From Eledone cirrhosa (Eukaryota), in assembly GCA_964016885.1 (NCBI GenBank), contig OZ024749.1:36332001-36396000 (forward strand): DNA of 64,000 nt, read 5' to 3'. Made by a program: the position numbers and the translations under genes. A model generated the notes under the pieces. It ran no database searches. It had not been told where the DNA came from and was given only the letters and a program-made list of their open reading frames with translations. Every line of letters begins with the position of its first letter. Within the stretch, counting starts at the first letter, position 1. Shown here piece by piece: positions 1 to 64,000 of the stretch.

Positions 1-640
1 TCAACAATATCAACATCAATATCAACAATATCAATATCAACAATATCAACATCAATATCATCAATATCAACATCAACATCAACAATATCATCAATATCAA
101 CATCATCAACAATATCAATATCAACATCAACATCAACAATATCATCAATATCAACATCATGAACAACATCATCAATATCATCAACAATATCATCAATATC
201 AACATCAACAACAATATCAACAACAATATCAACAACAATATCAACAACAATATCAACAACAATATCAACAACAATATCAACAACAATATCAACAACAATA
301 TCAACAACAATATCAACAGCAATATCAACATCAACAACATCAACATCAACATCAACATCAACATCAACATCAACATCAACATCATCATCATTATCAACAT
401 TGACAGCATTATCAATATCAACAACAATAATATACCATCATCATCATCATCATCAATATCAACATTGACAGCATTATCAATATCATCAACAACCAAATAT
501 ATCAATCAACAACATAAAACTTCAAGCCATAACAACAACAACAACCATAATAACTAACTACATCAAACAATAACAACAACAGTAATATCAAACTTCAACC
601 TATAACAGCAACATCAACAAAAATATCAACCACCAATAAA
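1..640. repeat. AAC/ATC/AAT compound microsatellite
   Basis: (aacaatatc)-type repeats. Confidence 0.9.
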
Positions 641-1200
641 ACATCGACCATCAGCCATCAAAAAGAATTTTTGCTTAATTAAAAAGAATTTTTGAGATCA
701 CGTTCTAATTCTTTGTTGTTGATGTCATAGTTGTAGTTGTGGTAGTAGTTTTGGTAGTTGTAATGTTAGTGGTGGAGGTTGTGGTGGTAGTAGATATACA
801 TTTGTATGCTTACTAGCTGGACCTGTACATGTTAACACAAGATAGACAGGAGTACCACATTTTGAAATGATTGGGTGTGTTGTGTGGTTTGAAATAACAT
901 TTGACAGCTATTTCTACCAGGTCAAGCAACCACATGTATGTGTGTAGAAATATATGGTTCTGGTGAGAGGGGTCAAACGTAGGTTTATGGATTATGTTTG
1001 CTTGAGTTAGTGGATAAGGCAGTTGATCTTTGTGAGACACACATACACTCCATTGTATTTGGTTGGTATTGTAGCATTCAATCTGAGACCATATACATTA
1101 TCCACTATCCATTAGCAGAACTGGTGGCCCTTAATGGGTTCCTCTGATCATGGAGTTTTCTCTCCAACTCATAAGCCTGGATAGGATGTATTGTGGAAGA

Positions 1201-1838
1201 GCAGTAGTGCTGATGCCACGATAAAATGCACCCAATACTCTCTGTAAAGTGGCAGTGCTGGTGCCATGATAAAATGCACCCAGTATTCTCTGTAAAGTGT
1301 CAGTGCTGGTCCTATGATAAAATACACCCAGTACTCTCTGTAAAGTGGCAGTGCTGGTCCTATGATAAAATACACCCAGTACTCTCTGTAAAGTGGCAGT
1401 GCTGGTTCTATGATAAAATATACCCAGTACTCTCTGTAAAGTGGCAGTGCTGTGCCTTAAGATAAAATACACCCAGTACTCTCTGTAAAGTGGCAGTGCT
1501 GGTGTCACAATAAAATGCATGAAGTACATTCTGTAAAGTGATAGTGCTGATGCCACAATAAAATGCACCCAGTTCACTCTGTAAAGTGGTAGTGCTGGTG
1601 TCACATTACAAAGCACCCAGTCCACTTTGCAAGGTATTAGTGTTTGTGTCATGATGAAATACACCTAGTCCACTCTGCAAAGGGGTTGGCATCAGTAAAA
1701 GCATTCAGCTGTAGAAACCATGCCAAAATGAAACATGAGTCATTAACCTGTTTGTCTTTGGACTGTGACAACCTGTCCAACCCATGCCAGTGTAGAAAAT
1801 AGACATTAAACAGTGATGGTGGTGATGATGATGATGAT
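1201..1838 (+). mobile_element. RTE-type 3' end with a 48-bp unit amplified about 10 times
   Basis: Tandem cagtgctggtgccatgataaaatgcacccagtactctctgtaaagtgg (1201-1690), then cagctgtagaaacc...acccatgccag...(gat)n as in the other RTE tails. Confidence 0.75.
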
Positions 1839-2123
1839 ACTGACATTTCTTTCTTCATCTCCCCCACCCACCACCCACCACCACCATCACTGCCACTTCT
1901 TACCATCCATCTTCTCTTTTCTCTGTTCTTTGGAAGATGAAATAACAATGTTTCTTCTCCTCACATCTATGTTGTTTCTCCATTTAAACTTGAAAAGAGT
2001 TGAGGGTCAGCCATGAAAGAAACCTGTGGAGGTGGGGGGGGGGTGAGTTGTGGTGGTGGCGGTAGTGAAAGGTCACCATTTTGAGGTCAACTTTCAATGT
2101 TTACTACATAACACAGGACAGTC

Positions 2124-2181
<58 letters not shown>

Positions 2182-2204
2182 TTCTCTCTTTCTCTCTTTC
2201 TCTC

Positions 2205-2257
<53 letters not shown>

Positions 2258-2549
2258 GATTGGTTAACCAATTCTTGTGTGACTGTTGTGTTGTTAAGTA
2301 GTATTTTGTTTGGCAAACTTCCATCTGGGTGGGGGATGTAAATGATGGGAAGACAACAGCAACAACAAGAACAACAACGTCGTTAGTCCAACTGGTGATG
2401 ATGGTGAGATGGCAGTGATAACAACAGTAACAACAACAACATCAACAAGACATTTGTCTAAATAATTGAGGTGAGATCAGTAACAGCACAAATGATAATA
2501 ACATTAACAGTAACAACAGCACAACTCCACAACTAATAACCACAGTAAC

Positions 2550-2604
<55 letters not shown>

Positions 2605-2749
2605 GGCAACAACAGCAACAATGAATAACTACAACAGTATCAACAATAGCAATATTGTCTGTCTGAAAGGTTTCATCAAGTTTTTCTCCAAATAACAAAT
2701 CTTTGTTCAACATTGTTATTACCTATAACTTTATATATGTATAAACACA

Positions 2750-3290
2750 CACACACACACTCAAGTACACACACACACACTCAAGTACACACACACGCAC
2801 TCAAGTACACACACACGCACTCAAGTATACACACACAAGCACACACGTACACTCAAGTACACGCACGCACTCAAGTACACGCATGCACTCAAGTACACGC
2901 ATGCACTCAAGTACACGCACGCACTCAAGTACACACACACACTCAAGTACACACACACACTCAAGTACACACACACACTCAAGTACACATACACACACTC
3001 AAGTACACACATACACACACTCAAGTACACACACACACACTCAAGTACACACACACTCAAGTACACACAAACACTCAAGTACACACAAACACTCAAGTAC
3101 ACACAAACACTCAAGTACACACAAACACTCAAGTACACACAAACACTCAAGTACACACAAACACTCAAGTACACACAAACACTCAAGTACACACAAACAC
3201 TCAAGTACACACAAACACTCAAGTACACACAAACATTCAAGTACACACAAACACTCAAGCACACACACACACTCAAGTACACACACACAG
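2750..3290. repeat. 18-bp minisatellite
   Basis: actcaagtacacacaaac repeated about 28 times. Confidence 0.92.
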
Positions 3291-4087
3291 TACACACACA
3301 TTCACACATACTTTTTCAATATTGATACCTATATAAATATATATATATATATATATAAACACATATAAACACACATATACATGCACTTACACACATACAT
3401 ATGTACACACACACATACATATGTACACACACACACACACATATGCACACACACACATGTGTGTGTGTGTGTGCATATGTACATATATATATATATATGT
3501 ACACACATACTCATATGTACACATTCATATATATACACACACACACACACACATATCCTATACACATTAAACATATCTCATCTGATCGACATTGATCTCT
3601 TTACCCCTTATATTTCACCCTTCACCTATTCCTCCCTTTCTCTTCTCTTGCTCGCTCTCCCCCTCTCCCTTGCCCGCTCTCTCCCTCTCCCTTGCTCGCT
3701 CTCCCCCTCTCCCTCTCCCTTGCTCGCTCTCCCCCTCTCCCTCTCTCATTTACTCTCACTCCTTTTCTTTTTCTACAATGATCTCTTTACCCCTTATATA
3801 TTTCACCCTTCACCTACCCCTCCTCTGCCGCTTGCTCTCTTTCATCTCTCTCCCTCTCTCCTCTCCATCATCTCTCTCCCTCTCTTCTTTCCTTCATCTA
3901 TCTCCCTCTCTTCTCTCCTTCATCTATCTCCCTCTCTCACATAGAGGCAATATTTCTTTTACATGTTCAGTGGATGAGAAACCAATATCATTCTGGATAG
4001 GGTGCTAGCTGCTCCATGGTTACTTCACTAACACTTCAAACAACAATATTATACTGGGATCTGTTTAACCAGACTGACCAGTTGATC

Positions 4088-4915
4088 ATTGCCACCACTA
4101 TTATCACAAATACTGTCACCACCACCACTACCACCACCACCACCACCATCATCACAATAACTGTTGCCACCACCACCACTATCATCATAAATACTACCAC
4201 CACCACCACTGTCATCACAACTACTGTTGCCACCATCACCACCATCATCACAACTACTGTTGCCACCATCACCACCATCATCACAACTACTGTTGCCACC
4301 ATCACCACCATCATCACAACTACTGTTGCCACCATCACCACCATCATCACAACTACTGTTGCCACCATCACCATCATCACAACTACTGTTGCCACCATCA
4401 CCACCACCATCATCACAATAACTGTTGCCACCACCACCACTATCATCATAAATACTACCACCACCACCACCACCACCACTATCATCACAACTACTGTTGC
4501 CACCATCACCACCATCACCACCATCATCACAACGACTGTTACCACCACCACCACCACCACTATCATCACAAATACTGCCACCACCACCATCACAACTACT
4601 GTTACCACCACCACCACCACCACTATCATCACAACTACTGCCACCACCACCACAACTACTGCCACCACCACCACAACTACTGCCACCACCATAACTACTG
4701 CCACCACCACCACCACCACCACCACCACCACCACCACCACCACCACCACCACCACGACGACGACCACCACCACCACCACCACCACCACCACGACCACGAC
4801 CACGACCACGACCACCACCACTACCACCACCACCACCACCGTCACCACCACCACCACCACCACCACGACCACCACCACTACCACCACCACCATCACCACC
4901 ACCGTCACCACCACC
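4088..4915. repeat. ACC-rich micro/minisatellite
   Basis: (acc)n with a 33-bp higher-order unit. Confidence 0.9.
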
Positions 4916-4959
4916 ATTATACTGGGAGCTGTTTATTCCCCCACCAACTGGTCATGTTA

Positions 4960-6110
4960 GTTCTTGGCTACTTAACATTATTGTTAGGTCTATTTACACA
5001 CCATTGACCAGTGGAAAAGAGAAAGTACAGGGAGGTGACCACTTAACAACAATAGGATTTGTAAGGTCTGTATACACAGTCTGACTAATGGTGGTAGTCC
5101 TGGTGATATCACTACAACAACAGTATTGGGGGGGGGGGTTATTTTACTAACACTGACCACTTGTGGTGGTAGGGTGGTTACTTAACTTATTGACCAGTTA
5201 AGGTGGTGGTAGTGGTGGGGTGGCTACTTAGCAACAACAACAACAGCAGTATTGGGGGGGTTTACCATTGACCACTGCTGGTGGTGATAGTGGTGGTGGG
5301 GTGGTTACTTAACTTATTGACCAGTTAAGGTGGTGATAGTGGTGGGGTGGCTACTTAGCAACAACAACAACAGCAGTATTGGGGGGGTTTACCATTGACC
5401 ACTGCTGGTGGTGATAGTGGTGGTGGGGTGGTTACTTAACTTATTGACCAGTTAAGGTGGTGATAGTGGTGGGGTGGCTACTTAGCAACAACAACAACAG
5501 CAGTATTGGGGGGGTTTACCATTGACCACTGCTGGTGGTGATAGTGGTGGTGGGGTGGTTACTTAACTTATTGACCAGTTAAGGTGGTGATAGTGGTGGG
5601 GTGGCTACTTAGCAACAACAACAACAGCAGTATTGGGGGGGGGGTTTACCATTGACCACTGCTGGTGGTGATAGTGGTGGTGGGGTGGTTACTTCACAAC
5701 AACAACAGTAACAACATTGTGAGATCTTTGACCAGTTGTGGTGGTGATTACTTAACTTCATTGGAAGGTTTAACATTGACCAGTGATGGTGGTAGTGGTG
5801 GGGCAGTTAACATGTTGAGATCTATTTAACATTGACCACTCTTGGAGGTGGTGGCGGTGGTGGTGGCTACTTAACAACAACAACAGTATTGGTAGGTCTA
5901 TTTAGTTAACATTGACCACTCCCAATGGTGGTGGTAGTGGGGTGTCTACTTAACAATAGTATTCTGAGGTTTATTCAACTAACATTGACCACCCATGGTG
6001 GTGTTGGTGGGGTGGTTACTTAGCAACAACAACAGTAGTATTGGAAGGTCTATGTAACTAACATTGACCTCTCTTGGAGGTGGTGGTGGTGGTTACATAA
6101 CTATAACAAC
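4960..6110. repeat. Degenerate ~60-65-bp satellite with a homogeneous 4 x 127-bp core
   Basis: The ctt motif after ggtta recurs at 5181, 5308, 5435 and 5562. Confidence 0.85.
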
Positions 6111-6344
6111 AATAATTCCATTATAGTTCCTATTGGGATTTTCTTATTTTGCCAAGAGAATAAACATACAGTAGTATGTGTATGTGTGTATGCATGTGCT
6201 TGTAATTGTGTATCAGTGTGTATGCATGGATGTATGTGTGTCTGTATGTGCTTGTATGTGTGTATGCAAGGATGCATGTATATCAACATCATCATCGTTT
6301 AACGTCTATCTTCCACGCTAGCATAGGTTTAGAATATATATATA

Positions 6345-6688
6345 TCATTTCATCATCATTTCATTTTATGTTCGTTTTTTCCCTGCTTGCAAGGGTAGGA
6401 CGGGAACTGATTCTGGCTTGATTTCTACAGCTGGATGCCCTTCCTAACACCAACCTCATTTACAGTGAGTGCTGGGTGCTTTTTTGCCGTGGCACCTCCA
6501 CGACCACTTTGCAGTGGAATGATAGGGACCCCAGTCCCTATCATCTCATTTCTACAGCTGAGTAAACTGGAGCAATGTGAAATAAAGTGTCTTGCTCAAG
6601 GAAACAACACATCACCCGGTCTGAGTATTGAACTCACAACCTTTCGATTGCAAGGCCAATGCTCTAACCACTAAGCCATGTGCCTCCA
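6345..6688 (-). mobile_element. tRNA-derived SINE with RTE-derived 3' tail (family A)
   Basis: Minus strand has A box TGGCTTAGTGG, B-box-like GAGTTCAAT, central ccttgagcaagacacttta block, RTE tail and (GAT)n. Near-identical copies at 11655 and 36161. Confidence 0.9.
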
Positions 6689-6700
6689 TATATATATAAG

Positions 6701-7853
6701 TTGTTATACTTGGGGAGGGTCATATTTGTGTAATAATGTTGCCAGAAATAATAACAGAACAGAACACACTCACTGTTTGGTTGGTTTTCGCCTCTGTGTC
6801 TTTTATATCGGTTAATTTAATTTATTCGGTCCTCAATGTTACCATTGACTGACCAACGGTCAAAAATACAGATACAATATAGACACAAACACACATATAT
6901 ATAGTCTAACAAAGTTCTTTCATTGCACATCTGCAACATCATCAGTGGTGCTATTATGTTTCCTCCCGTTGCATTGTATGCCTACGCCATCTTTATTTAG
7001 TCTGTTTATTTATTTATTTATTTGTTTTTGTTTTTTTTTGTCTTCTCTGCGCATGCGTTTGCGTGTGTGTATAGTGTTTTGTTTGATGTGTGTTCGTGTT
7101 TGGGTGACTGTGTATTGGTTATTGTATTCTATCTTAGTTTACTAGTGTGTGTTTATATGTGTTTGTTGTTATTGTGCTTGTGTATGTATGTATTTATTTA
7201 TTTATTTATACTTCTCTTAGGTCAGTGTTGTTTGTTTGGGTGTTGTTGTTATTCCATTCATTTTTTCTGTTTAGCCTTGGCCTTCTAAGTTCTATATAGA
7301 ACTTAGAAGTATAAATAAATAAATACATACACAAGCACAATAACAACAAACACATATAAACACACACTAGTAAACTAAGATAGAATACAATAACCAATAC
7401 ACAGTCACCCAAACACGAACACACATCAAACAAAACACTATACACACACGCAAACACATGCGCAGAGAAGACACAAAAAACAAATAAATAAATAAATAGA
7501 CTAAATAAAGATGGCGTAGGCATACAATGCAATTGGAGGAAACATAATAGCACCACTGATGATGTTGCAGATGTGCAACGAAAGAACTTTGATAGACTAT
7601 ATATATGTGTGTTTGTGTCTATATTGTATCTGTATTTTTGACCGTTGGTCAGTCAATGGTAACATTGAGGACCGAATAAATTAAATTAACCGATATAAAA
7701 GACACAGAGGCGAAAACCAACCAAACAGTGAGTGTGTTCTGTTATTATTTCTGGCAGCATTATTACACAAATATGACCCTCTCCAAGTATAACAATATTT
7801 GTTTCGACACACATTTCATATAAAAAACCTCGCAAAACTAATTCATCGCCATT
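6701..7853 (+). mobile_element. Large fold-back element (Penelope-like inverted pLTR architecture)
   Basis: Inverted arms 6701-7215 and 7305-7795, unpaired tail 7796-7853, (TA)n on both sides. Hammerhead-like core at 7556-7583. Confidence 0.75.
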
Positions 7854-8971
7854 TATATATATATATATAAATTTTAGTACAGCATTGACGAAGCTCTAGT
7901 ATACGGCCAAGCTAGCGTATATGCATATTCGGTTTGTAGCTTTAGCACTCAGATGAGGTAAGACCCCAGAGTAATAACATTATGTTCAAACAGCTTAGCA
8001 AATCAGATATAGCGGTCGGCAGTCCAGCCGCATCACTAGAGCAACGAAAATACATGACCCAGGAAAAGATTTTATTCTGACCTGGACATAACGGTGAGGC
8101 TGAGTGTAAAATATATAACTTACATCGTGTATCCACAATATAGATCACAATATCACATCCAACATCAGCGCTAAGTTTCTGTAAATCCAAGATTGACAAA
8201 TTCCTATTGCAGGAGTCTGCAATATAATGGTTTTTGACGACAGAACATAGGATTTACTTCTTCAGCAAGTCTTTCGTTCTTAGTCAAAGCGGGTATGTTG
8301 TAACTTTAAAGGTCGCCACAGACATGTGGTTTTCTCCAAGGGAGGTAACCCCCGATACCTACATGTGTTTGTGTAGCAGATGTAGAGAGAGGTGGGGGCA
8401 GGAGTGTGATGTACAGTTTAATGTGGTGTATGTATGTGTGTATGTAGTAGTAGTAGTAGTAGAAAGGTATAGAAATGAGAGAGAGAGGGGGGAGGGCAGA
8501 AGGCAGAGATGTTGTTTGTTGATGTGGTGTGTCACCTTAGGGTTGGTAGCTTTTATCTCATCTGTCTTGGTGTGGTGAAGAAGATTCTGGGATAAACTGT
8601 CACAGGATGGTGGTGGTGGTGGGGGGGGGGGGGGGGATAGTGGTTTGGGGGGGGGGGGGGGTGAGAGTAGTGATGGCAATGGTGGTGATGATGGTAGTGG
8701 CGGCAGTGGTGGTGATGATGGTGGTAGTAGTGATGGTGGTGGTAGTGATAGCAGTGAAGGTAGTGATGGCGATGATGATGATGATGATGTGGAAGTGGTG
8801 GCGTTTAACAAAGCGCAATATGTTTAACACCAATTATTATACATGGTGGTGTAGTGAGATGTTGTTTATGACATTGATACACAGGCTATATAATATATAT
8901 ATATATATATATATACACAAGTGTGTGTGTGTGTATATATACACACACACACACGTGTTTATATATATGTG

Positions 8972-9045
<74 letters not shown>

Positions 9046-9331
9046 AGTGTTGTACCACACACACACACACAGGAAGAAGCCCTCTACATTAAAACAGTTA
9101 TAATCTGTCAGTAATCTATTTAATGTGGAGGGGGGGGGGGGTAATAGATGGTTATATTGTTTGCTTACAGTAAATGTCTTTAACCTTACCCCCCCCCCCA
9201 CTCTGCCCCCCTCCTCTCTCTCTATCTCTCTCACTATCTATCTATCTTATCTGTCTGTCTAACACTAATCTGACTATCACTGTCTCTTTCCTAATGTCCC
9301 AACAGCAATATATAGTTTGATATTGGCTTAT

Positions 9332-9368
<37 letters not shown>

Positions 9369-10249
9369 CATATATACACACTCACACACAGACATATACA
9401 CACTCACGCACACATATACACACTCACGCACACATATACACACTCACGCACACATATACACACTCACACATACATATACACACATACACATACATATATA
9501 CACTCACGCACACATATGCACACTCACGCACACATGCACAGCCATGCACTCACACACAAATATACGCACATAAATATGCACACACATACACAGTCACTCA
9601 CACATATATACACAGTCACGCATACACACACTCGCATATTTACACACATACACACACACTCACACATTTACACACACACACTCACACATATATACGCACA
9701 TACACACACTCACATATACACACATACACACACTCACATATACACACATACAGTCACACATACACACATACACACACTCACACATATATACACACACATA
9801 CACTCACACATATATACACACATACACACACTCACACATATATACACACATACACACACTCACACATATATACACACATACACACATATATACACACATA
9901 CACACACTCACACATGAATACATACATGTCTGTATGTGTATATCTGTAAAGGTGTTCAATTACTGAGATTTCCTTCAAACGACAAAGTAGTTAGAAATGT
10001 ATGTTGAGGACTATATGTTTATGGTTGTGTGTTGTCTAGAAGTGTGTGTATATAGATGTGTTTTACAGGTGTGTATATTATTTACGTCTCTCTCTCTCTC
10101 TCTCTTTGTCTGAAGTTGTGTACATATATTTCTATATAAACATGTCTCTTGATTTATAACATGTTACTGTTGATGTTGTTGTTGATGTAATTCCGAAGAA
10201 ACCATATATATCAAAGAAATTCTTCCATCAATCTCTGTTATTCCTCGCT

Positions 10250-10950
10250 CGCTCTCTCTCTCTCTCTCCTCCCCATCACTCTCTCTCTCTCCTCCCCATC
10301 ACTCTCTCTCTCTCCTCCCCATCACTCTCTCTCTCTCCTCCCCATCACTCTCTCTCTCTCCTCCCCATCATTCTCTCTCTCTCCTCCCCATCATTCTCTC
10401 TCTCGCCTCCCCATCATTCTCTCTCTCGCCTCCCCATCATTCTCTCTCTCTCTCTCCTCCACCCCATCACTCTCTCTCTCTCTCTCCTCCACCCCATCAC
10501 TCTCTCTCTCTCTTCCTCCTCACCACTCTCTCTCTCTCTTCCTCCCCACCACTCTCCCTCTCTTCCTCCCCACCACTCTCTCTCTCTTCCTCCCCATCAC
10601 TCTCTCTCTCTCTCCTCCCCATCACTCTCTCTCTCTCTCCTCCATCACTCTCTCTCTCCTCCCCATCTCTCTCTCTCTCCTCCCCATCTCTCTCTCTCTC
10701 CTCCCCATCTCTCTCTCTCTCTCCTCCCCATCACTCTCTCTCTCTCCTCCCCATCACTCTCTCTCTCTCCTCCTCCCCATCACTCTCTCTCTCTCTCCTC
10801 CCCATCACTCTCTCTCTCTCTCCTCCCCATCACTCTCTCTCTCTCTCCTCCCCATCACTCTCTCTCTCTCTCCTCCCCATCACTCTCTCTCTCTCTCCTC
10901 CCCATCACTCTCTCTCTCTCTCCTCCCCATCACTCTCTCTCTCTCTCCTC
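10250..10950. repeat. Polypyrimidine minisatellite
   Basis: ctccccatca(ct)n units of about 22-24 bp. Confidence 0.9.
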
Positions 10951-11163
10951 CTCATCTCTTTTTTCTCCATATCTCTCTCTCCCTCTCCCTCTCTCTCCCC
11001 TCTCCTGCTTCTCTTGTTAAATAATCCTTCCATTGATATTCATTCATTCATCTCAATCAAATACACAAATTTATTTCCACTTAACTTTCTTCTCGCTTTT
11101 CTCTCCAGCTTTCTGTCTTTTTTATTTATTTATTTACTTCCTTTCTTACTACTTTCATGGACG

Positions 11164-11215
<52 letters not shown>

Positions 11216-11586
11216 ATATAGTTTGTGCATATGTGTGTGTGTTGACTGTAAGTTGTGTCAAAACTATTTTTAAATATGAGCTATTCAGCGATAATATTGT
11301 TACATGTACATGAAGGTATATATATATATATATGTATGTATATCTATGTGTGTGTATGTATGTATGCATATATATATATATATATTAGGGTGTTAAGCTC
11401 ATGGTCGTGTGTTCGATTCCTCGACTGGACATCTTGTTATATTCTGGAGCATGATACCTTATTTCCTGTTGCCCCAGTCCTCTCAACTGAAAAAAAAAAT
11501 TCAGTTATGATAACACTATGATAACCAAGCTGTATCAGCTTTTTCCTTTGTCACATCATATATAATATATATGTGGTATATATAGA

Positions 11587-11624
<38 letters not shown>

Positions 11625-11654
11625 TCATCATTTCATTTCATTTATATATATATA

Positions 11655-11998
11655 TCATCATCATTTCATTTCATTTTACGTCCGCTTTTTCCCTGCTTCC
11701 AAGGGTGGGACGGGAACTGATTCTGGCTTGATTTCTACAGCTGGATGCCCTTCCTAACACCAACCTCATTTACAGTGAGTGCTGGGTGCTTTTTTGCCAT
11801 GGCACCTCCACGACCACTTTACAGTGGAATGATAGGAACCCCAGTCCCTATCATCTCATTTCTACAGCTGAGTAAACTGGAGCAATGTGAAATAAAGTGT
11901 CTTGCTCAAGGAAACAACACATCACCCGGTCTGAGAATTGAACTCACAACCTTTTGATTGCAAGGCCAATGCTCTAACCACTAAGCCATGTGCCTCCA
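11655..11998 (-). mobile_element. tRNA-derived SINE family A
   Basis: Near-identical to 6345-6688, inserted in (TA)n. Confidence 0.9.
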
Positions 11999-12010
11999 CA
12001 TATATATATA

Positions 12011-12195
12011 TAGAAGTGGTTACACAACAGTTAGTTCAGCATACCGAGAACAATTGTTTCACCTTAGCGGATCTTCAGCTCGCTAAGGTGAAACAATTGT
12101 TCTCGGTATGGTGAACTAACTGTTGTGTAACCACTTCTACCTAACTCGTCTGAGTGCTCTACTACTATGGATATTACCTTCCGGTGTTCTACCAC
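12011..12195 (+). mobile_element. Short fold-back element with hammerhead motif
   Basis: Arms 12011-12069 and 12081-12139, 56-bp tail, (TA)n flanks. Homologous to 60213-60351. Confidence 0.8.
12045..12082 (-). ncRNA. Minimal type I hammerhead ribozyme motif
   Basis: Minus strand cgag CTGAAGA t cc gctaa gg t GAAAC aatt GTT ctcg. Palindromic loop III. Confidence 0.65.
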
Positions 12196-12221
12196 TATAT
12201 ATATATATATATATATATAAA

Positions 12222-12378
12222 GAAAATGTTTAACCCCGACACCAGAGCTCAAGCCGTCGAAATGGCTTGAGCTCTGCCGTCGGGGTTAAACATTTTCCTA
12301 TGACCCACTCTACTACCCTAAGTATCGGGTACTCTGGTGCGTTATGGTCCATCTGGTTCCTTACCACACCTCCTTCGT

Positions 12379-12379
<1 letters not shown>
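12222..12379 (+). mobile_element. Short fold-back element (family of 22720 and 51737)
   Basis: Arms 12222-12255 and 12264-12297, ~82-bp tail, (TA)n flanks. Confidence 0.8.
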
Positions 12380-12409
<30 letters not shown>

Positions 12410-12625
12410 ATATGGATTTCGATGACCCAGGTGCCAAGTTGTATTAGTCTTTCTTTCATTTGGACAACATCATTCATAGCATAGCGAAGGTAAACTGGCA
12501 GGTATGAACAACTACTTGTCTTCAACAAGACACCTTACACTGCCTTGTGACTCAGGGAGGAACTTTCATTGTATCAACCCATGGTCAGTCCTGGTTGAAG
12601 GAGGTCTAGGAAGATATATGTATAT

Positions 12626-12782
12626 CCTTTTAGCATTTAAACCATCCATATCTGGCCAGAATTCTCTCACCTTTTTCTGTTCAAACTCGCTGTAACCAGT
12701 TGTTCATACTTATGTTAAGGTTTTGTATAATTATGTAAGATAAAAAGTCTTTACCACAAAAACAATAGTAAATGCTAAAGGG
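12626..12782 (+). mobile_element. piggyBac-type MITE, internally deleted copy
   Basis: ccttttagcattta...taaatgctaaaggg-TTAA with the same interior. Confidence 0.8.
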
Positions 12783-13315
12783 TTAAAGGTGGACATGTTC
12801 GAGACCATTGAAAAGTGAAGAGAAATCATAGACATAAATTTAATTTTTAGGACTCAGGTTGCTGGTTTATGGTTAAAAGATTTTATTTTGAACTTAAATG
12901 ATGCAATTATGCACATGATGGAAGAAATGTGACAGAGCTGCTTATAGGAATCAAACTATATATCTGTTGCTAACCAGTCAACTGTATAGATCACAGCATT
13001 AAGTTGACCTGACAGATTTGTAACATCATATATATGTGTGTGTGTATGTGTATATATGCATATATATATACATGTGTTTGTGTATATATATATATATATA
13101 TATGTACATATATATATATGTGTATGTGTATATATATATGTACATATATATGTGTATGTGTATATATATATGTACATATATATGTGAATGTATATCTCTC
13201 TCTCACTCTCTCTCTCTCTCTTATATGAGTGTGTGTATATATGGGCATATATATGTGTGCATATATATATGTATGTGTGCATGTATAAATACATGTGTGT
13301 GTGCACGCGTGCATG

Positions 13316-13348
<33 letters not shown>

Positions 13349-13699
13349 TTCTATATTTATGCAAACATAAATTGAAAAACTTATTGGAAAGAACAAAAGA
13401 TAAAGGGGAAGTGGAGTTGTGTGGTGTAAAAATGTGAGATCAACAACAACTATATTATAATTATGCTAATTATGATGTTTTTGAGTTCAAGTGTTATGCT
13501 TCAAACAACCTTAACTATCAAATGATATCAAAGACATAATTGAAATATTTCTCATAAATCAAGTTTGAGCGTAACATCATCATCATTATCAGGCCAACTA
13601 GGTTGCCACTTGGGGCACATCACTCAACTTAAATCATCAAACATACACTGTGTTCTACCATTGATATTATTTACACACTGACACACATGCCCAGTGTTG

Positions 13700-13955
13700 T
13701 AATGAGGCAATGCTGGTGCTATCATAAAATGCACTCAGCTCACCATGTAAGGTGATAGTGCTGATGTCATAGTAAAATGCACCCAGTCTACTCTGTAAAG
13801 TGGCTGGTGTTAGGAAGGGCATGCAGCTGTAGAAAACAAGCCAAAATCAGACCATACATGCAAGGCATGGTTGGTCACTTGACTCATCTAGGTTCATCCA
13901 GTACATGACAACAAATTTAATCCATGGAAAATAGCCAGGAAACAGCAATGGTGAT
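13700..13955 (+). mobile_element. Degenerate RTE/SINE 3' tail
   Basis: Two 48-bp units followed by ggtgttaggaagggcatgcagctgtagaaa. Confidence 0.7.
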
Positions 13956-13957
13956 CT

Positions 13958-14004
<47 letters not shown>

Positions 14005-15284
14005 GGGCTTCCTTATAGGTTTTGTCTACTAAATTTTACTCACAAGCATTGGTCAGCCCAAGGCTAGATTAGATGTTCAAGGTTTCATGCAGTGGGAGTG
14101 AACCTTATGTTTACCTATCTATATACCTATCTGTCTGTCTATCTGTCTATCTGCCTATCTAGCTACATATCAGTCTGTCTGTCTGTTTGTCCATCTATCT
14201 AGCTATCTATATGTTTATGTTTACCTATCTTTCTATCTACTTCTCTATCTCTCCCTCTCTCTATACATACATTTCCTCATGTTACAAACTTCTTGTTCAT
14301 CACCACCACCACCACCACCACCACCACCTGAGACTGTATGACACCACCATCACTACATTAGAGTTTGTACACCGTTACCACCACACCTGAGTCCTACCAT
14401 CATCACATGACCAATTTCTAACAAGTTACATGCTATATTAGACATTTCATCAAATCACTTCACTAAAACTTTCTTTACCTCTCCCTCTATCTCACCTCTA
14501 GCTCACCTTCTCTATCTTGCTCTCTTACTCTCTTACCCTCTCTCTCCCTTTCTACCCCTCTACCTCTATCTCTTCCTCTCTTTCACCCTATCTCTTCCCC
14601 CCTCTCTCTCTCTATCTTTCCTCCTCTCCCCCTCATCTTTGATCTATTTTCTCTAAGTCCTTTTCTTCCCTATTGAAAGAATGTTGCCTGGAATTGAACA
14701 GATACCTCACTTCCTCTGATTAAAGATAGGAACTTGGTGAGGTGCAAAGGTAGAGAGAGGATAGAATGGAATAGTGGTGGTGGTGGTGGTGGGTGGGTGG
14801 AGAGGATGGTAGTGGTGTAGTGGAATGGCAAAGAGAATGTGGTGTGGGTGAGGTGTGTGTGATAGGGAGTGAGGAGAGTGTGGTGTGGTGTGGTGTGAGC
14901 GGGGATGGAGAAGATAGAATAAGGTGTGGTTGGGAATAGGAGGAGGAAAGGTGTGGTGGTGAAGAGGGGGGGGGGGATTGGAGTAGGATGGAATAATGAA
15001 GAGAGAGGGGCGGGTGGAGGAGAGAAGAGAATTAATAAAACAAAAGGACTTGAAATTGAAAATAACTTATATTTAACAAATCTGATAGCACTTGTTATTG
15101 TTGCAATTTTTGTTGTTGTTGTTGTTGTTGTTGTTTCTCCTGGGGCTACAACCTTCATCACCTCCTCCTTCCTCTCACCCTTCTTCTGATCCTCCCCCCT
15201 CCCCCCACACTCCTACTACAAACCATCTTTTTACTAAATATAACTTTACTGAGAATAAAACATATTTTACACATACATACATAT

Positions 15285-15315
<31 letters not shown>

Positions 15316-16458
15316 CATATATATATATATGTGTGTATGTGTATATATATGCATATGTACATATATATGTGTGTGTATGTATGTGTGCATTTATATATAT
15401 ACATATATCTGAAAATGCATGCATATACATACACATATAAATAAAAAATTTCTAATTATATATTTAGTTGTTTACATTGCTGTTGTTGTTGTTGTTGCTG
15501 TTGTTGTTGTTGTTGTTGTTGTTGTTGCTGTTGATTGTTTCGTCAATCAGTCAGTGATCTGTAAACACAACAGCTAGTGGAATGATGCTGTTGTTGTTGT
15601 TGTTGTTGTTGTTGTATCTGTTATTACTATTGTTGTTATATATATATGTTATTAATGTTGTTGTGGATGTTGTTAGTTGTTGTACATGTTGTTGTTGTTG
15701 TTACTACTGTACATGTGGTTATTGCTGTTGTTGCTGACATTGATGTTACTGTTGTTGTTGTTACTCTTGTAGCTGTTATTGTTGTTGTTGTTACTCTTGT
15801 AGCTGTTATTGTTGTTGTTGTTGCTGTTGTTGTTACTGTTGTTATTATTAATGTTGTTGTTGTTACTATATAGCCCCAGGCCGTCCCTAATGGACAGAGC
15901 TACGATCAAAGCTATTCCTTCCATGCCCAACATGTTTTTTTAGAAGTCCCCAACATTACATTATCTACTGTATCTTTCCATTCTTTAAGGTGGAGGGTTT
16001 TTTTAGCTGCTATTTCTAGCAAGTTAACTGACTACATAGAAGCCCTCAGACCTCTCTTATGGATTTGTAGTTAATGATGATAATGATGACAGTGGTGATG
16101 GTGGTGATAGTGATGATAGTAATGGTGATAGTGATGGTGGTGTGGGGTGTGGGGTGGGGGTGGATGTAATGGTGTTGGTGATGATGGTGATAGTGATGAT
16201 AGTAATGGTGATGGTGGTGGTGGTAATGGTGATAGTGATGATGGTGGTAATGATAATAGTGGTAGTGATGATGGTGATGATGGTGATGATGATGATGATA
16301 ATGATGGTGGTGATGGTGATGATGATGATGGTGACATTGTTTTTTAAAAATATCTTTTGTACTCTAACTTTTGATCACCCCCTCTTCTCTCTCTCTATAG
16401 CTGCACAGTAGCACAACTCAGATGTATACCTCTCTCCCTCTCTCTCCCTCTCTCTCCC

Positions 16459-16500
<42 letters not shown>

Positions 16501-17125
16501 TCTTTCTCTCTCTCTCTCTTGTCCTTCGCTCTCTTTTTTTCCATTCTTCTCACTCTTCCTTTTCCTTTTTTCCTCTCTTTCTCCTCTCCTCACCCTCTTT
16601 CTCTCTCTCCACACACACCACTATCACTGTTATTACTAATACACCACCACCACCACCACACCACAACACCACCAACACACCTCAACTATACAACCAACAC
16701 CACTATTACACCTCAACTACTGCCACTACTACTACACCACTACTATACCACCACTACTACACCACCACTACTGCCACTATTACAACACCACTACCACACC
16801 ACCACTACCGCTACTACACCACCATTATACCACCACTACTATACCACCACTACTGCCACTATTACAACACCACTACCACAACACCACTACCTCTACTACA
16901 CCACCATTATACCATCCATGTGTGTATGAAGACAGACAAAGCCATGTATTTCGTAGTTCCACATGGGTGCACCTGCTACTGCAGTAATGTGCACTGATGC
17001 ACACACATGCATACATATATATATATATATATACAAACACATATATACATACATGCACACATACGCACTCTCTTACTCTCACATATAGTTACACCGTTAC
17101 TGCACTCTTGTAACTAACACTAACA

Positions 17126-17163
<38 letters not shown>

Positions 17164-17276
17164 AACTACTACTACTACTACCGGTACTACTACTACTACT
17201 ACTACTATTACTACTGTTGCTGCTACAACCGGTACTACTGTTGCCACTACTACTACTGCAACTACTACTACTGTTG

Positions 17277-17332
<56 letters not shown>

Positions 17333-17668
17333 GTTGCTGCTACAACCGGTACTACTGTTGCCACTACTACTACTGTTGCTGCTACAACTGGTAGGTACTA
17401 CTGTTGCCACTACTACTACTACTACTAGTAGTAGTATTACTACTGCAGCTACAACCAGTGCTACTAATACTACCCAAAAAACTTTTACTACTGCTACCAC
17501 CACCACCACCACCACAATTATTATTCGTAGAACCACTACTGTTGCTACCACCACCACTACTATCTACTATTGTTACTACTACTATCACCACTACTGCCAT
17601 CACTACTACCACTACAACTGTTACAACTACAATTGGTACTATTGTAACATTACTACCACTACCACCGG

Positions 17669-17699
<31 letters not shown>

Positions 17700-18058
17700 G
17701 CTACCCTAGTCTGTGTGCATGGGTACAACATTTGGAAGGTGCCGGGTACATCCTATTGTCTGGGTATGGTCAGTTTTTTCACTCTTTCTCCGTCTCTTCT
17801 TTCTTTCTTTCTTTATTTATCTATCTATCTATCTCTCTCTCTCTCCCTCCTTTCTATCTATCTCTATCTCTCTTCCTCCTTTCTATCTATCTCTATCTCT
17901 CTCCCTCCTTTCTATCTATCTCTATCTCTCTCCCTCCTTTCCATCTCTATCTCGCTCCCTCCTTTCCATCTCTATCTCTCTCCCTCCTTTCCATCTATCT
18001 AACTATCTATCTCCTTTCTCTATCCATCTATCTAACTATCTATCTCTTTTCTCTATCC

Positions 18059-18127
<69 letters not shown>

Positions 18128-18128
18128 C

Positions 18129-18159
<31 letters not shown>

Positions 18160-18360
18160 CCTATCTATCTATCTCCTTTCTCTATCTATCTATCTATCTC
18201 CTTTCTCTATCTATCTATCCATCCATCTATCCATTTATTTATTGTCATTCTTCAGGTTTTGACTTTTGGTTTCCGTAATTCTCTCTCTCTCTCATATAAA
18301 TGTAAATACATCTATCTATCTCTCTATATATACATATATATATGTATATATATATGTATG

Positions 18361-18392
<32 letters not shown>

Positions 18393-18427
18393 TACATACA
18401 TATATATATACATATATATATAATGTA

Positions 18428-18459
<32 letters not shown>

Positions 18460-18555
18460 CATATATATATATATACATATATATACATACATATATATAC
18501 ATATATACATATATATATAAATGAAAATAGAGAAATTAATGTGAGCAAGAAGCCA

Positions 18556-18607
<52 letters not shown>

Positions 18608-19394
18608 GCACATACACACACACATACATACACACATATATGTACACTGATTATTCTTTTTCTTATATTCCTCACACTTTCTCATAAATATGTGTATGTG
18701 TGTGATTGTGGATGGATGTGTGATTGTGGATGGATGTGTGATTGTGTATATGAATGTGTGTGGGTGTGTATGAATGTGTATGTGTGTGTATGTGTGTGTA
18801 AATGCTTGAACATAAACAATATCTACATAAACATCATACTTATATATACACACACACACTCACATGCTTATTCTCTCTCTCTCTCTACACCTCTTCCCTC
18901 CCCCCTCTCTCTCTACCCTGTTTACATCTTGTCCTGCTGCTAATTAATGTATCATTAATTAAAATATTAATTCATCCCACCTAAGACCCTAATGCTTGTC
19001 CACCTACACACACAGTCCCTCACCCTGCAAAGCTCCCCCCACACACAATACCCCACCCTACAAATATCCACCCCTCCCCTCACACACAGTACTCCACCCT
19101 ACAAATCTCCACCCCTCCCCCCACACACACTATAGCTAACCCTACAAATTTCAACCCCTCCCCATACACTGTACCTAACCCTGTAAATCCCACCCCTGCA
19201 AATCTCAATATAAATCCTGACATACCCCCCCCCCCACACAGTACCTCACCCTGTAAATCTCAACACTCCCTCCCCTCTACCTTATTGTCACACATGGTAA
19301 TATTTTTACATCAGTGATTTTTGTACTTTTAGTTGACATGTTAATAAATATTTCTCTCTTCCTATATGTAAGAATGGTTACACCAGAATTGTTA

Positions 19395-20460
19395 GGTGTT
19401 GTGTGGTGTGACTGGTGTTGTGTGGTGGTGTGGTGGTGTGACTGGTCTGTTGTGGTGTTGTGTGGAGGTGTGGTGTTGTGTGGTGGTGTGACTGGTCTCT
19501 TGTAGTGTTGTGTGTTGTTGTGACTGGTGTTGTGTGGTGGTGTGACTGGTCTGTTGTGGTGATGTGTGGTGTTGTGACTGGTGTTGTGGTGTTGTGTGAT
19601 TTTGTAACTGGTGTTGTGTGGTTGTGTGTGATGCTGTGGTGTTGTGTGGTGTTGTGACTGGTGTGTTATGCTATGGTGTTGTGACTGGTCTGTTGTGGTG
19701 TTGTGTAGTGTTGTGATTGGTCTGTTGTGGTGTTGTGACTGGTCTGTTGTGGTGTTGTGTGGTGGTGTGCTGTGGCGACTGGTCTGTTGTGTAGTGTGTG
19801 GTGATGTGGTGTGCTATGGCGACTGGTCTGTTGTGTAGTGTGTGGTGGGGTGGTGTGGTGAGACTGGTCTATTGTGGTGTTGTGTGGTGGTGTGGCTGGT
19901 CTCTTGTGGTGTTGTGTGTTGTTGTGACTGGTTTGTTGTGGTGTTGTGATTGGTCTGTTGTGGTGTTGTGATTGGTCTGTTGTGGTGTTGTGACTGGTCT
20001 GTTGTGTAGTGTGTGTGGTGGTGTGGTGTGGTGTGGTGACTCGTCTGTTGTGTAATGTGTGTGGTGGTGTGTGTTGTGGTGACTGGTCTGTTGTGTAGTG
20101 TGTGGTGGTGTGGTGTGCTGTGTAGTGTGTGGTGGTGTGGTATGGCGACTGGTCTGTTGTGTAGTGTGTGTGGTGGTGTGGTGTGGTGACTGGTCTGTTG
20201 TGTAGTGTGTGTGGTGGTGTGTGTTGTGGTGACTGGTCTGTTGTGTAGTGTGTGGTGGTGTGGTGTGCTGTGTAGTGTGTGGTGGTGTGGTGTGGTGACT
20301 GGTCTGTTGTGTAGTGTGTGGTGGTGTGGTGTGCTGTGGCGACTGGTCTGTTGTGTAGTGTGTGGTGGTGTGGTGTGCTGTGGCGACTGGTCTGTTGTGT
20401 AGTGTGTAGTGGTGTGGTGTGTTGTGTTGACTGGTGTGGTGCTGTGTGGTGTGGTGCTGT
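19395..20460. repeat. GT-rich minisatellite
   Basis: Recurrent gtgactggtctgttgtg core. Confidence 0.85.
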
Positions 20461-21099
20461 GTTGTGAGATGGTCATCTCGTCTATTATGCTGTTGTCTTG
20501 TAATGGTGTGGTGTGCTCTGTTGAGGTCATCATCTCATCTATTGATATGATATCTTGCAATGGTGTGTTGTGGCGTGTCTTGGTCTGTTATACTGTGAAG
20601 TGATTGTGTGGTCAGTTGCGTTGTGTTTTCATATGTGTGTAATGTTGTGGTGTGGTGTTGTGTTGTCAGATGTGTATTGTTGTGTCAGAGGTGTGTTGTG
20701 TTGGCAGCGGTATATAGTGTTAAGGCCCTGTTGTGTTGTCAGATGTGTTTTGTGTTATCAGAGATGTGTTGCGTTTGCCTCTGACCCTGAATGCTTCATT
20801 TACGTACTCACAGAGTATATTTTTTGTAGAGTCATCTTTGTCAATTAAAAACATATGCACTTATAGTTGGGTCATCCACTTTAACTGAGGGAGGAGGGAA
20901 AGCACCTCCTTCCTTTCTCCTTCTCTTCCAAGAAAGTGAGGTCACCTTGATGTAAGAGGTCAGAGTAACAACAACAAACTGACATCAACAGCTCTGATAC
21001 AGAATCAGCAACAATAACAACAGTATTAAAAACTCAGCCGTAACAACAGTGATAACAACTGCCAAAATACATAACGTCAGACAACATTTAGATATATAA

Positions 21100-21280
21100 C
21101 CCATGCTAGCATGGAAAATGGATGTTAAATGATGATGATAAGGACATTTATATCATCATCGTTTAACGTCCATTTTCCATGCTAGCATGTGTTAGACTGG
21201 TTGTCCTATTAGAGGCAAGTCAGGTCAGGTGACCATGTCTTGCTCATATAGAACTGTTTCTGGCTAGGTTTGTACAGCAT
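21100..21280. mobile_element. Two RTE 3' ends arranged tail-to-tail
   Basis: ccatgctagcatggaaaatggatgttaaatgatgatgat is followed by its reverse complement tcatcatcgtttaacgtccattttccatgctagcatg. Confidence 0.75.
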
Positions 21281-21306
21281 ATATGTGTGTGTGTATGTAT
21301 ATATAT

Positions 21307-21354
<48 letters not shown>

Positions 21355-22069
21355 TGATTTTTAATGCGATGAAATACCAATGATGGTTGGCAAATCACTG
21401 ACGAGGGACTAATTTTATAATATGTAACCCATGTGCAACCACGCAGTATTCCTCTTTCTTCTCATGTTTTTTATTATATATATATATATATATACACATG
21501 TAAATGTATAGGTCAGAAATAGTTTTTTTTTTTTTTTCTTTTTGGGGTTTCCCTACTTAGAGAGACTGGTGTCTTCTCCCTGTAGAACATTTATCTCACT
21601 TCTATTGAACACTGATTTATAGCTTCAACCCTTCACCCCCCCCCCCCCTCTATATCTACCTCCCTACCCACTCCTTCCCTCTGTGGTCTGTAGTGTTTTA
21701 ATACCATAACAACAAGAACAGCTGTAGCAATAACCAGCTCATATCATCATGTGTATGAGCGGAAGGTTGGTTTTAGGAAGGGTATCAAGACCAAGCCAAG
21801 ATTGGAATATGAAAGTCAGCCATGCTCCCTCAACTTGTCTCAGAGGTCAAAGGCTCTAAGTTGAATTGGACTATATCGACCCTGCCGACCCATGCCAAGA
21901 TGGAAAGTGGACATAGAATAATGTGTATGTATATAAATATACATGTGTGTGTGTATATATTTGTATATATCGAGACAAAGTGACATAGTCACTACTTTAA
22001 AACTCATAGCGAATGGTCTTCAAAATGTTTTTAAATAAACATACAGTATATATGTGATACAGTATATAG

Positions 22070-22490
22070 GTGATAAAAGCCGACCTTACCCAATTACACC
22101 TCTCAAAGGCGATGACACATGACCGTGACCTCTGGCGTCACGCAGTAATACAGAGTACCCGACCTCCCATGGGTACAAGCTGAAGCATATAGACAAAATT
22201 CCCCCCACACCCTCCCACTGCAAGGTGGTTGTGGAGGTGCCACGGCAAAAAAGCACCCAGCCCACACTGCAAAGTGGTCATGTAGGCGCCACGGAAAAAG
22301 CACCCAGCACTCACTGCAAATGAGGTTGGTGTTAGGAAGGGCATCTAGCTGTAGAAATCAAGCCAAAATCAGTTCCTGTATGAGCAAGGCATGGTCAGCC
22401 GACCAGACACTGCCCACAACAGGACAACCCGTCTAACCCATGCTAGCATGGAAGAATGGACGTAAAATGGTGATGATGATGATGATGATA
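22070..22490 (+). mobile_element. Short 5'-truncated RTE LINE copy of a second subfamily
   Basis: 22070-22183 reads VIKADLTQLHLSKAMTHDRDLWRHAVIQSTRPPMGTS*, homologous to LINSDLTHLHLTKTMSLDRDLWRYSVIEKTR in the 52-53 kb copy. Followed by 3'UTR and (GAT)n. Confidence 0.85.
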
Positions 22491-22673
22491 TACCATACAT
22501 ACTATATATACATACTGTAATATACTATACATACTTTCATATATATATGTTTGTGTGAGTATATATATTTTATTTTTCTAAATATTTCTCACCAACGGAG
22601 AGAGAGTGAGAGAGATGGTTTCTAACAAAGAAACAAAACTAGTTCAATGGAATTTAAACATCAACTAGGTAAT

Positions 22674-22719
<46 letters not shown>

Positions 22720-22723
<4 letters not shown>

Positions 22724-22920
22724 AACGAGTAGGACCCCGACGGCTGAGCTCAAGCCGTTTCGACGGCTAATTCTGGACTAAAGCTCCAGAATTAGCCGTT
22801 GAAACAGCTTGAGCTCAGCCGTCGGGGTCCTACTCGTTCCTATTACCCACTCTACTACCCTAAGTATTGAGTACTTTGGTGCGTTATGGTCCACCCGGTT
22901 CCTTACCACATTTCCTTTGT
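22720..22920 (+). mobile_element. Short fold-back element
   Basis: Arms 22720-22777 and 22785-22842, ~78-bp tail, (TA)n flanks. Confidence 0.82.
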
Positions 22921-24409
22921 TATATATATATATATACATGTATGTTTGTATATATGCATGTATGAATGTGTATTTGTGTATTTGTGTATTTGTGTGTGTG
23001 TATTATATACAGACACATGCATATATATATATATATGCACACGTATATATAGTTATATGTATATATTTGTGTATGTATGCATTTTTGTTTAATTAAAATG
23101 TCATACAAGGAAAGTTTATCTAATTCTACAACAACAAAAATGTATGTATGCAAGAGGTGAAAAGAAGGGAGAGTGGCGGGTGTATAATATATTTTAACAT
23201 CTTTTCCTTGGTGCCCCAATTGTATTACTGGGTTTATAATTACTTTTCCCAGTCATGTGATATTTGCAATAAGCGACTAATTAACATGAATTCAATTTGA
23301 GAATCTAAAAACCTTTTTCGTTTGTCGATTTTCTTCTCAATTATTGCATTCTTGTGCTGTCATTGGTTTTTAGACGATGGATTCCAGATCGCTCACTGGA
23401 ATTGGTCTGTTTCTGTTCTGTTTCTCTAAATATCTTTTATTTCAAATCAATAAAAATTCAATATTGTCAGGTGTTTTCATTCATTTACACATTACACACA
23501 TACATAACATCCATTCCTGCTCTCATACACACACACATACGCATACATGCATGCATCCATATATGCATACATGCATATATGTATATGTATGTATTCATAT
23601 ATGCATACATGCATATATATATATGTATATGTATGTATTCATATATGCATACATGCATATGTATATGTATGTATGTGTGTGTGTGTATATATATATATAT
23701 ATAGATATATATATACTTACATACGCAAACCCTTAAAGACAAACATAGGTAATTGATGTCTAAATTCCAATGAAAGAGGCTTGTTTCTGTTAGAAACTGC
23801 TGTCTGTCTGTCTCTCTCTCTCGCCCCTCTCTCCCCCCTCTCTCTCTCTCGCCCCCCCCCTCTCTCTCTCGCCCCCCTCTCTTTCTCTCTGTGGAAATTC
23901 ATAAATAATAAAACCAGAAGATAGATATATAGTCATTCAGACATAGAGGAATTCAAGCACACATACATACACATAAATATATACATTCATATAGATATAT
24001 ATACACACACACACACACACATGTAACATACATACAAACACATGTATATATATACACATATATACCAAGAAAATTCTTAATGAAACAATTGATACCAATC
24101 AAATGTCCATTTTGAACATCTATATCTTCCTCTCCATCGGGGTTTATGGTCCTATATTACAAATGTTCTCTCCCTCACACATACACATACACACACATAC
24201 ACACACATACACATACACACGCATATAGGTGTGTGTTTGGTTTTTGTTTTTCCTCTCTATCTAACTTTCCTTTCATCTATGAGTAATGCAATCAAGTATT
24301 TGCACCTGACTTTTTAGCATGTGATACCTGGTGTAGAATTTTCTATACTGCCATATTTATATATATATATATATATATACACACGCAAACACACACACAC
24401 ATATATATA

Positions 24410-24827
24410 TCATCATCATCATCATTTTTACGTCCGCTTTTCCCTGCTTGCAAGGGTGGGACGGTAACTGATTCTGGCTTGATTTCTACAGCTGGACGCC
24501 CTTCCTTACAGTGAGTGCTGGGTGCTGTTTTGCCGTGGCACCTCCACGACCACTTTACAGTGAGTGCTGGGTGCTTTTTTGCTGTGGCACCTACACGACC
24601 ACTTTGCAGTGGAATATGGACCCCAGTCCTATCATCTCATTTCTACAGCTGGATGCCCTTCCTAACACCAACCTCATTTACAGTGAGTGCTGGGTGCTTT
24701 TTTGCCGTGGCACCTCCACGACCACTTTGCAGTGGAATGATAGGGACCCAAGTCCCTATCGTCTCGTTTCTACAGCTGAGTAAACTGGAGCAATGTGAAA
24801 TAAAGTGTCTTGATCAAGGAAACAACA
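24410..24827 (-). mobile_element. 5'-truncated SINE family A with internal duplications
   Basis: Lacks the tRNA head. The tail unit gtgagtgctgggtgct...ccacgaccacttt occurs three times. Confidence 0.85.
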
Positions 24828-24836
24828 GAATCACAT

Positions 24837-24874
<38 letters not shown>

Positions 24875-25452
24875 ATGGAATTCTGTGTAGTATTTTTCAA
24901 GTTTAAAATTTTATGAATTCTGCTTGTTTCATATCTGAAGAAGAGCGAAGAAAGGATGATGAAGTTAAGAACTGAAGTTTTTTGGGTTTTTTTTTACTGA
25001 AAAACGGCAGATAAATCTCTGTGTTTCATGTCAGGAAAGATAGGAGGGAGGGGTTGAAGTTTATTATTATCATATTTATCATGGGGGGTGGGGGTGGTTG
25101 GAGACGTATAATTTCAACCCTACCTCTGTATCTTTCTCTCCTCTCTTTTAAAACTATATTTTCCTCCACCAATAAAATATGTTATTATATAACTTGAAAT
25201 ATTTCATTGAATTATGTGGAGGTTTTTCAATATAAAACATCATTTCTCAACAGGAAGCTATTAGCACACACACACACACACACACACATTGCTCCTGCTG
25301 TATGTATATATCTGGGCATATATTGTGTATGTGTATATGGGTGTCTGTCTGTCTGTATATATTATAATGTTTGTGTGCCTATGTGTCTGTCTGCCAGTCT
25401 GTATATATTAGTGTTTGTATCTATGTGTATATTTTGTTTTCTCTGAGTAGTG

Positions 25453-25488
<36 letters not shown>

Positions 25489-25524
25489 CGCGAGGGATGT
25501 GTATTGTATCTGTGCCTGCCTGCC

Positions 25525-25564
<40 letters not shown>

Positions 25565-25629
25565 CACGTATATCTGTGTGTGCGAGGGTGTATTGTATCT
25601 GTGGCTCTGTATGTATGTATATATATATA

Positions 25630-25680
<51 letters not shown>

Positions 25681-26370
25681 GTGTGTGTATGTGTGCCTGA
25701 ATATATATTTGTGTGTATATATATATATACATGTGTGTGTGTGTATATGTGCCTGAATATATATTTGTGTGTATATATATTTGTGTGTGTGTGTATATAT
25801 ATTTGTGTGAATATATATTTGTGTGTATAAATGTTTGTATCCGTGTGTATATACATGTGTGTGTGTTTATTTGTGTGAATATATATTTGTGTGTATAAAT
25901 GTTTGTATGCGTGTGTATATACATGTGTGTGTGTTTATTTGTGTGAATATATATTTGTGTGTATAAATGTTTGTATGCGTGTGTATATACATGTGTGTGT
26001 GTTTATTTGTGTGAATATATATTTGTGTGTATAAATGTTTGTATGCGTGTGTATATACATGTGTGTGTGTTTATTTGTGTGAATATATATTTGTGTGTAT
26101 AAATGTTTGTATGCGTGTGTGTATATACATGTGTGTGTGTGTGTGTTTGTTTGTTTGTGTGCATATGTGTGTGTGTGTGTGTGTATGCATGTATATGCTT
26201 GAATCTCCACTTGTGTGTGTTGTGGATCTAAATGTTATATGTATTCTACAATCCCTCTCACACACGTAACCCATCGTTAGTGCGGAGCTGTATATATTCT
26301 TTGAAATGGAAAATCATTGTTAGGACATGCTGGAAAAAATTGTAATATTTCTTTGATCTTCTGTATTTTG

Positions 26371-26427
<57 letters not shown>

Positions 26428-26558
26428 ATATATATTATTTATACACACACACACTCACACACACATGTATCTGTATATCTATGTGTATATATATATATAT
26501 GTGTGTGTGTGGGGGGGGGGGGGTATATATGTAGATACATATTAGTACATACAGACAT

Positions 26559-26614
<56 letters not shown>

Positions 26615-26622
26615 ATATGTAT

Positions 26623-26695
<73 letters not shown>

Positions 26696-26715
26696 CACAT
26701 ATATATATATATATG

Positions 26716-26746
<31 letters not shown>

Positions 26747-26882
26747 ATATATATGTAGATACATATTAGAACATACATACACACACATATATATATATAT
26801 ATATATGTATATCTATGTTACCTACATAGAGCACTCTTTTTTCCTGGTCTTTTCCGACGGAATTACTTCATTTATATCTATG

Positions 26883-26936
<54 letters not shown>

Positions 26937-27271
26937 CATATTAGTACATACATACACACATGCCTGCATGATTACTCACACATGCACAAGATACACACAT
27001 GATCACATATACATATATATACACACACACATATACATATATATACACACACACATACACAAATCCACGCAATGCATGTGTGTATATATTAGCCACCAGC
27101 CACTCCACCATTAAACCATGTAGCATCACTGCCACATGTTCTGTTAAATGCTTACATACAGTACATGTGTTTAATAATGTTTCCACTTAGTTTCTGGGGA
27201 GAGGGGGGGAACAAAAATGGTTTATTTTGATATATTTCTATTTCTGAATGACAGTAAGATTGTTTCATGAG

Positions 27272-27740
27272 ATACCTGGGTATATGACATGTCTACCTGG
27301 GTATATGACATGTCTACCTGGGTACATGACATGTCTACCTGGGTACATGACATGTCTACATGGGTACATATGTCTACCTGGGTACATGACATGTCTACCT
27401 GGGTACATGACATGTCTACATGGGTACATATGTCTACCTGGGTATATGACATGTCTACCTGGGTACATGACATGTCTACATGGGTACATATGTCTACCTG
27501 GGTATATGACATGTCTACCTGGGTACATATGTCTACCTGGGTACATGACATGTCTACCTGGGTACATATGTCTACCTGAGTATATGACATGTCTACCTGG
27601 GTACATGCCATGTCTACCTGGGTACATGCCATGTCTACCTGGGTACATGCCATGTCTACCTGGGTACATGCCATGTCTACGTGGGTACATGCCATGTCTA
27701 CCTGGGTACATGTCATGTCTACCTGGGTACATGCCACATC
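27272..27740. repeat. 21/18-bp minisatellite
   Basis: gacatgtctacctgggtacat units and an 18-bp variant. Confidence 0.92.
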
Positions 27741-29044
27741 TACCAGGCTACAAGACTTGTCTACCAGGCTACAAGACACACATACCTGGGCATATGACAC
27801 ACGTACCTGAGCATAGAGTACACACACCAGGCTGTATCTTACGGCGGTATTGGGTGTGTATGTATAAAGCAATGTTTAAACTTTAATTCACCATTAAAAG
27901 GCTGCATTACTTATGAAACACTTTATATACACACAGGTGTATCTATGTAAGTACATATGTGTGTATATGTGTGTGTATACACACACACACACACACGCGC
28001 ACACACATCTGTGTGTAGATACAAGGTGTTCCATAAGTAATGCAACATTTCAATCTTGAATTAAAGTTAAAATGCTGTTATGTATGTGTGTATGTGTGTG
28101 TGTGTGTCTGTGTGTGTGTGTGTGTGTATTTGTGTGTTGCTTCAGAATACACTAACACGTGTCTACATACACTTTCACTCGAGCATTCATAGACACTTCG
28201 ATACCTGCTCAGCTGACTGAAGAGAGGTGGGAGGTGTTGTATTGACATATTTGTGTTAATTGTCAGCTGATGTCTCCTCCTGCCCCTTCCTCACCTCTCT
28301 ACCACTGCCACCTTCACTTCACTACAACCACTGGATCCACCACCACCACCACCACCACCACTACAACAACTGGATTCACCACCACCACCACCACCACTAC
28401 AACCACTGGATCCACCACCACCACCACCACCAGCACTACAACCACTCGATCCACCACTACAACCACTGGATCCACCACAACCACTGGATCCACCATCACA
28501 ACCACTGGATCCACCCCCACCCCCACCACTACAACAACTGGATCCATCACCACCATCACCATCACCATATCACTTTAACCACCACCACCTGGATCTGCCA
28601 CCACCATTAAATTTCTTACTAAATTACTATGCCATCAAAAACTCTACTACCACCAACACCAAAGCGACTCTCTGTACTACCCTACCAACCAACACACCCC
28701 CACTGTACCACACCGTACCACACTACCATTACTATTACCACCACTTTCTGCATTATGCTACGAACTATCACAACCACTACTGATGACAACTACAACATAA
28801 CCACAACCACCAACATCATCACCATTAACCCCCAACACCATACTACTACCACTATCACCAACACCTTACAACCAACATTACCACCAACTACACCTTTAGC
28901 ATCAACACCTTTAGCACCACCACCATCACCAGCACTTTACCACCACTACTACCACCAGCACCACCATTATCTTCACCAACCAACACCTTAATTTCTTAAT
29001 ACAATTACTTTAAACACTCTTGTAAATTACATTCCATGTTTGAA

Positions 29045-29552
29045 CACTACTATACCACTACACTACCATACCACTACACTACCATACCACTACACTACCA
29101 TACCACTACACTACCATACCACTACACTACCATACCACTACACTACTATACCACTACACTACCATACCACTACACTACTATACCATTACACTACCATACC
29201 ACTACACTACCATACCACTACACTACCATACCACTACACTACCATACCACACCACTACACTACCATACCACTACACTACCATACCACTACACTACCATAC
29301 CACTACACTACTATACCACTACACTACCATACCACTACACTACCATACCACTACACTACCATACCACTACACTACTATACCACTACACTACCATACCACT
29401 ACACTACTATACCACTACACTACCATACCACTACACTACCATACCACTACACTACCATACCACACCACTACCATACCATACCACTACACTACCATACCAC
29501 TACACTACCATACCACTACACTACCATACCACTACACTACCATACCACTACA
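29045..29552. repeat. 16-bp minisatellite
   Basis: cactaccataccacta repeated. Confidence 0.92.
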
Positions 29553-30594
29553 CCCCTCCCTTTTCAACATCACTACCACCACATCACCACTACCATATCA
29601 CAACACCATCACTAACTATATCCCCTCACCACTATACCACCACTCTACTACTACCACCACTGTAGTATCTCATCAGTGCTACCATACCACCACCAGAACC
29701 GCCATCTCCATTACTGTACTACTAGCACCACCATGACAGTAACATCACATCACCACTGTACCACCACCACTTTACCACAACCACTGTACCACTACCACCA
29801 CCATGATAGTAATATCACATCACCACTATACCACCACCACTTTACCACAACCACCACCACCACTATACTACCACCACCACCACTATACCACCACCACTAT
29901 ACTACCACCACCACCACCACCACCACTATACCACCACCACCACCACCACTTTACCACAACTACTGTACTACTACCGCCACCATGACAGTAACATCACATC
30001 ACCACTGTACCGCCACCACCACCACTTTACTACAACCACTGTACTACTACCACCACCATGATAGTAATATCACATCACCACCATCACCACCACTATACCA
30101 CCACCACCACCATCATCATATATCTATCTTTCTGTGTGTATTACTGACCCATTACATCTCTATATGGATTGAGGAGTGTGGGAGGGGATTAGGAGACAAG
30201 AACACAGAGAGAGAGTGGAGGAGTAGACAAAGGGGCTGGAGAGGTAGATAAACATTGAGAGAGGGGAATGGACAGGTAGACAGTGAGTGAGAGAGAGAGA
30301 GAGAGAGGAATAGTGACTGGTAGAGAAGGTGACTCTATAAAGAGGAATGGTGACAGGTGAGAGAAGTAAAGAAAAGTATCAGTTCTCTCCCCCTATATCT
30401 CCCCCCCCCCCCCACATACAATCCATAGTCACATTTCTCTACAAGGGAAAGTGTGTGTATGCATATGTATGTATGTATGGGTATATATATAAAGGGCGTA
30501 AGAACTCAAGAGTCAACGGCCATCCAAAAGTGTGTAAATATGTATATACATATGTATGTATATGTGTATATACATGGGTGCATGTGTATGTATA

Positions 30595-31070
30595 TGTGCG
30601 GGGACATAGAAATAGTCGGGCTGGACACCCGATCGCGCGGTTCAACCACTGGGAGTGAAGGACCCCTAGTCTTTGTCAGGACATTCTTCTAAGAGAAGGC
30701 AACTCAGGAAACTGGGATAACTCCGATATAAAACCTGCGGCTCAGTAGTTACCGATGATGTTGATCTTTTCTTCTTTTAGGGTTATAGCTACTGTCGCTC
30801 AGAGAGTGGGATTGGCTCAGTGCACAGTCTTTCCTCACTTAAAAAAATATCTTCATGCACAGGCATTGCACGATAGAATTAATTAATAATTATTAATAAT
30901 GGTATATCGTGCAATGGCCATACTCGATAACTTAGTAAACTTTGATCATAGGTCTGTAGTACTATGGGTGACCTAGGGCTAAAGAAACACCAACACCACA
31001 GTTCCCTCTCCTTCCTCCATATAACACATCATAGGTTTACTGTGCCATGGTCGACCTAGGGCTAAACAAC
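30595..31070 (+). mobile_element. Probable internally deleted non-autonomous LINE-derived element
   Basis: GC/CpG-richer island with a hairpin (cattgcacgata...tatcgtgcaatg) and a twice-repeated end gacctagggctaaa. No ORF, and the family assignment is tentative. Confidence 0.4.
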
Positions 31071-31306
31071 CACCCCGACCATATAACATGTGATCAATAC
31101 AGTTGATTGTGACTAATTACACACATTCTTCTTAAAAATTATCACACTTTGCAACATTGCAATATTGGTGCACATGTGCATAGTGTGCTCTTAATGCACG
31201 TGCACATACATCACACAGCTCTTGCTGCACAGACACATACACAAAAGCCTTGCTATACACACACATACACATATATAGATTGTACCTACACACACACACA
31301 CATTCG

Positions 31307-31339
<33 letters not shown>

Positions 31340-31535
31340 ATGTGTGTGATTTAATATAGAAATGGCTTCTACAGGACTAGAACTGTTTCATTTCAAGGAA
31401 ATCATCAGGGTTTTTCCTGAAGTCACTGTTAGATTTGGGGGGAGATGGTGGCTTAATGGTTCTTAATCCACCAAGATCATCATCATCATCAAATAGTTCT
31501 TAATTTGGTTCAAACCTACTACTTACAGTAGTAGC

Positions 31536-31567
<32 letters not shown>

Positions 31568-32760
31568 TACATACACACATTCACACAAACTTATACACCC
31601 CTCCCTTACACAAACACATACATACACCCTTTTCCTACATCCACATACAATCTCTTCTGATATTTGTCTTTCTACTCTCTGCTTTGTCCTCAAACCCTCT
31701 CCCTTCTTCTTGTTATCCCCCCCACCCATCAATACCCCATTCACCAACACTCCACTCCAACCTCCACTCCGACTTCCACTCCACTCCAACCTCCACTCCA
31801 CTCCGATTTCCACTCCACTCCAACCTTCACTCCACATATTTAAAACACTTCTACATGACTTCATCCATTTCTAAATTACTTAAATTCAAATGTTTCTGGT
31901 TGTTCCACCCCACAACTTCCTCCACTACACTAGCACCACCACCACTATACCACCACCACCACTATACCACCACCACCACCGCCTCTACCATCACACCAAC
32001 AGCACCACTATACCACCACCACCACCACTAACACCACACCACCACCACTTCCACCTAACTACCCATGCACTCTCTTCCCCACTGTTTCCATACTTTATCG
32101 TTGCTCTCTCTCTCTCTCTCTCTCTCACACACATGTATTTATCTGTTTATCTCTCTTTCCCTCTCTCCCTCTCTCTCTCTCTATATATATATATATATTT
32201 TTATTTTTTTATTTCTCTCTATCACACACCCTCTCTCTCTCTCTATATATATATATATATTTATCTATCTGTTTATCTCTATCTATCTCCCTCTCTCTCT
32301 CTGTATATATATATATATATTTTATTTCTCTCTATCACACACCCTCTATCTCTCTCTCTCTATATATATATATATTTATCTATCTGTTTCTCTATCTATC
32401 TCCCTCTAGACCACCACCATTACATCATTTTTAATGCTCCTTTTATTTTCAAATTAATTCATATCTACTTATTCATGGCCTGATGCTCTAGATGGAACAA
32501 CAACAACAACAACAACAACAACACTAACCATAATAACAGCAACAATAACCATAATATCAATAACAACAATGATAGTTATTCATGCCCAGTTGATCTGGAT
32601 ATGATCATCATTGTCATAACAATAATGATAATTGTCATAATAATAATAATAATAATAATAGTAATAATAATAGTAATAATGGTTGTTTTATTAGGTTTAT
32701 CTTTGAAATTTCCATCTCCTCGATTCTTTAGTATAATTTCATTTGGGTAATTTTAAAAAC

Positions 32761-32792
<32 letters not shown>

Positions 32793-33281
32793 GTGTTTAA
32801 AAAGTTGTGAGTGTGCATCATCTCGCTATTATTTAACATCTATTTTCCCCTGCTTGCATGAGTTAGACCATATCGAGGTCACGTGTCACTACTACAACTA
32901 CTACTACAGCTGCATTAGTTACAGACTGGACATAAATGTGTTGTTATTAACAAACTTTTTCCGTTTGAGGTGGGTGATCACCTGCTGAAGATGTACTGCA
33001 GTTTCAAATTACGTAATGTCTGCAGATGTTGCCTAACTACTGTGAATATCAGTTGCAGCAGTAACTGTTATGAGTAGACGGTATTACTGAAATTATCATC
33101 TTTAGTCTGGGTTTATATGATATACAGCTGTAATTTCCCATGTACTACCATTTCCTTATTAATAATGTAGAGTGTGAGTTATAAGTTTGTATTTTCTTAC
33201 ATACACATGTACACATCCGATGATATCATTGACTAAAGAACAGCAGAAGCTACATGGATTCGCTCTGGCTAGCTTCGTAAA

Positions 33282-33334
<53 letters not shown>

Positions 33335-33551
33335 ACTTCTACAGGACCAGAACTGTTTCATTCTTTCATATAAAATCATCATTTTTGATCATTTCTTACA
33401 AATTAAATAGAAGTCATTTCTGTGTATATAATATATATATATATATATATACACACAGAGAGAAACAATCCAACTGGATGCTGTTCCTATCACCAATCAC
33501 TTTGAGTGTAGAGTGTGCATTTTATTGTGGCACTGCCATTATGTCTGTCTG

Positions 33552-33608
<57 letters not shown>

Positions 33609-33612
<4 letters not shown>

Positions 33613-33864
33613 TAATAATAATAAATTTGAAGACTAAAATCCATAAGGATAAATGTATATCAAATATATAAGAACCCTAGAGCAAATATTTATTAAAATA
33701 ACAGATTAAAGTTTAAGCAAAGAATCGCTGCTTTCACCCTTAACGGCATCTTCTGAAACTAAAAAAATCAATCTGTGAACGCAGAAGTAAATATTTCGAA
33801 AAACGTTGCAACCGAAGGAAGACAGGAAGACGATACTTTGGTTAAACTTTAATCTGTTATTTTA

Positions 33865-33871
<7 letters not shown>
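33609..33871 (-). mobile_element. Fold-back element (family of 56730)
   Basis: Arms 33687-33716 and 33842-33871, with the tail on the left. Reverse complement matches 56764-56912. Confidence 0.75.
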
Positions 33872-33915
<44 letters not shown>

Positions 33916-34473
33916 CACACGCACACACACACACACGTGTGTGTGTGTACATGTGATTATTAGTATGTTTTAACTGTTATACATAATATTAAGATATGTT
34001 CTCTACTAAATTATATTACACATTTAATACAAGTCTCTCTTACTTCGATGGTAAAACATTTCAAGGAGTTGTGTGTGTGTTGGTCAAATTTCTCTTTGAT
34101 TCCAGTCTGTGAGTTCTTTAATTAATCAACCAAATTCTTCATGTGACACTTACAACTGCTGATGTATCATTTTCTTTTTCAAAACATTCACCAATATACT
34201 GTCTGTGTATATGTGTGGGCTTGTGTGTCTCTCTTTGTATCTGTATATATGTGTGTGTGTGTGCTTGTGTGTCTCTCTTTGTGTCTGTATATATGTGTGT
34301 GTGTGTGGGCTTATGTGTCTCTCTGTATGTCTGTATATATGTGTGTGTGTGTGCTTGTGTGTCTGTATATATGTGTGTGTGACTCTCTGTATGTATGTAT
34401 GTATATATATATATGTGTGTGCTTGTATGTCTGTATATATGTGTGTGTGCTTGTGTGTCTCTCTGTGTGTTTG

Positions 34474-34505
<32 letters not shown>

Positions 34506-34547
34506 CTTGTGTGTCTGTATATATGTGTGTGTGACTCTCTCTGTATG

Positions 34548-34586
<39 letters not shown>

Positions 34587-34617
34587 CTATATATATATAT
34601 ATACATATATATATATA

Positions 34618-34669
<52 letters not shown>

Positions 34670-34978
34670 TGTATGTACATTTCTGTAAGCATAAATAGGT
34701 ATTTGTGCATGTATAATTATATTTGTCATATACTGTTTGATGTTACTTTAAGTTTCACAATATTTCAATTAATCATGTTGGTCAATAATATAATGCATTC
34801 TTTTATGGTGTTGTCACATGACTGGTTTGCTGTTTCATTGGCTAAAACTGATCATGTGATTTACTTGCAATGGGTGGAAATACAACTAAAAATACTTGTC
34901 CCCCCAAAAAAAATGTTATTTAATTTAATGGCAGGATTCTGATTGTCAAAATAATATATTTTGTGAGTTTGTCTTTAA

Positions 34979-35198
34979 CCCTTTAGTATTTAAACTGGCC
35001 ATATCTGGCCAGAATTCTCTCACCTCTTTCTGTTCAAACTGGCTATAACCAGCTGTCATACTGATGTTAAGGTATTGTTCTCAAAATAAATAATATCAAA
35101 ATCTCAGAGATTCGATATTATGTGAGATATTTATGTAAGGTAAAGCCCTTACCATGAAAATACAATAGTATATATAGAGTAAAGTAAATGTTAAAGGG
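34979..35198 (+). mobile_element. piggyBac-type MITE
   Basis: TTAA-ccctttagtattta...taaatgttaaaggg-TTAA. Four copies of this family in the window. Confidence 0.88.
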
Positions 35199-35445
35199 TT
35201 AAGTTAGAGATTTTATTTCATTTTACTTCAGTCCACTTAGATGAAGAATAGGAGTTATGCTTGTAATTCAAACTTCAGCTATGTCATATAGGATGTCATG
35301 TTGAATCTCCCTGAGAATTATGTTAATAGTACATATGTCAGTGGGATGCTCAGACACTTGAATATTAATTTCATGAGCCGACTGTGCCATTGTTCAATCA
35401 ACTGGGACACTCATCGTTGGAACCGAGAGTAGTTTAGCGTTTGTG

Positions 35446-35476
<31 letters not shown>

Positions 35477-35593
35477 TTGTTTGTGTGTTTGTGTATGTTT
35501 GTGTATGTATGAATCATCTTCTATATTGTTGGTGATTGTGATTGGTGGTGTTGGATGTGCTGATGGCATTAGTGGTGTTGGGAGTGTTACTGG

Positions 35594-35668
<75 letters not shown>

Positions 35669-36126
35669 ATATATATGGTATCTATGGTGATGATATATAT
35701 GGTAGCTACAATGATTATGATGTTGTTGATGTTAATAATAGTAAATAAGTAAAAGTTCATGTGTGTGAAATTTCCCACTTGTTGCTCTTAACTTCTCTCA
35801 CGGAAGAAGAGCTACTCAAATATTTATGTTTAACATCAAAATCTGTAAAACTTCTCACTTCTGGCTGTTGTGTGTAAATGTTTGGGTTTCACTTTACCTT
35901 ATAGTTGTTTGTGTTATAGGCTATAGCTATCTTTCACTTAGCCTATAGTTGTTTTATCCTATAGTTATGCTTCAGCCAATAGTTGTTTGTGTTTTGGCTT
36001 ATAGTTGTGTGATAGCCTATAATTATGTTTTAGCCTATTCTTTTACTGGTTTGTCATTGGATTGTTGCCATGCTGTAGCACCACTTTAAAGGGATATATA
36101 TATATATATATATATATAATTATATA

Positions 36127-36160
<34 letters not shown>

Positions 36161-36163
<3 letters not shown>

Positions 36164-36490
36164 AGGCACATGGCTTAGTGGTTAGAGCATTGACCTTGCA
36201 ATCGAAAGGTTGTGAGTTCAATTCTCAGATCAGGTGATGTGTTGTTTCCTTGAGCAAGACACTTTATTCCACATTGCTCCAGTTTACTCAGCTGTAGAAA
36301 TGAGATGATAGGGACTGGGGTCCATATCATTCCACTGCAAAGTGGTCGTGGAGGTGCCACGGCAGAAAAGCACCCAGCACTCACTGTAAATGAGGTTGGT
36401 GTTAGGAAGGGCATCCAGCTGTAGAAATCAAGCCAGAATCAGTTCCTGTCCCACCCTTGAGAGCAGGGAAAAGTGGACATAAAATGATGA

Positions 36491-36494
<4 letters not shown>
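36161..36494 (+). mobile_element. tRNA-derived SINE family A
   Basis: tggaggcacatggcttagtggttagagc head through (gat)n tail, flanked by (TA)n. Confidence 0.9.
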
Positions 36495-36560
<66 letters not shown>

Positions 36561-36704
36561 GGTGTGGAAGGCTATCTAGCAAATTTCACTCAAAAAGAGG
36601 AAGTGAACTTGAAACCATGTGATTGCTAAATGAACTCCATAAACACAGTCATGCCTGTTTTGTTTTAGAAATACTGTAATAGTTTTAGTTAACTAACTCT
36701 GTAT

Positions 36705-37355
36705 TAGTACTAGTAAACTAACTCCATAGTAGTACTAGTAAACTAACTCCATAGTAGTACTAGTAAACTAACTCCATAGTAGTACTAGTAAACTAACTTC
36801 ATAGTAGTACTAGTAAACTAACTTCATAGTAGTACTAGTAAACTAACTTCATAGTAGTACTAGTAAACTAACTTCATAGTAGTACTAGTAAACTACCTCC
36901 ATAGTAGTACTAGTAAACTAACTTCATAGTAGTACTAGTAAACTAACTTCATAGTAGTACTAGTAAACTAACTCCATAGTAGTACTAGTAAACTAACTCC
37001 ATAGTAGTACTAGTAAACTAACTCCATAGTAGTACTAGTAAACTAACTTCATAGTAGTACTAGTAAACTAACTTCATAGTAGTACTAGTAAACTAACTCC
37101 ATAGTAGTACTAGTAAACTAACTCCATAGTAGTACTAGTAAACTAACTCCATAGTAGTACTAGTAAACTAACTCCATAGTAGTACTAGTAAACTAACTCC
37201 ATAGTAGTACTAGTAAACTAACTCCATAGTAGTACTAGTAAACTAACTCCATGGTAGTACTAGTAAACTAACTCCATAGTAGTACTAGTAAACTAACTCC
37301 ATAGTAGTACTAGTAAACTAACTTCATAGTAGTACTAGTAAACTAACTGTAGTAC
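36705..37355. repeat. 25-bp minisatellite, about 26 copies
   Basis: actccatagtagtactagtaaacta, highly homogeneous. Confidence 0.95.
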
Positions 37356-37429
37356 TAATTTTATGTTTTAGTAGTTGTTGGTCTTCACCAGTGTTCTGGT
37401 CTGTGATGGTTATCGAAGTTTAAAGAGAC

Positions 37430-37690
37430 TGCATGTGTCTCTGTGGTTAAGCTGTTCTTCATTTCACTGTCTTAAGTGTCTGAGTTCAATTTCTGATGGT
37501 GCATTGTGTCCTTGAGCAAGACCTTTTATTTCACACTACTTCAGTCCACTCAGATGGAAAAAATGAATTGTATCTGTATTTCAAAGGGCTTGCATTGTCA
37601 CAAACTGTGTTATGCTGAATCTCCCTCAGAACTACGTTAAATGTACATGTTTCTGTGGGGTGCTCAGCCACTTATACGTTAACTTCACTG
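37430..37690 (+). mobile_element. tRNA-derived SINE family B (related fragments at 11385-11560 and 35205-35435)
   Basis: gtggttaag...gagttcaat head, gtgtccttgagcaagacc central block, and a shared tgaatctccct body. Confidence 0.7.
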
Positions 37691-38819
37691 TGGTCCAACA
37701 CACACAGTCTAAACTGGTAGTTTAACATGACAAATTATTATTGTCTGTATTATTCTCTTCTCCACCATCACTCTTCTCCACCATCATTGTCTTGCCAGCA
37801 CCATCACCATTACTACTATCATCATAATTAAATAACATTTTCTCACACCTTTGTTGCAATGTAAAGTGTCCCTGAGCCCCAGAGAGATGGAAAGGGGTGA
37901 TGGCGATGATGGCGTCGGTGGTGGTGATGGTGGTGATGGTGGTGAAGTTGAGGTGGTAGTTATAAAACTACAACAAAGAATAACAATATCAACAGCAAAT
38001 ACAACTACCACCATCATATCAATAACCATCATCACAACATCACTATAACCACCACCACATCCACCACAACCACCACAACACGCATCACTATAACCACCAC
38101 CACAACACACATCACTATAACCACCACCACAACACACATCACTATAACCACCACCACAACCACCACAACCACTATAACCACCACCACAACACGCATCACT
38201 ATAACCACCACCACAACAACCATCACTATAACCACCACCACAACAACCATCACTATAACCACCATCACCACCACAACCACCACCACAACTACCACAACAA
38301 CCATCACTATAACCACCACCACAACACGCATCACTATAACCACCACCACAACCACCACAACCACTATAACCACCACCACCACACGCATCACTATAACCAC
38401 CACCACAACACGCATCATTATAGCCACCACCACAACAACCATCACTATAACCACCATCATCACCACCACAACCACCACAACAACAACCATCACTATAACC
38501 ACCATCACCACCACAACCACCACAACAACCACCACAACAACAACCATCACTATAACCACCACCACACTCATCACAATTGCTACAACCACCACCGCCCCTA
38601 CTACTACATCAACAACTACTATAACTACAACCACCACCACTACTTTAACAACCATTACTACAACAACCGTTACTTCAACAACAACAACAACATGTGGCAA
38701 AATGTTTTCTGTAATTACAATATTTTTTTAGTTTCCAATCTCGGCAAAAAAAAAAAAATGGGAATATTTTGGCAGAAATTCAAGGGAACTTTAGACATTT
38801 CTTTCAACTTTAATCACAA

Positions 38820-38850
<31 letters not shown>

Positions 38851-39624
38851 ATTTGTCTGTGTGTGCATGTATTTGTATGTGTATGCATGTATATGTGCAT
38901 GTATGTGTGTTTGTGGATATATATATATATATATATCCACATGCACACATTCTATATAATATATGTACACACATATGCCTGAATGCATATATATCATTAC
39001 ACGCACACGTGTGTGTGTGTTGATAGGTTTTGTTTTAAACTATTGGTGCCTATCCAATATGTTTTCTATATCTAATTAATAATTAATGAATAAACTGCAT
39101 GGTTGATTCAATCAATTTTTCCCTCCCCTAATATTTACTGGAGCATCCCCTGCACCCTAATTAAAATGATAAACTTCTAACTTGTACCCCTTACACTGTA
39201 CTTCACCGAAACTAATCTTAATGGTTCGTTAAGTCTTCCTTCATAATTACTTTGTTATATGTGAAATAAAGCAGTTATAGTACTGTTGTTGCCAGAGTTT
39301 GTTTTCTCCAAGGTAACCATTCTATAGTGTTCTTAATCCTTCTATAGTGTACTAAACACCTCAAACTGCCACAGGTTCTTTGATACTAAACTGTTTGTTT
39401 TAAAGTGTTTATATTTGTTTAAAAACCTAGCATAATTTTATGTAAGAACCTTTATGTTCGAAACTCCAGCTTAATGAGAAATTTAATTATATTACTAAAT
39501 CACTTCAAATTGTTAATTTTGAAATTTATTTGAAAATAATAGGCATCAAAAATATGGTAATGAAAATATGTAAAAAGAAGTAAAGGTGATGTTATTACAT
39601 CCTGTCCTGTTAGAAGTATTTTAC

Positions 39625-39863
39625 TGAAGTAGAAATACTGAGGCTTGTCCAGCTGCTTTCTCTTTGCACCAGTCGCTGTTGAGACCTCAGGCATTCTCAA
39701 ACTCTGTACATTTGACCTTCTCCGTAAAATCAGAATGACAATAGCCTGTCTGAGGAAAGAGCCCTGTAAGGTGGCTGCTGGAGCAGGGTGGCTGCTGCAG
39801 CAGGTGTCTGTGGAAATGCCTTTGTCATCTTTTCCATGGGATGCAGCCAAAATACCACCCTGA
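39625..39863 (+). pseudogene. Remnant of a CRE-like non-LTR element, C-terminal restriction-like endonuclease region
   Basis: KY*GLSSCFLFAPVAVETSGILK...WLLQQVSV resembles the KYxxLxxxFxPxAVETxGxxG...LxQRxSxA motif. Confidence 0.65.
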
Positions 39864-40903
39864 CTTAACTGTAGAGTCTGTTACCATCTCCCCTTCTTCC
39901 TTTCATTCTTTTGTCACCTAATAATCCGTGCTCTTTCCTTCCTTTTCCTCTCATAGCATTTACAGACCTTTCCACTGCTACTTCATTTTTATATATGCTT
40001 GACTAAATATTAAATTATTTATTTTTATGTAATTTTATCCTACAAATATATTTGAGTAGTTTGAAATAAAAGTTGCCACTAAATTTATCATAAAAGAAAA
40101 TGTTCCTCTATAAATGGTACCATTTCTCTGGGCAGTACTCCTTCTCATTTCATTCAATCTCAGCCATTATTTACCCACTCAAAGGTAAAGACTTTCCCAA
40201 AATCACTTGCCAGTTGTTCCTCTCCTGTGTTGCTCTCATCCATGCCATAGTGTTGTTTGTACTTTTCAAGAATGTCTTGCTAATGTGGTTTATTAATTCA
40301 AATGTGTATAGTAATTTTACTGGTGGACAGATTGTGGTGAACATTTGCAGTACTAGAGTAACGACTTGAATATTCAATGTGATGTAATTATAATGCTCTT
40401 TTGTACTTTTCTCAATAATCTCTTGCTAATGTGGTTTAATTCAAATGTTTATCGTATCTTTACTGGTTGGCAGATTGCTGTTAAAGACTTTGAATTTCAA
40501 TGTGATGCAGTCATAGTTCTTTTTAAGAATGTCTTGCTAAAGTGGTTTGATATGGTAGAGGATATTAAGAGGTAATACTCTCTGGTAGTCCTGTATGATA
40601 TTGTCCTAGTTCCAGTACTGTTCTAAAGTGTTTGAGTTCAATCCTAGCTGTAGGCTATATGTTTATATGAGGTAAAAATATTTCAGGAAGCCAATCAGAC
40701 TGAAACACAGTAAGGTTACAAATAAGCAGAAAAACAAGGTTAATAGTTTTATCAATATGTTATTGATCTATTGATATCTATGAAATACAGACAGATTGCT
40801 TCTGGGTAGGTATGGAAGATGTATGTGTGGTTGTGTATACTTATATATATATATATATATAAATATTGTGTGTGTGTGTGTGTACTTCCATAAAAGTGTT
40901 ATA

Positions 40904-40969
<66 letters not shown>

Positions 40970-41100
40970 TTTATGACTTTGCTATTTGAAGTATTCAGAT
41001 TGTGAAAACCCTGATTTCTATGACGAACCACATTTTAATATGCACACATACACATCATCATCATTTAACATTGGTTTTCCCTGCTAGCAGAGATATATAT

Positions 41101-41144
<44 letters not shown>

Positions 41145-41330
41145 TTCCTTCTCCTGCAACCTGTCTTTTTCTTTCTCTCCCTATCTGTTCTTAGCTTTTA
41201 TATACTTAGGTAGTGTACATATGGTAGGGTAGGGTGGAGATGGGTTGGTACTTAACCCAGAGCACAGCACACTGCCAGTGGCATGACATGAACTCTGAAT
41301 GCTTTAGCCAGGGGACCAATCCAGCATTCA

Positions 41331-41362
<32 letters not shown>

Positions 41363-41786
41363 GTATATATATTGTATATACATTACATTAATCCACCCGC
41401 TATATATTATTTGGTTGTCAAGTATGAAATTTGTAGAAATTTGTTATTTTTTTCTGCAAATATCTACAAATTTCATACTTGACGACCCAATAGATATAAA
41501 TCTGTAGGTTTGTTGTATTGATCTCCCCCCCCCCATCTCCCACCCTTGCGCACGCACACACACATACACACAGACACACACAGAAAAGCCCATTGAAGCT
41601 GCACCACCACCACCACCACCACCACAAACCTATCATTCCACTTGTTTTCATCTTCCATTGTCCTTCTATCTATAAACTTAGGTGTGCTGGGGTGTGTTGT
41701 ATTATAGTGTTGAGATCTGGTGTGTTGTGGGGCTGTATGATGTGGTTGTGTGAAGTCGTAATATGGTCTGGTGTTGTGACATGACA

Positions 41787-43045
41787 TGGTGGTCTTGTAT
41801 GATGTGCTGTTGTATTTTCTAGTGTGTTGTGGTGTAGTTGTGTGTTGTGTAATGGTGGTGTTGTATGATGTGCTGTTGTATTTTCTAGTGTGTTGTGGTG
41901 TAGTTGTGTGTTGTGTAATGGTGGTGTGTATGATGTGCTGTTGTATTTTCTAGTGTGTTGTGGTGTAGTTGTGTGTTGTGTAATGGTGGTGTGTATGATG
42001 TGCTGTTGTATTTTCTAGTGTGTTGTGGTGTAGTTGTGTGTTGTGTAATGGTGGTGTGTATGATGTGCTGTTGTATTTTCTAGTGTGTTGTGGTGTAGTT
42101 GTGTGTTGTGTAATGGTGGTCTTGTATGATGTGCTGTTGTATTTTCTAGTGTGTTGTGGTGTAGTTGTGTGTTGTGTAATGGTGGTGTGTATGATGTGCT
42201 GTTGTATTTTCTAGTGTGTTGTGGTGTAGTTGTGTGTTGTGTAATGGTGGTGTGTATGATGTGCTGTTGTATTTTCTAGTGTGTTGTGGTGTAGTTGTGT
42301 GTTGTGTAATGGTGGTATTGTATGATGTGCTGTTGTATTTTCTAGTGTGTTGTGGTGTAGTTGTGTGTTGTGTAATGGTGGTGTGTATGATGTGCTGTTG
42401 TATTTTCTAGTGTGTTGTGTGTTGTGTAATGGTGGTCTTGTATGATGTGCTGTTGTATTTCCTAGTGTGTTGTGGTGTAGTTGTGTGTTGTGTAATGGTG
42501 GTCTTGTATGATGTACCGTTGTATTTTCTAGTGTGTAGTTGTGTGTTGTGTAATGGTGGTGTTGTATGATGTGCTGTTGTATTTTCTAGTGTGTTGTGGT
42601 GTAGTTGTGTGTTGTGTAATGGTGGTCTTGTATGATGTGCTGTTGTATTTCCTAGTGTGTTGTGGTGTAGTTGTGTGTTGTGTAATGGTGGTGTGTATGA
42701 TGTGCTGTTGTATTTTCTAGTGTGTTGTGGTGTAGTTGTGTGTTGTGTAATGGTGGTGTTGTATTTTATAGTGTGTTGTGGTGTAGTTGTGTGTTGTGTA
42801 ATGGTGGTGTGTTTGATGTGCTGTTGTATTTTCTAGTGTGTTGTGGTGTAGTTGTGTGTTGTGTAATGGTGGTGTTGTATTTTATAGTGTGTTGTGGTGT
42901 AGTTGTGTGTTGTGTAATGGTGGTGTTGTATTTTCTAGTGTGTTGTGGTGTAGTTGTGTGTTGTGTAATAGTGGTGTTGTATGATGTGCCGTTGTATTTT
43001 CTAGTGTGGTGTGGTGTAGTTGTGTGTTGTGTAATGGTGGTGTTG
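41787..43045. repeat. 65-66-bp minisatellite
   Basis: gtatgatgtgctgttgtattttctagtgtgttgtggtgtagttgtgtgttgtgtaatggtggtgt repeated about 20 times. Confidence 0.93.
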
Positions 43046-43869
43046 TGATTTTCATGCTACCTTTTAATGTGTGGCATTTTGTCATGTTTGCGATACGGTG
43101 TTGTATTGTCTGGTATGTTGTGTGTTGTGGTGGTATGTGGTCTGTTATAGTGTTGTGTGTTGTGGTGGGTTGTGTGATGTTGTGGTTTGACATGATGTGT
43201 AATGCTATGGTGTTGTGGTGTTTTCCTGGTGTGATGTGATGTGATGGTATATGCTGCAATGTGATGTGATGTGTTGTGATGTTGTGTGACAGTATGAGGA
43301 AGACTCTTGCCCAAATTAACATACAATGAAATTGAACTTGTGATCTCAAGATTACAAAAGCAACCTGTTAATAATTCAGCAGTGCCTTTACCCATGTCTG
43401 ACAATATCTGTTAACCTCAGGCCCTCCATCTCTCTCTCTCTCCATCACTCTCTCTCTCTTTATCTATCTATCTCTTTACCTATCTCTCTATCTCTCTCTC
43501 TCTGTATATATATATACTCACATACATACACACACTCTCACACACAAAATCTTTCTATTTGCAATCTCAATCTCCAATCTTCTTTGCTCGTCAACCTCCT
43601 CCACTGAACTTCTTGACACAAATCTCAAGAATTATCTCTCAGTATTTTCTTTTATTTTTAATACTTTATTTTATCCTAAGATGAAAGCTTCTTCCCAATT
43701 CCATTTAAGTTGCTAACCATATTTAAAATGGTTTCTTTTGTACAACACTACTCTCCAACATTGTGCCATTTATCTTGTCTTTTTATTTTAGTCTATATTA
43801 TCTCAATTTAATAATTTGATATTATATTTTCATTATTATTGTTATTATCATCATTATTATTATTATTAG

Positions 43870-44510
43870 CTGTAAGGGCGGTGGATTGGTTTCTGAATTC
43901 TGAGTTCAAATCTCACTGAGGTCAACTTTGACTTTCGTTCTTGCTGAAACAATAAAATAAACTACCAGTCAAGTACTGGGGTCAATTTAATCAACTTGCC
44001 CCTTCCTCCAAAATTGTTGGCCTTGTGCTTAAATCAGATATCATTTTGGCAGTATCGGTAGAGGGTTGGACACCATGCTTTGCAGCAAAGAGTTACAGCC
44101 CTTTATGGTCTGAGTTCAAATCATGCCGAGGTTAACTTTGCCTTTCATCCTTATGGGGTCGATAAAATAAAGTACCAGTAATACACTGGGATAATTGCTG
44201 GCCTTATGCCAAAAGGAGAAACAATTATTATTAGTAAAATAAAGATAAAATAAAGTACCAGTAATATACTGGGATAATTGCTTGCCTTGTGCCAAAAGTA
44301 GAAACAATTATTATTAATAATATTGGCAGTATTGGTAGAGGGTCGAACACCAGGCTTTGCAGCATAGAGTTACGGCCCTTTACGATTACGATCTGAGTTC
44401 AAATCCCACTGGTGTTAACTTTGCCTTTCATCCTTATGGGGTCGATAAAATAAAGTACCAGTAATGCACTGGAGTAATTGCTGGCCTTGTGCCAAACGTA
44501 GAAACTATTA
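43870..44510 (+). mobile_element. Cluster of three degenerate SINE copies (family C)
   Basis: Repeated ctgagttcaaatc...aactttgcctttcatcc...gtcgataaaataaagtaccag...gctggccttgtgccaaa. Confidence 0.75.
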
Positions 44511-45854
44511 TTATTAGTGATATTTCTTCTGTAGTGTTTTGCAAGTTTCTATTGCATCACCTGGTGCACCTTCATGTTCTTGAGGTGTGTGTAGTATGTT
44601 TGTGGTGTGTGCATGGAGGAAGGTGGGGTGGCAGTATAGACTCCCCCTCCTGCTACTCTACTGCATCAGTCTTGTTTTATTTTGTGGAGTTTAGCTTATT
44701 GTTTCTTGTGTTATTTTAGTGTTTGTTTGTTGTGTGTGGTATGTGTATTGTGAGTTTTATTAGGTATGAATCTTGTAAAGTATAATATCTACAAGTTGTG
44801 TTGTTTTATTTTATTTGGTGCTTAAAATACAGTGTGTGAGTGTAGTGTATGAAGATTATGTTTATTATTGTTATTATTAGCAGTGGTGGTGGTAGTATTT
44901 CATACAGATACTATGAACCTTAAATCCTTGCATGACTATCTATAAGATTTTGGAGAAAACTTTAGAGAATTTAAAATTTTCATTCCTCTTTTTTGTTTGT
45001 TTAAATAAATATTTAAACTAAAATAAAATAGACAAAATATTTTTCCATTAAAATTTTCAAGTTTTCAAATAAAAAAAAAAGGAAAAATTTAAAGGAAAAA
45101 AAAAGCGTTTAAAAACCAACAACAAAATAATTGCAAAATTCACCAAAATTCTTCAACTTTGAAGCATTACATCTCTCCTACTGTCAATGGTTTTCTTTTT
45201 TTAAAATGGTCTTAACTCTTATTGTCCTGTATTACATGATACTATATACATTTGAAACCACATTAGCAAGTCATTCCTGAAAAGTACAAAATAGCACTAA
45301 GACTGTATCATATCAAAAACTAAAATCTTTAATACTACAAATGTTCACAAAAGCCTGTCAACCACTAAAGCGACTATAAACATTTGAATTAACAAACCAC
45401 ATGAAACCACATTAGCAAGACATTCTTGAAAAGGACAAAATAACACTAACTGTATCATATTAAAAACTGAAATCTTTAATAGAAAAGATGTTCATGTCAG
45501 CCAATAAAGATATTTTAAACATTTGAATTAACAAAGCCATTCTTAGATATTTTCAACTAAATCACTATAGGAGGCTCAGAGTTAAGTATCTGATTGTACA
45601 CTTTGGGAAGTACCTAATATAAGCCAAGGAATATGTGACCAAAAAATTGATGGTAGAGAGGGGTTGGCTTATATTTGGGGTTAATATATGGACAATTTTT
45701 ACCAACTTCATATTCTACGTAAATAAGGCTTCAATTTTTGCCCTTTTCTCAAACATAAAATAGTGGGTTCAGCTTATATTCATATCGGCTTATATACGGT
45801 ATATTCTTATATAACAAGATTGTCTACAAACTATATTTCTCCTCTGTCTGTTGT

Positions 45855-46175
45855 AGCAGGTTTCTCTGTGAGTAAGGAGTTCACTTCACAACCATCTTGT
45901 TTCGGGTTCAGTCCCAATGTATGGCACTTTGAGCAAGTGTCTTCTACTGTAGCCTCGAGTTGACCAATGAATTGTGGACAAAATTTGGTAGACAGAAACT
46001 GCAGAAACTCATATATATATAGATATATGTGTGTGTGTGTGAGTGCTGTAAATTAGTGGTTCAACAAAGAGAAGTTTATAAAATAAATGCTGGTGTTCAT
46101 ATGATGGATTAAATATCTTCAAGGCAATGCCCCAGCATGGCCATAGTCTAATAACTGAAACCACTATAAAAAGAT
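45855..46175 (+). mobile_element. Degenerate SINE family D (reverse fragments at ~14003-14105 and ~36560-36660; tail fragments at ~36040-36090 and 54036-54093)
   Basis: gggttcagtccc B-box-like motif, gagcaagtgtcttctact block, and gccccagcatggcc...actgaaac tail. Confidence 0.6.
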
Positions 46176-46445
46176 CTTTTTATTTATTTATTTATTTATT
46201 CAAATCTGCAGATAAAGCTCTTAATCTTGTCAAAAATAGATGTTTTAACCCCTTCCCACCCTCACACTCACAACAACACACAGGTACTGTATGAGAGAGA
46301 GAGTGAAAGACAAAAAGAGATAGATATACAGGGAGGGATGGATAGAGAGAGAGAGAGACTGAGTAGTGAGAGAGAGAGACTGAGTAGTGAGAGAGAGACT
46401 GAGTAGTGAGAGAGAGAAATAGAGAAAGCAAGTTAGAGAAAGATG

Positions 46446-46479
<34 letters not shown>

Positions 46480-46837
46480 TAGGCATAGTGAAAAGAGAAA
46501 GCTGAGGAAGGTGCCCACCTCCTTTAAAATATTTTTTTGTTTTTTGTGTTTGTATATTCCCCCTCTTTAACCCTTAAACCACCATCATATGATATCAACC
46601 ATTTCCTTACTTTAAGTAGCGAGGAATTAAATTAAGTGAAATTAATCAGAAACATTTTTGTTTGAGGGTGAGGTTAGCGGGTGGAAAGAGTTAAATTTCT
46701 TTCAGAGCAAAATCTGAAATTTATTCAATTTTTTTTTCTTTTTCACCCCCCCCCCCCTCTCCAAATCAACACTGTCTATTCTGAGATTAAAATTTAATTT
46801 GATCTTTTATTTTATTAAAATCTTTTTCTTGAAAGAG

Positions 46838-47082
46838 TTAGCGCTTTTGATACAAAACCACCTGAAACCCCCTCTGGTTCTGTTTTAAAGCATTTATATT
46901 TATCTAAAAAGCTCCTATCATAATTATATGTAAGAACTTTTATTGTGTTATTTTCCAAACATTAGCTTAACAGCAAAAAGTTTTATATTATAAAATTCCT
47001 CCAAATTCTTCAGGGTTTTAAAAAATTATTTGAAGATCATTGGCAGTGTATTTTATGATAAATATGATAATGAAGGGGTTAA
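46838..47082 (+). mobile_element. Degenerate MITE-like repeat, related to ~39350-39590
   Basis: Shares tgttttaaag...ataatt.tatgtaagaac.ttta...agcttaa with the 39-kb copy and ends in gggg-TTAA. Confidence 0.45.
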
Positions 47083-47241
47083 ATTTATGCCCCAAAACGT
47101 TGTGGCTTATTCTTCCAAATCTTAAGAATAAAAAATGATATTTAATGCCAAGATGATGATGTTACATTGTTAATCAGTTAATAAACCATTAAGCAATATT
47201 TTTAAAAACAATTTTTTTATAATTCTTTTATTCTTTTTCAG

Positions 47242-47289
47242 GTTGATTTTGAACAAGATTGGGAATATGAAGAAATTGCTTTGGAAAGG
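47242..47289 (+). CDS. dlg1: Internal coding exon of a Discs large (Dlg1/SAP97-like) MAGUK gene, segment preceding PDZ1
   Basis: Polypyrimidine acceptor ttctttttcAG and donor GTAAGT flank a phase 0-0, 48-nt exon encoding VDFEQDWEYEEIALER. This resembles vertebrate DLG1 VNGTDADYEYEEITLER and Drosophila Dlg VNGDDSWLYEDIQLER, which precede GNSGLGFSIAGG of PDZ1. Confidence 0.85.
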
Positions 47290-47544
47290 GTAAGTACTTT
47301 CTGACAGAATTACAGAATTGCTGAATTAAAGAATCATAGAACCATTCTCTTGGAACTAATTCTCTTAATCTCGCCCATGATTTATTCTTCTGATCTTCTA
47401 TGGGTTTTTTTTTTTCCTTCAGATTTTTTCTCTTTTATATTTCCTCACCATTTTTGGTGTTATTGTTGATCTTCTTCTTTTTTCCTTTTTCTTTTTCTTT
47501 TCTTTTTCTTTTCTTTTTCTTTTTCTCTTTCTTTTTCTCTTTCT

Positions 47545-47612
<68 letters not shown>

Positions 47613-48263
47613 AAATGTCACCTGTTATTCCTCTGTCTTTATGTGGTATTTCTTCCCCTCATGTCGTGTCAGTGAAGGAATGTTAAATTCTGGGGCTGAA
47701 GAGAAGCCAGGGTCCCTGTTGAATGTGGTTGTGGTGAACAGATGATGGGTGTGTCATGGAGGGGGGGGGGGGGGGTTACACAAGATGAAGAGGTGATGTA
47801 AAAAAAAAACGAACACAGATATATAGATATATGTGTTCAAATCGTAAGGGACCTGATTCGCTAAGGTGAAAAGAATGCTAACTATAGACAATTGGGTTTG
47901 CTTGTCTCAATTTAAGAAAAAAAAATTAAGAAAATAAATACAAACCGGAATTGTGGTAACTACCACTCACCCAGACAACTTGTTGTTTCGCAAAGTTAAT
48001 TCTGAATAGAAATACCAACCCAAGCTCATCAGTGGGTGATGAATTAGTATCCTAGACACATCTAAGTATGCTATATATAAAATAGCACACATGGCATCCT
48101 AGCTTGTCTCACAAACCCATATATGCATATATATATATATATATATTAATAAGAGGAATTCCAACTTTGTCTGATTTACTCGTTTTATTTACAATCCTTT
48201 AAAATATATATAATGGTATTATAATGAAATAGTATGATAGAATATTAAATTCTAAGTGTTAAT

Positions 48264-48302
48264 TGAACAAGTACTTTCATGCTTTCGCAATCTTCAGGTT
48301 CA
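48264..48302 (-). ncRNA. Minimal type I hammerhead ribozyme motif (mirror copy)
   Basis: Minus strand tgaac CTGAAGA t tgc gaaa gca t GAAA gtac TT gttca. Confidence 0.68.
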
Positions 48303-48369
48303 TGATATGTGGTGACAGTCGAGTTTGCAATTTTCAGAAAATTGCAAACTCGACTGTCACCACATATCA

Positions 48370-48408
48370 TGAACCTGAAGATTGCAAAAGCATGAAAGTA
48401 CTTGTTCA
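48370..48408 (+). ncRNA. Minimal type I hammerhead ribozyme motif
   Basis: tgaac CTGAAGA t tgc aaaa gca t GAAA gtac TT gttca. Palindromic stem III/loop AGTACT. Confidence 0.7.
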
Positions 48409-48632
48409 ATTAACACTTAGAATTTAATATTCTATCATACTATTTCATTATAATACCATTATATATATTTTAAAGGATTGTAAATAAAACGAGTAAATCA
48501 GACAAAGTTGGAATTCCTCTTATTAATATAATCTTCTATACACAATCATACACACCCGTGTATATTTACCTATCTATATCTATATATATATATATATATA
48601 TATGCATATATATATATGCATATATGTATATA

Positions 48633-48702
<70 letters not shown>

Positions 48703-49070
48703 TACAGAGAGAGAAAGATAGGGGTTTTGTGTATGTGTCTCTGTGTATGTAGAAGTGATGTGTTTGTATGTCTATGTAGAAGGTTGTGTTAAAAGATGGA
48801 AGGTAATTCATGTTTCTTTTCATCAACTTTTATTGCAGTGATCAGTGATGTCGTGATCTTGTTATAACATCAATACTACTACCACTGAAACTACCTCCAC
48901 TACTACTACAGCTGTATCTACCTACACCACTACACTACTACCATTGCAACCACCACCACCATAACCATCACTACTTTTACCACCAGCACTGCCACTACCG
49001 CAATAAAAATACACTGTAAAGCTATATATAATTGTAGTCAACTTAGGTTTAGATTAAATGTATTATTTAA

Positions 49071-49288
49071 CCCTTTAGCATTTATATTACTCTATATTTA
49101 CTATTGTATTTTCACAATTAAGTCTTTACCTCACATAATTATCTCACATAATATCAAATCTATGAGATTTTGATATTTATTTTGAGAACAATACCTTAAC
49201 ATCAGTATGAGTGGCCAGTTACAGCCAGTTTGAACAGAAAGAAGTGAGGTAATTCTGGCCAGATACGGTCGGTTTAAATGCCAAAGGG
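49071..49288 (-). mobile_element. piggyBac-type MITE, same family
   Basis: TTAA-ccctttagcattta...taaatgccaaaggg-TTAA. Interior is the reverse complement of the 34979 copy. Confidence 0.88.
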
Positions 49289-49399
49289 TTAAAACTCCCA
49301 TATACACATATATACACCAGGTCCAAACACAAAAGAACCAAACACCCACTGTCACTGCCTCCGTCTCTCCCACTCTCCCCATTGCTCACTACTGTGTGC

Positions 49400-50461
49400 A
49401 AATGGGGGCCCATGCACTGGCCGCCTTGCAGCCCTTGTGGACAGTATAGAGGAGGTGTTTTCCTGGAGGGTGGTGAGGGAAATGAACTGGAAGAACCATT
49501 TGATCTCGCAAAGCTTACACTTGTGAGAAGCCAACTCTGTGCCAATGTTGGTGAGAAGGGAGGTGACCCTAGGGCCAAGGACACCAGAAGTCTCCACTAC
49601 CATGGGCTCGACTACAAACCTGTCAAAGAATGAGCGAGCTTTGGAGAATTTCAACCATTGATCCAAAGTTCTGCTGGATCAGAGTTGACCTGTAGCAAAC
49701 TCGATATATGCTAAGCTCAACATTTGCATTCCCACCAAACCCACTAAAATGTACACTTGTGAGAAGCCAACTCTGTGCCAATGTTGGTGAGCAGGGAGGT
49801 GACCCTAGGGCCAAGGACACCAGAAGTCCCCACTGCCATGGGCTCGACTACAAACCTGTCAAAGAATGACCGAGCTTTGGAGAATTTCAACCATTGATCC
49901 AAAGTTCTGCTGGGTCAGAGTTGACCTGTAGCAAACTCGATATATGCTAAGCTCAACATTTGCATTCCCACCAAACCCACTAAAATGTACACTTGTGAGA
50001 AGCCAACTCTGTGCCAATGTTGGTGAGCAGGGAGGTGACCCTAGGGCCAAGGACACCAGAAGTCCCCACTGCCATGGGCTCGACTCCAAACCTGTCAAAG
50101 AATGACCGAGCTTTGGAGAATTTCAACCATTGATCCAAAGTTCTGCTGGATCAGAGTTGACCTGTAGCAAACTCGATATATGCTAAGCTCAACATTTGCA
50201 TTCCCACCAAACCCACTAAAATGTACACTTGTGAGAAGCCAACTCTGTGCCAATGTTGGTGAGCAGGGAGGTGACCCTAGGGCCAAGGACACCAGAAGTC
50301 CCCACTGCCATGGGCTCGACTCCAAACCTGTCAAAGAATGACCGAGCTTTGGAGAATTTCAACCATTGATCCAAAATTCTGCTGGATCAGAGTTGACCTG
50401 TAGCAAACTCGATATATGCTAAGCTCAACATTTGCATTCCCACCAAACCCACTAAAATGTA
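49400..50461 (-). mobile_element. CRE-like endonuclease remnant with a 4 x 236-bp tandem amplification
   Basis: Minus strand reads FVVEPMVVETSGVLGPRVTSLLTNIGTELA...WFFQFISLTTLQENTSSIL. Units start at 49517, 49753, 49989 and 50225. Confidence 0.75.
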
Positions 50462-51736
50462 TTGTCGTTGAGAAAAAAAGATATATTTTGGTACCTTTCT
50501 TTTATTTTCTAAAATTCTTTTGACTAAAACTTTTGTAAAACTGGTTCTATCATAAAAAAAAAAAAACACAAGTTATTGCAACTCTTATCTCAGTTTTCTT
50601 CACAAAGTTTTTTTTAAATTCTTTTTCATCATATTTTAATTTTTTTTTACATCCATCAAAAACTCTTTGATCTCTCTTCATTTTTTTTGTTTTTGTTACT
50701 AGTTTTCATTCCTCCTCCTCTTTCTCATCATCCATCCCCTTCTCTCTCCTCCTCCTCATCATCATCATCCATCCCTTTCCTCCTCCATTATTTCTAAGTG
50801 CAACATGCAACATTAATTGCCTTTCTCCACTGGGTACTTCTCCCATCCCTTCCCTCCATCTTGATGTGGTGTTGATGATGGTGTGGTGGTGGTGGTGTGG
50901 TGTTGATGTGGTGGTGGTGTTGATGTGATGGTGTGGTGGTGCTGGTGTTGGTGTGGCAATGGTGGTGGTGTTGGTGTGGTGGTGGTGGTGTTGGTGTGGC
51001 GATGGTGGTGGTATGGATGTGGTGGTGGTGGTGTTGGTGTGGCGATGGTGGTGGTATGGATGTGGTGGTGGTGGTGGTGTTGGTGTGGCGATAGTGGTAG
51101 TATGGATGTGGTGGTGGTGGTGGCGATGGTGGTGGTATGGATGTGGTGATGGTGATGCGGTGTTGGTAGTGTTGAGATGGTGGTGGTATTGATGTGCTGG
51201 TGGTGGTGTTGGTGCTGATGTGGTGGTGTTGGTGTTGAGGTGGTGGTGTTGGTGCTGATGTGGTGGTGCTGGTGTTGGTGTTGAGGTCGTGGTGTCGGTG
51301 CTGATGTGGTGGTGTTGGTGTTGAGGTCGTGGTGTCGGTGCTGATGTGGTGGTGTTGGTGTTGAGGTCGTGGTGTCGGTGCCGATGTGGTGGTGGTGTCG
51401 GTGCCGATGTGGTGGTGTTGGTGGCGATGTGATGGTGTTGGTCTTGAGGTGGTGGTGTTGGTGTTGAGGTGGTGGTGTTGGTGCCGATGTGGTGATCTTG
51501 GTGGTGGTGTTGAGATGGTGGTCTTGGTGCCGATGTGGTGGTGTTCGTGGCGATGTGATGGTGTTGATGTTGGTGGTGATGATGATAGTAGCCACTATCA
51601 TCAGTCCAAGTACTTATCCCTCTTTATACCATCACAGCTCTTACATCAATTATATATAACTACTGTATAAATTGTTCAACACACACTCAAATGTTCTGGA
51701 TATATATGGAAGAAATGGAGAGCTTCTATATATATA

Positions 51737-51946
51737 TAGGAACCAGTAAGACCCCGACAGCTGAGCTCAAGCCGTTTCGACGGCTAATTCTGGACTAAAA
51801 ATAGTTTTTAGTCCAGAATTAGCCGTCGAAACGGCTTGAGCTCAGCTGTCGGGGTCTTACTGGTTCCTATTACCCACTCTACTACCTCAAGTATTGAGTA
51901 CTCTGGTGCGTTATGGTCCACCTGGTTCCTTACCACATTTCCTTCG

Positions 51947-51948
<2 letters not shown>
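51737..51948 (+). mobile_element. Short fold-back element with perfect 65-bp arms
   Basis: Arms 51737-51801 and 51805-51869, 3-nt loop, ~79-bp tail, (TA)n flanks. Confidence 0.85.
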
Positions 51949-51995
<47 letters not shown>

Positions 51996-52171
51996 TTTAT
52001 TTGCACACGTGTGTGTGTGTGTGTGTGTGTGGAATATGTGTATACATGTACATGTGTGTGTATGTGTATGTATATATATATATACGTGTGTGTGTGTATG
52101 TGTGCATATAAGTATATATATATGTATATATAATATAATATAAATATAAAAGTATATATTTGTGTGTACAC

Positions 52172-52212
<41 letters not shown>

Positions 52213-52394
52213 GATAAATCTACCAAAAGTTTAAAATATAAGGAACTGTTTCATTATTTTATTCATTATTTTTTTAATATTTTATATATATATATATACT
52301 TATATATATATATACTTATATAAATATATATATATACTTATATAAATATATATATATACTTATATATATATATATATATATACTTATATATATA

Positions 52395-53670
52395 TCATCA
52401 TCATCATCATCCACGGCCTAGAATCAAAAGGCCTTAAAATTAACCTAGCTAAGACTAAAGTTCTAGTTTGTAAGAAAGAAAATAAGGCGGCGGTCCCCTC
52501 CGGGAAGTGGCCATGCGCAGAGTGTAGGAAAGGCGTAGGTAGAAATTCCATTTTGTGTCCCAAATGCAAAGTTTGGGTGCATAAAAGATGTAGTGGGATC
52601 ACAGGTAAGCTAACTAAGAACATAGATTTTACATGTGGCCGGTGTTCTGGGAATATAAGTAGCAGCAAGTGCCCACAAAATACTAGCTCTTTCAACTGCG
52701 CAGAGGGTTCTATAGAAATAGTGGACAGCTTCCGTTACCTGGGTGACAAAATCACCAGTGGGGGAGGGTGCTCTGAAAGTACAGTAGCTAGAGTCAGAAC
52801 TGGGTGGAAAAAGTTCAGAGAGCTTATACCACTATTAGCCGCTAAAGGGTTCTCCCTAAAAATGAAAGGCAGGCTGTACGATGCCTGCATACGAACAGCA
52901 ATGTTGCATGGCAGTGAGACCTGGGCATTGTGTGCAGAGGATATACGCAGACTAGAGAGAAACGAAGCTTGCATACTCCGCTGGATGTGTAACAGTAATA
53001 TACGTGAACGGCAAAGCATAAACGAACTAAGGAAAAAATTAGAAATAAGAGGGATCAGATGTTGTTTACTAGAGAGAAGGCTACGTTGGTATAGTCACGT
53101 GATGCGCATGAAGGATGATAGCTGTATAACAAAGTGCAGGGCAATAAAGATAGACGGTAGCCACGGAATAGGCAGACCTAGAAAAACCTGGAACGAGCTG
53201 ATAAACTCCGACCTCACACACTTACACCTCACCAAGACAATGTCACTGGACCGAGACCTTTGGCGGTACTCAGTAATAGAGAAGACCCGCCTTGCCAGTA
53301 GGCATCTCTAACAAAATACACCCCGTCCCACCACCACCACCACCCCCACCCCATCCACACCACCCCGTTCTATGTAAAGTTATGTTGGTGCCGCGCCATC
53401 CAGGCCGAAACAAATGAGATCGTGTAGGTGTCACGACAAAAAAACACACAGTCCACGCTGTAATGTGGCCGTGTAGGCAACACGGTAAAAACCTCCCAGA
53501 CCCACACTGTAAATGTGGTTGGTGTTAGGAAGGGCATCCAACTGTAGAAAACCTGCCAGACAGTCCTATGCGAGCAAGAAAATCACTCTTGCCTCAAGTG
53601 GGACTACCCCCGTCCAAACCCATGCAAGCATGGAACACGGACGTTAAACGTTGATGATGATGATGATGAT
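52395..53670 (+). mobile_element. 5'-truncated RTE-clade LINE: end of ORF, 3'UTR and (GAT)n tail
   Basis: Open frame 52412-53311, then a structured 3'UTR ending acgttaaacgtt(gat)n. Flanked by a ~185-bp direct duplication. Confidence 0.92.
52412..53311 (+). CDS. C-terminal part of RTE LINE polyprotein (end of RT, PHD finger, thumb/C-terminal region), no start codon
   Basis: GLKINLAKTKVL, a C4HC3 motif, IEIVDSFRYLG, MLHGSETW, RRLRWYSHVMRM and GRPRKTW are typical RTE motifs. No stop codon over 299 codons. Confidence 0.9.
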   Translation, partial: HGLESKGLKINLAKTKVLVCKKENKAAVPSGKWPCAECRKGVGRNSILCPKCKVWVHKRCSGITGKLTKNIDFTCGRCSGNISSSKCPQNTSSFNCAEGSIEIVDSFRYLGDKITSGGGCSESTVARVRTGWKKFRELIPLLAAKGFSLKMKGRLYDACIRTAMLHGSETWALCAEDIRRLERNEACILRWMCNSNIRERQSINELRKKLEIRGIRCCLLERRLRWYSHVMRMKDDSCITKCRAIKIDGSHGIGRPRKTWNELINSDLTHLHLTKTMSLDRDLWRYSVIEKTRLASRHL

Positions 53671-53901
53671 ATATATATATGTAGATAAATCTACCAAAAG
53701 TTTAAAATATAAGGAACTGTTTCATTATTTTATTCATTATTTTTTTAATATTTTATATATATATATATACTTATATATATATATACTTATATAAATATAT
53801 ATATATATACTTATATAAATATATATATATACTTATATATATATATATATACTTATATATATATACTTATATAAATATATACTTATATATATATATATAC
53901 T

Positions 53902-53942
<41 letters not shown>

Positions 53943-54159
53943 TTATATAAATATATATATATATATACTTATATAAATATATATATATATATACTTATAT
54001 AAATATATATATATATATACTTATATAAATATATATACTCTTTTACTCTTTTACCTGTTTCAGCCATCCGGCTGAGGCCATGCTGGGGCACCATATATAT
54101 ACTTATATAAATATATATATATATATACTTATATAAATATATATATATATATATATACT

Positions 54160-54191
<32 letters not shown>

Positions 54192-54193
54192 CT

Positions 54194-54229
<36 letters not shown>

Positions 54230-54786
54230 CTTATATATATATATATATACACATACATATACTTATATATATATACACATACATATACATATATATATAT
54301 ATATGTATAGCAGTAGAAGTGAATGTGTTTAACCATTCTTAAATTGTGCTCTACTTATTGCATTATTATCTTACTGGGTCCGACAATTATCTTGCTGCCC
54401 TAATATGGAATTACGAAAACTAAGTTGGTACTATTTACCACTATAGTGCAGCAAAAATATCTGTTGGACTGTTAATGTTCGCTCGAGCGAATTACATCTC
54501 TCTTTGACTTCATAATTCCTATTACCGAGTTGTAATAGCTTGCTGCTGCTGCTACTGTTGTTGGTGTGGTGGTGGTTGGTGGTGGTTGTCCTCGTTCTTC
54601 TTGTAATAGCTTTTGTCTTAAGTAAAATTGAAAAATACTTTGTGTGAAGCTTTGCTAGAGGCCAAGGTATTATGATGAAGAATACTTGTGTTGTGGCTTC
54701 ATGTTGTTGTTGTTGTTGTTGTGGTTGTGCCACATCTTCACTACAGCAGCTAATATATGTGTGGGCAGGCTATATGTGTGCGTGTA

Positions 54787-54828
<42 letters not shown>

Positions 54829-54913
54829 TGCGTGTGTGTGTGTGTGTATAATTTTGTATCCACTTTGATGATGAACCGCACATGTATATGTATATTTATG
54901 TATGTACACACAC

Positions 54914-54967
<54 letters not shown>

Positions 54968-55354
54968 AAACACACACAAACACGTGTGTGTGTGTGTGTA
55001 AATGTATATATGATTATGATGGCAATTATATGTAAGAGTCCAGCTTAAACTGGCAGAAAGTTCACAAAGGAAAGTGCTAGAGTTTATTAATCAACAGCAC
55101 TCTCATAAAATGAAGTCCATCATAAAATACACACATACATACATATACACATATTCATATATACACATATACATACACATACGTACACACATACATACAT
55201 ATTCATATATACACATGTACATACATGTACGTACACACATACATATAGATACACACACATAGATACACATACATGCACACACATACATACACACACACAC
55301 ACACACACTTACAAACTTACATTCACACACACACACATACATCTCGATACATAG

Positions 55355-55413
<59 letters not shown>

Positions 55414-55570
55414 TACACACACACATACATACATGTACATATACACAGATACATATACATACTCACACACATACACATACATACACATATACATATACAC
55501 ACATACATACATGTACATATACATACACACACATACATACATGTACATATACACACAGATACATACACAT

Positions 55571-55626
<56 letters not shown>

Positions 55627-56005
55627 GTGTGTGTATGTACCTGTATATGTGCAGTTTCGTCTCTTTAAACATAACCAACACCATAGGAAGCAAGCAATGG
55701 AGGTGAAAATGAAGTCGACTAATATAATGAAAGCATAATATCTCATTATTTCTGCTGTGTTTCATGTAGTTCCTAATGATCTAACCATTGTCATCTCTTG
55801 TGAAACACTGCCACAGATATCCACTGTTTGTTCCTGGCACAGAAATCACTTTCGGTCATAGAAAGATTTGGGGGAGGGGGGGGTGCAAGCAAGAAGAAAA
55901 AAAAAATTAACAAATTTTAAAATCTACTTTTGTTTCCACTAAACTGGTTCCATGTGTGTGTATTTTTCTTGTGAAAACATATCTTTTGATGCATAACATG
56001 CATGT

Positions 56006-56006
56006 G

Positions 56007-56037
<31 letters not shown>

Positions 56038-56240
56038 TTAACGTCCCCGTTCCACGCGTGCATGGGTTTGGACGGGGGTTTTCCCACTTGAGGCAAGAGT
56101 GGTTGTCTTGCTCGCATAGGACTGTCTGGCGGGTTTTCTACAGCTGGATGCCCTTCCTAACACCAACCACGTTTACAGTGTTTGACTGGGAGGTTTTTAC
56201 CATGTTACCTACACGGCTACATTACAGCGTGGACTGTGTG
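56006..56240 (-). mobile_element. RTE 3'UTR fragment
   Basis: Reverse complement matches about 53450-53670, including the (GAT)n tail. Confidence 0.85.
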
Positions 56241-56333
56241 TATATATATACACACACACAAACATATAGGTATATATGTATTACATACACAAACACATAT
56301 ATATATATATATATATTTGATGCATGACATGCA

Positions 56334-56387
<54 letters not shown>

Positions 56388-56729
56388 CACACACACAAAC
56401 ATATAGGTATATATGTATTACATACACACACAAACATAGGTATATATGTATTACATACACACACACATATATATATATTTGATGCATAACATGCATGTGT
56501 GTGTGTGTATATATATATACACACACACAAACATATAGGTATATATGTATTACATACACACACACATATAAATATATATATATATGATGATGATGTATAT
56601 ATTTATATATATATGTGTTTATGTTTATGTATATATGTGTGTGTATGTATATATATGTATATATTATATATATATGTATATTATATATATATATGTATAT
56701 TATATATATATATATATGTATATTAATTT

Positions 56730-56912
56730 TTTATTAAAATAACAGATTAAAGTTTAAGCAAAAAGATCCCGTTAAGGGTGAAAGCAGCGATTCTTTGCTT
56801 AAACTTTAATCTGTTATTTTAATAAATATTTGCTCTTCGGTTCTTATATATTTGATATATATTTTCCTTATCGAGCCCTCTCTGGATTTTAGTCTTCAAT
56901 TTTATTATTACT
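56730..56912 (+). mobile_element. Fold-back element with a partial hammerhead core in the loop
   Basis: Arms 56730-56762 and 56794-56826, loop contains AGA t ccc gttaa ggg t GAAA, ~86-bp tail, TA-rich flanks. Confidence 0.75.
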
Positions 56913-58552
56913 ATATGTATATTATATATATATATGTATATTATATATATATATGTATATTATATATTTATATTATATATATATATGTATATATTATATA
57001 TATATGTATATTATATATATATATATGTATATTATATATATATATATGTATATTATATATATGTATATTATATATTTATATTATATATTTATATTATATA
57101 TATATGTATATATTATATATATATGTATATATTATATATATATGTATATTATATATATATATATGTATATTATATATATATATGTATATTATATATGTAT
57201 ATATATATGTATGCATGTGTATGTATATATGTGTGTGTGTATGTATATATATATGGGTATATATATAAATGTGTGTGTATATAATATAATATATATATAT
57301 ATATATATAATGTATATATATATGTATATAATGTATATATATGTATATAATGTATATATATGTATATAATGTATGTATATAATGTATATATATGTATATA
57401 ATGTATATATATGTATGTATAATGTATATATATGTATGTATATGTATACATATGTATATTAAGTATATGTATATTATGTATACATATGTATATTATGTAT
57501 ACATATGTATATTATGTCTATATATGTATATTATGTATACATATGTATATTATGTATATATATGTATATATATGTATACATATGTATACATATGTATATT
57601 ATGTATATATATGTATACATATGTATATTATGTATATGTATATTATGTATACATATGTATATTATGTATACATATGTATATTATGTATACATATGTATAT
57701 ATATGTATATATATGTATACATATGTATACATATGTATATTATGTATACATATGTATATATATGTATATTATGTATACATATGTATATTAAGTATATGTA
57801 TATTATGTATACATATGTATATTATGTATACATATGTATATTATGTATACATATGTATACATATGTATATATATGTATATTATGTATTATAAAACAACAT
57901 TGATGTCAATTGCTATAATTAACTTCAAAATGATTTCCATTTTATAGAATTGTTGGTTTCAGTATTTGAATTACTATCATCATCATCATCACTATAATAA
58001 CCAGCAACATCATCTTTGATGAGATGGTGGTGGTGTGGTGGTGGTTGTTGTTGTTGTAGATGCTGTTGTGGTGGTGGTGGTGTAGTTGTGGAGGTTGTTG
58101 GTAGTGGTGGTGGGGAGGAGCATTTTCTTATTGTTTCTTTGCAGTATTTATGCAAGGGAAAACTAGTGGTGGTGGTGTTGAAGGTGGTGTTGGTAGTGAT
58201 GGGTGAAGTAGTGGTGGTGGTGGTGGTGGTGGCATTGTTGAAGGTGGTGTTGGTAGTGATGGGTGAAGTAGTGGTGGTGGTGGTGGTGATGGTGGTGTTG
58301 GTAGTGATGGGTGAAGTAGTGGTGGTGGTGGTGGTGGTGGCATTGTTGAAGGTGGTGTTGGTAGTGATGGGTGAAGTAGTGGTGGTGGTGGTGGTGGTGG
58401 TGGTGGCAGTGATGGGTGAAGTAGTGGTGGTGGTGTTGGTGGTGGTGTCTGTTCTGTTTTCAATGTAAATTGATATTAAAATATAGTAGATTTTGTAATA
58501 ACTTGGTCTAAAAGAAAACTTCAAAATGAAGACAGCTTATGTCATTCTTGAT

Positions 58553-58840
58553 CTGGTGGTAGTGGTGGTATAGGCAGTGGTGGTGATGGTAATGGCAGTG
58601 GTGGTGGTGGTAGTGGTGGTGTAGGCAGTGGTGGTGATGGTAATGGCAGTGGTGGTGGTGGTGGTAGTGGTGGTGTAGGCAGTGGTGGTGATGGTAATGG
58701 CAGTGGTGGTGGTGGTGGTAGTGGTGGTGTAGGCAGTGGTGGTGATGGTAATGGCAGTGGTGGTGGTGGTGGTGGTAGTGGTGGTGTAGGCAGTGGTGGT
58801 GATGGTAATGGCAGTGGTGGTGGTGGTGGTGGTATTGGCA
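58553..58840. repeat. GGT-rich minisatellite, unit about 51-57 bp
   Basis: agtggtggtgtaggcagtggtggtgatggtaatggc(agt)(ggt)n repeated 5 times. Confidence 0.88.
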
Positions 58841-60212
58841 TAGTGGTATGGTGGCAGCAGTAGTCTACTGGTAGTGAAGGTATTGTAGTGGTGATATGAT
58901 GCTGACAGTACTGTAGTTTTGGCAGTGATGGCAGTGGTATTGTAGCGTTGGTGGTGGTAAGGTGATAGTAGTAGTAGTAGTAGTTCTGTGGCTGGTGGTG
59001 GCAGTGATAGTAATCTAGTAGGTAGTGTAGTGGTTTTGGTGTAGTAGTGGTGGTATTTTTAGTTATAATTGGGTAATGTTGATATGGTGGTGATTCAGGT
59101 AGTCGAAGAAGTGATGTGGTTGGGGTAGTAGTGGTGGTGGTGGTGGTATGTTTACTGGGGCGGAACTTACTTCAGGCTAAACAACAATATCAAGCAAGGA
59201 CACATTAGATAATGTAGTCCTAGTTGCACTGTGTCTGTAAAAAAAACATCACCACTACCACCACCATCCACCACCACCATCACCACCATCCATCACCACC
59301 ACCACCATCCATCACCACCACCACCATCACCAGTAACAATTGTGCAGCCACTTCTAACACCACCACCACCACTATCAACAACAGAACTACCACCATCATG
59401 ACCACTACAATGACCATAGACACTATCACCATTACCACCACCACCACTGCAACCATGTCCACAACCACCACCATAACCACCTTTACCACCACTACCACAA
59501 CCACCACATCCACTGTGATCATCTTCACCACCACCACCACCATGGCTATCACCACACACCATGACCACCACCACCACCACCACGGCTACCACCACCACCA
59601 CCATGGCTATCACCAGACACCATGACCACCACCACAGCTATCACCAGACATCATCATCACCACAACCACCACCACTACCACTACCTTGATCACCACCACC
59701 ACAACCACAACCATGACCACAACCACCACCACTACCACTACCTTGATCACCACCACAGCCACCACCACAACCCCCCCCCCCAGACTATCTCAATCAACCA
59801 AAGGTTAATTTCATTAGTATCTCCAATCTCCATCATTCTAATCACCTAACGAGGAATCATGATCGTTAAAAGGTCAACAAAACTATTTAACATTTTCACC
59901 TTAATGAACATTTGGGGGTTTTTTTATAAGTTTTCTTTAAGTTTTGTTTTGAATTTTATTTTCTAAATATTTTCTTTATTTAATTTTTATATAATTCGTT
60001 TGTTTCGCTAACTTTAAAATATCTTTTGTTTTAATTCTGTTGATGGTGTGATGGTGGTGGTGTGTTGGTGTGGTGTGTTGGTGGTGGTGTTGTGTTGTTG
60101 TGTTGTGTTGGTGTGTTGTGATGGTGTTGGTGGGGTTTGTTTTATTTGTAATTCTTTGCCTTTTATATATTTCTACTGCATTGTACCAATTTTCTGAAAC
60201 TTCCGATTTAAA

Positions 60213-60253
60213 CCGAGCTGATGATCCATTAAGGTGAAACAATTTGTCCTCGG
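60213..60253 (+). ncRNA. Minimal type I hammerhead ribozyme motif
   Basis: ccgag CTGATGA t cc attaa gg t GAAAC aattt GTC ctcgg. Stem I ccgag/ctcgg, complete core, GUC cleavage triplet. Confidence 0.75.
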
Positions 60254-60348
60254 AAATGGTAAACTAACTGTTGTAGAACTACTACTACCAAACTCATCCC
60301 ATGGACTGAGTGCTCTACCTCTGGATATAACCCACCAGTGTTCTGCCA

Positions 60349-60400
<52 letters not shown>

Positions 60401-60404
<4 letters not shown>

Positions 60405-60589
60405 AAGAAGTGTAAGTCAACAGGTTAAAATTAACTTCGTTTATATGAATAAACAAAGTTAATTTGAACCTGTTGATTTACACTTCTTGTTTTTAAATTG
60501 CTCTGGAGTAAACAGCACTTGTGCACCTCGTTGAGTGCTCTAACCTGCATACTGAAATGACTGTAACCAATCAACACATACTCAAATTT
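60401..60589 (+). mobile_element. Fold-back element
   Basis: Imperfect arms 60401-60444 and 60449-60492, ~97-bp tail, (TA)n flanks. Confidence 0.7.
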
Positions 60590-60596
60590 ATATATA

Positions 60597-60997
60597 TCAT
60601 CATCATCGTTTAACGTCTATCTTCCCCGCTAGCCAGAGTTTAGATGGGAATTGTTCCACTTGAGGCAACATTGGTTGTCTTGCTCGTATAGGACTGTCTG
60701 GCAGGTTTTCTATGGCTGGATGGCCTTCCTAACACCAACCATGTTTACAGTGTGGACTGGGAGGTTTTTATCGTGTTACCTACACGGTCACACATATATA
60801 TATATATATATGATAAAAAGCTTCCAGTCCACACTGTAAACGTCATTGGCATTAGGAAGGGCATCCAGCTGTAGAAACCAAGCCTAAAACAATTGTTTGA
60901 GCAAAAGTCATCTGATCTGGCTTATCTCACAACAGGAAAAATCATCAAAGCCATGCTAGCGTGGAAAAATGAACGTTAAACGGTGATGATGATGATA
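60597..60997. mobile_element. Two RTE 3' ends arranged head-to-head
   Basis: Minus copy 60597-60790 and plus copy 60820-60997, with (GAT)n tails pointing outward and separated by (TA)n. Confidence 0.8.
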
Positions 60998-61393
60998 TAA
61001 CATCATATATATAGGTGTGTGTGTTGTAAAAGTCATGATAAAACAGTTATCTAATTCACACAACAAAACTAAAAACTAAGATTTTTATTTATTTAAATCG
61101 TTTTGTTAGAAATTTAAAATATTTTAGTTTCAGGAAGAAAGAAAAAATTATATAAATTATATTTAGAAATCTGATTTAAATCTCACGCAATTAACTTTTC
61201 TTAAAATATAGAATGTACATCATCATCATCATCATCATCATCACTTTGTGTGTGTGTATATGTGGATCTGTGAGTATATGTATTTATCTATGCAGATGTG
61301 TGTATATGTATGTTATATTTACCATCATGTATGTGTGATTTGGGAGTGGGGGGGGACTTGGTTCAAGGTAGGACTGGGGATCACTATCATTAA

Positions 61394-61595
61394 CCGTTTA
61401 GCATTCAAACTGACCATATTCCGCCAACATTCTCTCACCTCTTTCTGTTCAAACCAGCCATAACCAGCTATTCATACATATGCTGAGGTATTGTTCTCAA
61501 AATAAATAATATCGAAATCTTGAAGATTCGATATTAAGTGAGAAAATTATATGAAAATACAATAGTAAATATAGAGTATTGTAAAAGCTAAAGGG
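61394..61595 (+). mobile_element. piggyBac-type MITE, same family
   Basis: TTAA-ccgtttagcatt...aagctaaaggg-TTAA. Confidence 0.85.
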
Positions 61596-61599
61596 TTAA

Positions 61600-62340
61600 A
61601 AGACTTGGGAAACCTCTAATGTTATGTAACCTCATAAGAGAGCAGCTAAATCTGCATAGGGGTAAGCTGTGACAATAAGTCCCTATCATTAAAACGACCA
61701 AGAAACCTCTGAGATATAAATTTGTAAGTGACCAGCTAAACCTGTATAAGTGTGAGCTGTAACAACATGACTAGGGCTGTTGTAATTAAAACACCCAAGA
61801 AACCTATGAAATACAACTTTGTTGGAGCCCAATTAAACCTATATAAGCATAAACTGTAACAACATTATAGGACTGGGGCCCACTATCATTAAAACATCTA
61901 AGAAGCCATCTATGAGATACAACCTCATTGGAGGCCATCTAAACATACATAGGTCTGAAATGTAACAACAACGTGATGGGATTGGGGTCCCTATCATTAA
62001 AACACCCTAGAAACCTCCTGTGTTGTACAATCTTTTAAAAGACCAGCTAAAACCTATATAGGTATAAGCTGTAACATTATAGGATTTGGGTCCCTATAAT
62101 TAAAACACCCAAGAAACCTCCTATGTGATACAACCTTTTAGAAGACCAGCTAAAACCTACATAGGTATAAGTATAAGCTGTAACAACAACATTATAGGAC
62201 TTGGGTCCCTATAATTAACACACCTAAGAACCCTCCTATGAATTATAACTTCATATGAGACCAGCTACACTTATATTCAAGTGTGAGTTGTAATAACATG
62301 ATAGGACTGAAGTTACTACCTGTATACAGTTGTGAGCTGT
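61600..62340. repeat. Degenerate ~100-bp satellite, about 7 copies
   Basis: ccctatcattaaaacacccaagaaacc...gaccagctaaa...agctgtaac...ggactggggt recurs. Confidence 0.8.
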
Positions 62341-64000
62341 AAATTTAATTTTTTTTTTTTTGTTTATTGCTTTACCTCTTTAGTTTCCCTTTTTCTCCAT
62401 AACCATTAGTCTCCATTCTTTAACCCTATTCTTCACATTTGTTCAACCTCCAACCCCGGATTTTAACACTATACCAATATTTCTTCGGCTAATTCTTATG
62501 CTATATTTTCATCCATTCTTTTGTTGTTTAGAGGGATAAATTTTTTGGAAATATCACCTGAAATATAAAGCAGTCTCCGTTTGTCATTTTCGGAAATGGT
62601 TAGAACATTTCCAGAAATTCTTGCTATTATCTAACATCACGTCTTTAGAGCTATAACAACATAAAATAAAAAAAAAATGTACTTTTCCTTATTGATTCTG
62701 TTTTCCATCTTTTACTGTTCTTCATTGATGTGGTTCCTTCTCAGAATGTATTTACTGGTTGTGGTGATGGTTGGTGGTGGTGGTAGTGTTGGTGGTGATG
62801 GTTGGTGGTGGTGGTGATGGTTGGTGGTGGTGGTAGTGTTGGTGGTTCACGTAATGATGGTGGTTGGTGTTGCAGTGATAGTAGTTATTAGTGTAGGGGT
62901 TGTAGTGGTGGTGGTGGTTGCTGTAGCAGTGGTGGTAGTGGATGTCAACTGCTATCACAAACTTCTAACTTGATGGCTGTGACATTACTACATTATGACA
63001 GCTTTCTAGTTGTTGTTGTAGTGTTGTTGTTGTTGTGTTGGTGGTGTTGTGGTGGTGGTGTTGTGGTGGTGGTGTTGTGGTGGTGGTGTTGTTGTGCTGG
63101 TGGTGTTGTTGTTGTGCTGGTGGTGTTGTGGTGGTTGTGTGGTAGTGGTGGTGTTGTTGTGTGGTAGTGGTGGTGTTGTTGTGTTGTTGTTGTGGTGGTG
63201 GTGGTGGTTGTGATGTGCTGGTGGTGGTGTTGCTGTGCTGGTGGTGTTGTTGTGGTGGTGGTGGTATTGTGGTGGTGGTTGTGTGGTGGTGGTGGTGGTG
63301 GTGTTGTTGTGGTGGTGTTGTGGTGGTGTTGTTGTGGTGGTGTTGTGCTGCTGCTGGTGGTGGTGTTGTGCTGCTGCTGGTGGTGGTGGTGTTGTGCTGG
63401 TTTTGTTGTGGTGGTGTTGTGGTGGTGGTGGTGGTGTGGTGGTGGTGGTGTTGTGGTGGTGGTGTTGTTGTGGTGGTGGTGGTGTTGTAGTTGTGGAGCT
63501 GCTAGTGTTTTAGGAGACATGATGTGAGGGTTACATGACAAGTTCTCTGTTCCCACTCTTGCGTTCTTTTTATCATTTCTGATATTTCAGAAAAATAGTA
63601 TTCTATTCAGTAGGGTATATAAACGGTGGTGGGTCAGGATATAAAACGTGGTAGGGGTGGATAATGATATTTTTTCTTTGTCTTTCTTTTCTCTCATCCC
63701 CCTCTTCCTGTCCCTTTTCTTCCCCCTCTTACTCCTCTGTTGAGGGATTGTGATAGTAAATATCAGATTTTTTCCAACCACTGACTCTGCTGATACTTCT
63801 AGCTACATCTGGAATGGTAGGAATATCTGATGGAGATTGTTGACAGGTAAAGGGTTGGCATGGTGGAAGTTTGGATGGTTGGATAAATGGATGCTTGGAT
63901 GGTTGGCTGGATGGTTGATAATCAGATGGGTGGTCCGCTGATGGTTGACTGTATGATTGATATGATGGAGAGAAGAAAGATGTATCATGGGATTGTTAGA

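Follow-up and report, generated by a model that had tools for sequence, protein, structure and literature searches.

The 64-kb stretch of Eledone cirrhosa DNA analysed here (the window) carries nine insertions that read arm, inverted arm and unpaired tail. All nine had been described in the original prediction, and we confirmed each of them (Table 1). Their grouping into families also stood, although we found six families (A-F) instead of five. The description of these families as unrelated holds for the DNA of their 3' ends, among which no cross-family similarity was significant (best E 0.017), but not for their proteins, as those of C and E are 52% identical. Tail length, predicted at 30-97 bp, proved family-specific and spans about 50-95 nt (A 56, B 65-66, C 77, D 50, E 89 and F 95 nt). 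The proposed enrichment of (TA)n flanks was borne out, with a TA run within about 6 nt in 236 of the 285 copies whose 3' end is intact, against a background at random positions of 9.5% (loci) or 7.6% (window). The exceptions in the window are the insert at 33609, whose tail side is (CT)n plus TATA, and that at 56730, which sits within a degenerate TA satellite. A location of all inserts inside one gene was not confirmed: Pfam searches with 36 of the 84 candidate frames matched only a retroelement-like frame at 52346-53308.

Table 1. Insertions and related repeats in the window. Reach is counted from the 3' end; L numbers designate genomic copies; percentages are identities.
Family	Position	Strand	Anatomy	Relatives
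A	6701..7853	+	Neptune-like PLE 3' end; tail-less inverted arm 6701-7295 (reach 644 nt, into last ORF codons); direct arm 7311-7795 (reach 550); tail to 7853; junction palindrome 7282-7309	93.1% to L241, whose RT-thumb + GIY-YIG frame stops 8 nt short of the arm
B	12012..12195	+	Hydra-like hairpin and tail	80% to L225/L286, both with a degraded GIY-YIG frame upstream
C, older subfamily	12222..12378	+	Hydra-clade motifs; short hairpin and 77-nt tail	88% to ORF-linked L247
C	22722..22920	+	Hairpin and tail; arm reach 140 / 135 nt	94-95% to ORF-linked copies
E	33609..33868	-	Hydra-clade motifs; tail-bearing arm reach 247 nt, tail-less inverted arm 131 nt; 13-nt overlap at junction	91% to full-length L403
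G, seventh hammerhead-bearing repeat	47796..48119	-	Core 48032; adjoins D insert	Copies elsewhere with inverted arms and Hydra-like ORF pieces
D	48147..48580	+	Neptune-like; arms ~190 bp, reach ~245 nt; tail 50 nt	99.6% to L290 sequence downstream of a 636-aa RT + GIY-YIG frame
C, young subfamily	51739..51947	+	Hairpin and tail; both arms reach 140 nt	99.3% to pLTR of L435-L439, intact tandem units with a 784-aa frame
E	56730..56917	+	Hairpin and 89-nt tail	96.7% to L402
B, extra copy	60206..60351	+	Without inverted arm; complete hammerhead, core 60218; (TA)25 run common with F insert	
F	60402..60590	+	Hydra-like hairpin and 95-nt tail; truncated 3' of family hammerhead	

Each arm-plus-tail is the 3' end (pLTR) of a Penelope-like element (PLE) of the same genome coding for RT and GIY-YIG, and the inserts are 5'-truncated insertions of these coding elements. 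Parents with a PLE ORF were found for all six families, in agreement with the predicted Penelope-like origin, whereas the notion of ORF-less derivative families fell, because longer copies of every family continue upstream into such an ORF. Where sequence covers it (C, D and E), the tail runs on into the ORF start. Copy L403 reads inverted arm, pLTR plus tail, 713-aa ORF, pLTR plus tail, and L435/L436 consist of tandem units of 3,531 nt. This is the layout of EN+ PLEs, with pLTRs from partial tandems, an inverted 5'-truncated copy, a one-sided tail (L403; L435/L436) and a single RT plus GIY-YIG ORF linked to the repeat. The inverted 5'-truncated copy, the tail, the hammerhead and (TA)n targeting are all published PLE features (PMC8557442, Fig. 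2 legend; PMC3846280). The architecture of the inserts is therefore already known, and the families are new examples of a known layout.

The family D frame scored above the Pfam cut-off for GIY-YIG and below it for RVT_1 (E 3e-6, 27.6 bits; cut-off 29.6). The family C protein had no Pfam match, and a PDB sequence search with an alignment returned nothing relevant; its structural model reached a pLDDT of 90.8, with telomerase RTs as the top two fold matches, and single-sequence folding gave a pLDDT of only 32. Parents of A, B and F were recovered as partial or degraded frames only. Judged by motifs in the translations, four families would belong to the Hydra clade and two appear Neptune-like. 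C and E carry LRWR, SDKTG, CNCPDRSIC / CNCRNRVDC, CNLC / CDLC and CKH, and lack CCHH. They thus resemble the Hydra clade (Craig et al. 2021, PMC8557442) in a single ORF with RT and C-terminal GIY-YIG, in the motifs RWR (for RWK), DKT, CxCX5C, CxxC and CxH (the last two flanking the conserved E and N) without CCHH, in the pLTR hammerhead and in (TA)n insertion. They differ in unit size, which is generally <3 kb in Hydra but 3.26 and 3.53 kb in these two families, and in their variant hammerhead cores (U3-A8 or C3-A8 in C, CAGAAGA in E). B, F and G show part of the same motifs in degraded frames: B has CGLC and CPH with a stop inside the linker, and F has CNCRNPLLC and CSLC, with no CxH in L319; the N-terminus was recovered for neither. 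D (ADKGG, CNDNRCGTC and CIKCPNC) shares DKG, the CX4CxxC linker and CCHH with the Neptune clade and by eye resembles the Neptune RT rows in the accessible supplementary alignments of PMC8557442. A, also without its N-terminus, shares the linker (CTYRKCIIC) and the CCHH residues. Neptune and Nematis elements are marked by a CX2-5CxxC linker, an endonuclease with CCHH, and DKG; A and D fit this pattern and may belong to either clade, A being the less certain of the two. Of four rows labelled 'Octopus' in the same supplement, those listed fall under Naiad; Naiad/Chlamys elements have an N-terminal endonuclease and no canonical hammerhead, and this assignment was rejected here, the endonuclease being C-terminal in every ORF read.

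A complete or partial hammerhead is present in all window inserts except that at 60402, as predicted. Complete type I motifs lie in the D insert, in minimal form and mirrored in the two arms (48375(+) and 48297(-)), in the tail-less arm only of the B insert (core 12078(-)), and in the insert at 33609 (33755(-), variant core CAGAAGA). The insert at 6701 has a core and helix II at 7556 with a weak helix I, the three C copies keep only the 3' half, and the truncation of the insert at 56730 falls within the core; C, E and F do have the whole motif in their longer copies. Among copies reaching the core, the motif was found in 2/23 of A (weak helix I), 8/12 of B, 15/22 of C, 27/29 of D, 21/35 of E and 8/24 of F, and in none of the antisense controls of any family. 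These counts depend on a custom-built descriptor relaxed twice, as its first two versions missed U-U or bulged helix II and variant cores; the final version also picks two probable chance sites (24935 and 48337), and shuffled sequence gave 0.2 hits per window. Rfam returned no gathering-level hammerhead among the best 150 of 549 matches to the whole window, those listed being nearly all microsatellite-driven miRNA; of two further scans, one gave RAGATH-1 at E 0.54 and the other none. The interval 12017-12133 has a below-threshold match to MIR6217. The hammerhead is the minimum-energy structure in L435, and minimum-energy folding of six hammerhead stretches gave no significant z-score against shuffles, one of them (47985-48041) ending short of the motif. 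The pLTRs carry a type I hammerhead motif, a putative self-cleaving ribozyme.

Each family has two fixed 3' ends, the tail end and the tail start, both at a TA dinucleotide in A-E, and nearly every hairpin joins one tail-bearing to one tail-less arm. Among 40 C hairpins picked by a pattern blind to the tail side, 36 were TA/tail, three other/tail and one other/TA, with neither tail/tail nor TA/TA pairs, and C copies anchored on the tail-less end had a tail-bearing partner in 26 of 27 paired cases. In D, 9 of 19 paired partners lay at most 4 nt from the tail end, five more at 5 nt and one at 15 nt, the remaining four being interrupted or at the locus edge; 6 of the 30 copies had no partner inside the locus. 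Genome-wide, the young C subfamily has 7,065 tail-less and 7,461 tail-bearing ends. A few tail/tail pairs occur (L142, L223, L254 and L306), so the rule is not absolute. Both kinds of end running into (TA)n, as well as opposite-strand joints, were also seen in the raw reads of two more samples labelled as this species. Only these loose ends and joints were used from the reads: a pile of read ends at 1532 with a 25-fold depth step coincides with AATT sites of RAD libraries and was rejected as evidence of a stop, and run X5, from another organism (11 of 29 bins covered), was left out of the interpretation.

Arms were nearly equal in 99 of 142 copies; of the others, 20 had a tail-less arm at least 20 nt longer and 23 a longer tail arm. 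Some loci are entered twice in this sample. As whole-hairpin queries favour copies of the same length, claims about length rest instead on the blind-pattern and tail-less-end-anchored samples. In L435/L436 the tail is on the 281-nt inverted arm and the array of four units has none at its end, so that the tail-less arm is longer by >13 kb, and in L436-L439 ORF-bearing arms likewise terminate in tail-less 3' ends. In five copies (L242, L068, L107, L298 and L460) the tail arm is shorter than the tail, leaving arms without any overlap; L460 is a young, 100%-identical copy. The 142 junctions comprised 59 overlaps, 27 blunt joints and 56 inserts, with the same double counting. Mismatch between the arms of one copy (6.5, 5.1 and 0.6% in B, C and D) was lower than between copies (12.1, 9.1 and 2.1%), and in D six private variants were mirrored in both arms against 0.01 expected. 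Among the 40 C hairpins 38 junctions were distinct, which indicates that the hairpin is made anew at each insertion and supports the prediction that it forms at integration.

The tail-less arms also share a sharp 5' stop, established for C and D but not for A, E and F: 26 of 30 in C end 123-142 nt from the 3' end, and 17 of 30 in D at 241-255. The last 450 nt of C contain just two initiator-like hexamers, at 142 and 138, and D has two, one of them at 248; the consensus was chosen after the stops had been seen. Arms extending beyond the stop number about 2,487 in the young C subfamily, compared with about 14,500 arm ends, both approximate since different 25-nt patterns were used. Hammerhead cleavage was rejected as the cause because the cleavage sites (97 in C, 177 in D) differ from the stops, as was a splice acceptor at the C stop because AG and the upstream bases are kept in copies. 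Clusters of 5' ends elsewhere, at 382 (E), 337 (F) and 494-502 (C against L267), are likely reference artefacts, given an internal duplication in E and the disappearance of the C cluster with a matched reference.

We consider it probable that these 5'-truncated insertions of coding PLEs into (TA)n owe their hairpin to twin priming. The protein encoded by the element would nick each strand of a TA run, and one RNA would be copied from two start sites 50-95 nt apart, the tail end and the tail start. The two cDNAs would stop independently, be joined head to head by end joining (by microhomology, bluntly or with short templated inserts) and then be filled in. The sharp stop in C and D could well mark where an RNA begins, at an initiator within the pLTR, a reading we hold with reservation: if priming took place at the tail copy closest to the 5' end of the mRNA, synthesis would run off and leave mini-hairpins by the thousand as by-products, and multi-unit or circular templates would be the source of the ORF-bearing copies. 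The 5' boundary falls at 123-142 in none of the 26 C copies with an ORF, which speaks against the simple model that every RNA starts at 138.

Twin priming is known from L1, where two cDNAs primed on opposite target strands meet in a head-to-head joint with microhomology; in L1 the internal annealing site of the second primer varies and the two products do not overlap. The copies described here have a fixed second start close to the 3' end, and their arms therefore overlap to form a palindrome. Support by analogy comes from the Poseidon protein PAc of Anolis carolinensis (Frangieh et al. 2024, PMC11167929), a predicted dimer that in vitro nicks and extends both strands at AT-rich DNA and starts reverse transcription at two sites bounding the tail, as proposed here; its tail lies at the pLTR-ORF junction and hammerhead cleavage is dispensable. 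PAc showed no strand difference in start site, whereas the genomic copies here nearly always pair one start of each kind; the tails are longer here (50-95 nt against 30-40 nt), and the starts here have TA microhomology. Second-strand synthesis was left open in that study and the steps after priming were unvalidated.

The nearest competitor is snap-back self-priming, already a published hypothesis for inverted pLTRs (PMC3846280), in which a single cDNA loops back to prime at its 3' end, is extended along itself as far as the tail start and is then reconnected to the target, and later asymmetric deletions of the centre scramble the arm lengths. The near-equal arms, the identical variants in both arms and the 28-bp palindrome at the 6701 junction would all suit it. 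Long palindromes are prone to asymmetric central deletions, which after snap-back could make either arm seem longer, and the mirrored variants that point to a common template could stem from later arm-arm conversion. A copy cannot contain anything absent from its template, however, and the tail-less arm exceeds the other in 20 of the 142 copies, by >13 kb in L435/L436; the young L460 already has a tail arm shorter than its tail, and tail-less 3' ends close ORF-bearing arms. We therefore regard snap-back as unlikely.

Still less probable is that the short forms are non-autonomous, SINE-like lineages with an internal promoter and their own transcription, mobilised in trans by a coding partner. 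PLEs do have internal promoters (PMC2377424), non-autonomous derivatives have been described (PMC8557442; 10.64898/2026.07.22.740005), and both the sharp stop and the dominance of short arms in young C would fit. Yet short copies match coding ones subfamily by subfamily (99.3%, 99.6%), junctions are not inherited, and solo copies are missing the stretch immediately 3' of the tail, for which pairing with the tail start is predicted in C; the Poseidon protein requires sequence past its start sites (PMC11167929). Non-LTR retrozymes, tandem arrays of short ORF-less units with a hammerhead in each (10.64898/2026.07.22.740005), were rejected as well, since those in the window are inverted insertions that occur singly, most of them with a truncated ribozyme. 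Ordinary TIR MITEs with TA target duplications would likewise be short, palindromic, TA-flanked and abundant, but would be uniform in size, with terminal repeats of fixed length and no RT parent; here the inverted repeat is not terminal owing to the one-sided tail, arms range from about 10 bp to kilobases and every family leads into a PLE ORF, which refutes that origin as the original prediction had anticipated; an assembly artefact is contradicted by the raw reads, and we give either practically no weight.

The origin of the inverted and tandem structures of PLEs and their microsatellite preference have been named unresolved (PMC8557442, section 15), and the anatomy described here suggests a testable clue to that question. 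The accessible text of PMC8557442 does not describe mini-hairpins in their thousands with a sharp 5' stop, nor was hairpin anatomy at scale found in the literature searched, which included few subscription papers and contained no biochemical study of a Hydra-clade element. This genome holds thousands of young insertions, about 7,000 in C and about 1,600 in D, with countable ends and a junction, and many identical intact coding copies of one Hydra-clade element, so that twin priming and snap-back can be tested directly against each other. More tentatively than for the stop, PLE integration might be a programmed double TPRT, with a dimer using two fixed, TA-matched starts on a single RNA to prime into opposite strands of a microsatellite; start sites near the mRNA 5' end would lead to initiator run-off, and one active element could seed tens of thousands of perfect 100-400-bp palindromes. 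If so, the layout would be inherent in the reaction, and the young, intact Hydra elements of this genome (784-aa frame; U3-A8 hammerhead) might be reconstituted as a TA-targeted, both-strand DNA writer. In practice the palindromes resemble MITEs or miRNA hairpins, and where they are transcribed, their long perfect stems, present in thousands, may supply much dsRNA.

The nine inserts of the original prediction are all present in the window (37.6% GC, rich in (TA)n runs, in an animal assembly of 3.0 Gb), and grouping resolves the 'at least five' families proposed for them into six, A-F, whose 3' ends are not alignable as DNA across families. The sense strand is taken as the one that reads from arm to tail. 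Longer copies of every family carry a Penelope-like ORF upstream, so the inserts read as 5'-truncated insertions of coding Penelope-like elements (PLEs) and not as the separate ORF-less families envisaged before.

Features of the window and their positions
Feature	Position	Strand	Remark
Family A insert	6701-7853
Family B insert	12012-12195
Family C insert	12222-12378
Family C insert	22722-22920
Family C insert	51739-51947
Family D insert	48147-48580
Family E insert	33609-33868	minus
Family E insert	56730-56917
Family F insert	60402-60590
Family G repeat	47796-48119	minus	hammerhead core 48032, 7-bp helix I
Shared TA run	12196-12219		B and C
Shared TA run	48127-48146		G and D
Shared TA run	60352-60401		B and F
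SINE-like 3' end	6581-6687		then (TA)n with A
SINE-like 3' end	11891-11999		near-identical; then (TA)n with B
Hairpin outside A-F	41403-41498
Hairpin outside A-F	21097-21194
Hairpin outside A-F	30864-30916
LINE-like fragment	52346-53308	plus	321-aa frame, weak PHD-finger match

The predicted parents with RT and GIY-YIG ORFs were recovered, although the frames of B and F are degraded and retain endonuclease only. For D, an arm and tail 99.6% identical to the insert at 48147 follow a 636-aa frame that matches both GIY-YIG and RT. Among the matches listed, C has a 784-aa open frame in more than 30 of 150, and E a 713-aa frame in about 18 of 150. Some 784-aa-frame copies form 3,531-nt tandem units whose repeat (pLTR) is 99.3% identical to 51739, and the predicted model of the C protein (pLDDT 90.8) has telomerase RTs as its nearest structures. 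One E locus (L403) shows the textbook order of inverted arm, pLTR and tail, ORF, pLTR and tail; in A, RT and endonuclease pieces finish 8 nt upstream of the arm; and in tandem copies of C, D and E the tail reads on into the ORF start. C and E carry the Hydra motifs as set out in PMC8557442, and B and F show part of them in degraded frames; the Neptune/Nematis linker is present in A and D, together with CCHH. The families are new members of known PLE clades with a known layout: an inverted 5'-truncated copy, a one-sided tail, a hammerhead and (TA)n bias are already described in PMC8557442, PMC3846280 and PMC8969392. The counts of ends, arms and junctions add a genuine and testable pointer to how the hairpins form. 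Four further loci (L287, L289, L293, L299) hold other PLE families with long open RT and GIY-YIG frames (938, 1096, 515 and 477 aa), and a first look at the genome gave 10,597 GIY-YIG candidates.

The expected enrichment for (TA)n flanks was borne out: of the 285 copies in the loci collected by then whose 3' end is intact, 236 have a TA run there, against 9.5% and 7.6% at random positions. Within each family the inverted arm always has the same outer end, leaving tails of 56 (A), 65-66 (B), 77 (C), 50 (D), 89 (E) and 95 (F) nt, and this boundary falls on an internal TA in A-E. For C, raw reads of two RAD libraries with the same species label join (TA)n to the tail start (3,417 reads in one, 2,902 in the other) as well as to the tail end (1,475 and 1,693), and opposite-strand joints also occur. 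The D element (L063) itself encodes (TA)5 between tail end and ORF start, which could let the element RNA pair with the target. Nesting of families in shared TA runs recurs at many loci, the SINE-like 3' end is also found in L135 and L167, and pieces related to the LINE-like fragment in L251.

The hairpin is formed anew at each insertion, since 38 distinct middles occur among 40 C hairpins, taken as the first 41 separate loci of a genome search minus one already collected. Their arms pair a TA end with a tail end in 36 cases, another end with a tail in three and another end with TA in one; a few tail/tail pairs were also seen. C copies anchored on the tail-less end have a tail-bearing partner in 26 of 27, and the young C subfamily has 7,065 tail-less and 7,461 tail-bearing ends genome-wide. 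Arm lengths are mutually independent. The comparison covers 142 copies in which the family boundary forms the outer end of the inverted arm; rows ending elsewhere were set aside as false chains or interrupted copies, and some loci are included twice. In these, the inverted arm is at least 20 nt longer than the tail arm in 20 and at least 20 nt shorter in 23, as in the window at 6701 (tail-less arm 644 vs 550) and 33609 (131 vs 247). In five copies the tail arm is too short for any overlap with the other arm, and a four-unit C array ends tail-less, its 281-nt inverted arm carrying the tail. At the junction, 59 copies have microhomology, 27 are joined bluntly and 56 carry an insert. Loci L340, L349, L366, L369, L012, L016 and L029 show templated inserts (short re-copied stretches) at hairpin junctions as well as long runs of A/T, the latter in older C copies.

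Such hairpins probably arise by twin priming, in which synthesis would be primed on opposite strands, once at each boundary of the tail; this would account for the fresh junctions, the one-tail rule, the independent arms, the variants common to both arms and the junction types, and the behaviour of the Poseidon protein in vitro agrees with it (PMC11167929). Subfamily and private variants common to both arms imply one template or later homogenisation. A fold-back copy cannot be longer than its template, so a plain snap-back of the copy on itself fails unless later deletions act, and snap-back plus deletion seems unlikely. A literature search, with most subscription papers beyond its reach, did not find the phrase 'twin priming' in PLE papers, nor anything specific on cephalopods or on the hairpins. 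In C, the stretch immediately downstream of the tail has complementarity to the beginning of the tail (predicted stem; L267:1585-1707), and similar complementarity is seen by eye in E (L170:1609-1743); such pairing may hold the two start sites close to each other. The sequence GAGCACT, or its complement, is found repeatedly near the tail in families B, C, E and F.

Many arms end sharply. In samples anchored at the tail-less end, the stop lies 123-142 nt from the 3' end for 26 of 30 young C arms, and at 241-255 nt for 17 of 30 D arms; C arms beyond the stop number roughly 2,487, against some 14,500 arm ends. These stops coincide with putative initiator-like hexamers: the last 450 nt of C hold two, both at the stop, D two, one at the stop, and B one, at the upper edge of its cluster. 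An internal promoter is described for D. virilis Penelope (PMC2377424). On this sequence evidence, the likeliest origin of short arms would be priming at the tail copy adjoining the ORF start, then run-off at the RNA 5' end. Against run-off, none of 26 ORF-bearing C copies starts at the stop, so long copies would need multi-unit or circular templates; alternatively, the RT may stall on a bound RNA structure.

Given a long enough copy, each of families A-F has a type I hammerhead motif in its sense arm (A 2/23, B 8/12, C 15/22, D 27/29, E 21/35, F 8/24; descriptive counts only, as the descriptor was loosened after inspection), and the same descriptor gave no antisense motif in A-F copies. Helix II is long in C, whose core has U3-A8 in the young coding subfamily (L435:3676-3775) and a C3-A8 mismatch in at least 14 copies belonging to a second subfamily (L253-L285); the E core is CAGAAGA even in intact copies, and helix I is weak in A. 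Most window copies are cut within or 3' of the ribozyme, at positions that do not match hammerhead cleavage sites, which fits the report that cleavage is not required for insertion (PMC11167929). For G, a seventh hammerhead-bearing repeat, scoring covered 40 genome copies, and some of these have inverted arms and fragments of Hydra-like ORFs.

Follow-up and report, generated by a model that had tools for sequence, protein, structure and literature searches.

The question raised by this locus is whether a short segment of Eledone cirrhosa DNA is a complete self-cleaving ribozyme and, if so, where it comes from and whether it could act on a gene. We analysed the whole stretch of 64,000 nucleotides in which it lies (hereafter the window), and Table 1 collects the features discussed. 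The segment is an intact-looking minimal hammerhead motif of type I. The best explanation, which we consider probable, is that it heads a 145-nt repeat copy (the 60-kb copy) which is what truncation left of a Penelope-like element (PLE), namely its 3' end (pLTR), inserted into (TA)n and nearly silent when alone.

Table 1. Positions in the window of the hammerhead motif, the repeat copies and the neighbouring features.
Feature	Positions	Strand	Basis or detail
Exon candidate, 48 nt, 16 codons, AG/GTAAGT	47242-47289	+	splice signals
Type I minimal hammerhead motif	60213-60253	+	sequence, pattern descriptor, fold computation
Helix I	60213-60217/60249-60253	+	5 Watson-Crick pairs
Core CTGATGA	60218-60224	+	sequence
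Helix II region	60225-60235	+	U60225-U60235 base, then 2 C-G pairs, 5-nt loop
GAAAC	60236-60240 (GAAA 60236-60239)	+	sequence
Loop	60241-60245	+	sequence
Near-palindromic helix III	60239-60247	+	sequence and fold computation
GTC triplet	60246-60248	+	predicted cut after C60248
Whole repeat copy, likely 5'-truncated 3' end/pLTR of a Penelope-like element	60206-60350	+	longest contig pieces
(TA)n microsatellite, putative insertion target	60352-60401	.	sequence; reported PLE (TA)n preference
Fragment of a different repeat family, adjoining the 5' edge	60135-60202	.	contig alignment
Inverted, tail-less family copy, then (TA)n	12011-12082	-	homology; arm alignment
Full core of the 12-kb inverted copy	12082-12045	-	CTGAAGA, 8-nt perfect helix III palindrome, GUU, 4-bp helix I
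Direct 5'-truncated family copy, 3' half of ribozyme only, then (TA)n	12081-12196	+	homology; arm alignment
Tail of the 12-kb direct copy, 56 nt	12140-12196	+	arm comparison

Regarding the anatomy of the motif, the core letters quoted in the earlier note match the sequence, and all the invariant positions are present (C3, U4, G5, A6, G8 and A9; G12, A13 and A14; the A15.1-U16.1 pair; H17). Helix I joins the 5' and 3' ends of the motif, as type I requires, and the scissile bond would fall where that note had put it, after the C of the GTC triplet. The hammerhead had also been called complete, which is right for the core and for helix I but not for helix II, whose two base pairs on a U-U lie outside the published consensus: against that of Cervera 2014 it lacks G10.1-C11.1 and is shorter than 3 bp. 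The helix III palindrome has an odd length and a U-U at its centre, and it is of the kind that permits dimers in the same consensus; the extra T in this copy leaves the monomer with a helix III of 3 bp.

The motif belongs to a longer repeat. The 5' edge of this copy lies at about 60203-60209 and its 3' end 103 nt beyond the cut site. A single sample, sequenced in three runs, supplied contigs that aligned to 60135-60352 at 80% likeness; there were 1383, 1316 and 1250 of them per run, some of which belong to the upstream repeat at 60135-60202. The longest aligned pieces extend from 60204-60209 to 60344-60350, and behind 60202 there are 68-77 loose contig ends per run, where other copies go on with unlike sequence. 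The summed contig depth, which is not a copy number, was about 58,000 over the core and about 225,000 over 60295-60310, with 11.4 for the exact-match contig; in this one sample the family is very abundant. A search of sequencing runs listed no RNA run that carries it. Within the window it has two members and forms no tandem array, and there is also a short degenerate match to its helix II/GAAA segment at 47844-47861 (83% over 18 nt).

The contigs also describe how the other copies vary. A T stands at 60248 in 79-83% of the contig depth covering the helix III region, so that the triplet is GUU there and GUC in the 60-kb copy, and one T at 60245 is absent in 43-49% of it, which restores a perfect helix III palindrome as at 12 kb. 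In the substitution table U16.1 (60247) has zero rows, and G16.2 and the 3' positions of helix I have low-level changes, the highest at a CpG. The table lists no substitution at 60215-60242, although the 12-kb copy differs there at three places. It thus under-reports at the core, and for this reason we give little weight to the core conservation that it displays.

The second member of the family is a hairpin at 12 kb. The earlier note had described the 60-kb copy as an un-inverted member of this family, with some 100 bp homologous to 12081-12195 and followed by (TA)n, and all of this was borne out: 60230-60350 aligns to 12084-12196 with 78% identity over 123 columns (E 1e-21), 60214-60287 aligns to 12082-12011 on the minus strand with 82% over 74 (E 4e-14), and the (TA)n run lies directly behind the repeat copy. 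The 60-kb copy is the un-inverted form of the family. What did not hold is that it is the monomer from which the hairpin was folded. The arms of the hairpin are identical to each other at 58/59 positions but to the 60-kb copy at 57/72 and 93/115, around 80%, and the minus arm has a full core of its own; therefore the 60-kb copy is a relative and not the parent.

The arms overlap by a self-complementary CG of 2 nt at 12081-12082, and (TA)n adjoins all three 3' ends of the family, that is, the 60-kb copy and both 12-kb arms. We suggest that two cDNAs, started at different sites and each on its own strand of the target, were linked through the CG overlap to give the hairpin, because the PLE of Anolis extends both strands from two internal RT starts (PMC11167929, in the portions available). 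The alternative is a fold-back, by self-priming, of one monomer like the 60-kb copy. The near-identity of the arms would fit it, and such self-priming, with an antisense template, is one proposal for how the inverted junctions of PLEs form (PMC3846280, likewise in part). Nevertheless, the identity of about 80% excludes the 60-kb copy as the literal parent. Furthermore, the arms differ in content, the 5' half of the core being on the inverted arm and the tail on the direct one, and both end in (TA)n; two joined cDNAs are a simpler account of unequal arms with (TA)n at both ends. A snap-back after which one of the tails was trimmed is a possible origin, and overall we hold the fold-back to be quite unlikely. 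The junction offers a clean case for two-cDNA joining as against self-priming in PLE inversion.

We also asked whether the motif could be a chance resemblance, or the family one whose ribozyme died long ago. A type I descriptor (core plus helix I of at least 5 bp) was run on the 64-kb window and on 300 block-wise dinucleotide shuffles. The real window gave two matches on the plus strand (60218+ and 48375+) and one on the minus strand (48297-), against a mean of 0.0 per shuffled window at helix I of at least 5 bp and 0.0033 at at least 4. An Rfam scan of the whole window gave no match at the gathering threshold, the best local match at the motif being Hammerhead_HH9 with 16.5 bits (E 0.13; gathering score 52), and the fold z-score was -0.03. 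Such a low score, the flat z-score and the off-consensus helix II are what a chance or dead motif would give. Against this, none of the 300 shuffles matched, the 60-kb and 12-kb cores differ only at tolerated positions, and the U-U base of helix II is found again in an unrelated family at 48.3 kb. We regard a chance or dead motif as very improbable.

The comparison of the cores is based on a single pair of copies. Between the 60-kb copy and the 12-kb minus arm, 5 of 39 motif positions differ (N7, two in loop II, one in loop III, and H17), and all of them are tolerated positions (P = 0.0014-0.0035 when each base is counted; 0.006-0.012 when the differences are taken as 4 events). Over the 98 nt downstream, the alignment of 100 columns shows 14 substitutions, and 12 of its columns are gaps. 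Since the differences in the core are confined to tolerated positions, it is likely that the ribozyme was under selection in the master elements of the family; this selection is not placed in the 60-kb copy itself.

Other collections were scanned with a hammerhead pattern. Metagenome contigs gave one match, L001 368-398 (-), which we discarded as a chance match lying inside a C-terminal-protease-like ORF of a bacterial operon; the operon ORFs, named from their translations, are presumably phosphoglycerate-mutase-like, EnvC-like and C-terminal-protease-like. Viral contigs gave 0 matches, and neither the metagenome nor the viral contigs contained a true relative of the family.

As for the element that carries the ribozyme, membership in the PLEs is argued from architecture, because we saw no RT or GIY-YIG ORF linked to the family in the six-frame ORF lists of the window and the collection scans yielded no true relative. 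Pfam on 25 selected ORFs of the window gave only PHD-like matches, on a LINE-like ORF, and a search of the supplement text of Craig et al. for two motifs of the family found neither. According to the available parts of PMC8557442 and PMC3846280, inserted PLEs have lost 5' sequence, lie next to an inverted copy, carry a tail on one side only and are biased to (TA)n, and excerpts of PMC8969392 give the same form with a neighbouring inverted copy that is 5'-truncated. The family follows this closely. Its hammerhead lies near the 3' end, with 103 nt from cut site to (TA)n in the 60-kb copy and 94 nt in the 12-kb copy; 12011-12196 combines an inverted, 5'-truncated copy with a tail on one side only; and the target is an AT-rich microsatellite at all three 3' ends of the family in the window. 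The layout of fold-back, tail and (TA)n recurs in three other families of the window, two of them with hammerhead parts. Further points go against this assignment: the 12-kb tail exceeds the 30-40 bp described for PLEs (PMC8557442, in part), and helix II is shorter than in any of the 56 examples in the supplement of PMC4209133, which by eye have at least 3 bp (the shortest, 3 bp) and no U-U base in the part available.

A different reading replaces the variable truncations of a long PLE by a non-autonomous element of about 145 nt that borrows the enzymes of PLEs, either SINE-like or belonging to the dispersed monomers of non-LTR retrozymes. The longest relatives also start at 60204-60209 (few loci, one sample), the 12-kb inverted arm ends at the equivalent of 60214, and retrozyme monomers are genome-wide and related to pLTRs (bioRxiv 10.64898/2026.07.22.740005, in part), all of which speak for it. 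However, there is no tandem array and the 64 kb hold two members, the copy spans the cut site rather than running from cut site to cut site, and the inverted form with a tail is a hallmark of PLEs. The contig depth also rises about 4-fold from the core to the tail region, as 5' truncation would give, which is a weak point. We consider this reading rather unlikely and keep that of a truncated PLE 3' end. The 60-kb insertion then likely arose by target-primed reverse transcription of uncleaved RNA into (TA)n; both sides of the cut site are kept in the copy, which would mean that the template RNA was uncleaved.

Regarding activity, the computed energies, which leave out tertiary and non-canonical core contacts, do not favour a lone copy. 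With nearest-neighbour energies the monomer has -2.7 kcal/mol in the hammerhead fold and -6.2 kcal/mol in the misfolded MFE, a gap of 3.5 kcal/mol. Pairing of two copies through the helix III palindrome would build a double hammerhead, for which we computed -13.7 kcal/mol against a dimer MFE of -15.4. The pair probability of helix III was 0.01-0.09 in all 5 contexts computed, and that of helix I fell from 0.99 for the 41 nt alone to 0.01-0.05 with the natural flanks. The helix III self-duplex has -4.1 in the 60-kb copy and -6.4 in the perfect palindrome at 12 kb, and the heteroduplex of both segments only -2.7. These folds agree with the published behaviour of min-HHRs, which showed no activity as monomers and little as dimers (PMC4209133, in the sections available). 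The earlier proposal to test the motif as a dimer as well is well founded. From the models we predict that self-cutting of the lone 60-kb copy is rare or absent, and that its ribozyme would cleave solely as a dimer or with the help of protein, an isolated copy being nearly silent. A functional variant, with a helix II of U-U plus 2 bp, that cleaves as a dimer and is maintained by selection in a retroelement of very high copy number seems to us unlikely, albeit conceivable; if true, it would lower the known minimum for natural hammerheads and imply very many latent ribozymes in the introns of this genome.

The possible host gene is the next point. The window has two candidate exon intervals, one in Table 1 and the other inside a minus-strand LINE-like ORF. 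Only the former is a strong candidate, and we take it to resemble the stretch of Dlg before PDZ1. Searches for a Dlg identity of 47242-47289 gave 0 matches in Pfam, 0 in PDB and 0 in a library of 1.84 billion proteins, and a motif text search was blank; these blanks say little because the query has only 16 coding residues. A following exon with the start of a PDZ domain was sought up to the end of the window at 64000 and none was found. The hammerhead had been said to have the same sense as the Dlg exon: the shared + strand is correct, and the name Dlg comes from the likeness just given, the database checks on it being blank. The ribozyme would be intronic and sense provided that the putative host gene continues.

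An active intronic ribozyme could then cut a Dlg-like pre-mRNA, in cis or in trans with another copy. The exon candidate is on the same strand with its donor 12.9 kb upstream, the extra T supplies the monomer with three pairs in helix III, and the copy has GUC where most contig depth has GUU, GUC being the better hammerhead triplet. On the other side, the natural flanks leave the active fold as no more than a minor state, the window offers no free compatible partner on the + strand, and the 12-kb half is locked in a hairpin of -101 kcal/mol and would give only the weak helix III heteroduplex. Furthermore, min-HHR monomers were uncut (PMC4209133) and the cleavage of intron hammerheads spared splicing in work cited by PMC2995048, both sources being available in part. 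Because the fold is poor, no free partner is near and intronic cleavage spared splicing in that cited work, an effect of the 60-kb copy on the host pre-mRNA is, on these models, unlikely, and the active intronic ribozyme is the most improbable of the explanations that we weighed. It would matter more if the copy cut the pre-mRNA of a neuronal gene, but nothing here supports that.

The 60-kb motif is one of many remnants, since the window contains six further ones with fold-backs or hammerheads (12222-12372, 22719-22921, 51736-51955, 48142-48561, 60395-60590 and a longer-stemmed core at 48032 (-)); beyond the 60-kb copy we counted four more full cores and several half-cores. The first three form one family of fold-back, tail and (TA)n with the 3' half of a hammerhead, which has a long helix III, a palindromic loop and GUC; the 5' half is lost at the junction, and the cut site is 97 nt ahead of (TA)n in all three copies. 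A snap-back at helix II as the origin of this second hairpin family was dropped, as the junctions are unlike between copies.

At 48142-48561 there is a fold-back of 389 bp (99%) with two full minimal hammerheads of another family (48297-, 48375+), which have a helix II of U-U plus 3 bp, a 6-nt helix III palindrome and a CUU triplet; with its one-sided tail of about 31 nt and its (TA)n flanks it looks like a textbook inverted PLE end. The computed energy of its double hammerhead is -12.2 kcal/mol, and an Rfam E-value scan of 47900-48450 gave only miRNA-type matches to the long hairpin, all under gathering. Another type I hammerhead, at 47967-48039 (-), has a helix I of 7 bp, a helix III of 5 bp, GUC and a helix II region that is long and starts from a G-C base. 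As a monomer it seems more promising than the 60-kb motif, but it is antisense to the exon candidate and has no Rfam match. The element at 60395-60590 is a fold-back with a tail of about 90 nt on the same (TA)n run as the 60-kb copy, to whose tail it has a weak likeness of 21 nt (E 0.008); this suggests several insertions into one microsatellite at 60352-60401.

Other repeats of the window are of a different nature, and the repeat landscape as a whole resembles that of an octopus genome. A 321-codon stop-to-stop frame at 52346-53308 (+) has sub-threshold PHD-finger matches in Pfam, and what comes after the PHD-like part looks like the C-terminal region of the RT of an RTE-type LINE. At 49250-50390 a unit of about 236 nt is repeated in tandem with an open frame, apparently a LINE-like coding fragment with no significant Pfam match, and the six-frame lists point to a local inverted duplication of about 450 nt at 6667-7140 and 7209-7790.

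We can now compare the motif with known systems. Its best Rfam match, Hammerhead_HH9 (RF02275), is an intronic hammerhead ribozyme (HHR) of amniotes, with which it shares the type I topology and a putative intronic position. The likeness ends there: the score is 16.5 against 52 bits, the 60-kb motif lacks stable helices and a loop-loop contact, and it is a repeat, whereas Hammerhead_HH9 is conserved and single-copy. With the animal non-LTR retrozymes (bioRxiv 10.64898/2026.07.22.740005, as far as available), of whose copies in Xenopus about 42-44% are intronic, it has in common the type I HHR in a short repeat that codes for nothing, the kinship to pLTRs and the existence of dispersed monomers. 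Retrozymes are tandem by definition, and the 60-kb locus has a single copy with no tandem HHR units and a PLE-like tail at (TA)n.

The likeness to PLEs goes further. According to the excerpts of Frangieh et al. 2024 (PMC11167929), PAc, a Poseidon PLE from Anolis, makes a nick in each strand of its target and extends from both. Its RT begins at two internal sites and prefers unprocessed RNA, and its HHR cleaves only with protein. As in PAc and in the EN+ PLE inserts of Craig et al. 2021 and Arkhipova et al. 2013, the HHR lies about 90-100 nt upstream of the 3' end, the target is AT-rich, and there are an inverted 5'-truncated copy, a one-sided tail and an uncleaved genomic HHR. Unlike in these, the frames close early at the 60-kb HHR and no ORF start survives, and the 12-kb tail has 56 nt instead of 30-40.

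Finally, the min-HHRs of metazoan PLEs are the closest group. According to the available parts of PMC4209133 there are thousands per animal genome; some are single motifs, "probably related to truncated PLEs", others form pairs on opposite strands separated by 100-700 bp, and helix III is palindromic. The consensus places G10.1-C11.1 after an extra nucleotide; none of the 56 examples listed there in the available supplement is from a cephalopod. Literature on octopus and hammerheads gave no description of the 60-kb family, which leaves its absence unproven, and Lunse et al. 2017, as cited in the portion of PMC6765202 available, report short variants of the PLE hammerhead whose cleavage takes place in dimers, so this work may already cover the form with U-U and a 2-bp helix II. 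The significance is accordingly narrow, minimal hammerheads in truncated Penelope-like ends having been published; standard descriptors would miss this family, however, because its helix II is outside the published consensus and its score below the Rfam thresholds. With the min-HHRs of Cervera & de la Pena 2014 the 60-kb motif shares the CUGANGA-H...GAAA-N-palindrome-NUH core, the helix I of 4-5 bp, the palindromic helix III/loop 3, a U17 that is common, the occurrence as dispersed singles and opposite-strand pairs, and the predicted activity as dimers only. It departs from them in a helix II of 2 bp on U-U instead of G10.1-C11.1 and at least 3 bp, and in having no ORF linked to it here. The arrangement, a minimal hammerhead in a truncated PLE end, is a known one, massive and widespread in animal genomes.
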